Shown here in pieces: positions 1 through 64,000 of a stretch of DNA of 64,000 nt; positions within the stretch are counted from its first letter, which is position 1, and each line of letters starts with the position of its first letter. The translations under genes were made by a program, and so were the position numbers. The DNA is taken from NCBI GenBank assembly GCA_038087875.1, contig CM075994.1, forward strand, positions 9,550,001 to 9,614,000, given 5' to 3'. The DNA comes from Malacoraja senta. Lineage: Eukaryota. The notes beneath the pieces were generated by a model. It worked only from the letters and a program-made list of their open reading frames with translations, was not told the origin of the DNA and searched no databases.

Positions 1-3000
1 GGTTAAAATAAAATGTTTGGAAAACTCGTTCGTTAGACCATCCTGCAGTCGGCAGGATGTGGTCCAGAGGACCGTACATAACCCTTGCTGCTAATGTAGT
101 AGCAGCCCTGGTGGAGTGAGATTCGAAAATTAGAATCTATTCCTGTATAAGGCAGAACCCCGTTTTAACCACCTGGAGGTGGTCTGAACTGATACCTTCT
201 TATGAGGTTTTTAGTAACTAACTACATAGGTAAAAATGGGAGCCTCTAAGGCTCTAGGTGACCTTGACGTAATGTTGTAAATGTGTGACCACACATAACC
301 GAAGGTGCATGGGGTATGCCATGAGAACTAGTTTGAGACCTGACACCCCTGGGCTGCCCTGCTTAACTAAATCGTAAACATGAAATATTATATTATTAGC
401 AGGAATAACCATCCTGTCCAGTCGCAATTTATGTAATGACTGGACCCGTTGCGCTGAGAACAGCACAAAGGGGAAAACTACCTTATGAGAGCCGAGCCAA
501 AGATAGGTATATAGCTGGAGCGCCCTGGTGAAGTAGTGTTAACACAATGTCAATATCCCATACTTCTGTGTACTTGGGTCTGGGAGAACTTGTGTAAAGA
601 TATCCTTAATAAACTGGATATCAGAGGGTGAGACCCGACAGAGCGGGTCCCGCTCGCAGCAGCAAATATGATGAGAAAGCACGTTGGGCACAGTTAATGG
701 GACTATAACTTAATTTATTGTCAAGGGCCCATTGAAAATGAACTCTAAGACGACAGTATCTGTGCCGTATTATATGTAACATAGCATTTAAACAGAACGC
801 TTCCCATCTCCTGACGAGGAAATGTTCTGCTTATTTGGTGCTATCCCTGCACTCTGCAGTGAGCACACACATGGATCGGTCTGACACCCCGAGCCGCATG
901 AGCTGTCTTCTCAGATTCTGTAAGGCAATGAATTGATTAATCATGCAGAGGCTGGTTCCCCGAGTCCCAGGCTGAACCAGCAAAGTTTTATGTTTAGAAA
1001 ACCCATATAAGGTTCTACTATAATTCCCAACATTCGCGGGAAACCATGGCTACATAGGCCAGTCAGACAGTACGAAAACCCTGAAGCGGGATCTTGCTGA
1101 ATTTATTGCAAGACCCGACTGATGAGGCAAAATGGAGCATCGACATAAAAGAACATTCCTTCCCCGTGTAGCGAGAATGTATCTCTCGCCACTGTGATGC
1201 CACATGTCTTTACAACAGGTGAATGAGCCTGGATGCAAACATATCGATATTTGGTGTTCCATCGAGCCATAATGTCATAAAATACTTTGTGATCCAACAT
1301 TCATTCTGTGTTGTCATTGATTTTACGTGATGATACACCAGCGCCAAATAAAGTTGGGTAAATTATGACAGGACACTTTGGCTTGATTGCACCCATGTGA
1401 CCAACATATGCCACCACCACAGTGTATCAACCTGGAACTGAGCATGCAGATCATGCATATCCGCACAATAACCCTTTAACCCATAGTATGCACCTAGTGT
1501 CTATAGGTAGTTGATACCAATAACTGAAGAATTGTTAATTCATGCAAATCCCATTCGCCTCCGTAACTAGAGATGGCATTCGCAATTTTCCATCTTTGAG
1601 CACTAGCATCAGTCTGTAATAACTGAAGTTTTATTGACCAAAGCTACTGGAGCAATACTGAATATTGTTCGTCCACCATTGTGACTTTGATGGCTTCAGC
1701 TGGTAATAGCATAGGTCTGTTAACAATGGCACTTGAGAGGTTATTACTTTGCACGTTGTAAGATCTGATAATGCAAAGGCCCAATTGCACAGCTGAAACA
1801 TAGCTGCTATATTGCCAATTACACTTGATGAATAGAAGACTGCTTGATAACAAGGTTGTTACAGGCTTCTATTGATTCCAATCTCTACCCCAGGGTGGAG
1901 CCACAGATAAATTAATAGTTAAAGATAAAACCGAATAATCAATAACTGTAGTTGGTAGCAACTTAAATTTAACTGGATGGATGAGGAACCTCAATTTCTC
2001 AAATATAGTTGCGGCTGAAACAGTTGATTTTAGCAAAACACAGCGTTTAGAATATCATCCGGTTAAGCCATAACCAGTGTTTTTGAGCTCTGAGCAGTCC
2101 CAGCACCGGTTTAATAATTTGGTAGATGACCTGGGAGCTGAAGTAGCCCATTTGCAACGCATTAACTGTTATCATTGCCCCATCCAGATAAATTCCAAAT
2201 GTCTCCTGGGATCCCTGTGAATGGGACCTGAATAGTATTCATCTTTGAAATCGATGCATGCCATAAAGATCCTAAGGAAATCAGTTTGTTAGACAGTAAC
2301 GAAGTTCCATATACTGAAAAATCTATGTTGCACATGCAAGTTAAATCAACAATAAACTGACATCCTTCATCTTTCACAATGAACAGGCCACGCCTGCCAT
2401 AATTCTGTGCCTGCCTTGAATGACAACTCTGGCCAGATTCCCAAGCCTGTCTCGAAAGGTGATCCTGGCCATAATGCTGAGCCTGCCTTGAAAGACAACT
2501 CTGGCCATAATACTGGGCCTGCCTTGAAAGGCTACTCCGGCCATAATTCTGAGCCTGCCTCGAAAGACAACTCTGGCCAATTTCCAAGCTTGTCTCGGAA
2601 AGCAATCCTGGCCGTAATACTGAGCCTGCCTCGAAAGACAACTCTGGCCCCAATTCCAAGCCAAGCTTGGTACCCTAGTATACTGTGCAATAATAACCCA
2701 ATCTCATGTTATCATTGTCATTTGTACAAAAACAATTGTAAATATTACCAACTTGTAAATGGTCCACTTACCCCATGTTTCGGAAGAACCAGACCCACCT
2801 AACTCCATGGTTACCGGTGGTCTATGGTAAGCCCAACGGCCCCTGATGTGGGTTCTATTCACGTCCTTGATTGGAGAGTAGGAATGGTAGTGTATGTGGA
2901 TTCCATACTTCCTCATCCAGGTATACCTGTTGGATAAGTCTTACCTGAAGAGAAGATTCGGCGGCTGGTTTCATTTCCTCCAATGTCACCCCTGGTAGCG

Positions 3001-4001
3001 CTGTTCACTGCCGGCACTTGTAGCGTGATGGGAACTCTGGCCCCTTCCGGGCATTCTGCCAATGGCTGGACCCAATTTATCCGGCAGTAACCCCTTCGCT
3101 TGCGAGTATTTCCTCGCACTCCCCTCCACAAAGAGGGAGATTCGTAGGCAGCCTTGAAAACAGGTGCTGCCGCAGGCTCCTGAGGATACCTGCGCTGACA
3201 TGGCCCCTCCTACAGACCTATATCAGGATTTTTGCTCTGAGTCAGACAGGAACTGACCCCAAATGCTTCCCTCCTCAGAGAGGGAGTCATTGTGCAGCCT
3301 AGTAATAGGTGTCGTTGCCGTGGGCCCCAGAAGAGACCCGCGGTGATAACTCCCTCCTTTGGAGTATATCATTGTGGAGCACCTCTCCATCAGGTGCTCC
3401 ATGTGGGTTTGAACGTTCAAAGACGTTACCCATGAAGGATGGGGATCGTCTCCATCAGGAATCCTCCTGGCCCGACTCGTTTGAGTCAACGGGCCTCTTC
3501 CCTACGCTCCCCTCCTCAGAGAGGGAGATATAATTTCGTGGCTACCCTCCAAGCCGGGTTGCCTAGGTGCTACCGGCACCAGTCTGAAGCCGCTGCCTCC
3601 ACCGCCAGCGTCTCGGAAGGCGAATTAGACCGCCGCCCGCTACCCGCACTTCCGCGGTCTCCGTAGCGGGTTCCCCGCGGTCCGTGGCCGGGATTCCCCG
3701 AGGTCATGACCGGGATTCCCTGTGGTCCGTGACTGGGGTTCCCCGCGGTCCATAAAAGTTCCCCCACGGCCCGTCCGGACTTCGCCCCGAAATTCAGCAG
3801 GAAAACTCTGTAAGCGGAGAATCCTGCAAAGGAAAACATAACCTGGGAATAAGTTTAAATCTTACCTTCAGGTTGAAACTTACCGCTGGCAGGAGCAACG
3901 CGCCTGCCAGTCCGACGTTCCGCAATGCGGTAGACGTAATGACCCGCATGCGCCTTGACGGCCTTCTTCACCTAGTCACTCACGTGACTCCGAAGTAAAA
4001 T
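1..4001 (-). mobile_element. Degenerate DIRS-type (tyrosine recombinase) retrotransposon, continuing beyond the left edge
   Basis: Minus-strand translation of ~1-130 gives IFESHSTRAATTLAARVMYGPLDHILPTAGWSNERVFQTFYF (YR HSTR...GWS...FY motif). There are RNase H-like remnants at ~1390-1610 (DAS..., and a degenerate DNTTVVAY-like stretch) and RT-like remnants at ~1960-2200 (EKLRFLIHPVK, YLDG). Many stops. Homology to the paralogous empty site (~17909, tgagtacagg) starts at ~4002. Confidence 0.85.
2395..2660. repeat. 36-bp minisatellite (~7 copies) inside the DIRS element
   Basis: Unit of approximately gagcctgccttgaaagacaactctggccataatact; it produces the GQSCLSRQAQYY repeats in ORF 2162..2659. 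Confidence 0.85.
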
Positions 4002-4619
4002 TGAGTACAGGGCTGGCCCTGTGAAGGAGCCGCCAATCTGATATAAGACATTTAACTGTGAAATGCCTGCCCTTTAGTATTGGATAGATTGAGTGGAGGG
4101 TCTGTGCTGTTCCAAGTTTGCGGTGGTTGTGGTGTGTTTCCCCCAGCCATCTCGCCCAGTGCATGTTGAACAGCACAGTTCACCAGCCCTTGTTAGTAGA
4201 GGGCTGGTGAAATGTAACTCAGCGGGTCAGGCAGCTTCTCTGGAGAACATGGATAGGTACAAAGTGCTGGAGTAACTCAGCGGGTCAGGCAGCATCTCTG
4301 GAGAACGCAGATAAACAAGTCAGTTTCGGACTCTTTTTCCGACTCCACCTGTCCAGGTTCTCCACAGATGCTGCCTGACCCGCTGAGTTACTCCAGCACT
4401 GTGTCTTTTTTCCCAAGCCACCTGTACAATATTTTTGCTGCTTTAAGTTTCGATTCAGATTTCCAATTAGTTTTTCGTGGAACAGATCACGTCTCCGCGA
4501 GGCAGCTACCTTGACTGAAGGCTGTTACATAACATGAATAACCCGTTTCCAAACTGCCGGGAGCAATCTCCTTCCTGCACCTTGTTTTTACACTTGAACA
4601 GATAAACAAGGGGACTAAG

Positions 4620-5120
4620 GGCAGCAGGTTGGAGCAGCGGTAGAGTTGCTGCCTCACAGCGCCAGAGACCCAGGTTACATCCTGACCACGGGTGCTGTCT
4701 GTACGGAGTTTGTACGTTCTCCCCGTGACCTGCGTGGGTTTTCTCTGAGATCTTCTAGAGCCATTTTTCTGCGATCTTGTAGAGCCATTTAGAACGGAGA
4801 TGAGGAAACACTTTTTCACACAGAGAGTTGTGAATCTGTGGAATTCTCTGCCTCAGAGGGCGGTGGAGGCCGGTTCTCTGGATACTTTCAAGAGAGAGCT
4901 AGATAGGGCTCTTAAAGATAGCAGAGTCAGGGGATATGGGGAGAAGGCAGGAACGGGGTACTGATTGGGGATGATCAGCCATGATCACATTGAATGGCGG
5001 TGCTAGCTCGAAAGCCTACTCCTGCACCTATTGTCTATTGTCTATTGTCCATTATCTTCAAATTCCCCCATGCTCCAAAGACCTGCAGGTTTGTAGGTTA
5101 ATTTGGATTCAGTTAACATT
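4620..5120 (+). mobile_element. HE1-like V-SINE interrupted by a CR1 3' fragment (~4783-5050)
   Basis: tRNA-like head (gcagcggtagagttgctgcctcacagcgccagagacccaggtt) plus V-domain (gtacggagtttgtacgttctccccgtg); the CR1 fragment ends in (tattgtc)n. Paralogous copy at ~18780-19395. Confidence 0.8.
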
Positions 5121-5247
5121 TTACTTCTTTAAATTTGTCACCGAGCGTTTTTAAACTGCTGCTCAGGTCGTGCTGGGCTCCTTATACCGAACTCTGGGCT
5201 CCTTATACCGAACTCGCTTATACGCAGAGGGGAGTAAGAATTACTTT

Positions 5248-8245
5248 GTATTATTATTATTAAACTTTATTTCAGACTGAAGGTCCAGACGAGAGACGAC
5301 ATTACATAAAATACATTGCATACAAAAACACCATAAAATACATATAAAAGCTGAGCAAATTACTTATAAAACGCATCATAAATTATATACAAAAATCACA
5401 ATACATGAATTAAAATGCAGAATAAATAAAAAAGATCAGTGTCCTACAGCGAGGCAGCGAAAGCAGTGTCTCCACAACTGCGATTGGTAGCGTGTAGTGC
5501 AAAACTTTATTTGACAAGGCCACGATAATTAAATTTTTTAGAGTCATTTATCCTGCGAATGAATTCCAGCAGAAATATGATCCAAGCCACTTGCTTTGTT
5601 GTTTTACAGCTTGTTCGTGGCATGATACACATCATGTGACATAATCGCCATTGAGTCATTACTCTCAATATTGTCCACCCTATACAATTTGGGGGCAGTG
5701 GGCAGGTGCTATAGACCTGCACGAGAAGGTAGACCCTCCTGCCCCCACGAGTCTCGGGCAGATGGGGCTCGTCAGCCTGGGAAGGCAGTCCATCTAGGAT
5801 AGGGAAAACTCTGATTTTAAACCTCCACTGCCTCGTGGCCATATCCAGTCATGGAAAAGGCTCCAGGAGTAAACCTCAAGAAATTCCGGAGTCGGAGCCC
5901 CTAAGGCGGTTCGTCGTTGTCTACAACCTCGCTCTGGCAGCTCCTGCGACGGCGCGGGTGCCAAACTGTAATGGACCTGCTGTTCCTTTGGATCGGTCAG
6001 CGACGTGGAGAGGGGGGAACGTGCTGCATGGGCAACAGCCTGTCCTCCATATGACATCGCCCAGGCTTGCATCCGACCACACATCACCTGCAAACTAGCC
6101 GAGGTTTGGAGTAAGCAACCAACAACTAGGATGCATCACCCATGGTCCGGCATGACTGAGGGGGGCCTACTAGACAAATCACCTTGGACACAATTGAATA
6201 AAGTACCATAATGCTGTCTCCATAACTCCATGATATTAGTTGTTCTGGAGATTCCATCTACAGTGCATGCTAGAGTTGTTTTGCAACTGTTAAGAGCTCT
6301 CACTTATTTCCAAAAATCAGTAGCAATGTTACTTAGCAGCTTCCTAGCCATGGAATCAGCCCTCATAGCTTGCTCAATTTTTACAGATGAAGCGAACAGC
6401 ATATGTATATCTTGCATTAGTGAGCTTCTTGTACTCAAACACAGGCCTCTGTCTGGGTCTACCTGTCATAGCCCATGATTTGGTGGCTTCACGGGCTGCA
6501 GCATGATACTCGGCTACATACCTATTCCAGCCAGGCCTGATGTTATGCGTCTTATTTGTATGCTTGCAGTAGCGCTTACTGCCCACATCTAAAGTGCTTA
6601 CTATATCATTATACATGGAGCAGATATCTCTCCTACGCCCAACACCTCCACTCAGTTCGCAATAACCAACCTGATCTCCCGGTGGCTCAGCACTTCAACT
6701 CCCCCTCCCATTCCTAATCTGACCTTTCTGTCCTGGGCCTCCTCCATGGCCAGAGTAAGTCTCACCGCAAATTGGAGGAGCAGCACCTCATATTTCGCTT
6801 GGGTAGTTTCCACCCCAGCGGTATGAACATTGACTTCTCCAATTTCAGGTAGTCCTTGCTTTCTCCCTCCTTCCCCTCCCCTTCCCAGCTCTCTCACAGC
6901 CTAATGTCTCCGCCTATTGATTTCTTCTTCCCGCCCCCCCCCCCGCAACCCCCATATCAGTCTGAAGAATAGTCTCGACCCGAAACGTCACCTATTCCTT
7001 CGCTCCATAGATGCTGCCTCAACCGCTGAGTTTCTCCAGCATTTTTGTCTACCTTCTCCTATAGACAATAGACAATAGGTGCAGGAGTAGGCCATTCAGC
7101 CCTTCGAGCCAGAACCACCATTCAATGTGATCAAGGCTGATCATCCCCAATCAGTACCCCGTTCCTGCCTTCTCCCCATATCCCCTGACTCCGCTATTTT
7201 TAAGAGCCCTATCTAGCTCTCTCTTGAAAGCATCCAGAGAACCCGCCTCCACCGCCCTCTGAGGCAGAGAATTCCACAGACTCACCACTCTCTGTGAGAA
7301 AAAGTGTTTCCTCGTCTCCGTTCTAAATGGCTTACTCCTTATTCTTAAACTGTGGCCCCTGGTTCTGGACTCCCCCAACATCGGGAACATGTTTCCTGCC
7401 TCTAGCGTGTCTAAACCCTTAACAATCTTATATGATTTAATGAGATCTCCTCTCATCCTTCTAAACTCCAGAGTGTACAAGCCCAGCTGCTCCATTCTCT
7501 CTGAATATTGCTTAAGGATTTAACTGTATGGGCATAATAGGCTAAGATGTCTTCCTTTGTGAGGGTTGATCAGTCAAGTTTTTCTGTGTTAAAGCTAGTT
7601 CTATCTCTGGATACCACAGGTAGGTGTTCAACATTTATTGACATGGCAACAGGTATATGATCAGTCATTGCTGCCCCATATAGAATGCTCACATACCCCA
7701 ATGAGGCATGTACATCAGGTGTACTAATACAATGATCCAGCCATGACGTAGTGTGCCAGGCCTCACTAATATAAGTGGAACTATCTGTAGGTAAAAGCAC
7801 TTTGCTTTGAAAATATTAAATTATTATCTTGACAGAACTGAGCCATATGATTGGCAAATAATGAATTTCTGTCTGAGATATCTGAATTCATATCCCCAAT
7901 GACATATACACTAGAATAATGATTGTTTTAAATAAAGGAATAGATAAAACCAAGCCTATTTAAATATTCATCCTCATTCTGATGACATTCATAGGGTGTA
8001 TACACATTCAGGATAACAAATTCCTTGTTGTTGTGAGCAAAGCGTATGACAATGCACCAGGCAGCAACAAGCCGAACCACATTTATTGATGTCAAGCTTC
8101 TTGTTCCATAGAATAGCCACACCTCCTGGTATCCTACCTCTGACTATCCCCATGCCAAGGTCAGTTGTAGTCCCCCCAGCCCCATGAAAGTTGTCATTGA
8201 GAGAATTGAGTTTGTCCAAGTCTTGCTTCGCTAAGAATGTCTCTT
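5248..8245 (-). mobile_element. Fragmented APE-type non-LTR retrotransposon (clade unassigned) with nested insertions
   Basis: ORF pieces RGRIPGGVAILW, VILNVYTPYEC, TSWLDHCIST...TDHIPV (APE endonuclease) and PGWNRYV...GRPRQRPVF. Simple-repeat tail at ~5248-5262. Interrupted by an unrelated insert (~5650-6170), a Penelope fragment (~6650-7055) and CR1 (~7060-7500). Confidence 0.7.
7060..7500 (-). mobile_element. CR1 LINE 3' fragment
   Basis: ORF 7151..7495 LGLYTLEFRRMRGDLI...TRGHSLRI...FFSQRVVSLWNSLP is the CR1 ORF2 C-terminus, with a (caataga)n tail. Similar fragments at ~8245-8750(-), 8755-8995(+), 10715-10975(-), 11043-11265(+), 20010-20400(-), 24065-24395(+), 33065-33415(+), 40590-40960(-), 45865-46105(+). 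Confidence 0.9.
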
Positions 8246-9371
8246 ATAGACAATAGACATAGACAATAGGTGCAGGAGTAGGCCATTCGCCCCCTCGAGC
8301 CAGCATCCCCATTCAATGTGATAATGGCTGATCATCCCCAATCAGTGTACCGTTCCTGCCTTCTCCCCATATCCCCTGACTCCGCCATCTATAAGAGCCC
8401 TATCTAGCTCTCTCTTGAAAGTCTCCAGAGAACTGGCCTCCACCGCCCTCTGAGGCAGAGAATTCTACAGGCTCACAACTCTCTGTGAGACAAAGTGTTT
8501 CCTCATCTCCGTTCTAAATGGCTTACCGCTTATTCTTAAACTGTGGCCCCTGGTTCTGGACTCCCCCTACATCGGGAACATGTTTCCTGCCTCTATCGTG
8601 CCCAAACCCTTAAGAATCTTATGTTTCAATAAGATTCATCCTTCTAAACTCGAGAGTATACAAGCCCAGCCGCTCCATTCTCTCAGCATATGATAGTCCC
8701 GCCATCCCAGGAATTAATCTTGTAAACCTACGCTGCACTCCCCCAATAGCAAGAAACACTTTTTCACCCAGAGAGTTGTGAGTCTGTGGAATTCACTGCC
8801 TCAGAGGGCGGTGGAGGCCAGTTCTCTGGATACTTTCAAGAGAGAGCTAGATAGGGCTCTTAAAAATAGCAGAATCGGTGATATGGGTGAAGGCAGGAAC
8901 GGGGTACTGATTGGGGATCATCAGCCATGATCACATTGAGTGGCAGTGCTGGCCTGAATGGCCTACTCCTACACGTATTGTCTATTGTCTATTGTTCTCC
9001 AGAGATGCTGGCTGAACCGTTTGGTAATTTCTGCATTTCGTGCGAATCTCTTTCGTAATTATCGTCCCATTATCATCTCTTCCAGTAATTCAGGATTTCT
9101 CTATCATGAAGTCATCAGTAATTCGATCTTTTCCTTGCCTCCTCCCTCTACCTCTATCACACTATCCCATAGTCAAAATCACAAGGGATTTTCAATAAAG
9201 GCTCAGAGTGCTGGCGTAACTCGGTGAGTCGGGCAGCATCTCTGGAGAACACGGACTGGTGACGTTTCCAGTTGGGATCCTTCTTCAGATTTCAGGGAAT
9301 TTGAAGACTTCTGTTTGAAGTTTTTCCTGTTCTCTCTCTTGCCCTCGAAGCTCAGCTGTTCAAAGCCAAAG

Positions 9372-11512
9372 ATGAATTGCCTTGTGGTCCTGGTAGCTGG
9401 TCTCATTCTCAGTGCCTCTCCGGGTAAGGAAATATAACTATTTTGTTGTCCTCTAGTTTAACTGTGGAAAGGCATTTTAGATTCTCAAGTGGGATTGGAA
9501 TTCTTGGTTAAACTTTAAGCTGTGTGTTCGTTCACATGTAGAGAGTTTGTTACTGAATATGGAGTTAGTTATTGTCAAGTCCAGAGTGTTTTATTGTTAT
9601 ATATGTCCCAGATAGAAGGAACGGTGACGTTTCAGGTCGAGACCCTTCCTTCTCTCCAGAGATGCTGCCTGTCCCGCTGAGTTACTCCAGCATTTTATGT
9701 CTATGTTCGGTGTAAACCAGCATCTGCAGTTCCTTGCCACACACACTCACACACGCACACACACATATACACACACACACACACGCACACGCACACGCAC
9801 ACACACACACACGCACACATAATCACACACACACACACACACGCACATATGTACACATAATAGTGCAAAAGGCAAAACTATACGTGTATAGGTAGTTTAG
9901 ATACTACTTTGGCAGTGTGTAGGATACTGCTAGTGTACGGGGTGAACACTGGTCGGCACGGACTCGGTGGGCCGAAGGGCCTGTTTAAATGCTTTAAACA
10001 TCTGAGGGCTCCACATCACTGATGTGTAGGAAGGAACTGCAGATGTTGGTTTACACCGACAATAGACACAAAGTGCTGGAGAAACTCAGCGGGACAGGCA
10101 GCATCTCTGGAGAGAAGGAATAGGTGACGTTTCGGGTCGAGACCCTTCTTCAGACTGAGAGTCAGGGGAAAGGGAAATGAGAGAGATAGATGTTGATATG
10201 GAGAGATATTGAACAAGTGAATGAAAGGTATGCAAAAAAGTAAAGATGACAAAGGAAACAGGCCATTGTTAGCTGTGGGCGAGGTGAGAATGAGTTACAG
10301 ACAATGAGATTCGAGAAGACGACTTTCAAACCAGTAGAACCAGTTGGGATTTGGGAGGGTCTCGACCAAAACATCACCTGTACCTCTTCTCCAGAGCGGC
10401 TGCCTGACCCACTGAGTCACTCCAGCATTTTGTGTCGGTATTGTTCTAAGTTCAATGAAAGGAGTTGCTTGTTCTCAGAGCAGCAGCAGAACGAGCTGCA
10501 GGTGTCTCTCACACAACATCCTCTGTTTTGTTCTCAATGTACAGGTAACTGTTTGCAGTGTTACTCCTGCTTAGGATCAACGGAAAGATGCGTGGATAAT
10601 ACTGTTAACTGCTCTGCGGGGGAGCGATGCTTCCTTGTGGTAGCAGAGGCTGGTAAGTACGAAAGAATTTGAGATGCACACCTCTAGTTTAGAGATACAG
10701 CGTGGAAACATACACACACCAACCTTTGTGTGAGAAGGTTACCCCTCAGATTCCTTTTAAATCTTTTCCCCTCACCTTAAACCAATGTCCTCTGGTCCTC
10801 GATTCCACTACTCTGGGCAAGAGACTCTGTGCATCTACCCAATCTATTCCTCTCATGATTTTATACACCTCTATAGGATCACCCCTCATCCTCCTGCGCT
10901 CCAAGGAATAGAGACCCAGCCTGCTCAACCTCACCCTGTAGCTCACACCCTCTAGTCCTGGCAACATCCTCGTAAAGATGTTAAGACAGTACGATTCTGT
11001 GAATAAATAGCTGATTTACTCATAGAAATGTGAAAACTCAGTGGCATTCACACAAAGAGTGGTGGGTGTATGGAACAAGCTGCCAGAGGAGGTAGTTGAG
11101 GCAGGGACTATCACAACGTTTAAGAAACAGTTAGACAGGTACGTCGATCGGACAGGTTTGGGGGATATGGACCAAGCGCTGACAGGTGGGACTAGTGTAG
11201 CTGGGACATGTTGGCCGGTGTGGGCAAGTTGGGCTGAAGGGCCTGTTTCCACGCTGTAACACTCTAAAATGATACATGAACTATGAATATAGAAATTATT
11301 TATCTGACCATTCTGTTTTTCCAGCTGGTGTAAAGGCTTATGCCGCTGGATGTGCCCCCCCTGCTGAATGTAATGTCCAGCAAATTATCCCAGGAGCCAC
11401 AGTCTCTGTCAGCTGTTGTGATACTGACCTCTGCAACGCGAGCGACCAAGTTAAATTATCTCTTCTGCTGTTCCCTGCTCTGGTCTCAGTCTGGTTTGCA
11501 ATATTTATGTGA
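9372..11512 (+). CDS. Ly6/uPAR (three-finger) GPI-anchored protein, copy 1; join(9372..9423,10545..10652,11325..11512), 115 aa
   Basis: GT-AG phase-1 introns give MNCLVVLVAGLILSASPGNC|LQCYSCLGSTERCVDNTVNCSAGERCFLVVAEAAGVKAYAAGCAPPAECNVQQIIPGATVSVSCCDTDLCNASDQVKLSLLLFPALVSVWFAIFM*. It has a signal peptide, LxCxxC start, 10 Cys in the mature domain, CCxxDxCN end, hydrophobic GPI-type tail and the canonical Ly6 exon layout. Confidence 0.93.
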
Positions 11513-12376
11513 AGCAAGTGCATAATAATAATGCACAGTGCAATCTTCTGGGTGCTTTTTGTCTGAAGATCAGGGATAATGAGTCTTAACACTTGATTTC
11601 CAAAAGATGAGCAACTTAATCTAACAGATGTGCAAATCCTTTTCATTCCAAAATCAGTAACCCTCATCCTGGTTCAGGATTAGTTCATCGATGGTGGTTA
11701 GTTCTATGGGTTCTGTAATTCCTCAATCTTCCAATGTACTTTTGTGTTTGTTATTGATTTGAATTATGTTTTGGAGCTGGTTACATATATATACAGCTTC
11801 AGTAACTCCAACAGAAGGCTGTGGAGGCCAAGTGAATTGATATTTTTACCGCAGAGATAGATAGATTCTTGATTAGGACGGGTGTCAGGGGTTATGCGGA
11901 GAAGGTAGGAGAATGGGGTTAGGAGGGAGAGATAGATCAGCCGTGATTGAATGGCGGAGTAGACTTGATGGGCCGATTGGCCTAGTTCTGCTCCTATCAC
12001 CTACTGCATGACCTTATAACACTGTGTTTATGTCAGGAGGCTAGACAAGCATGTTTTGATGGCAGTGCATGGACAACCTCCTTCAAGTTGACAAAGGCAA
12101 AGCTAATACTTTCAAGAGAGAGCTCCTAAAGATAGCGGAGTCAGGGGATATGGGGAGTAGGCAGGAACAGGGAACTGATTGGGGATGATCAGCCATGATC
12201 ACATTGAATGGCGGTGCTGGTTCGAAGGGCCGAATGTCCTATTCCTGCACCTATTGTCTATTGTCTAATACACCATGCTTGATATTTGCAATCTTTTAAT
12301 AATTCAGATAATAATAATAATAATTATTATATAATTTGGAGTGTACCATTACTCTGTTCATCTGTTGCCGCATCTC

Positions 12377-12382
12377 AATAAA
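12377..12382 (+). terminator. Candidate polyadenylation signal of Ly6 copy 1
   Basis: AATAAA about 870 bp after the stop, in the same context after copy 3 (35597-35602) and copy 4 (60425-60430). Confidence 0.55.
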
Positions 12383-12829
12383 ATACTGATTTTCAAAAGA
12401 AAATGTGAGCGTATTCCTTTTTTTATGTTCCAGGAGCAGAATTAAGCCATTCGGCCCATCAAGTTCACTCTGCCCTTCAATTCTGGCCGATCTATCTTTC
12501 CCTCTCAACCCCATTCTCCCCATAACCCCTGACACTTGTACTAATCAAGAATCTGTCAAAGCCTCTATCAAATTCTTCAAAGCAATTTTATAAACTGCCT
12601 CACATGTTATTATTACTACACTGTATAATTCCGCGGCACGGTGGCGCAGCGGTAGAGTTGATGCCTCGCGGCGCCAGAGACCCGGGTTCCATCCGGACCA
12701 CGGGTGTCATCTGTACAGAGCTTGCATGTTTTCCCTGTGACTGTGTAGGTTTTCTCAGGGTACCTCGGTTTCTTGCCACACTCCAAAGACGTACAGGTTT
12801 GTAGGTTAATTAGCTTGGAACAATTGTAA

Positions 12830-14845
12830 ATCTCATCTTGTCTGTGAGTGAGAGTGTTTGTTTGTTTGCCAGCTTTTCATGATCTGAACTACGCCAAAAT
12901 GGTAGACGATAGCGCTAAAATACCACCTTACTCACCATTGTCCTGTGTCAACTTTCGTTCAGATTGATGTTATATTTTATGAGATATTGACATTTAAAAT
13001 TTTACAAAACCCCACTTTCTAGTATATTACTAAAACACTCATCTTGTCTGTGTGATGTGCTGAATTACGCCAAAACGGTACACAATAGTGCTACAATTTT
13101 TGGACCATCTTACACACAATTGTCTTGTATGTTTTATCACAGTTTCGTTCATATTGATGTTATATTTTACAAGTTATTCACATTTTTAACTTTACAAAGC
13201 CTTACTGAGAATAATTACTTCAAGTGCAGTGGCAGTTGGCAGCTATGACGTCACAATGGGATCTCATTTACATAAACACCATTACATCACAATGGAATCT
13301 CATTAAGTTGCACATCTGGGATCGTTAATCTCATTTAGAATTTTCCTTGTGGGGGGTGGGATGGGGGGGGTGAGCGCCGACGCCGCCCCCCAACGTGACG
13401 TTTCATTTAAAAAGCATTGCGCTTTTCATTGTGGAGGGGTGGAATAGGGGAGAGGTTTCATTTACAAAATTAATTCAAGATTTTAATTGTTTAGGGGTGG
13501 GATAGGGAGAGATGAGTGGAGTCGCTGCCCACCCCCCACCCCCTCCCACCCCCTCCCCACATGGGGTCGATTGAGAGTTGTTATTTAAACATTGTGTTTA
13601 ATGGCAGAGTGGGATAGGGTAGCAGGGAGATAGAGGGAGTGGTGGGGGTAGGGAAGGGAGAGGGGTTATGGAGGGAGGGAGGGAGGGAGGGAGGGAGGGA
13701 GGGAGGGATGGAGGGGGGGTGTGACTGAGGGTAGGGGAATGCAGAGGTAAGGGATGGAGTGGAGGAGGGGAGGAGAAGAGAGGAGAGAAGAGGGAAGGTG
13801 AAGAGGAAAGGAAGGAGTGTTAGGGGATGAGGTGAGATGAGCCGTGCCTGAGCAGTAGGGGTCTATGGGTGAGTGGTGGAATATTGCATTGGGGGGATGG
13901 GTTGCATTGGGGGACTAGATATTGGGGGAACGGGTGAGTGGTGGAATTTTGCGTTGGGGGAACGGGGCCCAATGCATCCCACTTGATCGAGTATATTACT
14001 AAAACTCTGATCTTGTTTGTTTCTATGCGTGTGTGTCTGTGTGCCTGTCTGTGTGTGTAGATATCTGCCCGTGTGATTCTGAAATTATACCAAAACAGTA
14101 CGCGATAGCGCTACAATTTTTGAACCACCTTACTCACCATTCTCATGTGGTGTGGTGTATCAAGTATCGTTCATATTGATTGTATATATTACAAATTATT
14201 CACATTTCAAACTTTGCAAAATGCTACTTTGAGAAAAAAATTCTTCCATCTGCACTGGCAGTTAGCAGCTATGACGTCACAATGGGATCTCATTTACATA
14301 AATTGCCTGTCAGTAGTGTCCACTGGCAGTTAGCAGCTATGACGTCACAATGGGATATCATTTACATAAACTGCCCGTCAACAGTGTTCCACCCAGTGCA
14401 ATGAGATATTTGTTACATTGTTGTAAGGAGAGGGAGCTAGAACAGGAGGGGAGGAGGAGAAATGTTATTTAAACATTGTGTTTAGTGTGGTGGAGTGGGT
14501 TAGGGGAGAGGTGAGGAGTGGGGGAGCAGGGAGATAGAGGAAGTGGAGGGGAGAGGGGTTATGGAGGGAGGGAGGGAGGGAGTGACTGAGGGTAGGAGAT
14601 AGGAGAGGGAGGGAGAGGTGAGGGAAATAGTGGAGGAGGGAGTAGGAGAGGGGAGAGAAGAGGCAGGGTTAAAAGAAGGGGGAGGGAGTGTTGGGGATGA
14701 TGGGAAATGAGCCACACCTGCGCAGCTGGGGGCCATGGGTGAGTGGTGGAATATTGCATTGGGGAAAGGATTGCGTTAGGGGAATGGGTGAGTGGTGGAA
14801 TATTGAGTTGGGGGAACGGGGCCCATTGGGTCCCACTTGGTCTAG
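12830..14845 (+). mobile_element. Head-to-tail array of non-autonomous Helitron-like elements
   Basis: Units start tatattactaaaac..tcatcttg (13023, 13992). They end with a hairpin (gggcccattgggtccc), a short spacer and CTAG followed by T (14842-14845), or a degenerate CGAG (13988-13991). Purine-rich interior. Paralogous block at ~25190-26328. Confidence 0.65.
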
Positions 14846-15124
14846 TTACACCTAAAATCCAGTCACAGGACCACAAAAATACTGTTGGAGCCAATTATAT
14901 TTAGGCCAGTTACTGTTGGCATATTATATTATTTTGTCTAGATATTTCTAGCAGTATTATTTTGGACACTTGGGGGCAGTCATTTGATGATAGAGGGGGT
15001 AACATTTGGGCTTGGGGGGACAGGGACTCAGACCAGGCATAGGAGGTGGAGAGAATTGAAAGTTACAATTTATATGAGAATAAGGAGAACCTGAAATGTT
15101 CATCTCTTTGTTTGTACCACTACT

Positions 15125-16890
15125 TCAGAGGGCTAGTATGAAGATTGTGGGCCGAATGGATTCTTGGGCTGGCAGCTCAGTCACTCAGGCCTGGTGGGCT
15201 GGCAGCTCAGTCATTCAGGACTAGTGGGCTAGCAGCTCAGTCACTCAGGCCTGGTGGGCTGGCAACTCAGTCACTCAGGCCTAGTGGGCTGGCCGCTCAG
15301 TCACTCAGGGCTGGTGGGCTGGCAGCTCAGTCACTCGGGGCTGGTGGGTTTGCAGGTCAGAAACTGCCAGAAATTCTGCCCAAAACAGGTGAGGGATTCT
15401 GTGAGAGAGAAGGGGGAGACGGCGGAGAATCAATTTTAGACATTTTTCATCTTTATTTGCAGATCACAGCAATGAAGGAGGAAATTCAATCCTGGCCTGG
15501 ATCTCACAGATAGCCAATGAAGGGAGGGAGAAAAATACTGGGGTGATGTTTAATACTCGCAGGGGGAATACTTACTGATGGGCCGAAGGAACAGCGCCTG
15601 GGCTAGTACTGGCCTGATGGGCCAAAGGGATTCGATTAAAAAATCTGAGTGACATTTCAGTAGAAAGGCACTTTTTCTGGACTTTTCCATTTCAATTTCA
15701 AGCACAGGGCAGGCCAAACAACTCATTTCATTTTCATTTCATTTTCATTTTCATTTCCATTTCAATTTCAAGCACAGGGCAGGCCAAATAACTAATTTCA
15801 TTTTCATTTCATTTCATTTCCTTTTCCATTTCCATTTCCATTTCAAGCACAGGGCAGGCCAAACAACTCATTTCATTTTCATGCCATTTCCATTTCCATT
15901 TCCATATCCATTTCAATTTCAAGCACAGGGCAGGCCAAACAACTCATTTCATTTTCCTTTCATTTCCATTCCCATTTCAATTTCAAGCACAGGGGAGGCC
16001 AAACAACTCATTTCATTTCCATTTCCATTTCAAGCGCAGGGCAGGCCAAACAACTAATTTCATTTTCATTTAATTTCCATTGCCATTTGCATTTCAATTT
16101 CAAGCACAGGGCAGGCAAACAACTCCTTTCATTTTCATTTCATTTCCATTTCCATTTCAATTTGAAGCACAGGGCAGGCCAAACAACTCATTACATTTTC
16201 CTTTCATTTCCATTTCCTTTTCCATTTCCATTTCCATTTCCATTTCAATTTCAAGCACAGGGCAGGCCAAACAATTCATTTCATTTTCATTTCATTTCCA
16301 ATTCTATTTCCATTTACGTTTCAAGCACAGGTCAGGCCAAACAACTCATTTCATTTTCATTTCATTTCCATTTCCTTTTCAGTTTCAAGCACAGGGCAGG
16401 CCAAACAACTCATTTCATTTTCATTTCCATTTCCATTTTAATTTCAAGCACAGGGGAGGCCAAACAACTCATTTCATTTTCATTAAGGGCTAACAAATCA
16501 TTTATTGCAAGTACATTGGAGACTCACAGTTCAGTAGACTCACAGTTCAGTTGACTCACAGCTTAGAATCGCAGTTGTGGACTCTGCCTCGCGATCTTCC
16601 AGAGTGACTGACCCATGTCCAGCATCCGGGGCTTTATACTGCTGGCCCCCTCGGAAGGGGCGTTACCTTCATCAAGGTGATTGAAATGTGAGAGGACCAA
16701 TCAACTGATCTCAAGATATTTTAAACATTCAAACTTTATTATTTTTCAGCAATCGGAAAAATCCTTGAGGCTGCTGCAGGAGGAGGACTGCGAGGAAGAT
16801 GGTGTTAAAATCATAGCAATACAGGTAGCGTTGTTTCTAAAATCAATTAGCGTAGACAGGAAGTGGTCAAGATGAGACTTTTAGTAAAAT
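15125..16890 (-). mobile_element. Helitron-like element (same 5' motif, reverse orientation) carrying a 30-bp and a (TTTCCA)-rich satellite
   Basis: Right end caagatgagacttttagtaaaata is the reverse complement of the family 5' motif. Contains a 30-bp repeat gggctggcagctcagtcactcaggcctggt (~15165-15350) and a variable satellite tttcaagcacagggcaggccaaacaactcatttcatttt (~15685-16485). Paralogues at ~26635-28355 and, partially, 29385-29745. Confidence 0.6.
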
Positions 16891-19419
16891 AATAAATAGA
16901 TGTAGAGAGGTGGTTATCTGAAGTTGGACAGCAAATTACACACTCCATAGCTGAAAGTGTCATACATCAGATTGTTGTAGAATCAGAAGAAATTGGACCT
17001 GAAGATTGTGTTTCAAATGTCTCAAAACAAAGATCAAGCCACAAATCTAATTCTTCTTCATGTGCCATTCGGCCCATCAAGTCTATTCCGCCATTCAATC
17101 GTGGGTCACCTATCTCTCCCATCTAACTGCATTCTCCCGCCTTCTCCCCATAACCTCTGACACCCGTACTAATCAAGAATCTATCTGTGCCTTAAAAATA
17201 TCCATTGACTTGGCCTCCACAGCCTTCTGTGGCAATGAATTCCACAGATTCACCCTCCTCTGACTAAAGAAATTCCTCCTCATCTCCTTCCTGAAGGAAC
17301 GTCCTTTAATAAGCGAGTTCGGTATCTCGATAAACGCAAGGAATCATGGGATTTGTCAAAGGTCATTCGGGATAAACAAGCTAACTCAGCGCTGTATAAA
17401 CAGTATATAAATTGTGAACTATTCTACCAAGGAAGTAATCTAGAATTCTGTCAACTCAACAGCTTCCTGTCTTGTTCTGCTTCAGAAACAACTGCAGATG
17501 CTGGAGAAATCGAAGGCAGACAAAAATGCTGGAGTAACGCAGCGGGTGAGGCAGCATCTATGGAGCGAAGGAATAGGTGACGTTTCGGGTCGTGACCCTT
17601 CTTCTGACTCCTTCTTGTTCTGCTGTTCACACACTACTCACACAGTCCCAGTTCTAGTTCACTTCATCAATCTACAATTATGAGATATTCAAAAAGTTAA
17701 AGAATTTATTATTTTCATTTAATCCTTAATGTGTTTGCTACTGGAATAAGAAAATATTACTTGTGTTTAAAACATTTTCTTATCTTTGTTCATAATTTAT
17801 GTGTAAAAATATATTTAATCTGAGGCAGGCAGTGACTGTATCAGTGTGATGTGGGCTGAATGTGGCGTGAATGTACCGTTAAGGCAAAGATTCATCTCCG
17901 AGGAAATCTGAGTACAGGGTTGGCCATGTGAAGGAGCTGCCAATCTGATATAAGACATTTAACTGTGAAATGCCTGCCCTTTAGTATTGGATAGATTGAG
18001 TGGAGGGTCTGTGCTGTTCCATGTTTGCGGTGGATGTGGTGTGTTTCCCCCAGCCATCTCGCCCAGTGCACGTTGACCAGCACAGTTCACCAGCCCTTGT
18101 TAGCAGAGCCTCTTGGTGTAGGTGTTACCCGAAGCCCAAAGGTTTTGTGCAGGTTCTGCGTTAGGATTGGGTACGCAGCGAGCTAGCGAGAGGGCTGTCA
18201 GATCAGACCAGCGCAGGTTGCCGAGTGGCCGAAGGGCGGATTTTAATGGGTCGTTATTAAACTGTTCCATCTGTGCAGCATCTCTGGAGAACACGGATAG
18301 GTACAAAGTGCTGGAGTAACTCAGCGGGTCAGGCAGCAACTCTGGAGAACATGGATAGGTACAAAGTGCTGGAGTAACTCCGTGGGTCAGGCAGCATCTC
18401 TGGAGAACATGGATAGGTACAAAGTGCTGGAGTAACTCCGTGGGTCAGGCAGCATCTCTGGAGAACGCAGATAAACAAGTCAGTTTGGGACTCTTTTTCC
18501 GACTCCACCCGTCCAGGTTCTCCACAGATGCTGCCTGACCCGCTGAGTTACTCCAGCACTTTGTGTCTTTCTGCCCAAGCCACGTGAATAATCTTTTTGC
18601 TGCTTCCAGTTTCGATTCAGATTTCCAATTAGTTTTTCGTGGAACAGATCACATCTCCGCGAGGCAGTCTACCTTGACTGAAGGCTGTTACATAACATGA
18701 ATAACCCGTTTCCAAACTGCCGGGAGCAATCTCCTTCCTGCATCTTGTTTTTACACTTGAACAGATAAACAAGGGGATTGAGGGCAGCAGGTTGGAGCAG
18801 CGGTAGAGTTGCTGCCTCACAGCACCAGAGACCCGGGTTACATCCTGACCACATCCTGTGCGGAGTTTGTACGTTCTCCCCGTGACCTGCGTGGGTTTTC
18901 TCTGAGATCTTCTAGAGCCATTTCACTGAGATCTTGTAGAGCCATTTAGAACGGAGATGAGGAAACACTTTTTCACACAGAGAGTTGTGAGTCTGTGGAA
19001 TACTCTGCCTCAGAGGGTGGTGGAGGCCGGTTCTCTGGATACTTTCAAGAGAGAGCTAGATAGGGCTCTTAAAGACAGTGGAGTCAGGGGATATGGGGAA
19101 AAGGCAGGAACGGGGTACTGATTGGAGATGATCAGCCATGATCACATCGAATGGCGGTGCTGGCTCGAAGGGCCGAATGGCCTACTCCTGCACCTATTGT
19201 CTATTGTCTATGATCTTCGGTTTCCCCCATACTCCAAAGATCTGCAGGTTTGTAGGTTAATTTGGCTTCAGTTAACAATTGTAAATTGCCCCTAGTGCGT
19301 GTAGGATAGTGGTAGTGTATGCGGGGATTGTTGGCTGGCGTGGACACTGTGGGCCAAAGGGCCTGTATCCATGCTGTATCTCCAAACTAAATGTACAATT
19401 GGTTCTTCACGCGAACAAA

Positions 19420-19985
19420 AGCTTTTCACTGTGTTTTTGTACTCTTATACATCGGCGAGACCAAACGCAGACTGGGCGATCGCTTCGCTGAACACCTTCG
19501 CTCAGCCCGCCTGAACCATCCTGATTTCCAGGTTGCCAAACACTTTAATTCTCCTTCCCATTCCCACACTGACCTTTCTGTCCTGGCCCTCCTCCATTGT
19601 CAGAGTGAGGCCCAGCGCAAATTGGAGGAACAGCACCTCATATTTAGCTTGGGCAGCTTACACCCCAGCGGTATGAATTTTGACTTATGTAACTTCAAGT
19701 AACCCCTATATCCCCTCTCTCTCTCTCCATCCCTCCCCCACCCACGTCGCACCAGCTTCTCGTTCTCATCCAGCAAACAGCTAACAATGGCCTGTTTCCT
19801 TTATCATCGTTACATTTCTGCATATCTTTCATTCATTGTTCTTTATCTCTCTATATCATCGTCTATATCTCTCGTTTCCCTTATCCCTAACCAGCCTGAA
19901 GAAGGGTCTCGACCCTAAACGTCACCCATTCCTTATCTCTAGTGATGCTGCCTGTCCCGCTGAGCTACTCCAGTTTTTGTGTCTT
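19420..19985 (+). mobile_element. Penelope-like element remnant (GIY-YIG endonuclease end plus terminal repeat)
   Basis: LLYIGETKRRLGDRFAEHLRS...VAKHFNSPSH...RKLEEQHLIFSLGSLHPSGMN is a PLE GIY-YIG C-terminus. Shorter copies at ~6650-7055, 36220-36595, 39050-39230, 61040-61410 and 63940-64000. Confidence 0.85.
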
Positions 19986-20664
19986 ATCAACAGGTTTTCG
20001 TAGTACCTCAATAGACAATAGACAATAGGTGCAGGAGTAGGCCATTCGGCCCTTCGGCCATTCATTGTGGTCATGGCTGATCATCCACAATCAGTACCCC
20101 GTTCCTGCCTTCTCCCCTTATCCCTTGATTCCGCTATCTTTAAGAGCTCTATCTAGCTCTCTCCTGAAAGCATCCAGCGAACCGGCCTCCACTGCCTTCT
20201 GAGGCAGAGATTTCCACAGATTCACTACTCACTGGGTGAAAAAGTGTTTCCTCATCTCCGTTCTAAGTGGCCCCTTATTCTATTAAACTGTGGCCCTAGG
20301 TTCTGGTATGTCCAATCCCTTAATAATCTTATATGTTTCAATAAGATGCCCTCTCATCCTTCTAAATTCCAGTGTATACAAGCCCAGTCACTCCATTCTT
20401 TCAACTTATGACAGTTTTGGAGGCCAAGTAAATGGATATTTTTACGGCATAGATAGATTCTTGATTAGTACGGGTGTCACAGGTTATGGGGAGAAGGCAG
20501 GAGAATGGGGTTAGGAGGGAGAGATAGGTCAGCCACGATTGAACGGCGGAATAGACTTGATGGGCCAAATGGCCTAATTCTGCTCCTATCACTTATGAAC
20601 TCAGTGGGTCAGGCAGCATCTCTGGAGAAAATGAATAGGTTACATTTCGGGTCGAGACCTTTCA

Positions 20665-21380
20665 AATTCTCATAATTATCACTGCCCAGTCACCCGGACC
20701 CGACTCCCAACTCCCTGAAAGACTCCACAGAGAGGCGACTTTTTCCATGTCGCCTCCCTCGCGGCCTATCAGCTTGGATTGGAGCAGCCTTTCCCAGATT
20801 CGGGCCCGGAACTTCAGCAGCGGGCGCAGCGTGGACCTTTCCATTGCAGTGCTGGGGAAAACCCTTGCCGGGGGTCGCAAGAGAGGAGTGCTCCAATAGC
20901 TGGCCTGGTGACTTTGGCGTCGTGGGGTTGTGGTCTGCGGAGCTTCTAGCCGCGGGCATGGCTTGGACTTACCATATGGAGCCTGGGATCCCTCGCCGGG
21001 GATCGCCGGAGAAGAGCTCCGACCGCCGGCCTGCGGCCTATAACATCCAGAAACCGCGGTCTCCGATAGGAAAGTGCCGAGTCGGGACCTCCAAGCCGCG
21101 GAGTATGTTTGACTGTCCCGACGTCGGAGATTTGAGAGGGCCAGTACATCCGGCCGTCCGTAGCAGCGACTACGGAGGGTTCATGGCCCTGACCACGGGT
21201 GGACTGACTGAACTTTGTTGCCTTCCATCACAGTGGAGAATGCTATGGTGGATGTTTGTGTTAAATTCTATTGTGTATTGTGTGTTCCTTTTAAGTGTAT
21301 CGCAGCTGGCAGATTCATATCACTGCACCTTCGGGAGCATGTGACGAATAAAATTGACTTTGACTTTGACTTTGACTTTG
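20665..21380 (+). mobile_element. Unclassified GC-rich non-coding interspersed element with a (TTTGAC)n tail
   Basis: CpG-rich body ending gtgacgaataaaattgactttgactttgac. GC-rich elements of similar style at ~21720-22110 and ~44940-45770 (the latter inserted into a CR1 fragment). Confidence 0.5.
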
Positions 21381-22549
21381 ATTTGAACCAACCCCAGAAG
21401 TTAAAGCGACAGCATCTTTATTTAAGCCAACCCACCTGGAAAGTTTAACCAGCCTGTTGGAATCCAATCTGAACTTTCCAACCCACCCCCCACACGGCAC
21501 ATTCTGCTGGGTTTTCTTCAATTCAGGAAGGTTGTTTAGATAGGAATGTAAGGACCGTCTCAAATTGGTTGACCACACAACTTGTAATTCGTGTAAATCA
21601 ATATCAAATTTGAATGGCTGTGACTCAGGCTAATGCCAGGGATTTGATCATTAACAGGTTCGTTCCAGGCATTCTTGAGTTTTCAGGTTTGGTGCTGTAT
21701 TGAGTCATTGGGAGGAGCCACCTTGGGGAACGGCTGCTAACCAGCAGCCGTCCGTTAATTTCACTTTTTTCTTTAGTTTTTAGTTAATCTATGTCTGTCT
21801 TTCCTGGGGAATTTGACTTTTCTTGTGGGGGGGCAATGGGGGAAACTATTTTTAGGTCCCTACCTTGGTCGGTGAGGCGGCTTTTTCTCCAGGCTGCCCC
21901 GTCGACCCGTCCTTGCGGCCTACCAGCGGGCCTGGAGCGGCGTTTCCTGGTGGGGACCGCCTCGCACCTTCAGCTTTGGTGGCGGCACAGCGCTGGAGCG
22001 CTATCGCGGAGCGGAGCGGGCGATGCCTTGCCTGGGTCGCCGCGCTGGATCGACGCGCTGGAGCTCCGGTGAGTGATAAGTGTAATGATAAGTGTAATGA
22101 TAAATAAAAATAAAAAAATAATTGTGGATTAGTGCAGCCTACAGTACGTTGTGTCCGACTGCTGACATACTTGACGGATACATTTATTTATGAATCTCAT
22201 TGAAATTAATACGCAGGTCCGTACACACACAGTCGCTCAGCTGGCAAGAGTGTTTATCCCGAATGACCTATAACCTGGGCATGCTCAGTTGTAATACCGA
22301 ACTTGCTTATACGCAGAGGGGCGTAAGAGATATTTAGTATTGTTTCTTTATTGATAGTTTTCTGTGCTTTATTTGTGTTTGCTTTAATAAATAATTATTT
22401 GTGCTCTTCAAGAGAGAATTAGATTTAGCTGTTGGGGCGAACGGAATCAAGGGATTTGGCAGAAAAAGCAGGAACGGCAACAAATCTACCGCCACATCCC
22501 CTAAAATCTGGAGAAGTGACCCGACCAGAAACGTCACCAGTCTAGGTTC

Positions 22550-22925
22550 TCCAGAGATGTTGCCCGACCACCTGAGTTACTCTGCAGATGTTGCCTGACC
22601 ACCTGAGTTACTCCACAGATGTTGCCTGACCACCTGAGTTAATCCACAGATGTTGCCTGACCACCTGAGTTACTCTACAGATGTTGCCTGACTACCTGAG
22701 TTACTCTACAGATGTTGCCTGATCACCTGAGTTACTCCACAGATGTTGCCTGCCCACCTGAGTTACTCCACAGATGTTGCCTGATCACCTGAGTTACTCC
22801 ACAGATGTTGCCTGATCACCTGATTTACTCTACAGATGTTGCCTGATCACCTGAGTTACTCCACAGATGTTGCCTGCCCACCTGAGTTACTCCACAGATG
22901 TTGCCTGACCACCTGAATTACTCCG
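22550..22925. repeat. 31-bp minisatellite (~12 copies) amplified from a short repeat
   Basis: Unit cagatgttgcctgaccacctgagttactcca; only ~4 copies at the paralogous site ~55545-55670. Confidence 0.9.
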
Positions 22926-23363
22926 GATATTTGTGGGAGGATGTTCGTTACCAGCACCAGCAGTTCTTTGTATCTACATGCTTGATTCCTTCTCTCCACA
23001 GATGACTGGTTTGGTAAAGTCAGCATTTCATGCGTATCTCTTTCGTAAAGCTCGTCCCATTATCATCTATTCCAGTAATTCAGGTTTTCTCTATCACGTA
23101 GTCATTAGAAATTCGATCTTTTCCTTGCCTCCTCCCCCTACCTCTGTAAGTCCATCCCATAGTCAAAATCACAAGGGATTTTCAATAAAGGCTCAGAGTG
23201 CTGGCGTAACTCGGCGAGTCGGGCAGCATCTCTGGAGAACACGGACTGGTGACGTTTCCTGTTGGGATCCTTCTACAGATTTCAGGGAATTTGAAGACTT
23301 CTGTATCCGAAATTTGTCCTGTTCTCTCTCTTGCCCTCGAAGCTCAGCTGTTCAAATCCAAAG

Positions 23364-24908
23364 ATGAATTACCTTGTGGTCCTGGTAGCTGGTCTCATTC
23401 TCAGTGCCTCTCCGGGTAAGGAAATATAACTATTGTTGTTGTCCTCTACTTTAACTGTGGAAAGGCATTTTAGATTCTCAAGTGGGATTGGAATTCTTGG
23501 TTAAACATTAAGCTGTGTGTTCGTTCACATGTAGAGAGTTTGTTACTGAATATGAAGTTAGTTATTGTCAAGTTTTATTGTTATATGTCCCAGATAGAAG
23601 GAATGGTGACATTTCAGGTCGAGACCCTTCCTTCTCTCCAGAGATGCTGCTTGTCCCACTGAGTTACTCCAGCATTTTATGTCTATCTTCGGTGTCAACC
23701 TGTAGTTCCTTGCCACACACACTCACACACGCACACACACGATCACACACACATATGTACACATGAAACAAACAATAATAGTGCAAAAAAGTAAAACTAT
23801 ACGTGTATAGGTAGCTTAGATACTACTTTGGCAGTGTGTAGGATACTGCTAGTGTACGGGGTGATCACTGGTAGGCACGGACTCGGTGGGCCGAAGGGCC
23901 TGTTTAACTTCTGTAAATATCAAGAGGGCTCTACAGCACTGATGTGTAGGAAGGAACTGCAGATGTTGGTTTACACCAAAAATGGACACAAAGTGCTGGA
24001 GTAACTCAGCGGGACTGGCAGCATCTCTGGAGAGAAGGAATAGTTGACGTTTCGGCTCAAGAAACAGGCGCCACAGAACCAGGGGCCACAATTTAAGAAT
24101 AAGGAATAAGGAGTAAGCCATTTAGAACGGAGACGTGAAAACACTTTTTCTCACAGAGAGTGGTGAGTCTGTGGAATTCTCTGCCTCAGAGTGTGGTGGA
24201 GGCCTGTTCTCTGGATGCTTTCAAGAGAGAGCTAGATAGGGCTCTTAAAAATACCGGAGTCATGGGATATGGGGAGGAGGCAGGTACGGGGTACTGATTG
24301 GGGATGATCAGCCATGATCACATTGAATGGCGGTGCTGGCTCAAAGGGCCGAATGGCCTACTCCTGCACCTATTGTCTATGATCTATTGTCTATTGAGAC
24401 CCTTCTTCAGACTGAGAGTCAGGGGAAAGGGAAACGAGAGATATAGACGTTGATATCGAGAGATATTGAACAAATGAATGAAAGATATGCAAGAAGGAAA
24501 AAATGATAAAGGAAACAGGCCATTGTTAGCTGTGGGCGAGGTGAGAATGAGTTACAGTTAATGAGAGTGGAAAAGACGACTTTCAAACCAGAACAACCAG
24601 TTGGGATTTGGGAGGGTCTCGACCAAAACATCACCTACACTCTTCTCCAGAGCGGCTGCCTGACCCGCTGAGTTACTCCAGCATTTTGTGTCGGTATTGT
24701 TCCACGTTTATTGAATGGAGTTGCTCGTTTTCAGAGCAGCAGCAGAACGAGCTGCAGGTGTCTCTCACACAACCTCATCTGTTTTGTTCTCAATGAACAG
24801 GAAAGTGTTTGCGGTGTTACTCCTGCCAAGCATCAACCGAAAGATGCGTGGATAATACTGTGAACTGCTCTGCAGGGGAGCAATGCTAGCTTGTGGTTCC
24901 AGAGGCTG
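23364..24908 (+). pseudogene. Ly6/uPAR copy 2 pseudogene; exon1 23364..23415, exon2 24801..24908, exon 3 deleted
   Basis: MNYLVVLVAGLILSASP-GKCLRCYSCQASTERCVDNTVNCSAGEQC*LVVPEA has an in-frame TAG at 24887-24889. Intron-2 homology stops at ~25105 and resumes at ~25190 in sequence matching ~13607, so ~2.7 kb including exon 3 is missing. Confidence 0.9.
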
Positions 24909-27900
24909 GTAAGTATGAATGAATTTGAGATGAACATCTCTAGTTTAGAGATACAGCTTTTCCCATACACCCACCACCCTTTGTGTGAAAAGGTTACCCC
25001 TCAGATTCCTATTAAATCTTTTCCCCTTCACCTTTAACCTATGTCCTCTGGTTCCTGATTCACCTACTCTGGGCAAGAGATTCTGTGCATCAACCCAATC
25101 TATTCAATAGACAATAGACAATAGACAATAGACAATAGACAATAGTTGCAGGAGTAGTTGCCATTTGGCCCTTTGAGCCAGCAACGGAGTGCGATTGGGT
25201 AGCGGGGAGAGGGGGGTAGGAAGGGGAGAGGGGTTATGGAGGGAGGGAGGGGGGGGGAGGGAGGGAGGGAGGGAGGGGAGGGAGGGTGTGACTGAGGGTA
25301 GGGGAAAGGAGAGGTAATGGAGGGAGTGGAGGAGGGGAGGAGGAGAGAGGAGAGAAGAGGGTGAAGAGGAAATGAAGGAGTGTTAGGGGATGAGGTGAAA
25401 TGAGCCGCGCCTGCGACATTGGGGGCTATGGGTGAGTGGTGGAATATTGCGTTGGGGGGACGGGTTGCATTGGGGGACCGGATGAGTGGTGAAAATGGGT
25501 TGCATTGGGGGAACAGGTGAGTGGTGGAATATTGCATTGGGAGAATGGGGCCCAACGGGTCCCACTTGATCGAGTATATCACTAAAGCTCTGATCTTGTT
25601 TGCTTCTATGCGTGTGTGCCTGTCTGTGTGTGTAGATGTCTGCCCATGTGATTCTGAAATTATACCAAAACGGTACAAGATAGTGCTAAACCTCTCATGT
25701 GGTGTGGTGTATCAAGTTTCGTTCACATTGATAGTATATTTTACAAATTATTCACATTTCAAACTTAGCAAAATGCCACCTTGAGAAAAATTTCTTCCAT
25801 CTGCACTGGCAGTTAGCAGTATATGACGTCACAATGGGATATCATTTGCATAAACTGCCCGTCAACAGTGTTCCACCCAGTGCAATGAGATATTTGTTAC
25901 ATTGTTGAAAGGAGAGGGAGCGGGTGCGGGAGGGGAGGAGGAGAAATGTTATTTAAACGTGTTTAGTGGGATGGAGTGGGTTAGGGGAGAGGTGAGGAGT
26001 GGGGGAGCAGGGAGATAGCGGGAGTGGAGGGGGGTAGGGAGGGGAGAGGGGTTATGGAGGGAGGGAGGGAGCGACTGAGGGTAGGAGATAGGAGAGGGGA
26101 GGGAGAGGTGAGGGAGGGAGTGGAGGAGGGAGGAGGAGAGGGAGAGAACAGGGAGGGTGAACAGAAGGGGGATGGAGTGTTGGGGGATGAGGGGAAATGA
26201 GCCGCAGCTGGGGGCTATGGGTGAGTGGTGGATTATTGGGTTGGAGGAACGGGTTCCGTTGGGGGAATGGGTGAGTGGTGGAATATTGGGTTGGGGGAAC
26301 GGGGCCCAGCGGGTCCCACTTGGTCTAGTTACACCTAAAATCCAGTCACAGGACCACAAAAATACTGTAGGAGCCATTTATATTTAGGCCAGTTACTGTT
26401 GGCATATTATATCATTTTGTCTAGATATTTCTAGCAGTATTATTTTGGACACTTGGGGGCAGTCATTTGATGATAGAGGGGGGTGACATTTGGGCTTGGG
26501 GGGACAGGGACTCAGACCAGGCATAGGTGGAGAGTACACAGTTCTCATCATATCGGAGAGAACTGAAAGTTACAATTTATATGAGAATAAGGAGAACCTG
26601 GAATGTTCATCGCTTTGTTTGTACAACTACGTTAGAGGGCTAGTATGAAGATTGTGGGCCGAATGGATTCTTGGGCTGGCACCTCAGATACTCAGGCTTG
26701 GAGGGCTGGCAGCTCAGTCACTCAGGCCTGGTGGGCTGGCAGCTCAGTCACTCGGGCCTGATGGGCTGGCTGCTCAGTCACTCAGGGCTGGTGGGCTGGC
26801 AGCTCAGTCACTGAGGGCTGGTGGGCTGGCAGCTCAGTCACTCAGGCCTGGTGGGCTGGCAGCTCAGTCACTCAGGCCTGGTGGGCTGGCAGCTCAGTCA
26901 CTCGGGCCTGATGGGCTGGCTGCTCAGTCACTCAGGGCTGGTGGGCTGGCAGCTCAGTCACTGAGGGCTGGTGGGCTGGCAGCTCAGTCACTCAGGCCTG
27001 GTGGGCTGGCAGCTCAGTCACTCTGGACTGGTGGGCTGGCATCTCAGAAACTGCCAGAAATTCTGCCCAAAACAGGTGGGAATTCTGTGAGGGAGAAGGG
27101 GGAGACGGCGGAGAAGCAATTTTAGACATTTTTCATCTTTTTTTGCAGATCACAGCAATGAAGGAAGAAATTCAATCATGGCCTGGATCTCACGGGGAGC
27201 CAATGAAGGGAGGGAGAAAAATACTGGGGTGAGGTTTAATACTTACTGATGGGCTGAAGGAACAGCGCCTAGGCTAGTACAGGACTGGTGGGCTGAAGGG
27301 ACTCGATAAAGAAATCTGAGTGAAATTTCAGCAGAAAGGCACTTTTTCTGGACTTTTACATTTCCATTTCAATTTCAAGCACAGGGCAGGTCAAACAACT
27401 CATTTCATTTTCATTTCCATTTCCATTTCAATTTCAAGCACAGGGCAGGCCAAATATATCGTTTCATTTTCATGTCATTTCCATTTCCATTTCCATTTCA
27501 ATTTCAAGCACAGGGCAGGCCAAACAACTCATTTCATTTTCCTTTCATTTCCATTTCCATTTCAATTTCAAGCACAGGGGAGGCCAAACAATTCATTTCA
27601 TTTCCATTTCCATTTCCATTTCAAGCACAGGGCAGGCCAAACAACTAATTTCATTTTCATCTCATTTCCATTTCCAATTCAATTTCAAGCACAGGGCAGG
27701 CAAACAACTTTCATTTTCATTTCATTTCCATTTCCATTTCAATTTCAAGCACAGGGCAGGCCAAACAACTCATTACATTTTCATTTCATTTCCATTTCCA
27801 TTTCCATTTCCATTTCCATTTCAATTTCCATTTCAATTTCAATTTCAAGCACAGGGCAGGCCAAACAACTCATTTCATTTTCCTTTCATTTCCATTTCCA

Positions 27901-29184
27901 TTTCAATTTCAAGCACAGGGGAGGCTAAACAACTCATTTCATTTTCATTAAGGGCTAACAAATTATTTATTGCAAGTACATTGGAGACTCACAGTTCAGT
28001 AGACTCACAGTTCAGTTGACTCACAGCTTAGAATCGCAGTTGTGGACTCTCCCTCGCGATCTTCCAGAGTGACTGACCCACGTCCAGCAGATGGGGCTTT
28101 ATACTGCTGACCCCTCGGAAGGGGCGTTACCTTCATCAAGGTGATTGATAGGTAAGAGGACCAATCAGCTGATCTCAAGATTTTTTAACATTCAAAACTT
28201 TTTTATTTTTTCAGCGATCGGAAAAATCCTTGGGGCTGCTGCAGCGGAGGAGGACTGCGAGTAGGATGGCAATAAAATCATAGCGATATAGGTAGCGTTT
28301 TTTTCTAAAACCAATTAACATAGACAGGAAATGATCAAGATGAGACTTTTAGTATAATAATAGATAGGTCGAGAGGTGGTTATCTGAAGTTGGACAGCAA
28401 ATTACACACTCCATTGCTGAAAGTGCCATACATCAGATTGTTGTAGAATCAGAAGAAATTGGACCTGAAGATTGTGTTTCAAATGTCTCAAAACAAAGAT
28501 CAAGCCACAAATCTAATTCTTCTTCATGTGCCATTCGGCCCATCAAGTCTAGTCCGCCATTCAATTGTGGCTGACCTATCTCTCCCACCTAACTGCATTC
28601 TCCCGCCTTCTCCCCATAACCTCTGACACCCGTACTATTCAAGAATCTATCTATGCCTTAAAAATATCCATTGACTTGGCCTCCACAGCCTTCTGTGGCA
28701 ATGAATTCCACAGATTCACCTCCCTCTGACTAAAGAAATTCCTCCTCATCTCCTTCCTAAAGGAACGTCCTTTAAAAATGCGAGTTCGGTATCTCGATAA
28801 ACGCAAGGAGTCATGGGATTTGTCAAAGGTTATTCGGGATAAACAAGCTAACTCAGCGCTGTATAAATTGTGTATAAATTGTGAACTATTCCACCAAGGA
28901 AGTAATCTAGAATTCTGTCAACTCAACAGCTTCCTGTCTTGTTCTGCTTAAGAAAGAACTGCAGATGCTGGAGAAATCGAAGGCAGACAAAAATGTTGGA
29001 GAAACTCAGCGGGTGAGGCAGCATCTATGAAGCGAAGGAATAGGTGACGTTTCAGACTCCTTCTTCTTCTGCTGTTCACACACTACTCACACAGTCCCAG
29101 TTCTAGTTCAGTTCATTCATCTGCAATTCAAGTTCAAGTTCAAGTGAGTTTATTGTCATGTGTCCCTGATAGGACAATGAAATT

Positions 29185-29384
29185 NNNNNNNNNNNNNNNN
29201 NNNNNNNNNNNNNNNNNNNNNNNNNNNNNNNNNNNNNNNNNNNNNNNNNNNNNNNNNNNNNNNNNNNNNNNNNNNNNNNNNNNNNNNNNNNNNNNNNNNN
29301 NNNNNNNNNNNNNNNNNNNNNNNNNNNNNNNNNNNNNNNNNNNNNNNNNNNNNNNNNNNNNNNNNNNNNNNNNNNNNNNNNNNN
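29185..29384. other. Assembly gap (200 N)
   Basis: Run of N; the two flanks are paralogous to each other. Confidence 0.99.
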
Positions 29385-30282
29385 AGTAGACTCACAGTTC
29401 AGTTGACTCACAGCTTAGAATCGCAGTTGTGGACTCTCTCTCGCGATCTTCCAGAGTGACTGACCCACGTCCAGCATCCGGGGCTTTATACTGCTGGCCC
29501 CCTCGGAACGGGCGTTACCTTCATCAAGGTGATTGACGGGTGAGAGGACCAATCAACTGATCTCAAGATTTTTTAAACATTCAAAACTTTTTTATTTTTC
29601 AGCGATCGGAAAAATCCTTGGGGCTGCTGCAGCGGAGGAGGACTGCGAGTAAGATGGCGATAAAATCATAGCGATATAGGTTGCGTTATTTCTAAAATCA
29701 ATTAACATAGACAGGAAGTGGTCAAGATGAGACTTTAATATAATAATAGATAGATGTAGAGAGGTGGTTATCTGAAGTTCGACAGCAAATTACACACTCC
29801 ATAGCTGAAAGTGGCATAAATCAGATTGTTGTAGAATCAGAAGAAATTGGACCTGAAGATTGTGTTTCAAATGTCTCAAAACAAAGATCAAGCCACAAAT
29901 CTAATTCTTCTTCATGTGCCATTCGGCCCATCAAGTCTAGTCCGCCATTCAATCGTGGCTGACGTATCTCTCCCACCTAACTGCATTCTCCCGCCTTCTC
30001 CCCATAACCTCTGACACCCGTACTAATCAAGAATCTATCTATGCCTTAAAAATATCCATTGACTTGGCCTGCACAGCCTTCTGTGGCAATGAATTCCACA
30101 GATTCACCCTCCTCTGACTAAAGAAATTCCTCCTCATCTCCTTCCTAAAGGAACGTCCTTTAATAAGCGAGTTCGGTATCTCGATAAACACAAGGAATTA
30201 TGGGATTTGTCAAAGGTCATTCGGGATAAACAAGCTAACTCAGCGCTGTATAAACAGTGTATAAATTGTGAACTATTCCACC

Positions 30283-31576
30283 TCCTCACCTCTGCTGACA
30301 CTGGTTCCCTCAACATCCTCATCCTCCTCGACCTGAGTGCAGCCTTCGATACCGTGAACCATAACATCCTGCTTACCAGACTTAAAGACCTTGGCATTGA
30401 AGGTTCTGCACTCAGCTGGCTCCGTTCCTACCTTTCCAACCGATCCCACTTCATCTCTCTCCATAACCACACCTCTGCCACAGCCACTGTCACTCAAGGC
30501 GTTCCCCAAGGCTCCGTTCTTGGTCCCCTCCTCTTCATCATCTACATCCTCCCCCTTGGTCATATACTCCGTCACTTCAACCTGGACTTCCATTGCCATG
30601 CTAATGACACCCAGATCTATCTCAGCACCAAGTCCCCCCACCACCCCCCTCTCTCCCATATCAACTCCTGCCTGTCAGCCATCAAATCTTGGATGCAACT
30701 CAACTTCCTTAAATTAAACAGTAACAAAACAGAATTTCTCCTCATTGGCTCCAAATCAACACTTACCAAAATTAACAACCCCACTCTCACTATTGACGGC
30801 ACCACTGTCTCCCCATCTCCTCAGGCCCGCAACCTTGGCGTGATCTTTGACTCAACCCTCTCCCTTGAGCCTCACATCCGCCATGTTGTCAAAACATCAT
30901 TTTTTCACCTCCGCAACATTGCCAAAATCAGACCCTCTCTCACACCCCCCGCTGCTGAAAGACTCATCCATGCCTTCATCTCCTCCCGACTGGACTACTG
31001 TAACTCTCTTCTCTTTGACATTAATTCCAGCAACATCAACCGACTCCAACTGGTCCAGAATGCAGCCGCCCGACTCATCACCCATACCAAATCCTGGCAC
31101 CACATCACCCCAGTTCTCAAAGAACTTCACTGGCTTCCCATTTCCCACCGGATCATAATCAAAATCCTGGTCCTCACCTACAAAGCCCTCAACCACTTGG
31201 CCCCCCCTTATCTCACTGACCTCCTCTCCCTCTACCAACCCTCACGGTCCCTCAGATCCACATCAGCCGGTCTCCTCTCCATTCCGAAATCCAACCTCTG
31301 CACTTTTGGATACAGAGCCTTCTCCAGGGCAGCTCCCAGGCTCTGGAACTCCCTCCCACAATTGATCCAAAATTCTGAGTCCCTCACCATCCTCCAGTCC
31401 CGCCTCAAGACCCTTCTCTTCACCTCTGCATACCCTTAGTCCCATGTCCCCCTCCCCTTTGCATCTCTGTCTTACTGCTCTATTTTGTTTTGTTTTTGAC
31501 TCTCCATGTAAAGCGACTTTGAGTCCTTGAAAAAAGCGCTATACAAATAAAATGTATTATTATTATTATTATTATT
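30283..31576 (+). mobile_element. 5'-truncated L2 LINE (RT and C-terminal region)
   Basis: ORF 30207..31439 contains LLDLSAAFDTV, GVPQGSVLGP, HANDTQIY (YADD altered) and HITPVLKELHWLP, followed by AATAAA and a (TAT)n tail. The empty site ttccacc|aaggaagt is seen at ~28890-28903. Confidence 0.93.
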
Positions 31577-32004
31577 AAGGAAGTAATCTAGAAATCTGTC
31601 AACTCAACAGCTTCCTGTCTTGTTCTCCTTGCAAGATGACAATAAAGGTTGATTTGATTTGATTTGATTTGATTTAAGAAAGAACTGCAGATGCTGGAGA
31701 AATCGAAGGCAGACAAAAATGCTGGAGAAACTCAGCGGGTGAGGCAGCATCTATGGAGTGATGGAATAGGTGACGTTTCAGACTCCTTCTTCTTCTGCTG
31801 TTCACACACTACTCACACAGTCCCAGTTCTAGTTCAGTTCATTCATCTGCAATTCAAGTTCAAGTTCAAGTTCAAGTGAGTTTATTGTCATGTGTCCCTG
31901 ATAGGACAATGAAATTCTTGCTTTCCTTCAGCACAACAGAACATAGTAGGCATTTTTTCCTGTTCTCTCTCTTTCCCTCGAAGCTCAGCTGTTCAAATCC
32001 AAAG

Positions 32005-32386
32005 ATGAATTACCTTGTGGTCCTGGTAGCTGGTCTCAGTCTCAGTGTCTCTCCGGGTAAGGAAATATAACTATTGTTGTTGTCCTCTAGTTTAACTGTG
32101 GAAAGGCATTTTAGATTCTCAAGTGGGATTGGAATTCTTGGTTAAACATTAAGCTGTGTGTTCGTTCACATGTAGAGAGTTTGTTACTGAATATGGAGTT
32201 AGTTATTGTCAAGTCCAGAGTGTTTTATTGTTATACATCCCAGATAGAAGGAATGGTGACGTTGCACGTCGAGACCCTTCCTTCTCTCCAGAGATTCTGC
32301 CTGTCCCGCTGAGTTACTCCAGCATTTTACGTCTGTCTTCGGTGTAAACCAGCATCTGCAGTTCCTTGCCACAAACACTCAGACAT

Positions 32387-32472
<86 letters not shown>

Positions 32473-32482
32473 TCACACACGA

Positions 32483-32562
<80 letters not shown>

Positions 32563-34724
32563 TCACACACGATCACACACACACACACACACACACGCAC
32601 ATATGTACACATGAAACAAACAATAATAGTGCAAGAAAGCCAAAACTATACATGTATAGGTAGTTTAGATACTACTTCGGCAGTGTGTAGGATAGTGCTA
32701 GTGTACAGGGTGATCACTGGTTGGCGCGTACTCAGTGGGCTGAAGGGCCTGTTTAATAGCTTTAAACATCAGAGGGCTCTACAGCACTGATGTGTAGGAA
32801 GGAACTGCAGATGTTGATTTACACCGACATAGAAACATAGAAAATAGGTGCAGGAGTAGGCCATTCGGCCCGTCGATATGATCATGGCTGATCATCCAAC
32901 TCAGTATCCCATCCCTGCCTTCTCTCCATACCCCCTGATCCCTTTAGCCACAAGGGCCACATCTAAATCCCTCTTAAATATAGCCAATAGACACAAAGTG
33001 CTGGAGTAACTCAGCGGGAAGGCAACATCTCTGGAGAGAAGATATACTTGACGTTTCGGCTCCAGATCCAGGGGCCACAGAACCAGGGGCCACAGAACCA
33101 GGGGCCACAGTTTAAGAAAAAGGAATAAGGAGTAAGCCATTTAGAACGGAGACGAGGAAACACTTTTTCTCACAGAGAGTGGTGAGTCTGTGGAATTCTC
33201 TGCCTCAGAGGGCGGTGGAGGCCAGTTGTCTGGATGCTTTCAAGAGAGAGCTAGATAGGGCTCTTAAAAATAGCGGAGTCAGGGGATATGGGGAGAAGGC
33301 ATGAACGGGGTACTGATTGGGGATGATCAGCCATGATCACATTGAATGGCGGTGCTGGCTCGAAGGGCCAAATGGCTGACTCCTGCACCTATTGTCTACT
33401 GTCTATTGTCTATTGAGACCCTTCTTCAGACTGAGAGTCAGGGGAAAGGAAACAAGGGAAATAGACGGTGATATCGAGAGATATTGAACAAATGAATGAA
33501 AGATATGCAAGAAGGAAAAGACTCGAGAAGACCACTTTTAAACCAGTACAACCAGTTGGGATTTGGGAGGGTCTCGACCAAAACATCACCTGTATCTCTT
33601 CTCCAGAGCGGCTGCCTGACCCGCTGAGTTACTCCAGCATTTTGTGTCGGTATTGTTCTATGTTCATTGAAAGGAGTTGCTCGTTTTCAGAGCAGCGGCA
33701 GAACGAGCTGCAGGTGTCTCTCACACAAAATCCTCTGTTTTGTTCTCAATGTACAGGTAACTGTTTGCAGTGTTACTCCTGCTTAGGATCAACGGAAAGA
33801 TGCGTGGATAATACTGTTAACTGCTCTGCGGGGGAGCGATGCTACCTAGTGGTAGCAGAGGCTGGTAAGTATGAATGAATTTGAGATGCACACCTCTAGT
33901 TTAGAGATACAGCTTGTTCCATACACCCACCACCCTTTGTGTGAAAAGGTTACCCCTCAGATTCCTATTAAATCTTTTCCCCCTCACCTTAATCCTATGT
34001 CCTCTGGTCCTCGATTCCACTACTCTGGGCAAGAGACTCTGTGCATCTACCCAATCTATTCCTCTCATGATTTTATACACCTCTATAGGATCACTCCTCA
34101 TCCTCCTGCGCTCCAAGGAATAGAGACCCAGCCTGCTCAACCTCTCCCTCTAGCTCACACCCTCTAGTCCTGGCAACATCCTCGTAAAGATGGTAAGACT
34201 GTACGATTCTGTGAATAAATAGCTGATTTACTCATAGAAATGTGAAAACTCAGTGGCATTCACACAAAGGGTGGTGGGTGTATGGAACAAGCTGCCAGAG
34301 GAGGTGGTTGAGGCAGGGACTATCGCAACGTTTAAGAAACAGTTAGACAGGTACATGGATCGGACAGGTTTGGGGGATATGGACCAAGCGCTGGCAGGTG
34401 GGACTAGTGTAGCTGGGACATGTTGGCCAGTGTGGGCAAGTTGGGCTGAAGGGCCTGTATCCACGCTGTATCACTCTAAAATGATACATGAACTATGAAT
34501 ATAGCAATTATTTATCTGACCATTCTGTTTTTCCAGCTGGTGCAAAGGGTTACAGCGCTGGATGTTTTCCCCCTGCTGAATGTGATGTCCAGCAAAATAT
34601 CCCAGGAGCCACAGTCTCTATCAGCTGTTGTGATACTGACCTCTGCAACGCGAGTGACCAAGTTAAATTATCTCTTCTGCTGTTCCCTGCTCTGGTCTCA
34701 GTCTGGTTTGCAATATTTATGTGA
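32005..34724 (+). CDS. Ly6/uPAR (three-finger) GPI-anchored protein, copy 3; join(32005..32056,33757..33864,34537..34724), 115 aa
   Basis: MNYLVVLVAGLSLSVSPGNC|LQCYSCLGSTERCVDNTVNCSAGERCYLVVAEAAGAKGYSAGCFPPAECDVQQNIPGATVSISCCDTDLCNASDQVKLSLLLFPALVSVWFAIFM*; all splice sites GT-AG, 10 Cys, intact frame. Confidence 0.92.
32387..32600. repeat. (CA)n microsatellite in Ly6 intron 1
   Basis: Long CA run. Equivalent runs at ~9738-9845, ~23715-23750 and ~56416-56615 differ in length. Confidence 0.95.
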
Positions 34725-37404
34725 AGCAAGTGCAGAATAATAATGCACAGTGCAATCTTCTGGGTGGTTTTTGTCTGAAGATCAGGGATAATGGGTCTTA
34801 ACACTTGATTTCCAAGAGATGAGCAACTTAATCTAACAGATGTGCAAATCCTTTTCATTCCAAAATCAGTAACCCTCATCCAGGTTCAGGATTAGTTCAT
34901 CAATGGTGGTTAGTTCTATGGGTTCTGTAATTCCTCAATCTTCCAATGTACTTTTTTGTTTGTTATTGATTTGAATTATGTTTTGGAGCTGGTTACATAT
35001 ATATACAGCTTCAGTAACTCCAACAGAAGGCTGTGGAGGCCAAGTGAATTGATATTTTTACCGCAGAGATAGATAGATTCTTGATTAGGGCGGGTGTCAG
35101 AGTTTATGGGGAAGGCAGGAGAATGGGGTTAGGAGGGAGAGATAGATCAGCCATGATTGAGTGGCGGAGTAGACTTGATGGGCCGAATGGCCTAGTTCTG
35201 CTCCTATCACCTACTGCATGACCTTATAACACCGTGTTTGTCTCAGGAGGCTAGACAAGCATGTTATGATGGGCAGCGCATGGACAACCTCCTTCAAGTT
35301 GACGAAGGCAATGCCAATACTTTCAAGAGAGAGCTAGATAGGGCTCCTAAAGATAGCGGAGTCAGGGGATATGGGGAGAAGGCAGGAACGGGGTACTGAT
35401 TGGCGGTGATCAGCCATGATCACATTGAATGTCGGTGCTGGTTCGAAGGGCCGAATGGCCTACTCCTGCACCTATTGTCTATTGTCTAATACACCATGCT
35501 TGATACTTGCAATCTTTTAATAATTTGGATAATAATAATAATAATCATATATTTTGGAGTGTGTACCATGACTCTGTTCATCTGTTGCCGCATCTCAATA
35601 AAATACAGATTATCAAAAGAAAACGTGACCGTATTCCTTTTTTTATGTTCCATGAGCAGGATTAAGCCATTCGGCCCATCAAGTTTACTCTGCCCTTCAA
35701 TCCTGGCCGATCTATCTTTCCCTCTCAACCCCATTCTCCCCATAACCCCTGACACTTGTACTAATGAAGAATCTGTCAAAGCCTCTATCAAATTCTGGAA
35801 AACAATTTTATAAACTGCCTCACGTTATAATTACTGCACTGTATAATTCCGCGGCACGGTGGTGCAGCGGTAGAGTTGATGCCCCGCGGCGCCAGAGACC
35901 CGGGTTCCATCCTGACCACGGGTGTGACCACGGGTGTCCGGCGCTGCAAGCGCTGTAAGGCAGCATCTCTGCCGCTGCGCCACCCTGCCGCCCATTGCAC
36001 TTCCGTGTCCGTCTCTTCATTTTGGCTCCGTAGCAAACTGCTGTGAGGAAAAGCCTAGAGCAGAGTTGGTGATAGACCCTCAGCAACTTTTAACAGCGGT
36101 CCCTATTATTGCCACGTTTAAGAAAGAATGGAAATGCTGGAAAAATCGAAGGTAGACAAAAATGCTGGAGAAACTCAGCGGGTGAGGCAGCATTTATGGA
36201 GCGAAGGAAATAGGTGACGCATTAACCAACCTGATCTCCCGGTGGCCCAGCACTTCAACTCCCCCTCCCATTCCCAATCTGACCTTTCTGTCCTGGGCCT
36301 CCTCCATGGCCAGAGTGAGTCCCACCGCAAATTGGAGGAGCAGCACCTCATATTTCGCTTGGGTAGTTTACACCCCAGCGGTATGAACATTGACTTCTCC
36401 AATTTCAGGTAGTCCTTGCTTTCTCCCTCCTTCCCAGCTCTCCCACAGCACACTCTCCGCCTCTTCCTTTCTTCTTCCCCTCCCCACCCCCCACCCCACC
36501 CCCACATCAGTCTGAAGGGTCTCAACCCGAAACGTCACGTATTCCTTCGCTCTAGATGCTGCCTCACACGCTGAGTCTCTCCAGCATTTTTGTCTAACTT
36601 CCTTATCTCTGTCTCATCTCCCCTGACTCTCAGTCTGAAGAAGGGTCTCGATCCGTTCCTTCTCTCCAGAGATGCTGCCTGTCCCGCTGAGTTTCTCCAG
36701 CATTTTTATCTACCTTCTATCATTGCCACTTTCATTTCACTGTACATCTTGTATGTGTATGTGACAAATAAACTTGACTTATCCGTCGGGACAGAATGTG
36801 CAAACTGAAACTCGTGGTCACTTCAATCAAGCATTTATTCAGAAATACACATTAGTAACAATCCCACAACCGATTAGAGAAGTTCTTTTTAAAAAAAACA
36901 AGGGCAGCTTTTTACCAAGTCAACTTCCTTTATAGAATACGTACAATACAGTTCATGACCTTAACTTACCTGAAGGGAAAGGGCAGGTGAAAGGAACCAA
37001 AATATTCTTCATTCCGAGCAGGGTGGTGGAATAAATGAGTCACGTCTGGCCAATGCTATAGGATTCTCAATGTCGTTGCTAAATGGTCGGGATCTCTTCG
37101 ACATTGGTAGCAACTCTCTCACATGTACGGATTGTAGAGAGAAAATAAAGATGGGGGGGAAACGGCAGTGGGAAGTTGGGACAACCGAGTGTAGATGTCG
37201 TTCACCCTTTCAACTGGTTCATCACTTTGGGTCTTTGGTACCAATCCGTTGTCAAAACGAAATGGCGGTTCAATGGTACGTCGCTGGCCTGTCGTTCAGA
37301 AGCCCGCTGACGTGATACTCTTCACCCTAAACCGCTGCCTACACTGCGGGACTGGAAACCAGACTTCTGACAACACCGGGATGGGCTGATCCCATCCAAC
37401 GGAC

Positions 37405-37730
37405 GCAGAGTGCTGGAGAAACTCAGCGGGTCAGGCAGCATCTGTGGAGAACATGGATAGGTGACGTTTCACAGAGTGCTGGAGTAACTCAGCGGGTCAG
37501 GCAGCATCTGTGGAGAACATGAATAGGTGACGTTTCACAGAGTGCTGGAGTAACTCAGCGGGTCAGGCAGCATCTGTGGAGAACATGGATAGGTGACGTT
37601 TCACAGAGTGCTGGAGTAACTCAGCGGGTCAGGCAGCATCTGTGGAGAACATGGATAGGTGACGTTTCAGAGTGCTGGAGTAACTCAGCGGGTCAGGCAG
37701 CATCTGTGGAGAACGTGGGTAGATGACGTT
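37405..37730. repeat. 64/66-bp tandem repeat of a short Penelope-associated element
   Basis: Unit cagagtgctggagtaactcagcgggtcaggcagcatctgtggagaacatggataggtgacgtttca, ~5 copies here and ~6 copies at ~62222-62610. Confidence 0.9.
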
Positions 37731-38572
37731 TCGGGTCGGGAACTTTCTTCAAGGGTCCCGACCCGAGCTGGCACCCATCTATGTTCTCCAGAGATGCTGC
37801 CTGACAACCCCGTTACTCCAGCACTCTGTGTCTTTCTTTGGTGTAAACCAGCACCTGCAGTTCCTTCGTTATTACACCTTGCAGGCCTGCGACTGCCCTC
37901 AAATCCTCGAGACGGAGACAGAGAGCGCCATGGGTGACCGGGACTCAGATAAAGAACTCGCAGAAGTGAACAGGGTTGAACAGAGAATAATCCACCTTAG
38001 ACAAGACACAAAATGCTGGAGTAAACTCAGCGGCTCAGGCAGCATCTCTGGAGAGAGGGGACTTTTGTGTCTGAAGAAGGGCCTCGACCCGACACGTCGC
38101 CCGTTCCCTCTCCAGAGATGCCGCCTGTCCCGCTGAGTTACTCCAGCATTTTGAGCCTATCGATGGTGTAAACCAACATCTGCAGTTCCTTCCCAAGACA
38201 GATAATTCACCCTGGCATGTCTTCACAAACACACACACACAAGCGGTTCATTTTTGTGTTGATGAAACGTTTTAAAGTTTGTTTTTGTTCCCCCACTAAA
38301 AAGAAATCCATTGCACCAACTTCAGTTCACGACTGTGAATGGGGACAGGGGAGTGGAAGCGGCAATAACAGAATAATGTGGTTTTGGAGGGGGTGGGGAG
38401 GGGGGGTTAGGAGGGAGAGAGGGGAGGAGAAGGCAAAGAGTTTCTTTTGTTAAAGTGAACACTGTTTACAGCCTCGTGGCATATCATCTGTCTGCGGGCC
38501 CGCTGTTAAACAGACATCTTTTCTTGAGGAGTTGCCCGGGTCTCGCTCTCTCTCTCGCTCTCTATTCTTTCT

Positions 38573-38662
38573 CTAACGGATAGTCTTGACTGGGCTTTTG
38601 AAGTTGCTGGCAGCTTGGAGCTGGAGTTGGTAGGCATGGGGTGTATCTTGAAGCCGTAGAGT
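38573..38662 (-). pseudogene. CSNK2B: Duplicated, frameshifted last coding exon of CSNK2B (with duplicated 3'UTR, ~36815-38572)
   Basis: A polypyrimidine tract and AG precede a reading of LYGFKIHPM, then a 1-bp deletion at ~38635 (ATGGCC>ATGCC); the exon is 90 nt against 91 nt in the intact copy. I saw no other CSNK2B exon between 38.7 and 56 kb. Confidence 0.88.
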
Positions 38663-38744
38663 CTGGAGAGAAGGGGGGTAAAAGGGGGAAAGAGATGGAG
38701 AGAGTTAACGGCGATGGAGCGGAGGGACAGGAGCGAGAAGGTGG

Positions 38745-39025
38745 AGGAGGCAGAGACCCGGCTTCGATCCCGACTACGGGCGCTGTCTGTACGGAGTTTG
38801 CGCGTTCTACCCGTGACCCGCGTGGGTTTTCTCCGGGAGCTCCGGTTTCCACCTGCACTCCTTAAACGCACTGGGTTTGTAGACTAATTGGCTTCGGTAA
38901 AAGTTGTAAATCCCACACACCCTAGTGTGTGTAGGATAATGTTAAGTATGCGGGAATCGCTGGTCAGTGCAGACTCGGTGGGCCGAAGGGCCTGTTTCCA
39001 TGCTGTATCTCTAATCTAAACTAAC
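38745..39025 (+). mobile_element. HE1-like V-SINE
   Basis: V-domain plus CR1-like 3' end (gggccgaagggcctgtttcc...gtatctcta). Other copies at ~12632-12830, 40080-40300, 41190-41475, 48655-48830(-) and 63635-63915. Confidence 0.8.
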
Positions 39026-42000
39026 TTAAGCTTCCTATCTGAAGATACGTGATCTCCTGGTTGCTCAGCACTTTAACTCCCCCTCCCATTCCCACACTGA
39101 CCTTTGTCTGGGCCTCCTCCACTGTCAGAGTGAGGCCAAACATAAATTGGAGGAACAGCACCTGATATTTCGCTTGGGCAGCTTACACCCCAGCGGTATA
39201 AGTGTTGATCTCGCTATGTTTAAGTAACCCATGCATCCACCAGCTTTTGTGTTTATCTTCGGTTTAAACCAGCATCCCAGGATGAGTGGGTTACATATGA
39301 TGAGCGTTTGACGGCACTGGGCCTGTACTCGCTGGAGTTTAGAATGATGAGGGGGGGGGGGGGGGACCTCATTGAAACTTGCCAAAAAGTGAAAGGCCTG
39401 GATAGCGTGGATGTGGAGAGGAATTTCCTTCAGTCCCAGAGGGTGGTGAATCTGTGGAATTCTTTGCCACAGACAGGCTGAGGAGGCCAAGTCAGTGGAT
39501 ATGTTGAAGGCAGAGACAGATTCTCGATTCATACGGGTGTCAGGGGTTATGGAGAGAAGGCAGGAGAATGGGGGTTGAGAGGAGAGATAGCTCAGCCAGG
39601 ATTGAATGGCGGAGTAGACTTGATGGGCCAAATGGCCTAATTCTGCTCTTATCACTTTATGATCTGCAGTAGCTCCCTAAACTTCCTCTCCAGCGGCCAT
39701 GTAACACTTCCTGCACACGACATGCGGTTTTGTTCCTCAATCTGCTTCTGACATCTGTACCAAGCGTTCAACGCCCAAACCTGGCGACTCTCTGCCTGCT
39801 GTTACCAGAAGTGGATTTGCAATCATGCATTCCGATCACTTCACCCTTTAAAACCATTAATCCATCAGCAGCATTTCTGACTTCATCTTGCACTGAATGT
39901 CATCAGGAAATAGGAGTAGAATTAGGCCATTCGGCCCATCCAGTCCACCCCGCCATTCAATCATGGCTGATCGATCTCTCCCTCCTCCCCCATTCTCCCG
40001 CCTTCTCCCCATAACCTCCGACACCCGCACTCATCAAGAATCTATCTCCCTCTGCCTTAAAAACGTTACTCCCCTTAACGGCACGGTGATGCCGCGCCAG
40101 AGCTTGCTGACAGACAGCACCAGAGGCCCGGGTTCGATCCTGACCGCGGGCGCTGTCTGTACGGAGTTTGCACGTTTCTCCCCGTGAGTTTTCTCCGGGA
40201 GCTCGGTTCCTCCTACACTCGAATGACGTACGGGTTTGTAGGTTATTTGGCTTGGATTAATTGGAAATTGTCCCTTGTGTGCGTAGGATAGTGTTGGTGG
40301 GTGCATTCAGAAACAAAACTCTGACATAGGCCACCAAAGCATATTACATAAGTCAATTCAGTAACATGCATCTCTGCATTCAGTTTGAGTTGGTTTGGCG
40401 AACTCTAAAGCAATGAAAAAAAGACACAAAAAATGCTGGAGTACCTCAGCAGGTCAGGCGGCATCTCTGGAGAACATGTATAGGGGACGTTTCGGGTCGG
40501 GACCTTTCCTCCGTTCTTTCTGGCGGAGTTAAGCACTTTCTAGGGACGTGAAGGGCAGGACTGGCCAAGTTTTGGTGTGTGGGATTGTTACAATAGACAA
40601 CAGGTGCAGGAGGAGGCCATTCGGCCCTTCGAGCCAGCATTCCCTGTTATCATAGCTGATCACCCCCAATCAGTACCCCGTTCCTGCCTTCTCCCCATAT
40701 CCCCTGACTCCGCTATCTTTAAGAGCCCTATCTAGTTCTCTCTTGAAAGTATCCGGAGAACCGGCCTCCACCACCCTCTGAGGCAGAGAATTCCACAGAC
40801 TCACCACTCTCTGTGAGAAAAAGTGTTTCCTCGTCTCCTTTCTAAATGGCTTACCCCTTATTCTTAAACTGTGGCCCTGGTTCTGGACTCCCTGCCTCTA
40901 GCGTGTCCAAACCCTTAATAATCTTATATGTTTCAATAAGATACCCTTTCATCCTTCTAAATTCAGGTTCCAGTTTACAGCACGTAAATCCAATTAAGAG
41001 TCCGATTCCAATTTGAGGTCTGAAGACACACAACGTCACCCATTACAGAGATGCTGCCTGCCCCGCTGAGTTACGCCAGCATTTTGTGCCTATAATCCAA
41101 TTAAGATGGCGGGGCAACTACAACCTTTCCAACCAATACTACTTTCTTAGGCAAGGGTGTTATGAGTTAGCATAACATGACAGTGAGGCCCGGCGGCGCT
41201 CGGTAGAGTCACTGCCGTTCGGCGCCGGAGACCTGGGTTCGATCCCGACTACGGGCGCTGTCTGTGCGGAGTTTGTACATTCTCCCCGTGACCGTGTGAT
41301 CGTTCTCCGGGTGCTCCGGTTTCCTCCCACACTCCAAAAGACGGACAGGCTGGTGGTATAATTGGCTTCGGTAAAATTTGTAAACTGTCCCTAGTGTGTA
41401 GGATAGTGCTATAGTGTACGGGGTGATCGCTGGTCGGTATGGACTCAGCTGTTTCCACGCTGCATCTCTAAAGTAAATTAAACAATTTCTCCAGAGATTG
41501 AAGAAGCATTCAGACAGATACATGGATAGGGTAGATTTGGAGGGATTGTTAGCCACAAGCAGGCAGGTGGGATTAGTGTAGATGCAGGCATGATATTCAC
41601 CTCCAGAAAAAAAGTAGGAAGTAATGGCCGGGAGTCCAGGAGGCCGGTTAGGTCCCTCCCCAGTGGGGGTTCAGGGGGCTCCTGCATTTTTAATAAATTG
41701 AAAGTGATTCGCAAGCTTTCTACTGGTAGTTTACATAACAGAAGCTTAGACTTTTTCCTAACACATAACCAGTAAAATAACCCCCAAAAGATAAATATTT
41801 CATAAAATAAATGACTTCATACAGCTAAAAAAAATCTTTACAAAAAATGCTACCTGAAATGTCCCTTTGCCTACCTAGCACTGTGTGCAAACAGCACAGA
41901 AACACTGATGTTGGCTGCAGCCATCTTCTGCTTCAGTAAAGGAAGCTGGTCGGCGATTGGCCGCAACGCCCCTCGGAGAGTGGTCGCCGAGTGACCGGCG

Positions 42001-42851
42001 CATTATGTGATTGGACACAACGCCCTTGGCGGCAGCATCTGATTGGACGGCAGGAGACCGATTTGTTGATAGGACGGGAATTTTAAGGGAAGCTTGCCGG
42101 TGATTGGACGCAACCCCCTTGGAGACAGCGGTTGATTGGCCGCCAAATAATCGGGCACAAAAAATTGAAATATAGGAAAACAAAAATATTCCGATTCAAA
42201 TCAGAAGAATATCATGCCTGTAGATGGGATATGTTGGTCGGCGTGTGCATGTTGGGCTGAAGGGCATATTTCCACTGTATAAGATGCTGCCTGAACAGCT
42301 GAATTACTCCAGTATTTTGTGTCCGTCTTTGGTAAATACCAACATCTTTGTTTCTGCAGTACTCTGTGGACTCTTGTGTTGGCACCCAGTGAGCAGAAGA
42401 ACCTAGTGTTGAGGATGCCTTTTCACAATCATGGAGCCACAAAAAGATGGAAAATAGAGTACGGGGTTGCAGATCTAATGACACCCTCAGACGATCTCGA
42501 ATGGGATTTTATTGGACTTTATCTTGCACTAACCATTATTCACGTTATATCCTTCATCACGTATCTATACACCATGGCTGGATCGACTGTAATCACGCAT
42601 TGTCTTTCCGCTGACTGGTTAGCTCACAACAAAAGCTTTTCATTGTACCATGGTACACGTGACAATAAACTAAAGAGGCAGGAAGTCATGAAGTATGATG
42701 AGGGTACACAAAAATGCTGGAGAAACTCAGCGGGTGCAGCAGCATCTATGGAGCGAAGGAAATAGGTAGCGTTTCGGGCCGAAACCCTATGATGAGCATC
42801 TTTTGACGGCACTGGGCTTGTGCTAGCTGGAGTTCCAATGATGAGGGCGAG

Positions 42852-44817
42852 TAGAAACATAGAAACTTAGAAAATAGGTGCAGGAGTAGGCCATTCGGCC
42901 CTTCGAGCCTGCACCGCCATTCAATATGATCATGCCTGATCATCCAAACTCAGTATCCTGTACCTGCCTTCTCTCCATGCCCCCTGATCCCTTTAGCCAC
43001 AAGGGCCACATCTAACTCCCTCTTAAATATAGCCAATGAACTGGCCTCAACTACCTTCTGTGGCAGAGAATTCCACAGATTCACCACTCTCTGTGTGAAA
43101 AATGTTTTTCTCATCTCGGTCCTAAAAGACTTCCCCCTTAGCCTGAAACTGTGACCCCCTTGTCCTGGACTTCCCCAACATCGGGAAACATCTTCCTGCA
43201 TCTAGCCTGTCCAACCCCTTAAGAATTTTGAAAGTTTCTATAAGATCCCCTCTCAATCTTCTAAATTCTAGCGAGTACAAGCCGAGTCTATCCAGTCTTT
43301 CTTCATATGAAAGTCCTAACATCCCAGGAATCAGTCTGGTGAACCTTCGCTGTACTCCCTCTATGGCAAGAATGTCTTTCCTCTCATTTGGAGATCAAAA
43401 CTGTACGCAATACTCCAGGTGTGGTCTCACCAAGACCCTGTACAACTGCAGTAGAACCTCCCTGCTCCTATACTCAAATCCTTTTGCTATTAATGGTAAC
43501 ATACCATTCGCTTTCTTCACTGCCTGCTGCACCTGCATGCCTACTTTCAATGACTGGTGTACCATGACACCCAGGTCTCGTTGCACCTTCCCTTTTCCTA
43601 ATCGGCCACCATTCAGATAAGAGTCTACTTTCCTGTTTTTGCCACCAAAGTGGATAACCTCACATTTATCCACATTATACTGCATCTGCCATGCATTTGC
43701 CCACTCACCCAGCCTATCCAAGTCACCTTGCATCCTCCTAGCATCCTCCTCACAGCTAACTCTGCCCCCCAGCTTTGTGTCATCCGCAAACTTGGAGATG
43801 TTGCATTCAATTCCCTCGTCCAAATCATTAATATATATTGTAAATAGCTGGGGTCCCAGCACTGAGCCTTGAGGTACCCCACTAGTCACTGCCTGCCATT
43901 CTGAAAAGGACCCGTTTACTCCTACTCTTTGCTTCCTGTTTGCCAGCCAGTTCTCTATCCACATCAATACTGAACCCCCAATACCGTGTGCTTTAAGTTT
44001 GTATACTAATCTCTTATGTGGGACCTTGTCGAAAGCCTTCTGAAAGTCCAGATATAACAGATCCGTTGGTTCTCCCTTATCCACTCTACTAGTTACATCC
44101 TCGAAAAATTCTATAAGATTCGTCAGACGATTTACCTTTCGTAAATCCATGCTGACTTTGTCCAATGATTTCACCACTTTCCAAATGTGCTGCTATCCCA
44201 TCTTTAATAACTGACTCTAGGAGTTTCCCCACTACCGATGTTAGACTAACTGGTCTGTAATTCCCCGTTTTCTCTCTCCCTCCCTTTTTAATAAGTGGGG
44301 TTACATTAGCTACCCTCCAATCCTAAGGAACTACTCCAGAATCTAAGGAGTTTTGAAAAATTATCACTAATGCATCCACTATTTCTGGGGCTACTTCCTT
44401 AAGTACTCTGGGATGCAGCCTATCTGGCCCTGGGGATTTATCGGCCTTTAATCCATTCAATTTACCTAACACCACTTCCCGGCTAACCTGGATTTCACTC
44501 AGTTCCTCCATCTCATTTGACCCCCGGTCCCCTGCTATTTCCGGCAGATTATTTATGTCTTCCTTAGTGAAGACAGAACCAAAGTAGTTATTCAATTGGT
44601 CTGCCAAGTCCTTGTTCCCCATGATTAATTCACCTGTTTCTGACTGCAAGGGACCTACATTTGTTTTAACTAATCTTTTTCTCTTCACATATCTATAAAA
44701 ACTTTTGCAGTCAGTTTTTATGTTCCCTGCCAGTTTTCTTTCATAATCTATTTTCCCTTTCCTAATTAAGCCTTTTGTCCTCCTCTGCTGGGCTCTGAAT
44801 TTCTCCCAGCCCTCTGG
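42852..44817 (-). mobile_element. 5'-truncated CR1 LINE (ORF2 RT), nested in an older CR1-like fragment
   Basis: ORFs 44323..44994, 43395..44177, 43122..43322 and 42950..43201 carry KSPGPD, YLDFQKAFDKVPH, GVPQGSVLGP, KFADDTK and RPHLEYCVQF; (agaaacat)n tail at ~42852-42875. Confidence 0.95.
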
Positions 44818-46423
44818 TACACACCTCATTGACACTTTTGGAATAATGAATGGAGTGGATGTGGAGAGGAAGTTTCCGCTAGGGGGAGAGTCTCGGCCTA
44901 GAGGGCACAGTCTCAGAATAAAAGGAGGTACCTTTAACCTACAGGGGGCGCCGTCGAGTATGGCTGCCCTGCCAGCAGCTGTTAGTCTTTTCACCTTTTT
45001 TTATTTCCAGTTAGTTAAAAGTGTTTGTTTTGGAGGTCTTTTAGTCTTTTTATGTGGGGGGGGGGAAGGGGGAAACTATTTTTCTCAGTACCTACGTGGT
45101 CGGAGATGCGGCTTTTCTCAGAGCCGTGTTTTCGCCCTTTCCTCACGTCCTACCGGCAGTCTGGAGCGGCGTTTCCTGCCGGGACCGGCCAGGACTTCAG
45201 CTTCAGCGGCGGCACAGCGCTGAGGCACCATCATGGAGTGGGCGATGCCTTACCCGGGTCGCCGTGCAGTAAGCTCCGGAGTGCTGTGACCGCCGGCTCC
45301 AACATCGCGGTCTGTGGTCAGCGGTCTGTGGAGCTTCCAGCCGCGGGCAACGCTGAGCTTTAAACACCGCGGAGCCTGGGATCTCACGACGAGGTCGCCA
45401 GAGTCGGAGCATCGACCAGCGTGGCTCATGGACTTCGGGAGCCGCGGTCTCCTGGGAGGAAGCGGCCGCTCCAGACACTCCGGGCCGCTGAGAGTGTTCA
45501 CCCGACGCCAGAACTACATCAACCGGCGAGAGGGCCTGAAGCATCGGGCTGCCGTATCGGCGACTGCAGAGGCTTCAATAGGCTTCGACTATGGGTGAAC
45601 TGGGGATGGGACTGGACTTTTGCGGCCTTCCCCCACAGTTGTGGGGGGGTGTTTTTATGTTTACTATTAAATTCTTGGATGTTGTGCCTTATCTTTATCT
45701 GTGTGCTGCCATGGCAAGTCAAATTTCACTACACCAATTGGTGTATGTGATAATAAATGTCCTTTCTCCTTAAAAAGGAGACGGAGGAGGAATTTCTTTA
45801 CCGTACCTCAGCAGACGTAACAATACACTAAACGTGCGCAAAAGTATAAAATGCCCACTTGTTTCACTTTTTCACACAGAGAGTTGTGAGTCTGTGCAAT
45901 TCTCTGCCTCAGATGGCGGTGGAGGCCGGTTGTCTGGATACTTTCAAGAGAGAGCTAGATAGGGCTCTTAAAGATAGCGGAGTCAGGGGATATGGGGAGA
46001 AGGCAGGAACGGGGTACTGATAGGGGATGATCAGCCATGATCAAATTGAATGGCGGTGCTGGCTCGAATGGCCGAATGGCCTCCTCCTACACCTATTGTC
46101 TATTGTGTTCGGGTTCAGCACGCAATCTCTCAAAAACATACCCAAGTATTAGAATGCAGTCACGTTTATCGCTACTCATTTGGAAGTCAGAATGTAGTCT
46201 GGACAAAACAAAGGCATTCGCAAGATGGTGGCGAGGGATATTTATAAAAGAAACACTATTCAAATTTATTACCGAAACTCAACAATGGAATCGTGCAAGG
46301 CAATGTGGGTTATGGAATCAAGTGACAGTATGGGGTTTGTCCGGGTGCTCCAGTTTCTTTGCACAATCCAAAGACACACAATGGTCAAATTGTAAAAAAA
46401 TGTACATTGTTTTGCCGAGGTTA

Positions 46424-47480
46424 GTAATAATAATAATAATATCTTTTATTGTCATTGCACATAGGTGCAACGAGATTTGGTATGCAGCTTCCATCCGATG
46501 TCATAACTTAATCAACTAAAAATTTAGATACCCAGAGAAACATGATTTATAAAAAAATTATATAGTAAAACAGTTAAAACAGTATAAAGTGCAAATGTGT
46601 CTGTGCCGGGTCGATGTGTGACGTGACCATCCGAGGGAGACAGTTCCTGGGGGGGGGCGGGGCACGGCACGCAGCGGGTCCGGTTCATAGCAGCTATAGC
46701 TCTGGGGATGAAGCTGTTCCTAAGTCTGGAGGTGCGGGCGTAGAAGGCCTTGTAACGTCTGCCGGAAGGTAGAAGTTCGAACAGACTATTGCAAGGGTGT
46801 GAGGAGTCTTTGTGAATGCTGACGGCCTTCCTGAGGCACCTTGTGTGCTAGATGCCCTCCAAGGCTGGTAGCTCTGTCCCAATGATCCTCTGCGCTCTGT
46901 GGACGACGCGCTGAAGAGCTCTCCTCTCCGCCTCCGTGCAGCTGAGATACCACACAGAGATGTCATATGTTAGGATGCTCTCTGTGGTGCAGCGGTAGAA
47001 GGTTGTCAGCAGCTGTTGGGGCAGACCAGCCTTTTTCAGTGTTCTCAGGAAGAACAGTCGTTGCTGTGCCTTCTTGACCAGCGCAGCAGTGCTGGTGGAC
47101 CATGTGAGGTCCTCTGAGATGTGTGTGCCCAGAAACTTAAAGCTGGACACTCTCTCCACACTGTCCCCGTTGATAAAGATAGGAGCGTATTCCCCATTAT
47201 GTGTCCTTCTGAAGTTGATAACAGCTCCTTGGTCTTAGAGGTGTTTACGGACAGGTTGTTATCTGAGCACCAGTCTGCCAGGTTCTGCACCTCCGCTCTG
47301 TAGTGTGTTTCATCACCTTTGGTGATCAGCCCGATCACCGTTGTGTCGTCTGCAAACTTGACAATGGTGTTGGTGTCGAATGCAGGAACACAGTCGTGTG
47401 TGAAGAGGAAGTAGAGCATGGGGCTCAGTACACAGCCCTGTGGTGTGCTGGTGCTCAGGGTGATAGTGGAGGACAGGTGC
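46424..47480 (-). mobile_element. Rex1/Babar-type LINE 3' fragment
   Basis: IVKFADDTTVIGLI, MERVSSFKFLGTHISEDLTW, FYRCTTESILTY; simple-repeat tail at ~46424-46442. Confidence 0.85.
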
Positions 47481-47935
47481 GGGCCTGATGCAAATTACTG
47501 GTGCAAATTCTTTGCCTTTCATGTAAACTTCAGTTCTCTCTTTTAATTACATTTCCTGTTTTGTTGAGGGAAGGTCTACTTTTAGACCAAAATATATCTG
47601 TAGTGGGGTAATGTGGAAGACGGTGTTCCTCTCAACAACAAGCAACAGTGGGGAGTATCTGCAGCATAAAGGAACTGCAGATATTGGATTATACCAAAGA
47701 TAGACACAGAGTGCTGGAGTAACTCAGCAGGTCAGGCAGTGTCTTTGGTGGAAAAGGACAGGCAATGTTTCGGATCGGGAAGGTTTAGTTTAGAGATACA
47801 GCGCGGAAACAGGCTCTTCGGCCCACCGAGTCCGCGCCAGCCAGCAATCCCCACACATTAACACCACCCTACACGCACTGGGGACAATTTAGACATACCA
47901 ATAAACAATAGACAATAGACAATAGACAATAGACA

Positions 47936-48420
47936 TGTCAAGTCAAGTCACATTTATTTATATAGCACATTTAAAAAACAACTCTCATTGGCCAAAGTGC
48001 TTTACATTTGTTATAAGAATAGCACAAACAAAACAAACTACATACATATATACATGTAGCCCTCACTTAGAGGACGTCAGGAAAGGCTTGGGAGTATAGA
48101 TAAGTCTTTAATCTTGACTTAAAAGAGTCGATGGAGGGGGCAGTTCTGATGGGAAAGGGGATGCTGTTCTACAAAGGCGCGGTCGCCCCTGAGCTTATGC
48201 CTAGACCGTGGGATATTCAGCAACCCCAAGTCAGCCGATCTGAGGGGCCTGGAGGTGGAGTGGTGGGTGAGAAGACTTTTTATGTAGGTGGGGGCAAACC
48301 CATTGAGGGCTTTGTAGACATGGAGGAGGAACTTGAAGTTTATACGGAAACCACACAGGGAGCCAGTGGAGAGAGGCCAGGATCGGGGTGATGTGGTCCC
48401 TTTTTCGGGTGCCCGTCAGT
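47936..48420 (-). mobile_element. L2 LINE 3' fragment
   Basis: RKRDHITPILASLHWLPV on the minus strand; tail gtcaagtcaagtca. Confidence 0.75.
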
Positions 48421-49336
48421 AGACAAGACAATACACAATGCCACGAGAAGGCCATTCGAGCCAGCACCGCCATTCAATGTGATCATGGCTGATCATCCCC
48501 AATCAGTACCCCGTTCCCGTCTTCTCTCCATTTCCCCAGACTCCGCTAACTTTAAAGCCCTATCTAGCTCTCTCTTGAAAGTATCCAGAGAACCGGCCTC
48601 CACCGCCCTCTGAGGCAGAGAACTCCAAAGACTCACAACTCTCCATTCTAAAAGCCAATTAACCTACAAACCTGCACGTCTTTGGAGTGTGGGAGGAAAC
48701 CGAGGATCTCGGAGAAAACCCATGCGGTCATGGGGAGAAGGTACAAACTCCACACAGACAGCACCAGTGGTTGGGATTGAACCCGGGTCTCCGGCGCTGC
48801 AAGGCAGCAACTCTAGCACTGCGCCACCCTGACGCGATTTGGCTTAGTTAATGCAAAACGTGGATGATTGGGTTGCTTGGGTGGGGACCAAAAGATGCCA
48901 GAGTCTATGAAAGGCCGTGAAGCAGCAAGCAACAACAATAGATTCTACAAGGCCTTTTCTGAACTCTCCATTGAGTGGCCATTGGTTTATTGCTGGCGTA
49001 TTTATTGATTATGGTTTGATTGAACGTGGAGAGGATATTTCCACAAGTGGGAGAGTCTCGGACAAGAGGTCATAACCTCAGAATTAATAGACAATAAGTG
49101 CAGGGGTAGGCCATTCGGCCATTCGAGCGTGCACTGCCATTGTGATCATTTCGTGAGACTGGTGACTAAAATTAGAGCACATGGTACTGGGGGTAGGGTG
49201 TTGACATGGATAGAATATTGGTTGGCAGACAGGAAGCAAAGAGTAGGAGTGAACGGGTCCTTTTCAGAATGGCAGGCATTGACGAGTGGAGTGCCGCAAG
49301 GCTCGGTGTTGGGGCCGCAAATGTTTACCATATATA

Positions 49337-51004
49337 CTAGCCTAAGTGAGACCCGTTGGGTCCCAACATCACACAGGAGGGCTAGTCCCCCAATGCAATA
49401 TTCCACCTCTCAACTAATTCCAATATTGGTGGCCAGTGGGGGGGGGGGCTTTCTGGAGTGCTAGTATGGGTGTTGTAGGCTGAAGGGACTGGTTTCCAGA
49501 GAGCTAGTATGGACATTGTGGGCCAAATGGATTCTTGGGCTGGCACCTCAGTCACTCAAGCCTGTTGTGCTGGCAGCTCACTCACTCACAGCTGGTGGGC
49601 TGGCAGTTGAGTCACGGCTTTTCCTTGAAATTCCATTTCAAGCAGGGTGCAAGGTCACCAAAATCAAATGCAGTTTCCTACCATTTCAAGCAGGGTGGAA
49701 GGCCACCAAATTCAAGTGCAGTTTCATACCATTTCAAGCAGGGTGCAAGGCCACAAAATTCAAGTGCAGTTTCATACCATTTCAAGCAGGGTGCAAGGCC
49801 ACAAAATTCAAGTGCAGTTTCATACCATTTCAAGCAGGGTGCAAGGCCACCAAATTCAAGTGCAGATTCATGCTATTTCAAGCAGGGTGCGAGGCCACCA
49901 AATTCAAGTGGCGTTTCATGCCATTTCAAGCAGGGTGCAAGGCCACCGAATTCGTGCAGTTTCATACCATTTCAAGCAGGGTGCAAGGCCACCGAATTCG
50001 TGCAGTTTCATACCATTTCAAGCAGGGTGGAAGACCACCGAATTCGTGCAGTTTCATACCATTTCAAGCAGGGTGCAAGGACACCAAATTCAAGTGCAGT
50101 TTCATGCCATTTCAAGCAGGGTGCAAGGCCACCAAATTCAAGTGCAGTTTCATGCCATTTCAAGCAGGGTGCAAGGCCACCGAATTCAAGTGTAGTTTCA
50201 TGCCATTTCAAGCAAGGTGCAAGGCCACCAAATTCAAGTGCAGTTTCATACCACTTCAAGCAGGGTGCAGGGCCACCAAATTCAAATGCAGTTTCATACC
50301 ACTTCAAGCAGGGTGCAGGGCCACCAAATTCAAATGCAGTTTCATACCATTTCAAGGAGGGTGCAAGGCCACCAAATGCAAGCGCAGTTTCATACCAGTT
50401 CATGCAGGGTGCAACGCCACCAAATTCAAGTGCAGTTTCCTGCCACTTCAAGCAGGGTGCAGGGCCACCAAACTCAAGTGCAGTTTCCTGCCACTTCAAG
50501 CAGGGTGCAGGACCACCAAATTCAAGTGCAGTTTCATGCCATTTCAAGCAGGGAGCAGGGCCACCAAATTCAAGTGCAGTTTCATACCACTTCAAGCAGG
50601 GTGCAGGGCCACCAAATTCAAGTGCAGTATCATGCCACTTCAAGCAGTGTGCAAGGCCACCAAATTCCACCCTCTCCCCCTTCTCTCTCACAGTCTCTCA
50701 CTTGTTTTCGGCAGAATTTCTCGCAGTTTCTGAGCTGCCAGCCTGCAAGGCTTGAGTTACTGAGCTGCCAGGCCTGATTGACTGAGCTGCCAGCCCAAGA
50801 ATCTATTCGGCCCACAATATCCATTCTAGCCCTCTGGAAACCAGTCCCTTCAGCCCACAACACCCATGCTAGCACTCCAGAAAGCACCCCCCCCACCCCC
50901 CACACTGGCCGGCAATCTTGGAATTGGTGGAGAGGTGGATTATTGTGTTGGGGGACCAGCCCTCCCATGTGAAGCTGGGACCCAACGGGTCCCACTTTGT
51001 CTAG
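49337..51004. mobile_element. Inverted pair of Helitron-like 3' arms (~270-bp inverted repeats) flanking a 48-bp minisatellite
   Basis: The left arm (ctagcctaagtgagacccgttgggtccc...) is the reverse complement of the right arm (...gggacccaacgggtcccactttgtctag). The interior ~49630-50665 has ~21 copies of ccatttcaagcagggtgcaaggccaccaaattcaagtgcagtttcata, including some 46-bp variants. Confidence 0.7.
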
Positions 51005-51087
51005 TAATCTTATATGTTTCAATAAGATACCCTCTCATCCTTCTAAATTCCAGTGTATACAAGCCCAGTCACTCCATTCTTTCAACA

Positions 51088-54000
51088 TATTTTATTTTAT
51101 TTATTTTATTTATTTTATTTATTTTATTTATTTTATTTATTTTATTTATTTTATTTATTTTATTTATTTTATTTATTTTATTCTTTATTTCGAACAGAAT
51201 AACAGAATAAAAAGCAAGTGTGAAACAGCATACAAAAAAACAAAACAAGAATATTTATAAAGTGTCATAAACAATATCTATAAATAAATGAAATCGCATG
51301 TGTCCGAAAAGGAGCAGGAAGAAGCCAAAGCTTATTAATTCCCACCACTTATTCAACTGCTTATAATTATCTTATACAAATTTAGCAGCAATATGTACAC
51401 CATATGTACACCAGCTATATGTACACCAAATTATTTACATTTATACACTAATCAAATATTTACAAAGCCATACAAAAAAAGAAAGAAAAAAAGAAAAAAG
51501 AAAAGAAAAAACCCTCATATACTATACAGTATCTCTTAGTCATATATACAACCCATCACCCTATAATCACCCTTCCCAATACAATCAGTATAACAAATAT
51601 CCCACTCACAATCACCTATCCCAATATCCTTTTAAAAAAGTGTTTTTGTACATCTTCTTGAACTGAATTATGTTTGTGCTAAGTTGTATCTCCTGTTCCA
51701 GACCATTCCACAAATTCACCCCACAGATTGCTATGCACATACTTTTAAGAGTTGTTCGGACATTGAGTTTTTTCAAATTATGTTCCCCTCTCAAATTATA
51801 CCCACCCTGTCTTTCCATAAACAGTTTTTGTATATTTCTTGGAAGTAAATTATTTCTTGCTTTGTACATGATTTGCGCAGTCTTAAATTTAACCAGATCG
51901 GTGAACTTCAGTGTATGTGACTTTAAGAATAATAAATTGGTATGTTCAAGATATCCAATTCTTATTGCTCTTTTTTGTAATGTGCATAACGGCTGTAGGT
52001 TGGTTTTGTAGGTGTTACCCCATATCTCCACCCAGTAACTCAGATATGGCAATATGAGTGTATTGTACAGAGTATGTAATGATTTGTGGTCCAGAATGTG
52101 TCTTGATTTTCCCAATATTGATATAGACTTTGCCAGTTTTGCTTTGACGTGGTTTATATGTGGTTTCCAGCAGATTTTGTAGTCTAAGATCACACCAAGA
52201 AATTTATTTTCATATACTCTTTCTATACTTATGTTATCTATTTTCAATTGTACTTGCGGGTTTGTTTTATGTTTTCCAAATAGCATTATCTTTGTTTTGC
52301 TTAAATTTAGAGACAATTTGTTGACATCAAACCACTGTTTTAATTTATTCATTTCTGATGTGATGACCTCCAAAAGCTGCTGCAAATTGCAAAAAATATT
52401 CGTATCATCGGCAAATAGAATCAATTTCAGTATATTTGATACTTTGCATATGTCGTTAATTTACATTATGAAAAGCTTTGGACCTAACACAGACCCTTGC
52501 GGTACTCCACAAGTTATGTTCATGTAAGTTGATTTATGTTCACCTATTTCTACAAATTGTTGCCTGTTTCTTAAATAGCTTCTCACTCAATCCAATCCAA
52601 CCCCTCTGATGCCATACCTATCCAGTTTCATGAGTAAAATGGCGTGATTTACGGTATCAAATGCTCTTTTAAAGTCTATGAATATTCCCACTGTAAGTTT
52701 TTTATTATCTATGCAATTTGTGAATTCCTCGACTAGTTCCATTAGTGCCATAGATGTTGATCTGTCTGTCCGGAATCCATATTGACTGTCGACCAAAAGC
52801 TTATGTTTTTCAATGAAATTGTCAAGTCTTTCTGTAAAACGTTTTTCAAGGATCTTGGAGAATTGGGAGAGTAAAGAAACAGGCCTGTAATTTGTGAAAT
52901 GATGTCTATCCCCAGTTTTATATAATAGTATTAGTTTTGCTATTTTCATTTTGTTCGGAAATTTACCTGATTGAAAAGACAAGTTACAGATATGAGTTAA
53001 TGGTTCTGCAATTTCTTCAATAACGTTTTTTTATTATAGATACATAGATACATAGAAAATAGGTGCAGGAGTAGGCCATTCGGCCCTTCAAGCCTGCACC
53101 GCCATTCAATATGATCATGGCTGATCATCCAACTCAGTATCCCGTACCTGCCTTCTCTCCATACCCCCTGATCCCTTTAGCCACAAGGGCCACATCTAAC
53201 TCCCTCTTAAATATAGCCAATGAACTGGCCTCAACTACCCCCTGTGGCAGAGAGTTCCAGAGATTCACCACTCTCTGTGTGAAAAAGTTTTTCCTCATCT
53301 CGGTCTTAAAGGATTTCCCCCTTATCCTTAAGCTGTGACCCCTTGTCCTGGACTTCCCCAACATCGGGAACAATCTTCCTGCATCTAGCCTGTCCAACCC
53401 CATAAAAATGTTGTACGTTTCTATAAGATCCCCTCTCAATCTCCTAAATTCTAGCGAGTATAAGCCAAGTCTATCCAGTCTTTCTTCATATGAAAGTCCT
53501 GACATCCCAGGAATCAGTCTGGTGAACCTTCTCTGCACTCCCTCTATGGCTATAATGTCCTTCCTCAGATTTGGAGACCAAAACTGTACGCAATACTCCA
53601 GGTGTGGTCTCACCAAGACCCTGTACAACTGCAGTAGAACCTCCCTGCTCCTATACTCAAATTCTCTTGCTATGAAAGCCAACATACCATTCGCTTTCTT
53701 CACTGCCTGCTGCACCTGCATGCCTACTTTCAATGACTGGTGTACCATGACACCCAGGTCTCGCTGCATCTCCCCATTTCCTAATCGGCCACCATTTAGA
53801 TAATAGTCTGCCTTCCCGTTTTTGCCACCAAAGTGGATAATCATATCAATATAATTCCAATCAGTAGAGGATTTGCTTTTACATTTTCTTACAGTGTCTA
53901 TGATTACTTTTCCTTCGACTGCTCTAAGGAAGATAGAGCTAGTATTTCTATCCCAAAGATCAGTATCTGCCCCTTCTTTTGTTTCTGGGTCATTAATTTT

Positions 54001-54893
54001 TTCTGCCAAATCTGGTCCCACATTTACAAAGAATTTGTTAAAACCATTAACTGCATCATCCATATTATTCATTGTCTTGTGTTCCTCAATAAAATACTCA
54101 GGGTAGCCTGTATTTTTTGATCCATTTCTAATAATACTATTTAGCACGTTCCATAAACCTTTCATATTATTTTTATTATTCTCTAACATTTTATTATAGT
54201 ATTCTTTCTTACATATCCTCATAATAGTGGTTAATTTATTCTTATATTTTTTATATTTATTTTCTGCTTCAGTAGTTCGATATTTTATGAATTGTCTATA
54301 TAGTGTGTTTTTTCTTTTTGCATGCATTTTTTTAAACCCTTAGTGATCCATGGACTATTTGTCTGTTTTTGTCTATCACTATATTGTTTCACAGGACAGT
54401 TTTTGTCATAAAGTGATTTAAAAATATTTAGAAATCCATTGTATGCTTTGTCGACATCTTCACCCTCATATACTACCCTCCAATTCTGTTTCAGTAATTC
54501 ATTCTTAAATGCATTTATGTTTTCTTCGGTTCTCACCCTTTTATATTTGAAATGACTGGTGTTCTTAGGTTTCCTATAACTACAGTGATAAACAATAAAA
54601 ACAGGTAAATGGTCACTGATGTCACTGTATAATAGTCCGCTTACTGTATTGCTTTCCATAATGTTTGTGAATATGTTGTCTATTAATGTGGCACAATGAG
54701 AAGTAATTCTACTAGGTCTGGTTATTCTAGGATATAAACCCATACTGTACATAGTATTGATGAATTCTTCTGTCATTTTATGCTTTTTTGGATTCAACAG
54801 GTCAATATTGTAATCCCCACAGATGAACATAATCTTTTGTAATGATTTTGTAATATTTTCCATCCAATCTTTAAATATTTCAATACTGGAGCT
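51088..54893 (-). mobile_element. AT-rich CR1-group (L2/Crack-like) LINE, APE + RT, interrupted by CR1
   Basis: ICGDYNIDLL, TLIDNIF, ISDHLPVF (APE); NYRPVSLL, FIDFKRAFDTVNH, LFADDTNIF (RT); (TTTATTTAT)n tail at ~51088-51190; several stops and frameshifts. Confidence 0.85.
53037..53838 (-). mobile_element. CR1 LINE 3' fragment nested in the preceding LINE
   Basis: IHFGGKNGKADYYLNG...RPHLEYCVQFWSP...KAGTGY, nearly identical to 42852-43655. Confidence 0.93.
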
Positions 54894-55240
54894 CTGTATA
54901 AGGCCATACTGGGAAAATGTTAATGCAGTTGTAAAAAATATCTTGGGTTATAAAATCCCAAATACCTGCTCTGTGATGTATCTGGGGCATATTAAAGATT
55001 TTGTAAAAAATAGAAGATACATATTTGATTAAAGTTTTGCTTGCAGCAAGTAAGAAGGCCATTACCAGACAGTGGCTTAATGAAAAAAGTCCAAAACAGG
55101 AACAGTGGTTAGAAATTGTGCGAGACATCTTTAATATGGAAAAATTGACATATTCCTTGAGAGTCAAGGAGAATTCATTTGAGAAGATCTGGGAAAAATG
55201 GACCGTTTATTTGAGCCACGACACCAATTAGATAAATGCC
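54894..55240 (+). mobile_element. L1-clade LINE ORF2 C-terminal fragment
   Basis: IRPYWENVNAVVKNILG and LLAASKKAITRQWL...W...MEKLTY...FEKIWEKW resemble the fish L1 ORF2 C-terminus. Confidence 0.7.
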
Positions 55241-56106
55241 GAGCTAGATATGGGAAGCTTGTAATTCGTGTAATTCGTGCTCAGTTGTAATACCGAACTC
55301 GCTTATACACAGAGGGGCGTAAGAGATATTTAGTATTGTTTCTTTATTGATAGTTTTCTGTGTTTTATTTGTCTTTGTTTAACAAATAATTTTTTGTGCT
55401 CTTCAAGAGAGAATTAGATTTAGCTATTGGGGCTAACGGAATCAAGGGATTTGGGGAAAAAGCAGGAACGGCAACAAATCTACCGCCACGTCCCCTAAAA
55501 TCTGGAGAAGGGACCTCACCGGAAACATCTCCAGTCTACGTTCTCCAGAGATGTTGCCTGACCACCTGAGTTACTCCACAGATGTTGCCTGCCCACCTGA
55601 GTTACTCCACAGATGTTGCCTGCCCACCTGAGTTACTCCACAGATCTTGCCTGCCCACCTGAGTTACTCCGGAACTTTGTGGGGGATGTTCGTTACCAGC
55701 ACCTGCAGATCCTTGTAATTACTTCCTTGATTCCTTCCCTCCACAGATGACTGGTTTGGGAATTTCAGCATTTCGTGCGTATCTCTTTCGTAAATACCGT
55801 CCCAATATCATCTCTTCCAGTAATTCAGGTTTTCTCTATCATGTAATCATCAGTAATTCAATCTTTTCCTTGCCTCCTCCCTCTACCTCTATCACACCAT
55901 CCCATAGTCAAAATCACAAGGGATTTTCAATAAAGGCTCAGAGTGCTGGCGTAACTCGGTGAGTCGGGCAGCATCTCTGGAGAACACGGACTGGTGACGT
56001 TTCCAGTTGGGATCCTTCTACAGATTTCAGGGAATTTGAAGACTTCTGTTTGAAGTTTTTCCTGTTCTCTCTCTTGCCTTCGAAGCTCAGCTGTTCAAAT
56101 TCAAAG

Positions 56107-56425
56107 ATGAATTGCCTTGTGGTCCTGGTAGCTGGTCTCATTCTCAGTGCCTCTCCGGGTAAGGAAATATAACTATTTTGTTGTCCTCCAGTTTAACTGT
56201 GGAAAGGCATTTTAGATTCTCAAGTGGGATTAAGCTGTGTGTTCGTTCACATGTAGAGAGTTTGTTACTGAATATGGAGTTAGTTATTGTCAAGTCAAGA
56301 GTGTTTTATTGTTATATGTCCCAGATAGAAGGAATGGTGACATTTCAGGTCGAGACCCTTCCTTCTCTCCAGAGATGCTGCCTGTCCCGCTGAGTTGCTC
56401 CAGAATGTTATGTCTACACACACAC

Positions 56426-56511
<86 letters not shown>

Positions 56512-56523
56512 ACACACACACAA

Positions 56524-56599
<76 letters not shown>

Positions 56600-59500
56600 A
56601 CACACACACACACATATGTACACATGAAACAAACAATAATAGTGCACAAAGGCAAAACTATACGTGTATAGGTAGTTTAGATACTACTTTGGCAGTGTGT
56701 AGGATAGTGTTAGTGTACGGGGTGATCACTGGTCCGCGCGGGCTCGGTCGGCCGAATGGCCTGTTTACATGCTGTAAACATCAGAGGGCTCTTCAGCACT
56801 GAGGTGTAGGAAGGAACTGCAGATGTTGGTTTACACCAAAAATGGACACAAAGTGCTTGAGTAACTCAGCGGGACAGGCAGCATCTCTGGAGAGAAGGAA
56901 TGGATGATGTTTCGGGTCGAGGCCCTTCTTCAGACTGAGGGTCAGGCGAAAGAGAAGCGAGAGAGATAGACAGTGATATCGAGAGATATTCAACAAATGA
57001 ATGAAAGATATGCAAAAAGGAAAAGATGATGAAGGAAACAGACCATTGGTAGCTGTGGGCGCGGTGAGAACGAGTTACAGACAATGAGACTCGAGAAGAC
57101 GTCTTTCAAACCAGTACGGTAGACAAAATTGCTGGAGAAACACAGCGTGTAAGTCAGCATCTATGGAGCCATGGAAATAGGCAACGTTTCTGGCCGAAAC
57201 CCTTCTTCAGACTGGTTCTTCAAACCAGTACAACCAGCTGGGATTTGGGAGGGTCTCGAACAAAACATCACCTGTACCACTTCTCCAGAGCGGTTGCCTG
57301 ACCCGCTGAGTTTTTTTTGTGTCGGTATTGTTCTATGTTTAGTGAAAGGAGTTGTTCGTTCTCAGAGCAGCGCAGAACGAGCTGCAGGTGTCTCTCACAC
57401 AACCTCCTCTGTTTTGTTCTCAATGTACAGGTAACTGTTTGCAGTGTTACTACTGCTTAATATCCAATGAAAGATGCGTGGATAATACTGTTAACTGCTC
57501 TGCGGGGGAGCAATGTTACCTTGGGGTTGCAGAGGCTGGTAAGTACGAACCAATTTGAGATGCATACCTCTAGTTTAGAGATACAGATTCAAAGAAACAT
57601 AGAAACATAGAAAATAGGTGCAGGAGTAGGCCATTCGGCCCTTCGAGCCTGCACTGCCATTCAATATGATCATGGCTGATCATCCAACTCAGTATCCTGT
57701 ACCTGCCTTCTCTCCATACCCCCTGATCCCTTTAGCCACAAGGGCCACATCTAACTCCCTCTTAAATATAGCCAATTGAACTGGCCTCAACTCCCTTCTG
57801 TGGCAGAGAATTCCAGAGATTCACCACTCTCTGTGTGAAAAATGTTTTTCTCATCTCGGTCCTAAAGGATTTCCCCTTTATCCTTAAACTGTGACCCCTT
57901 GTCCTGGACTTCCCCAACATCGGAACAATCTTCCTGCATCTACCCTGTCCAACCCTTAAGAATTTTGTAAGTTTCTATAAGATCCCCCCTCAATCTTCTA
58001 AATTCTACCGAGTACAAGCCGAGTCTATCCAGTCTTTCTTAATATGAAAGTCCTGACATCCCAGGAATCAGTCTGGTGAACCTTCTCTGTACTCCCTCTA
58101 TGGCAAGAATGTCTTTCCTCAGATTAGGAGACCAAAACTGTACGCAATACTCCAGGCGTGGTCTCACCAAGACCCTGTACAACTGCAGTAGAACCTCCCT
58201 GCTCCTGTACTCAAATCCTTTTGCTATGAATGCTAACATACCATTCGCATTCTTCCTATTACATCTTTTGCCCTTCACCTTAAACCTATGTCCTCTGGTC
58301 CTCGATTCCCCCTACTCTGGGCAGGAGGCTCTGTGCGTCTATCCAATCTATTCCTCTCATGATTTTATACACCTCTATAAGATTAACCCTCATCCTCCTG
58401 TGCCCTCTCTGTGCCTCTGTGTCCCACTGTGTGCCTCCGTGTCCCTCTCTGTGCCACTGTGTCCCTCTATGTGCCCCTGTGTCCCTCTCTGTGCTTCTGT
58501 GTCCCTCTCTGTGCTTCTGTGTCCCTCTCTGTGCCCTGTGTCCCTCTCTGTGCCCCTGTGTCCCTCTCTTACTTCTGTGTCCCTCTCTTGCTTCTGTATC
58601 CCTCTCTTGCTTCTGTGTCCCTCTCTCTCTGCCCCCCTATCTCTCTAGCCGCGCCTGCAAGTTGGGGGCTATACATGAGTGGATAGGGCGGGGGATGGAG
58701 TAAAAGTAGTGGATGAATAATATTAATATAATTTCAATGGGGGATGTTAGTGTGTGGGGGGGGGGCTGATTGGTTAGTGTGTGTGTGTGTGGGGTGTATA
58801 GTGTGTGTGTGGGGGGTGGTTATTGTGTGTGTGTGTGTGGGGGGGTGGTTAGTGTGTGTGTGTGGGGGTGGTTAGTGTGTGTGTGTGGGGGTGGTTAGTG
58901 TGTGTGGGGGTGTATAGTGTGTGTGGGGGGTGTATAGTGTGTGTATGGGGGGGTGGTTACTGTGTGTGTGTGGGTTGTAGTTAGTGTGTAGGGGGTGGTT
59001 ACTGTGTGTGGGAGGTTGGTTAGTGTGTGTGTGGGGGGTGTATAGTGTGTGTGTGGGGAGTGGTTACTGTGTGTGTGTGGGGGTGGTTAGTGTGTGTGTG
59101 GTGGGGTGGTTAATGTGTGTGGGGGATGGTTAGTGTGTGTGTGGGGGATGGTCAGTGTGTGTGTGTGGGGGGTGGTTAGTGTGTGTGTGCGGGGTGGGTA
59201 GTGTGTGTGTGGGGGTGGTTAGTGTGTGTGTGGGGGGTGGTTAGTGTGTGTGTGCGGGGTGGGTAGTGTGTGTGGGGGGTGGTGGTTAGTGTGTGTGTGT
59301 GGGGGGGTGGTTAGTGTGTGTGTGGGGGGTGGGTAGTGTGTGCGTGGGGGGTGGTTAGTGTGTGTGTGGGGGGTGGTTAGTGTGTGTGGGGGGGTGGGTA
59401 GTGTGTGCGTGGGGGGTGGTTAGTGTGTGTGTGGGGGGTGGTTAGTGTGTGTGTGCGGGGTGGGTAGTGTGTGTGTGGGGGGGGGGGGTTAGTCTGTGTG

Positions 59501-59804
59501 TGACACCGCAACCACACGTAGAGGGGATGAGACCCAACGGGTCCCACTTGGTCTAGTGAACTATAAACACAGAAATTATTTAACTATCCATTCTGTTTTT
59601 CCAGGAGGTTTTACGGTTTACGAAGCTGGATGTGTTCCCTCTACTGCTTGTAATATCCAGCAAACTATTGATGGTGTCACATTCTCTATCCACTGTTCTC
59701 TACCCTCATCCAGGTTCAGGATTAGTTCATCGATGGTGGTTAGTTCTATGGGTTCTGTAATTCCTCAATCTTCCAATGTACTTTTTTCTTTGTTATTGAT
59801 TTGA
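56107..59804 (+). CDS. Ly6/uPAR copy 4 with truncated LU domain and novel C-terminus (possible pseudogene); join(56107..56158,57431..57538,59605..59804), 119 aa
   Basis: MNCLVVLVAGLILSASPGNC|LQCYYCLISNERCVDNTVNCSAGEQCYLGVAEAGGFTVYEAGCVPSTACNIQQTIDGVTFSIHCSLPSSRFRISSSMVVSSMGSVIPQSSNVLFSLLLI*. Splice sites are intact; a deletion after 59697 removes Cys9, Cys10 and the GPI tail. Confidence 0.75.
57590..58255 (-). mobile_element. CR1 LINE 3' fragment in intron 2 of Ly6 copy 4
   Basis: NANGMLAFIAKGFEYRSREVLLQLY...; (agaaacat)n tail; absent from intron 2 of copies 1-3. Confidence 0.9.
58400..59556 (+). mobile_element. Helitron-like 3' part with CT-rich and GT-rich minisatellites in intron 2 of Ly6 copy 4
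   Basis: Ends gagacccaacgggtcccacttggtCTAG|tgaactat; the paralogous empty site in copy 1 is a|tgaactat (~11276), an A|T target. Confidence 0.7.
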
Positions 59805-61649
59805 ATTATGTTTTGGAGCTGGTTACATATATATATACAGCTTCAGTAACTCCAACAGAAGGCTGTGGAGGCCAGGTGAATTGATATTTTTACCGCAGAG
59901 ATAGATAGATTCTTGATTAGGGCGGGTGTCAGAGGTTATGGGGAGAAGGCAGGAGAATGGGGTTAGGAGGGAGAGATAGATCAGCCATGATTGAGTGGCG
60001 GAGTAGACTTGATGGGCCGAATGGCCTAGTTCTGCTCCTATCACCTACTGCATGACCTTATAACACTGTGTTTATCTCAGGGGGCTAGACAAGCATGTTA
60101 TGATGGCAGCGCTTGGACAACCTCCTTCAAGTTGACGAAGGCAATGCCAATACTTTCAAGAGAGAGCTAGATAGGGCTCCTAAAGATAGCGGAGTCAGGG
60201 GATATGGGGAGAAGGCAGGAACGGGGTACTGATTGGCGGTGATAAGCCATGATCACGTTGAATGTCGGTGCTGGTTCGAAGGGCCGAATGGCCTACTCCT
60301 GCACCTATTGTCTATTGTCTAATACACCATGCTTGATACTTGCAATATTTTAATAATTTGTATAATAATAATAATCATATAATTTGGAGTGTGTACCATG
60401 ACTGTTCATCTGTTGCCGCATCTCAATAAAATACAGATTATCAAAAGAAAATGTGAGCGTATTCCTTTTTTTATGTTCCAGGAGCAGGATTAAGCCATTC
60501 GGCCCATCAAGTCTACTGCACCCTTCAATCCTGCCCGATCTATCTTTCCCTCTCAACCCCATTCTCCCCATAACCCCTGACACTTGTACTATGGAAGAAT
60601 CTGTCAAAGCCTCTATCAAATTCTGGAAAACAATTTTATAAACTGCCTCACGTTATAATTACTACACTGTATAATTCTGCGGCACGGTGGTGCAGCGGTA
60701 GAGTTGATGCCCCGCGGCGTCAGAGACCCGGGTTCCATCCTGACCACGGGTGTCCGGCGCTGCAAGCGCTGTAAGGCAGCATCTCTGCCGCTGCGCCACC
60801 CTGCCGCCCATTGCGCGTCCGTGTCCGTCTCTTTATTTTGGCTCCGTAGCAAACTGCTGTGAGGAAAAGCCCAGAGCAGAGTTGGTGATAGACCCTCAGC
60901 AACTTTTAACAGCGGTCCCTATTATTGCCACGTTTAAGAAAGAATGGAAATGCTGGAAAAATCGAAGGTAGACAAAAATGCTGGAGAAACTCAGCGGGTG
61001 AGGCAGCATCTATGGAGCGAAGGAATAGGTGACGCATTAACCAACCTGATCTCCCGGTGGCCCAGCACTTCAACTCCCCCTCCCATTCCCAATCTGACCT
61101 TTCTGTCCTGGGCCTCCTCCATGGCCAGAGTGAGTCCCACCGCAAATTGGAGGAGCAGCACCTCATAGTTCGCTTGGGTAGTTTACACCCAGCGGTATGA
61201 ACATTGACCTCCAATTTCAGGTAGTCATTGCTTTCTCCCTCCTTCCCAGCTCTCCCACAGCCTACTGTCTCCGCCTCTTCCTTTCTTCTTCCCCTCCCCC
61301 ACCCCACCCCACCCCAACATCAGTCTGAAGGGTCTCGACCCGAAACGTCACGTATTCCTTCGCTCTATAGATGCTGCCTCACACGCTGAGTATCTCCAGC
61401 ATTTTTGTCTAACTTCCTTATCTCTGTCTCCCTCGCCCCTGACTCTCAGTCTGAAGAAGGGTCTCGATCCGTTCCTTCTCTCCAGAGATGCTGCCTGTCC
61501 CGCTGAGTTTCTCCAGCATTTTTGTCTACCTTGTATCATTGCCACTTTCATTTCACTGCACATCTTGTATGTGTATGTGACAAATAAACTTGACTTATCC
61601 GTCGGGACAGAATGTGCAAACTGAAACTCGTGGTCACTTCAATCAAGCA

Positions 61650-61655
61650 TTTATT
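61650..61655 (-). terminator. Candidate CSNK2B polyadenylation signal
   Basis: AATAAA on the minus strand at the end of a largely non-TE tract ~1.8 kb downstream of the CSNK2B stop; duplicated at 36834-36839. Confidence 0.5.
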
Positions 61656-63461
61656 CAGAAATACACATTAGTAACAATCCCAGAACCGATTAGACAAGTT
61701 CTTTAAAAAAAAAACACGGGCAGCTTTTTACCAAGTCAACTTCCTTTATAGAATACGTACAATACAGTTCATGACCTTAACTTACCTGAGGGGAAAGGGC
61801 AGGTGAAAGGAACCAAAGTATTCTTCATTCCGAGCAGGGTGGTGGAATAAATGAGTCACGTCTGGTCAATGCTATAGGATTCTCAATGTCGTTGCTAAAT
61901 GGTCGGGATCTCTTCGAAATTGGTAGCAACTCTCTCACATGTACGGATTGCAGAGAGAAAATAAAGATGGGGGGGGGAACGGCAGTGGGAAGTTGGGACA
62001 ACCGAGTGTAGATGTTGTTCACCCTTTCAACTGGTTCATCACTTTGGGTCTTTGGTACCAATCCGTTGTCAAAACTAAATGGCGGTTCAATGGTACGTCG
62101 CTGGCCTGTCGTTCAGAAGCCCACTGACGTGATACTCTTCACCCTAAACCGCTGCCTACACTGCGGGACTGGAAACCAGACTTCTGACAACACCGGGATG
62201 GGCTGATCCCATCCAACGGACGCAGAGTGCTGGAGTAACTCAGCGGGTCAGGCAGCATCTGTGGAGAACATGAATAGGTGACGTTTCAGAGTGCTGGAGA
62301 AACTCAGCGGGTCAGGCAGCATCTGTGGAGAACATGGATAGGTGACGTTTCACAGAGTGCTGGAGTAACTCAGCGGGTCAGGCAGCATCTGTGGAGAACA
62401 TGGATAGGTGACGTTTCAGAGTGCTGGAGTAACTCAGCGGGTCAGGCAGCATCTGTGGAGATTGTGGGTAGGTGACGTTTCACAGAGTGCTGGAGTAACT
62501 CAGCGGGTCAGGCAGCATCTGTGGAGAACATGGATAGGTGACGTTTCAGAGTGCTGGAGTAACTCAGCGGGTCAGGCAGCATCTGTGGAGAACGTGGGTA
62601 GATGACGTTTCGGGCCGTGAACTATCTTCAAGGGTCCCGTCCCGAGCTGGCCCCCATCTATGTTCTCCAGAGATGCTGCCTGACACCCCCCAGTTACTCC
62701 AGCACTCTGTCTTTCTTTGGTGTAAACTAGCACCTGCAGTTCCTTCGTTATTACACCTTGCAGGCCTGCGACTGCCCTCAAATCCTCGAGACGGAGACAG
62801 AGAGCGCCATGGGTGACCGGGACTCAGATAAAGAACTCCCAGAAGTGAACAGGGTTGAACAGAGAATAATCCACCTTAGACAAGACACAAAATGCTGGAG
62901 TAAACTCAGCGGCTCAGGCAGCATCTCTGGAGAGAGGGGACTTTTGTGTCTGAAGAAGGGCCTCGACCCGAAACGTCACCCGTTCCCTCTCCAGAGATGC
63001 CGCCTGTCCCGCTGAGTTACTCCAGCATTTTGAGCCTATCGATGGTGTAAACCAACATCTGCAGTTCCTTCCCAAGACAGATAATTCACCCTGCCATGTC
63101 TTCACAAACACACACACACAAGCGGTTCATTTTTGTGTTGATGAAACGTTTTAAAGTTTGTTTTTGTTCCCCCACTGAAAAGAAATCCATTGGCACCAAC
63201 TTCAGTTCACGACTGTGAATGGGGACAGGGGAGTGGAAGCGGCAATAACAGAATAATGTGGTTTTGGAGGGGGTGGGGAGGGGGGGTTAGGGAGGGAGAG
63301 AGGGAGAGAGGGGAGGAGAAGGCAAAGAGTTTCTTTTGTTAAAGTGAACACTGTTTACAGCCTCGTGGCATATCATCTGTCTGCGGGCCCGCTGTTAAAC
63401 AGACATCTTTTCTTGAGGAGTTGCCCGGGTCTCGCTCTCTCTCTCGCTCTCTCTTCTTTCT

Positions 63462-63552
63462 CTAACGGATAGTCTTGACTGGGCTTTTGAAGTTGCTGGC
63501 AGCTTGGAGCTGGAGTTGGTAGGCCATGGGGTGTATCTTGAAGCCGTAGAGT
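63462..63552 (-). CDS. CSNK2B: Casein kinase II subunit beta, last coding exon (upstream exons lie beyond the right edge)
   Basis: After a polypyrimidine tract and AG (63553-63554), a 91-nt phase-2 exon encodes (R)[29 protein letters not shown], which matches the vertebrate CK2-beta C-terminus as I recall it. Confidence 0.95.
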
Positions 63553-64000
63553 CTGGAGAGAAGGGGGGTAAAAGGGGGAAAGAGATGGAGAGAGTTAACG
63601 GCGATGGAGCGGAGGACAGGAGCGAGAAGGTGGAGGAGGCAGAGACCCGGCTTCGATCCCGACTATGGGCGCTGTCTGTACGGAGTTTGCGCGTTCTACC
63701 CGTGACCTGCGTGGGTTTTCTCCGGGAGCTCCGGTTTCCTCCCACACTCCTTAAACGCACTAGGTTTGTAGACTAATTGGCTTCGGTAAAAATTGTAAAT
63801 CCCACACACCCTAGTATGTGTAGGATAATGTTAAGTATGCGGGAATCGCTGGTCAGTGCAGACTCGGTGGGCCGAAGGGCCTGTTTCCGCGCTGTATCTC
63901 TAATCTAAACTAACTTAAGCTTCCTATCTGAAGATACGTGATCTCCTGGTTGCTCAGCACTTCAACTCCCCCTCCCATTCCCACACTGACCTTTGTCCTG

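Follow-up and report, generated by a model that had tools for sequence, protein, structure and literature searches.

The best described relatives of the genes analysed here belong to the Ly6/uPAR family, and in the accessible portion of the literature the hallmark of this family is a ten-cysteine pattern with the motifs LxCxxC and CCxxxxCN, while its typical gene has three exons, with the signal peptide in the first and the GPI signal in the third (PMC4839075). For the snake three-finger toxins (3FTx), positive selection has been reported (PMC2474615, PMC10421932, as far as their accessible text goes), and for the salamander Plethodontid modulating factor (PMF), the available part of PMC8904931 argues for purifying selection on the UTRs. 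In tandem gene clusters in general, a peak of divergence at selected sites is expected under gene conversion, and the pseudogenes of a cluster can act as donors (PMC3924837, accessible part). The window studied here, i.e., the whole 64,000-nucleotide stretch of Malacoraja senta DNA that was analysed, belongs to a tandem array, in skates, of three-exon, single-LU-domain Ly6/uPAR genes with a predicted GPI anchor. We find that diversifying selection has most likely acted on the mature domain at the level of the family, though on grounds other than those of the original prediction, which had placed it in exon 3.

Self-comparison and exon searches identified four copies of one three-exon Ly6/uPAR gene in the window, all on the + strand, copies 1 and 3 being intact and copies 2 and 4 broken. 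Exon 1 of copy 1 (9372..9423) runs from an ATG start to a GT donor in phase 1 and translates into a signal peptide. Exon 2 (10545..10652), bounded by AG and GT, encodes finger I and the rising strand of finger II and gives weak Pfam matches to CD59 and UPAR_LY6, the CD59 scores of single exons lying under the cut-off. The coding part of exon 3 (11325..11512) consists of a variable stretch (11325-11413) followed by the CCxxxxCN motif, the GPI signal and the stop codon, and the 3′UTR (11513..12382) probably ends at the only AATAAA (12377). Copy 3 (32005..34724) has its exons at 32005-32056, 33757-33864 and 34537-34724. Copy 2 (23364..24908) is a pseudogene with exon 1 at 23364-23415 and exon 2 at 24801-24908; it is interrupted by a stop at codon 47 and lacks exon 3, and its homology to copy 1 ceases near 25105. 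A scan of the window revealed no other Ly6 exon, and an intact CC..CN motif in copies 1 and 3 only; long open reading frames elsewhere in the window are transposon-like only, and the window contains a 200-N gap.

Copies 1 and 3 each encode a product of 115 amino acids, with a signal peptide, a ten-cysteine LU domain and a hydrophobic C-terminal tail from which a GPI anchor is predicted. Their cysteines follow LU spacing (C23, 26, 33, 40, 46, 63, 69, 84, 85 and 90, plus N91), the LxCxxC and CCxxxxCN motifs are present at the start and the end of the domain, and the AG/GT boundaries fit the layout of signal peptide, first half of the LU domain, and second half with the GPI signal. A search with exon 3 retrieved 18 proteins from 57 candidates, all from skates (Leucoraja, Amblyraja and Rhinoraja) and named PSCA-like or CD59-like, and three more proteins from Amblyraja, together with a weak teleost match, came from a profile search (22 of 1497 candidates in all). 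The strongest non-skate matches among 10 proteins looked up are from elephant shark and bamboo shark, and the nearest of these bear the automatic name 'SPACA4-like'. We note that RefSeq already predicts the skate relatives under the generic labels 'PSCA-like' or 'CD59-like'; orthology of the skate genes to PSCA or CD59 is not shown. The structural model of the closest relative, Leucoraja P0001, which is not the window's own protein, has a mean pLDDT of 66.9 (65-85 over residues 21-90), and a Foldseek search with it finds GPIHBP1 as the best match (E 9e-5), PSCA at rank 15, and other LU domains too. The three-finger fold is hence predicted from this Leucoraja model rather than from a model of the window protein.

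According to the original prediction, amino acid changes between the copies are concentrated in exon 3 while the flanks remain nearly identical. Its description of copies 1 and 3 is accurate in several respects. Exon 3 does map to fingers II and III and differs by exactly the seven residues named, at codons 56, 58, 60, 64, 70, 74 and 82, all upstream of CC; the two purely synonymous codons are 59 and 93; exon 2 differs by a single residue, F47Y (plus one silent change); and the GPI tails are identical. Exon 1, however, carries three residue differences that were unmentioned (C3Y, I12S and A15V), and the flanks described as nearly identical are 4.5-4.7% divergent, the 3′UTR over 11513-11800 differing at 7/288 positions. 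The excess in exon 3 over its flanks is real: 11/89 bases differ ahead of CC, compared with 2/108 for exon 2 (p=0.004) and 1/99 for the remainder of exon 3 (p=0.002). The predicted contrast with non-coding DNA (99/2099) stands when bases are counted (Fisher p=0.004) but weakens to p=0.10 when the differences are counted as seven mutational events, because two of the clusters each consist of three consecutive bases. In a scan of the 2.4-kb alignment, the probability of any 89-base window with at least 11 differences is 0.31, and one non-coding window near 12303 has 12. Inflation of the background rate by repeat-derived intron was also considered and ruled out (unique 64/1439, repeat 47/1031).

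Codon models give a similar picture. The Nei-Gojobori estimates for exon 3 of copies 1 and 3 are dN 0.149 and dS 0.091 (p=0.43), and under GY94 the pre-CC stretch has an omega of 1.97 (p=0.38), which becomes 1.57 upon addition of copy 4 (p=0.37). The estimates for this stretch range from 0.98 to 1.97, despite the invariant residues within it, whereas omega in exon 2 among the window copies is 0.35-0.37 and that of the whole LU domain in copies 1, 3 and 4 is 0.97. None of nine codon-model fits yields a dN/dS significantly above 1 (omega 0.35-1.97; the smallest p, 0.06, belongs to an omega below 1), and the tests for dN/dS above 1 in exon 3 give p values of 0.28-0.97. Positive selection on exon 3 of this pair is therefore not established.

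DNA from other sequencing runs was compared over 11262-11800 in 4 of 22 listed runs. In four contigs (three from run X1 and one from run X4), the intron end and the CC/tail region match, whereas the 72-95 bases in between do not at 80% likeness. Pieces from the UTR differ from copy 1 by about 1-4% (2/169, 12/285, 13/336 and 11/366), and the divergence of pieces covering the pre-CC stretch reaches 14-16% (29/176, 20/139, 13/96 and 18/125). Among 40 of the 73 variant rows, 18 are pre-CC, 2 are at codon 86, none falls within 11424-11512 and 20 are in the UTR; non-synonymous changes make up 15 of the 18 pre-CC rows (ratio 1.75, p=0.28). Several runs have the letters of copy 3 at codons 59-60 and 64, which are therefore shared, older motifs, and in other runs the silent codon-59 change goes together with the change at codon 60. 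Two 30-letter loose ends of run X16, compared with copy 1 by eye, have some 17 non-synonymous and 5 synonymous differences, with silent divergence raised as well. One low-depth contig of the same run shows a spliced molecule in a relative, in which the end of exon 2 is joined to 11324 (27/30 letters alike, by eye); X16 is RNA only by guess, and X15 was flagged as probably DNA.

Copy 4 is a broken mosaic, in which an older exon 3 is joined to a recent, copy-3-like 3′ block. Its first two exons (56107-56158 and 57431-57538, within 56107..57538) are like those of copies 1 and 3. The end of its intron 2 (59532..59604) consists of a repeat-derived motif, which has 6 occurrences in the window and recurs at the corresponding position in two run X4 contigs, and of 48 bases homologous to the acceptor region of copy 1; these differ from copy 1 at 6/48 and from copy 3 at 7/48 positions, while copies 1 and 3 mutually show 1 difference. 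The truncated exon 3 (59605..59697) belongs to the older lineage and stops after the first Cys of CC. A four-base filler (59698..59701) then stands in place of 242 bp of copy 1 (11418-11659), and the match resumes at 11660, such that the copy is without C85, C90, N91, the CN motif, the GPI tail, the stop and the proximal 3′UTR. The 3′ block that follows (59702..63997) shows 26/1036 differences to copy 3 and 58/1036 to copy 1, and is about 98% identical to the distal 3′UTR and downstream block of copy 3 (34872..39108).

The two halves of the copy 4 domain have different relatives. In exon 2, copy 4 most resembles copies 3 and 1 (30/35 and 29/35 identical residues); its exon 3 is closest to Leucoraja P0018 and Rhinoraja P0011 (17/30) as against 14/30 to copies 1 and 3, and groups with P0018 at a support of 97/90. 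AU tests reject neither a single exon-3 clade of copies 1, 3 and 4 (p=0.064) nor, for exon 2, a grouping of P0018 and copy 4 (p=0.41). The original prediction had contrasted the divergent exon 3 of copy 4 with its close 3′UTR. Both peptides it compared are correct and the stretch is indeed divergent, but the 3′UTR in question begins at the rearrangement junction and, copy 4 being a mosaic across this junction, is no clock for its exon 3. Use of this 3′UTR as a rate yardstick is likewise rejected by the synonymous differences (7/24 versus 58/1036, p=0.0004). With respect to copy 1, exon 3 has dN 0.384 and dS 0.380, which is the matching synonymous divergence of a distant paralogue, of an older lineage, that had been named beforehand as the observation that would count against selection.

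The junction, and with it the duplication of the 3′ blocks of copies 3 and 4, could also be an error of assembly in which two haplotypes were joined. Its appeal lies in the near-identity of the blocks over 4.2 kb, beginning at the junction, in the 200-N gap in the window, and in a junction known from the assembly alone. The four-base filler, the copy-4-type intron end in run X4, and an X1 contig with a different deletion of the same region, from 11381 to 11597 across CC and the tail, all speak against such an error, which we regard as very unlikely and which would touch copy 4 only.

At the level of the family, the variability extends over the whole LU domain. The relatives are predicted proteins, compared at protein level over 31-36 alignment columns per exon. 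Distances were calculated over 23 full-length paralogues including copies 1 and 3 (copies 2 and 4, P0020, P0023, P0024 and P0025 being excluded), and trees were built without the isoform P0020 and the frameshifted P0025; the teleost P0026 was set aside as well. The mean amino acid p-distance is 0.157 in the signal peptide, 0.452 in the exon-2 part of the LU domain, 0.478 in the pre-CC part of exon 3, 0.070 in CC..CN and 0.039 in the tail, where 19/24 positions are invariant, and the boundary of variability falls within exon 3, at CC. Up to 10 residue types occur per site, and yet all ten cysteines are kept in 22/23 paralogues; the mean entropies of fingers I, II and III are 1.25, 1.36 and 1.51 bits. 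An LU tree rooted on two shark-side proteins separates a Rhinoraja clade (89/79) from a clade of Rajidae and the window copies (95/86), and both have the same conserved flanks and variable LU domain. Within Rhinoraja the distances are 0.34-0.42 in the LU domain, 0.025 in the signal peptide and 0.009 in the tail. Site entropies are correlated between the two clades (rho 0.44, p=0.0006, 58 sites), although coinciding variable sites are also expected from purifying selection on the remaining sites. The seven sites that distinguish copies 1 and 3 are hypervariable across the family, with a mean entropy of 2.30 in the 21 other paralogues, versus 1.43 for random non-Cys sites of exon 3 (p=0.0002).

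These data bear directly on the reading in which exon 3 alone, i.e., fingers II and III, gained selected point mutations after a recent duplication of copies 1, 3 and 4. The most variable sites do lean towards exon 3, to which 15/25 and 8/13 of the top ones are assigned (as read from a ranked list), with positions 60, 64, 68, 76, 74, 58, 82, 71 and 70 near the top. Also in its favor are the non-synonymous differences of the copy 1/3 pair relative to non-coding DNA (9/67 versus 99/2099, p=0.005), and A60 and I74 of copy 1, which are found in none of the 23 aligned relatives. However, exon 2 is not conserved but equally variable in the family, both residues at 5/7 of the sites that separate copies 1 and 3 are found in other skate genera, and copy 4, with its older truncated exon 3, contradicts a recent origin. 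We consider this account improbable: the concentration in exon 3 holds for the copy 1/3 pair but not for the family, and the pair shows the contrast because it has a recent common exon 2 but different, mostly pre-existing, exon-3 motifs. In a modeled strand register, positions 47, 56, 58 and 60 would share one face of the hairpin of finger II (mean entropy 1.68 versus 1.16, 8 versus 6 sites), and 70 and 74 would lie on the opposite side of finger III from 82.

The exons of the family appear to have partly separate histories. Separate trees for exon 2 and exon 3 give a better fit than random splits of columns do (0/60 permutations, in 4/4 sets); this permutation was used instead of AU tests of each exon's best tree against the tree of the other exon, which are biased to the own tree. 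Between exon 1 with its adjacent intron and the mid-intron, divergence of copies 1 and 4 changes from 1/198 to 39/397 (p=2e-6), and pseudogene copy 2 has the near-identical exon-1 block too. Across the four copies, the 23 informative DNA sites are not significantly clustered (14 runs versus 14.6 expected, p=0.48). Likeness of the flanks could alternatively reflect strong purifying selection on the signal peptide, the GPI signal, the exon-1 region and the UTR, with the LU domain evolving at an ordinary or relaxed rate. This would agree with the tail difference of only 0.058 between Rajidae and Rhinoraja and with the lack of variant rows in 11424-11512 noted above. Residues 5, 16 and 17 of the signal peptide and 101 of the tail, however, are clade-specific, being fixed in 9/9 Rhinoraja sequences and absent from 14/14 others, which fits homogenisation or separate expansion and not stasis, and the exon-1 block is near-identical even in a pseudogene. 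There is accordingly little chance, in our estimate, that constraint on the flanks is the explanation.

An account without positive selection deserves more weight, although we still think it unlikely. Old paralogues with relaxed surface loops would have had their flanks homogenised by conversion that stops at diverged sequence, and would have acquired segments, among them the exon 3 of copy 4 and the motifs of copy 3, from older copies. The equality of dN and dS in copy 4, the whole-LU omega of 0.97, the breakage of two of the four window copies, the changes in copy 4 at the well-conserved positions 67 and 80, and the linkage of the silent codon-59 change to that at codon 60 are all compatible with such neutral exchange. 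It accounts poorly for a variable stretch that begins past the signal peptide and halts exactly at CC in two separately expanded clades, and for sites with so many residue types among intact cysteines.

We hypothesize, with a probability of roughly 0.6, that the LU domain as a whole is held divergent by diversifying selection while its flanks are homogenised, and that exons are shuffled and genes decay alongside. Through unequal crossing-over and gene conversion, exon 1, the part of exon 3 from CC to the stop, and the proximal 3′UTR would stay alike, and exons and motifs would also be shuffled between copies, with broken copies such as 2 and 4 left behind. Codons 19-83, comprising the three fingers and both exons, would be shielded from this homogenisation by selection for different ligand-binding surfaces, and would thereby form a peak of divergence with both dN and dS raised. 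A joint rise of dN and dS, bounded by the signal peptide on one side and, inside one exon, by CC on the other, is the outcome to be expected where selection prevents conversion from evening out a functional surface (PMC3924837). The diversifying selection originally proposed is thus likely at the level of the family; it is not specific to exon 3, and dN/dS is not significantly above 1 in the window. A further and rather doubtful extension is that the array is a germline-diversified recognition repertoire (its members serving as pathogen receptors, as decoys or as markers of self and non-self) that underwent separate expansions in two families of skates, with its surfaces renewed by exchange of exons and motifs and with old or broken copies, such as copy 4, as donors. 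By analogy with mammalian Ly6 genes, one may guess at an immune or pathogen-facing partner.

The hypervariable skate Ly6 array is real and apparently undescribed, as we found no description of it or of its variability in the literature covered (mostly non-subscription papers, without supplements). The evolutionary pattern itself is already well known from snake toxins and salamander pheromones. With GPI-anchored single-LU genes such as PSCA, CD59, GPIHBP1 and the mouse Ly6 cluster, the array has in common three exons, ten cysteines, the motifs and tandem clustering (PMC4839075, accessible part), and differs in that its close relatives are found in skates only, and then in elephant shark and bamboo shark. 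In the available text of 10.1101/354688 and PMC4839075, the genes for Bouncer and human SPACA4 consist of a single exon, whereas the skate genes have three coding exons. As described in the accessible parts of PMC2474615 and PMC10421932, snake three-finger toxins share the fold, the exon layout and mature exons that are more different than introns, and their ASSET process resembles the skate array in segment exchange, orphan exons and pseudogenes within the cluster. The toxins, however, are secreted and have lost the anchor (PMC10421932, in part), while the tail is preserved in skate copies 1 and 3 as well as in 21 relatives; the intact skate copies also retain the finger-I disulfide, unlike the toxins, with no sign of venom use. 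Salamander PMF likewise has many paralogues, a hypervariable three-finger coding region and conserved UTRs, but it is a secreted pheromone at about 30% identity (PMC8904931, available part), as compared to GPI-tailed skate proteins that are about 55-65% identical in the LU domain. Opsin, MHC and R-gene clusters, in the portion of PMC3924837 accessible, resemble the array in that divergence rises locally, between flanks that are homogenised, at sites presumed to be under selection, and in pseudogenes as possible donors. Confirmation of selection at the level of sites would point to a ligand arms race in skates, and would place the array beside the radiations of mouse Ly6 genes, snake toxins and salamander pheromones on the same fold, as their membrane-anchored equivalent in cartilaginous fish.

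In copy 4, the reading frame (window 59605-59805) continues past the junction with the copy-3-like 3' block into UTR-derived sequence and reaches a stop after 119 codons; a short hydrophobic stretch forms the C-terminus of the predicted product. Because the two cysteines missing from copy 4 pair with each other, this product retains four disulfide pairs. A deletion that also spans the CC motif and the GPI tail, but differs from that of copy 4, was observed at 11381-11597 (copy 1 coordinates) in run X1, a sequencing run of another sample. Judging from the sequences, the CC/GPI-tail region is repeatedly lost. Among the Amblyraja RefSeq models P0023, P0024 and P0025, two keep the LU domain and end ahead of the hydrophobic tail, and these tail-less models may represent secreted forms; one of the three has a frameshift in exon 3.

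At the N-terminal side of the LxCxxC motif, copies 1-4 all have an additional cysteine at codon 20. Of the 23 full-length skate paralogues, 13 carry it and the others have S, A or T at this position. The cysteine is possibly a free thiol close to the signal cleavage site. Exon 1 and its adjoining upstream and intron sequence (window 9119-9600 and the three homologous segments) diverge by only ~1-2% across all four copies, including pseudogene copy 2, whereas mid-intron 1 diverges by 7-12%. From sequence comparison, this block would be either a recent conversion tract or a conserved regulatory block.

The assembly is locally uncertain around a 200-N gap (window 29185-29384), on either side of which a ~900-bp segment is repeated with ~95% identity (16533-17428, 27998-28895 and 29385-30282). 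Long ORFs at 30093-31439, 43395-45000 and 51612-54947 are, judged by their motifs, presumably remnants of LINE reverse transcriptase and endonuclease.

P0180, a more distant Leucoraja Ly6 protein named 'SPACA4-like', has no separate gene in the 64-kb window. It and P0001, the closest relative, are listed on contigs of equal size (302464), which hints at a larger Ly6 cluster.

What the first reader, a model, noticed from the sequence alone, without database searches (positions are those of the whole stretch)
9372..63552. Tandem Ly6/three-finger gene cluster directly next to CSNK2B: an MHC class III-like neighbourhood in a probable cartilaginous fish
Seen: four spliced Ly6 paralogues on the + strand converge tail-to-tail on the last exon of CSNK2B. 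Established: in the human MHC class III region CSNK2B is immediately followed by LY6G5B and LY6G5C, with the LY6G6 genes nearby. Inference: this window is MHC class III-linked, the CSNK2B-Ly6 linkage may date to the jawed-vertebrate ancestor, and the local Ly6 family has expanded recently and independently. The genes are absent from the ORF track as whole proteins and could be unannotated.
Basis: partly seen in the sequence, partly recalled or inferred. Interest (0 to 1): 0.85.

Follow-up and report, generated by a model that had tools for sequence, protein, structure and literature searches.

The report
Skate Ly6 cluster abutting CSNK2B
In a skate genome, two intact and two broken copies of a small three-finger (Ly6) gene sit tail-to-tail against CSNK2B, a spot that likely marks the MHC class III region, where public gene lists of shark, sawfish and reedfish also place Ly6-type genes, so this human-like neighbourhood is probably as old as jawed vertebrates.

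Summary
The linkage is real but the count is not. Four Ly6 copies lie on the + strand: two are intact 115-aa three-exon genes (9372-11512, 32005-34724), one has a stop and no exon 3, and one lost about 240 nt of exon 3. The CSNK2B last exon (30/30 identical to human residues 186-215) is present twice: intact at 63552 and as a frameshifted orphan at 38662, inside a 96-97% duplicated block. That block may be a real duplication or an uncollapsed haplotype. Closest relatives are skate proteins. Published MHC gene tables put CSNK2B in class III in white shark, catshark, sawfish, reedfish and lungfish, with Ly6-named genes between it and CLIC1/DDAH2 in three of them. In Leucoraja the nearest relative of the window's genes shares a 302-kb scaffold with a gene that groups with a sawfish MHC-chromosome Ly6. 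Class III location is therefore likely and an ancestral Ly6 slot probable. Orthology to human LY6G5B/C is untested, and orientation differs. The family has near-invariant tails and variable finger loops; positive selection is not shown. An undescribed but expected kind of cluster.

The parts
9372..11512 (+). Ly6 copy A, intact: exons 9372-9423, 10545-10652, 11325-11512; 115 aa; hydrophobic N-terminus, ten-cysteine LU domain, hydrophobic C-terminal tail (GPI signal inferred); AATAAA at 12377
   Evidence: exon 3 is 94% identical to Leucoraja P0001
23364..24908 (+). Ly6 copy B, pseudogene: exons 23364-23415 and 24801-24908, in-frame TAG at 24887-24889, exon 3 absent (the B unit skips about 2.8 kb of the A unit)
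   Evidence: A unit 3988-17679 is collinear with B unit 17896-29128 at about 82-94% in the main collinear blocks
29185..29384 (.). 200-N assembly gap; 29385-30282 repeats 27998-28895 and 16533-17428 at 95%
32005..34724 (+). Ly6 copy C, intact: exons 32005-32056, 33757-33864, 34537-34724; 115 aa, 90% identical to A; AATAAA at 35597
   Evidence: related transcripts on the + strand
34872..39108 (.). Duplicated block (Ly6 3' UTR, spacer, CSNK2B 3' UTR, last exon, end of last intron) matching 59702-63997; 1.6-2.3% substitutions plus 20 indels in the stretches compared
38573..38662 (-). Orphan copy of the CSNK2B last coding exon with a 1-nt frameshifting deletion at 38634; no other CSNK2B exon found in the window by short-motif scan; 3' UTR to AATAAA at 36834
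   Evidence: three runs covering the site carry the intact form
39109..55277 (.). Spacer of retroelement fragments and minisatellites, not collinear with the A or B units
   Evidence: retroelement identity from recalled resemblance of the ORFs, not from a library search
56107..59804 (+). Ly6 copy D, broken: exons 56107-56158, 57431-57538 and 59605 onward; about 240 nt missing after 59697, so the frame runs into 3' UTR (119-aa product without the last two LU cysteines or the tail); most divergent loops
   Evidence: (no Pfam match for its exon 3)
61650..63552 (-). Intact CSNK2B last exon: coding 63552-63462, 3' UTR to AATAAA at 61650; the rest of the gene would lie beyond the window end
   Evidence: related - strand transcripts over the matching UTR

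Best explanation
[quoted passage not shown] Shown: gene structures, lesions, tandem units of about 14 kb (A, B), a 4.2-kb duplicate carrying the CSNK2B tail, and 70% of the window in repeated sequence. Inferred mechanism: misaligned recombination among these repeats copies whole Ly6 units and once swept in the end of CSNK2B. Exchange between copies would keep promoters, introns, signal peptide and tail alike, while the finger loops stay divergent. Predicted product: a GPI-anchored three-finger surface protein whose variable loops bind external ligands. I think innate-immune or epithelial recognition is the most likely role (about 0.45), an inference from location and family pattern only.
For: Fold and family: 20 of 20 skate relatives match Pfam UPAR_LY6, Toxin_TOLIP and CD59; the model of P0001 (mean pLDDT 67) matches GPIHBP1 best (E 8e-5). 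Class III: csnk2b is listed on the MHC chromosome of white shark, catshark, sawfish, reedfish and lungfish. Ly6 slot: sawfish csnk2b, SPACA4-like, CLIC1, SPACA4-like, ddah2; white shark csnk2b ... lypc, clic1; reedfish ddah2, lypc, clic1, msh5, SPACA4-like, one uncharacterized gene, csnk2b; human CSNK2B, LY6G5B, LY6G5C ... LY6G6, DDAH2, CLIC1 (PMC1309616 Table 3). Second skate: Leucoraja P0001 (XP_055521460) and SPACA4-like P0180 (XP_055521464) share a 302,464-bp scaffold. P0180 groups (100/98) with sawfish P0194, whose 19,913,265-bp sequence fits sawfish MHC chr34 (last listed gene ends at 19,829,058). Nearest single-domain non-skate hits are chimaera and shark SPACA4-like proteins (E 4.7e-22 and 2.8e-18; next single-domain hit 9.6e-11). 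Pattern: mean identity among 20 skate proteins is 95.5% in the tail, 83.1% in the signal region and 57.5% in the LU domain; A and D differ at 27 of 93 nt in the exon 3 loops against 73 of 1530 nt in four non-coding flanks (Fisher p 5e-13). Stranded RNA of a relative lies on + for Ly6 and on - for the CSNK2B UTR.
Against: The window's own flanking genes were not seen. The tree does not resolve which Ly6 lineage gave rise to the skate family (skate plus shark/chimaera group 53/81; three alternatives not rejected, p-AU 0.28-0.31). Amblyraja members are listed on four different sequences (193.2, 33.3, 32.2 and 22.5 Mb), so the family may be dispersed, or that metadata or assembly may be unreliable. 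Orientation is opposite to human LY6G5B and to the nearest sawfish and reedfish SPACA4-like genes. No Ly6-named gene directly abuts csnk2b in the tables read, and the catshark and lungfish neighbours are unnamed. pN/pS in the LU domain is about 1 (A/C 0.063/0.056; A/D 0.191/0.218; C/D 0.198/0.196), so positive selection is not shown. The 93-nt loop segment was chosen after seeing the data. No DNA contig of another organism bridged Ly6 and CSNK2B. No functional data.
Confidence: 0.72

Rival explanations
1. Secondary arrival: the skate family is a mobile Ly6 lineage that landed beside CSNK2B in skates, independent of the old class III Ly6 genes. The location would be class III but the resemblance to human LY6G5/6 coincidental.
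For: Opposite orientation to LY6G5B; Amblyraja members listed on four sequences; deep tree unresolved, and a grouping with four other Ly6 proteins used as outgroup is not rejected (p-AU 0.31); best PDB sequence hits are CD59 and PSCA, though only solved members can appear there.
Against: Nearest non-skate relatives are chondrichthyan SPACA4-like proteins, the name carried by the Ly6 genes beside csnk2b in sawfish and reedfish. The bamboo shark relative P0176 is on a 35.0-Mb sequence, compatible with but not proven to be MHC Chr37. White shark lypc is convergent with csnk2b.
Confidence: 0.2
2. Partial assembly artefact: copy C plus the orphan CSNK2B exon is an uncollapsed second haplotype of copy D plus CSNK2B, so the haploid locus has fewer copies and one CSNK2B tail. 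This can hold together with the best explanation.
For: C lies 2.6 kb from a scaffold gap with duplicated sequence on both sides. The frameshift is a single-base loss in a dinucleotide run, and 8 of 20 indels between the blocks are of that kind. All three runs covering 38634 show only the intact form (X22 3 of 3 reads from one start, X1 57.9 of 57.9, X17 548.1 of 553). Only 2 substitutions in the 543 aligned nt around the exon.
Against: No gap between the two copies; 58 of 2506 and 22 of 1366 substitutions in the wider block, high for alleles; C and D differ at 27 of 93 nt in exon 3 and have unrelated intron 2 inserts; the runs laid are probably not the window's individual, and contigs drop rare variants.
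Confidence: 0.3
3. Neutral repeat-driven turnover: the copies are by-products of an unstable, repeat-rich region, and loop divergence reflects old tracts that escaped gene conversion, with no selection for new binding.
For: 2 of 4 copies are broken; pN/pS about 1; synonymous sites in the loops are also divergent (pS 0.22-0.30 on about 23 sites); the 48 intron bases before D exon 3 differ from A at 6 positions.
Against: Divergence is concentrated in the mature domain while the tail is nearly invariant across three genera; eight cysteines are invariant and two nearly so in 20 proteins; intact copies are annotated in all three skates.
Confidence: 0.3
4. Reproductive role: the variable loops serve gamete recognition, as for the Ly6 proteins Bouncer and SPACA4.
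For: Nearest relatives are named SPACA4-like (automatic names); Bouncer mediates sperm-egg binding in zebrafish (abstract start of 10.1101/354688).
Against: Human SPACA4 is a one-exon gene on 19q13 (PMC4839075 Table 1), these are three-exon genes; the cited preprint's legend lists Spaca4l and Lypc as groups separate from SPACA4 and Bouncer; tissues of the laid runs are not given.
Confidence: 0.12
5. Misassembly joined unrelated Ly6 and CSNK2B loci.
For: One gap in the window; no whole genome available to check.
Against: The Ly6-to-CSNK2B junction is present twice in gap-free sequence; Leucoraja scaffold sharing and the sawfish, white shark and reedfish gene orders agree with it.
Confidence: 0.03

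Closest known systems
Human/mouse MHC class III Ly6 cluster (LY6G5B, LY6G5C, LY6G6C/D/E/F)
   Same: Three-exon, single-LU genes next to the 3' end of CSNK2B, in the CSNK2B to DDAH2/CLIC1 interval (PMC1309616 Table 3, PMC4839075 Table 1).
   Different: Human LY6G5B is downstream on the same strand and forms read-through chimeras with CSNK2B (PMC3626593); the skate copies are convergent, nearly identical outside the loops, and include pseudogenes. LY6G5B/C are tabulated as not GPI-anchored in PMC4839075, whereas the skate proteins keep a hydrophobic tail. Sequence orthology untested.
Fish and chondrichthyan 'SPACA4-like' / lypc / lye genes
   Same: Best single-domain non-skate matches; genes so named lie between csnk2b and clic1/ddah2 in sawfish, white shark and reedfish.
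   Different: One or two named copies per table, 135-617 kb from csnk2b; the skate family is a separate clade (100/97) with at least 5 to 7 distinct 90%-identity clusters per annotated skate; which lineage is its parent is unresolved.
NCBI 'PSCA-like' / 'CD59-like' proteins of Leucoraja, Amblyraja and Rhinoraja
   Same: Same family: 61-94% identity over exon 3, 115-116 aa for most, same tail.
   Different: Only automatic names; no paper found that describes them; the window's copies are not among the hits.
Birth-and-death LY6/three-finger clusters (TOP1MT-linked cluster of tetrapods, snake 3FTx)
   Same: Tandem duplication, pseudogenes and orphan exons (PMC10421932 passages); loss of the membrane anchor recurs, loosely like copy D.
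   Different: Different locus (that paper has 0 mentions of MHC or shark); intact skate copies keep the anchor signal; D also loses two core cysteines, so it is unlikely to be a folded secreted form; nothing suggests a venom role.

Membership tests
Ly6/uPAR (single LU domain) | Ten-cysteine LU pattern ending in CCxxxxCN | tested here: met
   A and C carry all ten; pattern conserved in 20 relatives; not met by B and D
Ly6/uPAR (single LU domain) | Three exons: signal peptide, N-half, C-half plus anchor signal | tested here: met
   52/108/188-nt exons with GT-AG boundaries; typical structure per PMC4839075
Ly6/uPAR (single LU domain) | Profile and fold match | tested here: met
   Pfam UPAR_LY6 31 bits against cutoff 24.8 for P0001, 20 of 20 members match; single window exons match below cutoff; Foldseek best hit GPIHBP1 for the P0001 model
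Ly6/uPAR (single LU domain) | Splicing of the predicted junctions | tested here: inconclusive
   One search listed no exon joint among 15 shown of about 13,100; X17 contig 18 starts at the exon 3 acceptor and variants of the same depth (50.7) lie in exon 2, which implies splicing in a relative; exon 1 was outside the stretch laid
Ly6/uPAR (single LU domain) | GPI anchoring at the cell surface | not testable with these tools
   Inferred from the hydrophobic tail after the CN motif; no predictor or experiment run
MHC class III region | Contains CSNK2B | tested here: met
   Last exon 30/30 identical to human; csnk2b on the MHC chromosome in 5 of 5 tables
MHC class III region | Other class III genes and MHC I/II on the same scaffold in this assembly | not testable with these tools
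   No genome held; none inside the 64 kb; only indirect support from Leucoraja and sawfish
LY6G5B/LY6G5C orthologues | Same strand, directly downstream of CSNK2B | tested here: not met
   Copies are on +, CSNK2B on -; human arrangement per PMC3626593
LY6G5B/LY6G5C orthologues | Grouping with mammalian LY6G5/6 in a tree | not tested
   No mammalian LY6G sequence among named hits; one Amia protein auto-named LY6G6D (P0182) was in the tree, in the bony-fish clade, without supported link to the skate clade
CD59 orthologue | Grouping and synteny with CD59 | tested here: inconclusive
   Pfam CD59 42.7 bits against cutoff 33.9 for P0001, but no named CD59 orthologue was in the tree; lungfish CD59 lies about 477 Mb from CSNK2B
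Secreted three-finger toxins | No membrane anchor | tested here: not met
   A, C and 20 aligned relatives keep the hydrophobic tail

The most novel reading that the evidence does not exclude
Skates carry an MHC-linked, copy-number-variable family of three-finger surface receptors whose ligand-facing loops are kept diverse by selection while everything else is homogenised, much as in MHC and NK-receptor clusters, and it descends from a jawed-vertebrate class III Ly6 gene that also founded the mammalian LY6G5/G6 cluster.
Probability: 0.25. Interest if true: 0.65.

Novelty: new member of a known kind. Interest (0 to 1): 0.4.

Why it matters
A 2005 zebrafish survey (PMC1309616) found no class III Ly6 genes and suggested they may be mammal-specific or too divergent to detect. 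The main text of the 2023 cartilaginous-fish MHC paper (PMC10751288) does not mention Ly6 or CSNK2B and dropped the thorny skate because key MHC genes were unplaced. This window, read with that paper's own gene tables, favours the second option: Ly6 genes probably belonged to class III from the start of jawed vertebrates, hidden under names such as SPACA4-like, PSCA-like and lypc. It also gives a foothold in the poorly assembled skate MHC and a testable candidate for an MHC-linked variable receptor family. The step is incremental: class III conservation in elasmobranchs is published, and lineage-specific Ly6 expansions are common.

Tried and rejected
No whole genome is held for the window, so flanking genes were not listed. 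First spliced translations were off by one base and were corrected; the first CSNK2B look-up used the wrong frame and was corrected. Rfam: 0 matches in 64 kb. A hairpin-like stretch in the CSNK2B UTR was therefore not pursued. Thirteen short recalled CK2-beta motifs found no upstream CSNK2B exon in six frames (7 hits, none in a CK2-beta context); motifs split by introns could be missed. Exon 3 of copy B: only two 13-nt matches between 24909 and 31950. Run search: no RNA holder listed for 9300-11700; the guessed-RNA rows had shares of 0.15-0.22. In one search repeats swamped the joint and loose-end tables, and summed contig depths (X1: Ly6 241 against CSNK2B 57.9-73.3; X15: Ly6 UTR 1236-1578 against 289-348) are not copy number or expression measures, so I use them as hints only. 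Tree tests could not choose a parent lineage. Positive selection was not shown by pairwise counts. Atlas searches gave only generic LU clusters. A toxin reading of auto-names such as mipartoxin-like was rejected because the anchor signal is retained. A simple 24.8-kb tandem duplication was rejected because 39.1-55.3 kb is not collinear with 14-30 kb. Earlier findings: none in three look-ups.


Full report
Observation. Exon searches find four copies of exon 1 and exon 2 of one Ly6-type gene on the + strand, but only two full copies of exon 3. With corrected boundaries, A (9372-9423, 10545-10652, 11325-11512) and C (32005-32056, 33757-33864, 34537-34724) each give 115 aa with GT-AG introns, a hydrophobic N-terminus, the ten LU cysteines and a hydrophobic tail. 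B (23364-24908) has TAG at codon 47 and no exon 3; its unit skips about 2.8 kb of the A unit. D (56107-59804) lacks about 240 nt of exon 3, loses the last two cysteines and the tail, and reads into the 3' UTR. The 30 residues encoded at 63554-63465 on the - strand are identical to human CK2-beta 186-215.

The block 34872-39108 matches 59702-63997 at 96-97%, so the CSNK2B last exon and 3' UTR are present twice. The inner copy has a one-base frameshifting deletion at 38634, and no upstream CSNK2B exon was found by a scan with thirteen short recalled motifs. A 200-N gap at 29185-29384 separates A and B from the rest, with 95%-identical sequence on both sides. About 70% of the window matches another place in the window. 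The two tails differ by 58 of 2506 and 22 of 1366 substitutions and 20 indels, 8 of them in single-base runs. The three runs that cover 38634 show only the intact form, but they are probably other individuals or species. I put a real duplication at about 0.7 and an uncollapsed haplotype at about 0.3.

Organism and family. All 19 hits to exon 3 are skate proteins (Leucoraja 5, Amblyraja 7, Rhinoraja 7), auto-named PSCA-like or CD59-like in 18 cases, with 61-94% identity. All 20 aligned relatives match Pfam UPAR_LY6, Toxin_TOLIP and CD59. A model of P0001 (mean pLDDT 67, pTM 0.47) matches GPIHBP1 best. In a 52-row tree the skate proteins and window copies form one clade (22 rows, 100/97); the seven Rhinoraja rows group together (91/62) and the fifteen Rajidae rows, including A, C and D, group together (98/91) with genera intermingled. 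B was left out of the tree, and D entered with its first 84 residues only. The window is therefore likely from a hardnose skate, and the expansion is skate-wide with continuing turnover.

Expression. I laid four of 22 listed runs on 32650-39900. In the stranded polyA run X22 (about 6% of the run read; most reads 90-95% alike, so a relative), reads over the Ly6 3' UTR have their first mate on - (8 at 34735) and reads over the CSNK2B UTR on + (14-18 at 36935-37026), which in the usual library type means convergent transcripts. No exon joint was among the 15 joints shown, which are dominated by repeats. Contig 18 of X17 (a run flagged 'probably DNA') begins at the exon 3 acceptor, and variants of the same depth lie in exon 2, which implies exon 2-3 splicing in a relative. 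The exon 1 junction was not tested.

Is it class III? The window's own scaffold could not be read. The supplement of PMC10751288 lists csnk2b on the MHC chromosome in white shark, catshark, sawfish, reedfish and lungfish. Sawfish chr34 reads abhd16a, TRAF2-like, nfkbil1, csnk2b(+), SPACA4-like(+, 135 kb on), CLIC1, an uncharacterized gene, SPACA4-like(-), CCN1-like, ddah2, NCR3. White shark chr19 reads csnk2b(+), a tRNA gene, three unnamed genes, lypc(-, 617 kb on), clic1. Reedfish chr1 reads ddah2, lypc, clic1, msh5, SPACA4-like(-), one uncharacterized gene, csnk2b(-). Catshark and lungfish neighbours are unnamed; in lungfish three + strand genes converge on CSNK2B, and a lungfish 'CD59-like' hit (P0093) lies on a sequence of matching length, which is a lead only. 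In Leucoraja the closest relative of A and C (P0001) shares a 302,464-bp scaffold with SPACA4-like P0180, four accession numbers away. P0180 groups at 100/98 with sawfish P0194, whose 19,913,265-bp sequence fits chr34. Together this makes class III location likely (about 0.9) and an ancestral Ly6 slot between CSNK2B and CLIC1/DDAH2 probable.

Against a simple reading. Human LY6G5B lies downstream of CSNK2B on the same strand and forms read-through chimeras (PMC3626593); these copies are convergent. The nearest single-domain non-skate relatives among 1.84 billion representatives are chimaera and shark SPACA4-like proteins (I named 19 further hits of the 150 listed), but the tree joins them to the skate clade at only 81/82 and, in a 26-row tree, 53/81, with three alternatives not rejected. 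No mammalian LY6G sequence was available, so orthology to LY6G5B/C is untested. Amblyraja members are listed on four sequences of different length; PMC10751288 states that many key MHC genes of that assembly are unplaced, so this may reflect dispersal or assembly.

How it likely works. Shown: tandem units, lesions and a mosaic of divergence. Among 20 skate proteins mean identity is 95.5% in the tail, 83.1% in the signal region and 57.5% in the LU domain. A and D differ at 27 of 93 nt in the first part of exon 3 against 73 of 1530 nt in four non-coding flanks; A and C at 11 of 93 against 88 of 2094 (segment chosen after inspection). Synonymous sites in the loops are diverged too, and pN/pS is about 1, so the loops look older than their flanks and positive selection is not shown. 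Inferred: unequal crossing-over among repeats makes and breaks copies, exchange homogenises flanks, and divergent loops persist, possibly because they bind different ligands. Predicted product: a GPI-anchored surface protein. I favour innate-immune or epithelial recognition (about 0.45) over neutral turnover (0.3) or gamete recognition (0.12); none was tested.

Literature seen. Nine searches: (term sets combining cartilaginous fish, shark, skate, MHC class III, CSNK2B, Ly6, lypc, spaca4l, LY6G5B, synteny). None listed a paper describing a CSNK2B-Ly6 linkage in cartilaginous fish or this skate family; the library lacks most subscription journals, so this is not proof of absence. PMC10751288: abstract, passages (0 hits for ly6 and csnk2b in the main text; figures not seen), and supplement parts 6, 7, 17, 19, 24, 47 and 56 of 98 plus three term searches. 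PMC1309616, PMC4839075, PMC3626593, PMC10421932 and 10.1101/2021.06.11.448072: passages only. PMC7677710: passages and one supplement search. 10.1101/354688: abstract start and passages; its tree of Lypc, LY6G6e/d and Spaca4l is in a figure and supplement I could not see and may bear on orthology. That lypc and SPACA4-like genes are Ly6 family members rests on their names, Pfam columns, and PMC4839075.

Verdict. A real, class III-linked Ly6 cluster in a skate, half pseudogenised, with a duplicated CSNK2B tail of uncertain reality. The ancient neighbourhood is recoverable from public gene tables but was not found stated in print in my searches. New member of a known kind; interest 0.4.

Noticed in passing
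window 15684-16484 and 27355-27949: Paired satellite arrays (about 64-bp unit rich in CATTT) preceded by 30-bp repeats at 15165 and 26672; they mark the tails of the A and B units. A related 30-bp repeat and a different 48-bp array lie at 49536-50667, suggesting a repeat-bearing mobile element family.
   Followed up: no
window 30283-31570: LINE-like insert with a 448-codon open stretch (30093-31436, + strand) just after the gap, upstream of copy C, whose upstream region is truncated at about 31954.
   Followed up: no
window 51615-54947 (- strand): AT-rich (36-40% GC) retroelement-like ORF pieces interrupted by a repeat at 53037-53840 that is 93-95% identical to copies at 42852 and 57593 (the last inside intron 2 of copy D).
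   Followed up: no
window 62000-62220 and 37180-37400: Non-repetitive part of the CSNK2B 3' UTR ending in a short hairpin-like palindrome; no Rfam match.
   Followed up: partly
window 1-3990: Apparently unique sequence with a 36/72-bp tandem repeat (2396-2662) and a GC-rich stretch near 3500-3950; no gene identified.
   Followed up: no
P0026, P0191 (Callorhinchus; P0191 and P0174 on one 23,279-bp scaffold): Chimaera has two-domain and one-domain relatives of this family side by side, suggesting a parallel tandem cluster.
   Followed up: partly
lungfish NC_056743.1 654.9-656.6 Mb: Three unnamed + strand genes converge on CSNK2B(-), the same geometry as in the window; whether they are Ly6 genes is unknown.
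   Followed up: partly
P0193, P0195, P0196, P0197 (Mobula, Hypanus): SPACA4-like relatives are listed on 187-199-Mb sequences, like several Amblyraja copies (193 Mb); class III may be fused to a large chromosome in some batoids, or the metadata may be unreliable.
   Followed up: no
P0024 (Amblyraja): An annotated isoform whose C-terminus resembles the off-frame reading of exon 3 seen, so a frameshifted or mis-spliced family member exists there too.
   Followed up: no

Follow-up and report, generated by a model that had tools for sequence, protein, structure and literature searches.

In LU (Ly6/uPAR) proteins the disulfides follow the order 1-5, 2-3, 4-6, 7-8 and 9-10, the pairing on which the first-pass annotation of this locus had relied and which agrees with the literature, and the Asn after Cys10 is considered invariant (PMC6600238). 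The disulfides named as lost in the same source are 2-3, often, and 7-8, rarely, with 9-10 not among them (PMC6600238). Regarding single substitutions, CD59 C64Y destabilises folding, and C77R, C94S and C99Y of SLURP1 impair both folding and secretion (PMC6600238). The CD59 mutant is present at the cell surface, but it is recognised there by none of seven antibodies and affords no protection; its authors had expected only a loosened loop (PMC6244018). At the level of gene families, loss of the anchor is a repeated event among Ly6 proteins that preceded the snake three-finger toxins, and the clusters are rich in orphan exons and pseudogenes (PMC10421932). In the literature that we searched, which is thin on subscription papers, no natural case is described in which the 9-10 disulfide, or a C-terminal one, is missing, and we found no paper on a Ly6 expansion in skates.

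Against this background, the gene cluster presented here creates a puzzle: How should one regard a gene copy, copy 4, that has lost both cysteines of the 9-10 pair together with the following Asn and the GPI signal, and whose reading frame continues into the former 3' UTR? The best answer is that copy 4 is probably a recently disabled, loss-of-function member of a skate LU cluster with fast birth-and-death turnover.

The LU gene cluster and its relatives

Judged from sequence comparison, the window (the whole stretch of 64,000 nucleotides that was analysed) is a tandem cluster of single-domain LU genes of the Ly6/uPAR, CD59- or PSCA-like kind, presumably from a skate. Self-comparison reveals numerous interspersed repeats and four units related to one another, each unit opening with a 52-base signal-peptide exon at the first position listed for it in table 1. 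In intact form an LU copy has three coding exons, one for the signal peptide and two for the LU domain, with phase-1 introns; copies 1 and 3 encode 115 residues with ten LU cysteines (including Cys85 and Cys90), Asn91 and an 18-residue hydrophobic end. Two of the four copies, 2 and 4, are damaged. In copy 2 (23364-25105), exon 2 is interrupted by a TAG codon, and the alignment with copy 1 skips from 10849 to 13607, a loss of about 2.7 kb that takes away exon 3 together with the 3' UTR.

Table 1. Features of the LU cluster and anatomy of copy 4
Feature	Position	Strand	Remarks
Copy 1, intact LU gene	9372..11512	+	exons 9372-9423, 10545-10652, 11325-11512; 115 aa, 10 LU Cys, GPI-type tail
Copy 1 stretch without counterpart in copy 4	11418..11659	+	Cys9, Cys10, Asn, GPI signal, stop, 147 bases of UTR
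Copy 2, pseudogene	23364..24908	+	stop codon in exon 2, exon 3 absent
RVT_1 reverse-transcriptase ORF fragment, between gene copies	30093-31436	+	
Copy 3, intact reading frame	32005..34724	+	exons 32005-32056, 33757-33864, 34537-34724
RVT_1 reverse-transcriptase ORF fragment, between gene copies	43398-44192	-	
RVT_1 reverse-transcriptase ORF fragment, between gene copies	51615-54947	-	
Copy 4 coding exon 1, for the signal peptide	56107..56158	+	identical to copy 1; phase-1 GT donor
Copy 4 second coding exon	57431..57538	+	encodes the signal-peptide end, LU Cys1-5 and a single N-glycosylation sequon; flanking AG and GT intact
Interspersed repeat within copy 4 intron 2	57593..58255	.	94-95% like 42853-43518 and 53038-53701
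Simple-repeat-rich stretch, copy 4 intron 2	58404..59556	.	absent from copies 1 and 3
Copy 4 last exon, retained part	59605..59697	+	LU Cys6-8; 66/93 bases identical to copy 1 or 3
Likely junction-insert template (7-mer)	59682..59688	+	different in copies 1 and 3
Junction insert of four bases, in place of 242 bp	59698..59701	+	
Former 3' UTR, now in frame	59702..59804	+	Ser-rich tail, 8 hydrophobic end residues, TGA
First AATAAA after the stop, candidate poly(A) signal	60425..60430	+	same place in copies 1 and 3

The reverse-transcriptase fragments between the gene copies are probably LINE remnants. A 200-N assembly gap lies at 29185-29384 between two stretches of about 900 bases that are 95% alike (27998-28895 and 29385-30282), a duplication possibly reflecting a contig overlap or a haplotype switch. 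In copy 3 (31500-32056), similarity to the other copies starts only about 50 bases before the ATG, the upstream region common to copies 1, 2 and 4 being replaced and adjoining the first of the reverse-transcriptase fragments; its signal peptide has three private changes, one of them Ile to Ser in the hydrophobic core. Although its frame is intact, copy 3 may be silent.

The last exon of copy 1 matches 18 skate proteins of 115-116 residues (one of 113) with 62-93% identity, which belong to Leucoraja erinacea, Amblyraja radiata and Rhinoraja longicauda and have CD59-like or PSCA-like source names that are automatic and do not amount to a statement of orthology. A profile of these proteins adds three more from skates (P0001-P0021 in all) and then only distant LU proteins of fish, frogs and primates. 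Both P0001 and P0011 pass the Pfam cut-offs for PF00021 (UPAR_LY6), PF25152 and PF00087, the families including CD59 and Toxin_TOLIP. Single exons of copies 1, 3 and 4 lie below the Pfam cut-off, the last exon of copy 4 giving no family match in this search; the placement of copy 4 in the LU family comes from DNA alignment to the other copies. In a representative search the nearest relatives that are not of skate type are P0066, P0067 and P0071, one of which has two LU domains; they are possible outgroups for the skate expansion.

Along its length (55278-63997) copy 4 has a mosaic make-up: its likeness to copy 1 is 97-98% near exon 1, falls to 85-88% where intron 2 ends and to 71% within exon 3, and is followed by more than 4 kb that are 96-97% like copy 3. 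At the junction, the likeness to copies 1 and 3 rises from 71% in the retained 5' part of exon 3 to 98-99% in the DNA behind the junction. The junction could have joined two different copies, the diagnostic sites fitting either way. Trees of exons 2 and 3 are mostly unresolved, and for this reason exon shuffling is not claimed; exon 3 of copy 4 groups with P0018 of Leucoraja at 92/76. We discarded the idea of a false duplication of copy 3 as the source of copy 4, on the grounds that exon 3 is 71% alike in the two, intron 2 is different and no gap lies between them.

The deletion junction and its polarity

Alignment of the last exons of copies 1, 3 and 4, together with slicing of the sequence, confirms that 242 bp present in copy 1 are replaced by four bases in copy 4, and with in-silico splicing it also confirms the loss of Cys9, Cys10, the Asn and the GPI signal, as the first-pass annotation had claimed. 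The repeat that it had noticed 14 bp upstream of the junction is equally real: The 7-mer at 59696-59702 repeats that at 59682-59688. Its further suggestion of a templated insertion gains support, for such a repeat has a 1-2% probability by chance (of the 144 four-base inserts that these flanks allow, 3 yield so long a repeat, as do 1.1% of 4000 simulated random junctions) and the template is specific to copy 4. Since the 7-mer template exists only there, the insert appears to have been copied from copy 4's own exon after its divergence, and the two lines of evidence combined indicate that the scar is probably a real product of end joining.

Inserts templated by the flanks, accompanied by one-base homology, are the signature of polymerase-theta end-joining (TMEJ), and deletions in the polymerase-theta class of C. 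elegans typically span 50-200 bp (PMC4032859). Copy 4 resembles TMEJ events in combining a deletion, a short flank-copied insert and minimal, one-base junction homology, but its 242 bp are slightly more than the typical class. Its repair pathway was presumably polymerase-theta-type end joining, even if the enzyme lies beyond the reach of sequence. On its right side the deletion ends within a TAA that is in frame in the former UTR (59700-59704), and therefore the tail is as long as the frame allows.

Four sequencing runs of the 23 listed were compared, and all their contigs apparently come from relatives (83-91% identity in exon 3); the listing names no RNA dataset, a result that does not bear on expression. 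The joined, deleted form is seen in none of the four, as would fit an assembly or single-molecule artefact, or else an allele private to the sequenced animal, but runs from relatives are silent on this organism. An artefact would also be in line with the finding that no listed run contained half of 21 sampled words (best share 0.29), and with the assembly gap and many repeats of the window; however, there is no gap within 30 kb of the junction, no shared flanking homology to drive a misjoin, and the copy-specific template of the insert speaks for a genuine event. We consider an artefact or private allele very improbable, and a private allele would fit the explanation of a disabled copy too.

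What the relatives do show is the direction of the change. In each of the four runs a contig reaches 59702 from intact UTR. X1 and X2, with two contigs each, have a retained exon that is 83-84% identical to that of copy 4, compared with 71% for copies 1 and 3, and these contigs continue past 59697 into intact Cys9...Cys10-Asn sequence. Because these closer paralogs keep an intact tail, the deletion is the derived state, on which the relatives' data bear the initial reading out. The closest contig, X3 (133 of 146 letters), ends at 59690, short of the junction, and is uninformative on the deletion. A contig of X7 runs from a copy-4-like exon 3 into the end of an exon 2: Its loose end at 59613 agrees with the end of copy 4 exon 2 in 20 of 22 letters (by eye), and thus a copy-4-type gene appears to be spliced in a relative. 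This contig does not link up again with the sequence that follows the junction.

As for age, the 3' flank of copy 4 has 17 private changes in 1029 bases (1.65%), and in simulation a neutral copy at this divergence shows no further lesion with a 52% chance, so that a clean frame neither supports nor refutes function.

Folding without the 9-10 pair and the new tail

Spliced in silico from its three exons, copy 4 encodes 119 residues, with an intact ATG and both introns GT-AG. Its first 20 residues equal those of copy 1, by which identity they are taken as signal peptide, and its upstream region is 97% like that of copy 1 over 300 bases. The LU cysteines lie at positions 23, 26, 33, 40, 46, 63, 69 and 84, after which come 35 new residues. 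An extra Cys at position 20, where other members have Ser, Ala or Thr, aligns with the cleavage site of CD59 and would therefore probably leave with the signal peptide. Compared with copy 1, 16 of 31 residues differ in exon 3 and all remaining cysteines are kept; the retention of every cysteine while exon 3 diverged suggests that copy 4 was functional for most of its history.

The product lacks two canonical features of LU domains, the ten paired cysteines, which are present in copies 1 and 3, and the Asn directly after Cys10. The first-pass annotation had argued that the eight remaining cysteines could still all pair: The even count is confirmed, but an even number does not show that the protein folds. 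The motif CC-x(3-6)-CN is kept in 97 of the 98 homologs of up to 150 residues that were counted among 212 fetched proteins, a count biased by the search profile, which itself contains the motif; the exception is P0021, a frameshifted model of Amblyraja. Among 20 intact skate proteins, conservation is 95% from Cys9 to the end, 82% in the signal peptide and 54% in the mature part, and the 3' UTRs are 95-99% alike in the relatives' runs compared. Conserved ends around a variable mature part suggest diversifying selection on exposed loops; in exon 3, pN and pS are similar for every pair of copies, and hence dN/dS cannot separate relaxed from diversifying selection.

A structural model of the intact relative P0018, of modest confidence (pLDDT 63.5), has six strands, the last of which spans residues 79-86 and ends at Cys8-Cys9; a Foldseek search with it places LU-type proteins on top, none with E below 0.001. 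Going by this model, copy 4 would still encode almost the whole beta sheet. The mutants of human proteins that hit the 9-10 pair, which we take to include SLURP1 C94 and C99, misfold; they leave a free thiol, a situation that copy 4 avoids in having lost both cysteines. Folding of the eight-cysteine form is nonetheless not the outcome to be expected.

The frame does stay open for 35 more codons through the old UTR, Ser-rich and with a hydrophobic end, as first noticed, and the UTRs of copies 1 and 3, which are not translated, already have the same open frame and hydrophobic end. Over the 103 bases of the tail, copy 4 has one private change (59788), by which a Cys codon has become Ser; such a Cys-removing change has a chance probability of about 4%, the site also varies in X2, and the change may be taken as a weak hint of a functional tail. 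The last 24 bases of the tail include 16 T, and a T bias gives noncoding frames hydrophobic ends according to work on cytosolic triage (bioRxiv 10.1101/2022.07.20.500724). Considering the first 330 bases of the UTR as re-entry points, 30 give at least 30 residues, 36 give a hydrophobic end and 9 give at least 25 residues plus such an end, the latter thresholds having been set after the tail was seen.

Could this tail re-anchor the protein, serving as a marginal GPI signal with its omega site near S94 or S101 and holding the eight-cysteine domain on a longer Ser-rich stalk? Formal omega sites are S88, S94 and S101, the last with Gly at omega+2, 8 polar residues and 8 hydrophobic residues. Such geometry reaches the minimum described for GPI signals, namely a spacer of 8-12 residues and a hydrophobic part of 8-20, and VSG117 left with 7 hydrophobic residues was still partly anchored (PMC12410294). 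In the same direction, 16 of 95 homolog tails score lower than copy 4 in hydropathy over the last 12 residues, and the longest uncharged runs of these 95 tails span a range that includes the 13 of copy 4. In contrast, the best 12 residues of copy 4 score 1.44 in hydropathy, lower than in any of the 95 homolog tails (minimum 1.57, median 2.4), the terminal hydrophobic run is 8 residues versus 18 in all intact skate copies, and the tail is nearly unchanged UTR. Eight hydrophobic residues are also far too short for a transmembrane helix, which led us to reject that form of anchoring. The tail would hence be marginal as a GPI signal, at or below the lower edge, and we give a re-anchored product little chance.

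Somewhat less improbable, though still unlikely, is a secreted variant in which four disulfides would hold the three-finger sheet, the end being too short to anchor and leaving a Ser-rich tail. Besides the even number of cysteines, the intact signal exon and splice sites and the conserved upstream region, this reading can appeal to the frequency of anchor loss in the Ly6 family (PMC10421932), to the splicing of a copy-4-like paralog in X7 and to Amblyraja radiata, whose models P0019 and P0020, candidate secreted forms, are anchor-less with 10 cysteines; together with the frameshifted P0021 of this species, they make up the 3 of 21 database skate proteins without a normal tail. Yet P0019 and P0020 keep Cys9-Cys10-Asn, as secreted LU proteins do, and PrP left with a short uncleaved end of 7 hydrophobic residues was neither anchored nor secreted, being retained and degraded in the ER (PMC12410294). 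Moreover, a search for the last exon of copy 4 among longer database proteins, itself a weak one, scored none of 29 candidates. Even taken together, the secreted and re-anchored working forms are unlikely. The initial suggestion that copy 4 makes such a variant rather than being a dead gene is thus weakened, the 9-10 pair and the Asn being the best-kept part of the family and the tail being unselected UTR text.

Fate of copy 4 and comparison with known systems

Returning to the preferred explanation, that of a recently disabled gene, copy 4 would have diverged as a working GPI-anchored gene until polymerase-theta-type end joining repaired a double-strand break, in the course of which the left end was re-primed 14 bases upstream and a few bases were copied before it was joined to the old 3' UTR. 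With its stop in the last exon, the mRNA, if transcribed, would be expected to escape nonsense-mediated decay, and the protein would enter the ER. Without the 9-10 loop and the Asn its fold would be weakened and its short hydrophobic end would be a poor GPI signal, so that the product may mostly be held and degraded, or leak out functionless. Such a disabled copy is in keeping with the deletion of the most conserved region and the change of frame relative to intact paralogs, which are features of pseudogenes, and with the frequency of broken members here (copy 2, Amblyraja P0021). Against it stand the absence of a second lesion, the avoidance of the free thiol of the human mutants, the rarity of comparable re-entry points (9/330) and the Cys-removing change in the tail.

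The boldest alternative would be an expressed and folded LU protein lacking the 9-10 disulfide and the Asn, for which one end-joining step captured UTR as a GPI-bearing stalk or secreted tail, with the change of Cys to Ser in the tail as its first adaptive step; this we regard as a long shot. If copy 4 is dead, it is nothing out of the ordinary, but it captures birth-and-death turnover in the skate Ly6 expansion cleanly, with a neat end-joining scar. If it is alive, it constitutes a natural test of the need for the 9-10 disulfide when both cysteines go together (human mutants lose only one), and a C-terminal targeting signal born from UTR, the type of step that precedes secreted Ly6 proteins.

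Among known systems, the CD59-like and PSCA-like genes of skates are the closest, for they share with copy 4 the plan of three coding exons, a near-identical signal peptide and the cysteine spacing. They differ in that 18 of the 21 proteins have the full CC-x4-CN and an 18-residue GPI-type tail, while two are anchor-less yet keep CC-x4-CN, one is frameshifted and none has the tail of copy 4. Human CD59, PSCA and GPIHBP1, each GPI-anchored with a single LU domain and the best matches of P0001 among solved structures (E about 1e-5), have the 10-cysteine pattern of copies 1 and 3, whereas copy 4 is without Cys9, Cys10, the Asn and the GPI signal. SLURP1/2, PATE and the snake three-finger toxins resemble copy 4 in having lost the anchoring region within birth-and-death clusters, and resemble the whole cluster in their variable mature part and conserved ends. 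The short-chain three-finger toxins with eight cysteines lack the 2-3 disulfide, not 9-10, and our analysis gave no hint that copy 4 is a toxin. In secreted LU proteins the chain stops with the 9-10 loop or shortly behind it, whereas copy 4 is cut before the loop and has UTR text added. Copy 4 can thus be assigned neither to the SLURP-like nor to the GPI-anchored class, but on the alignments with its neighbours it is a member of the LU family by descent.
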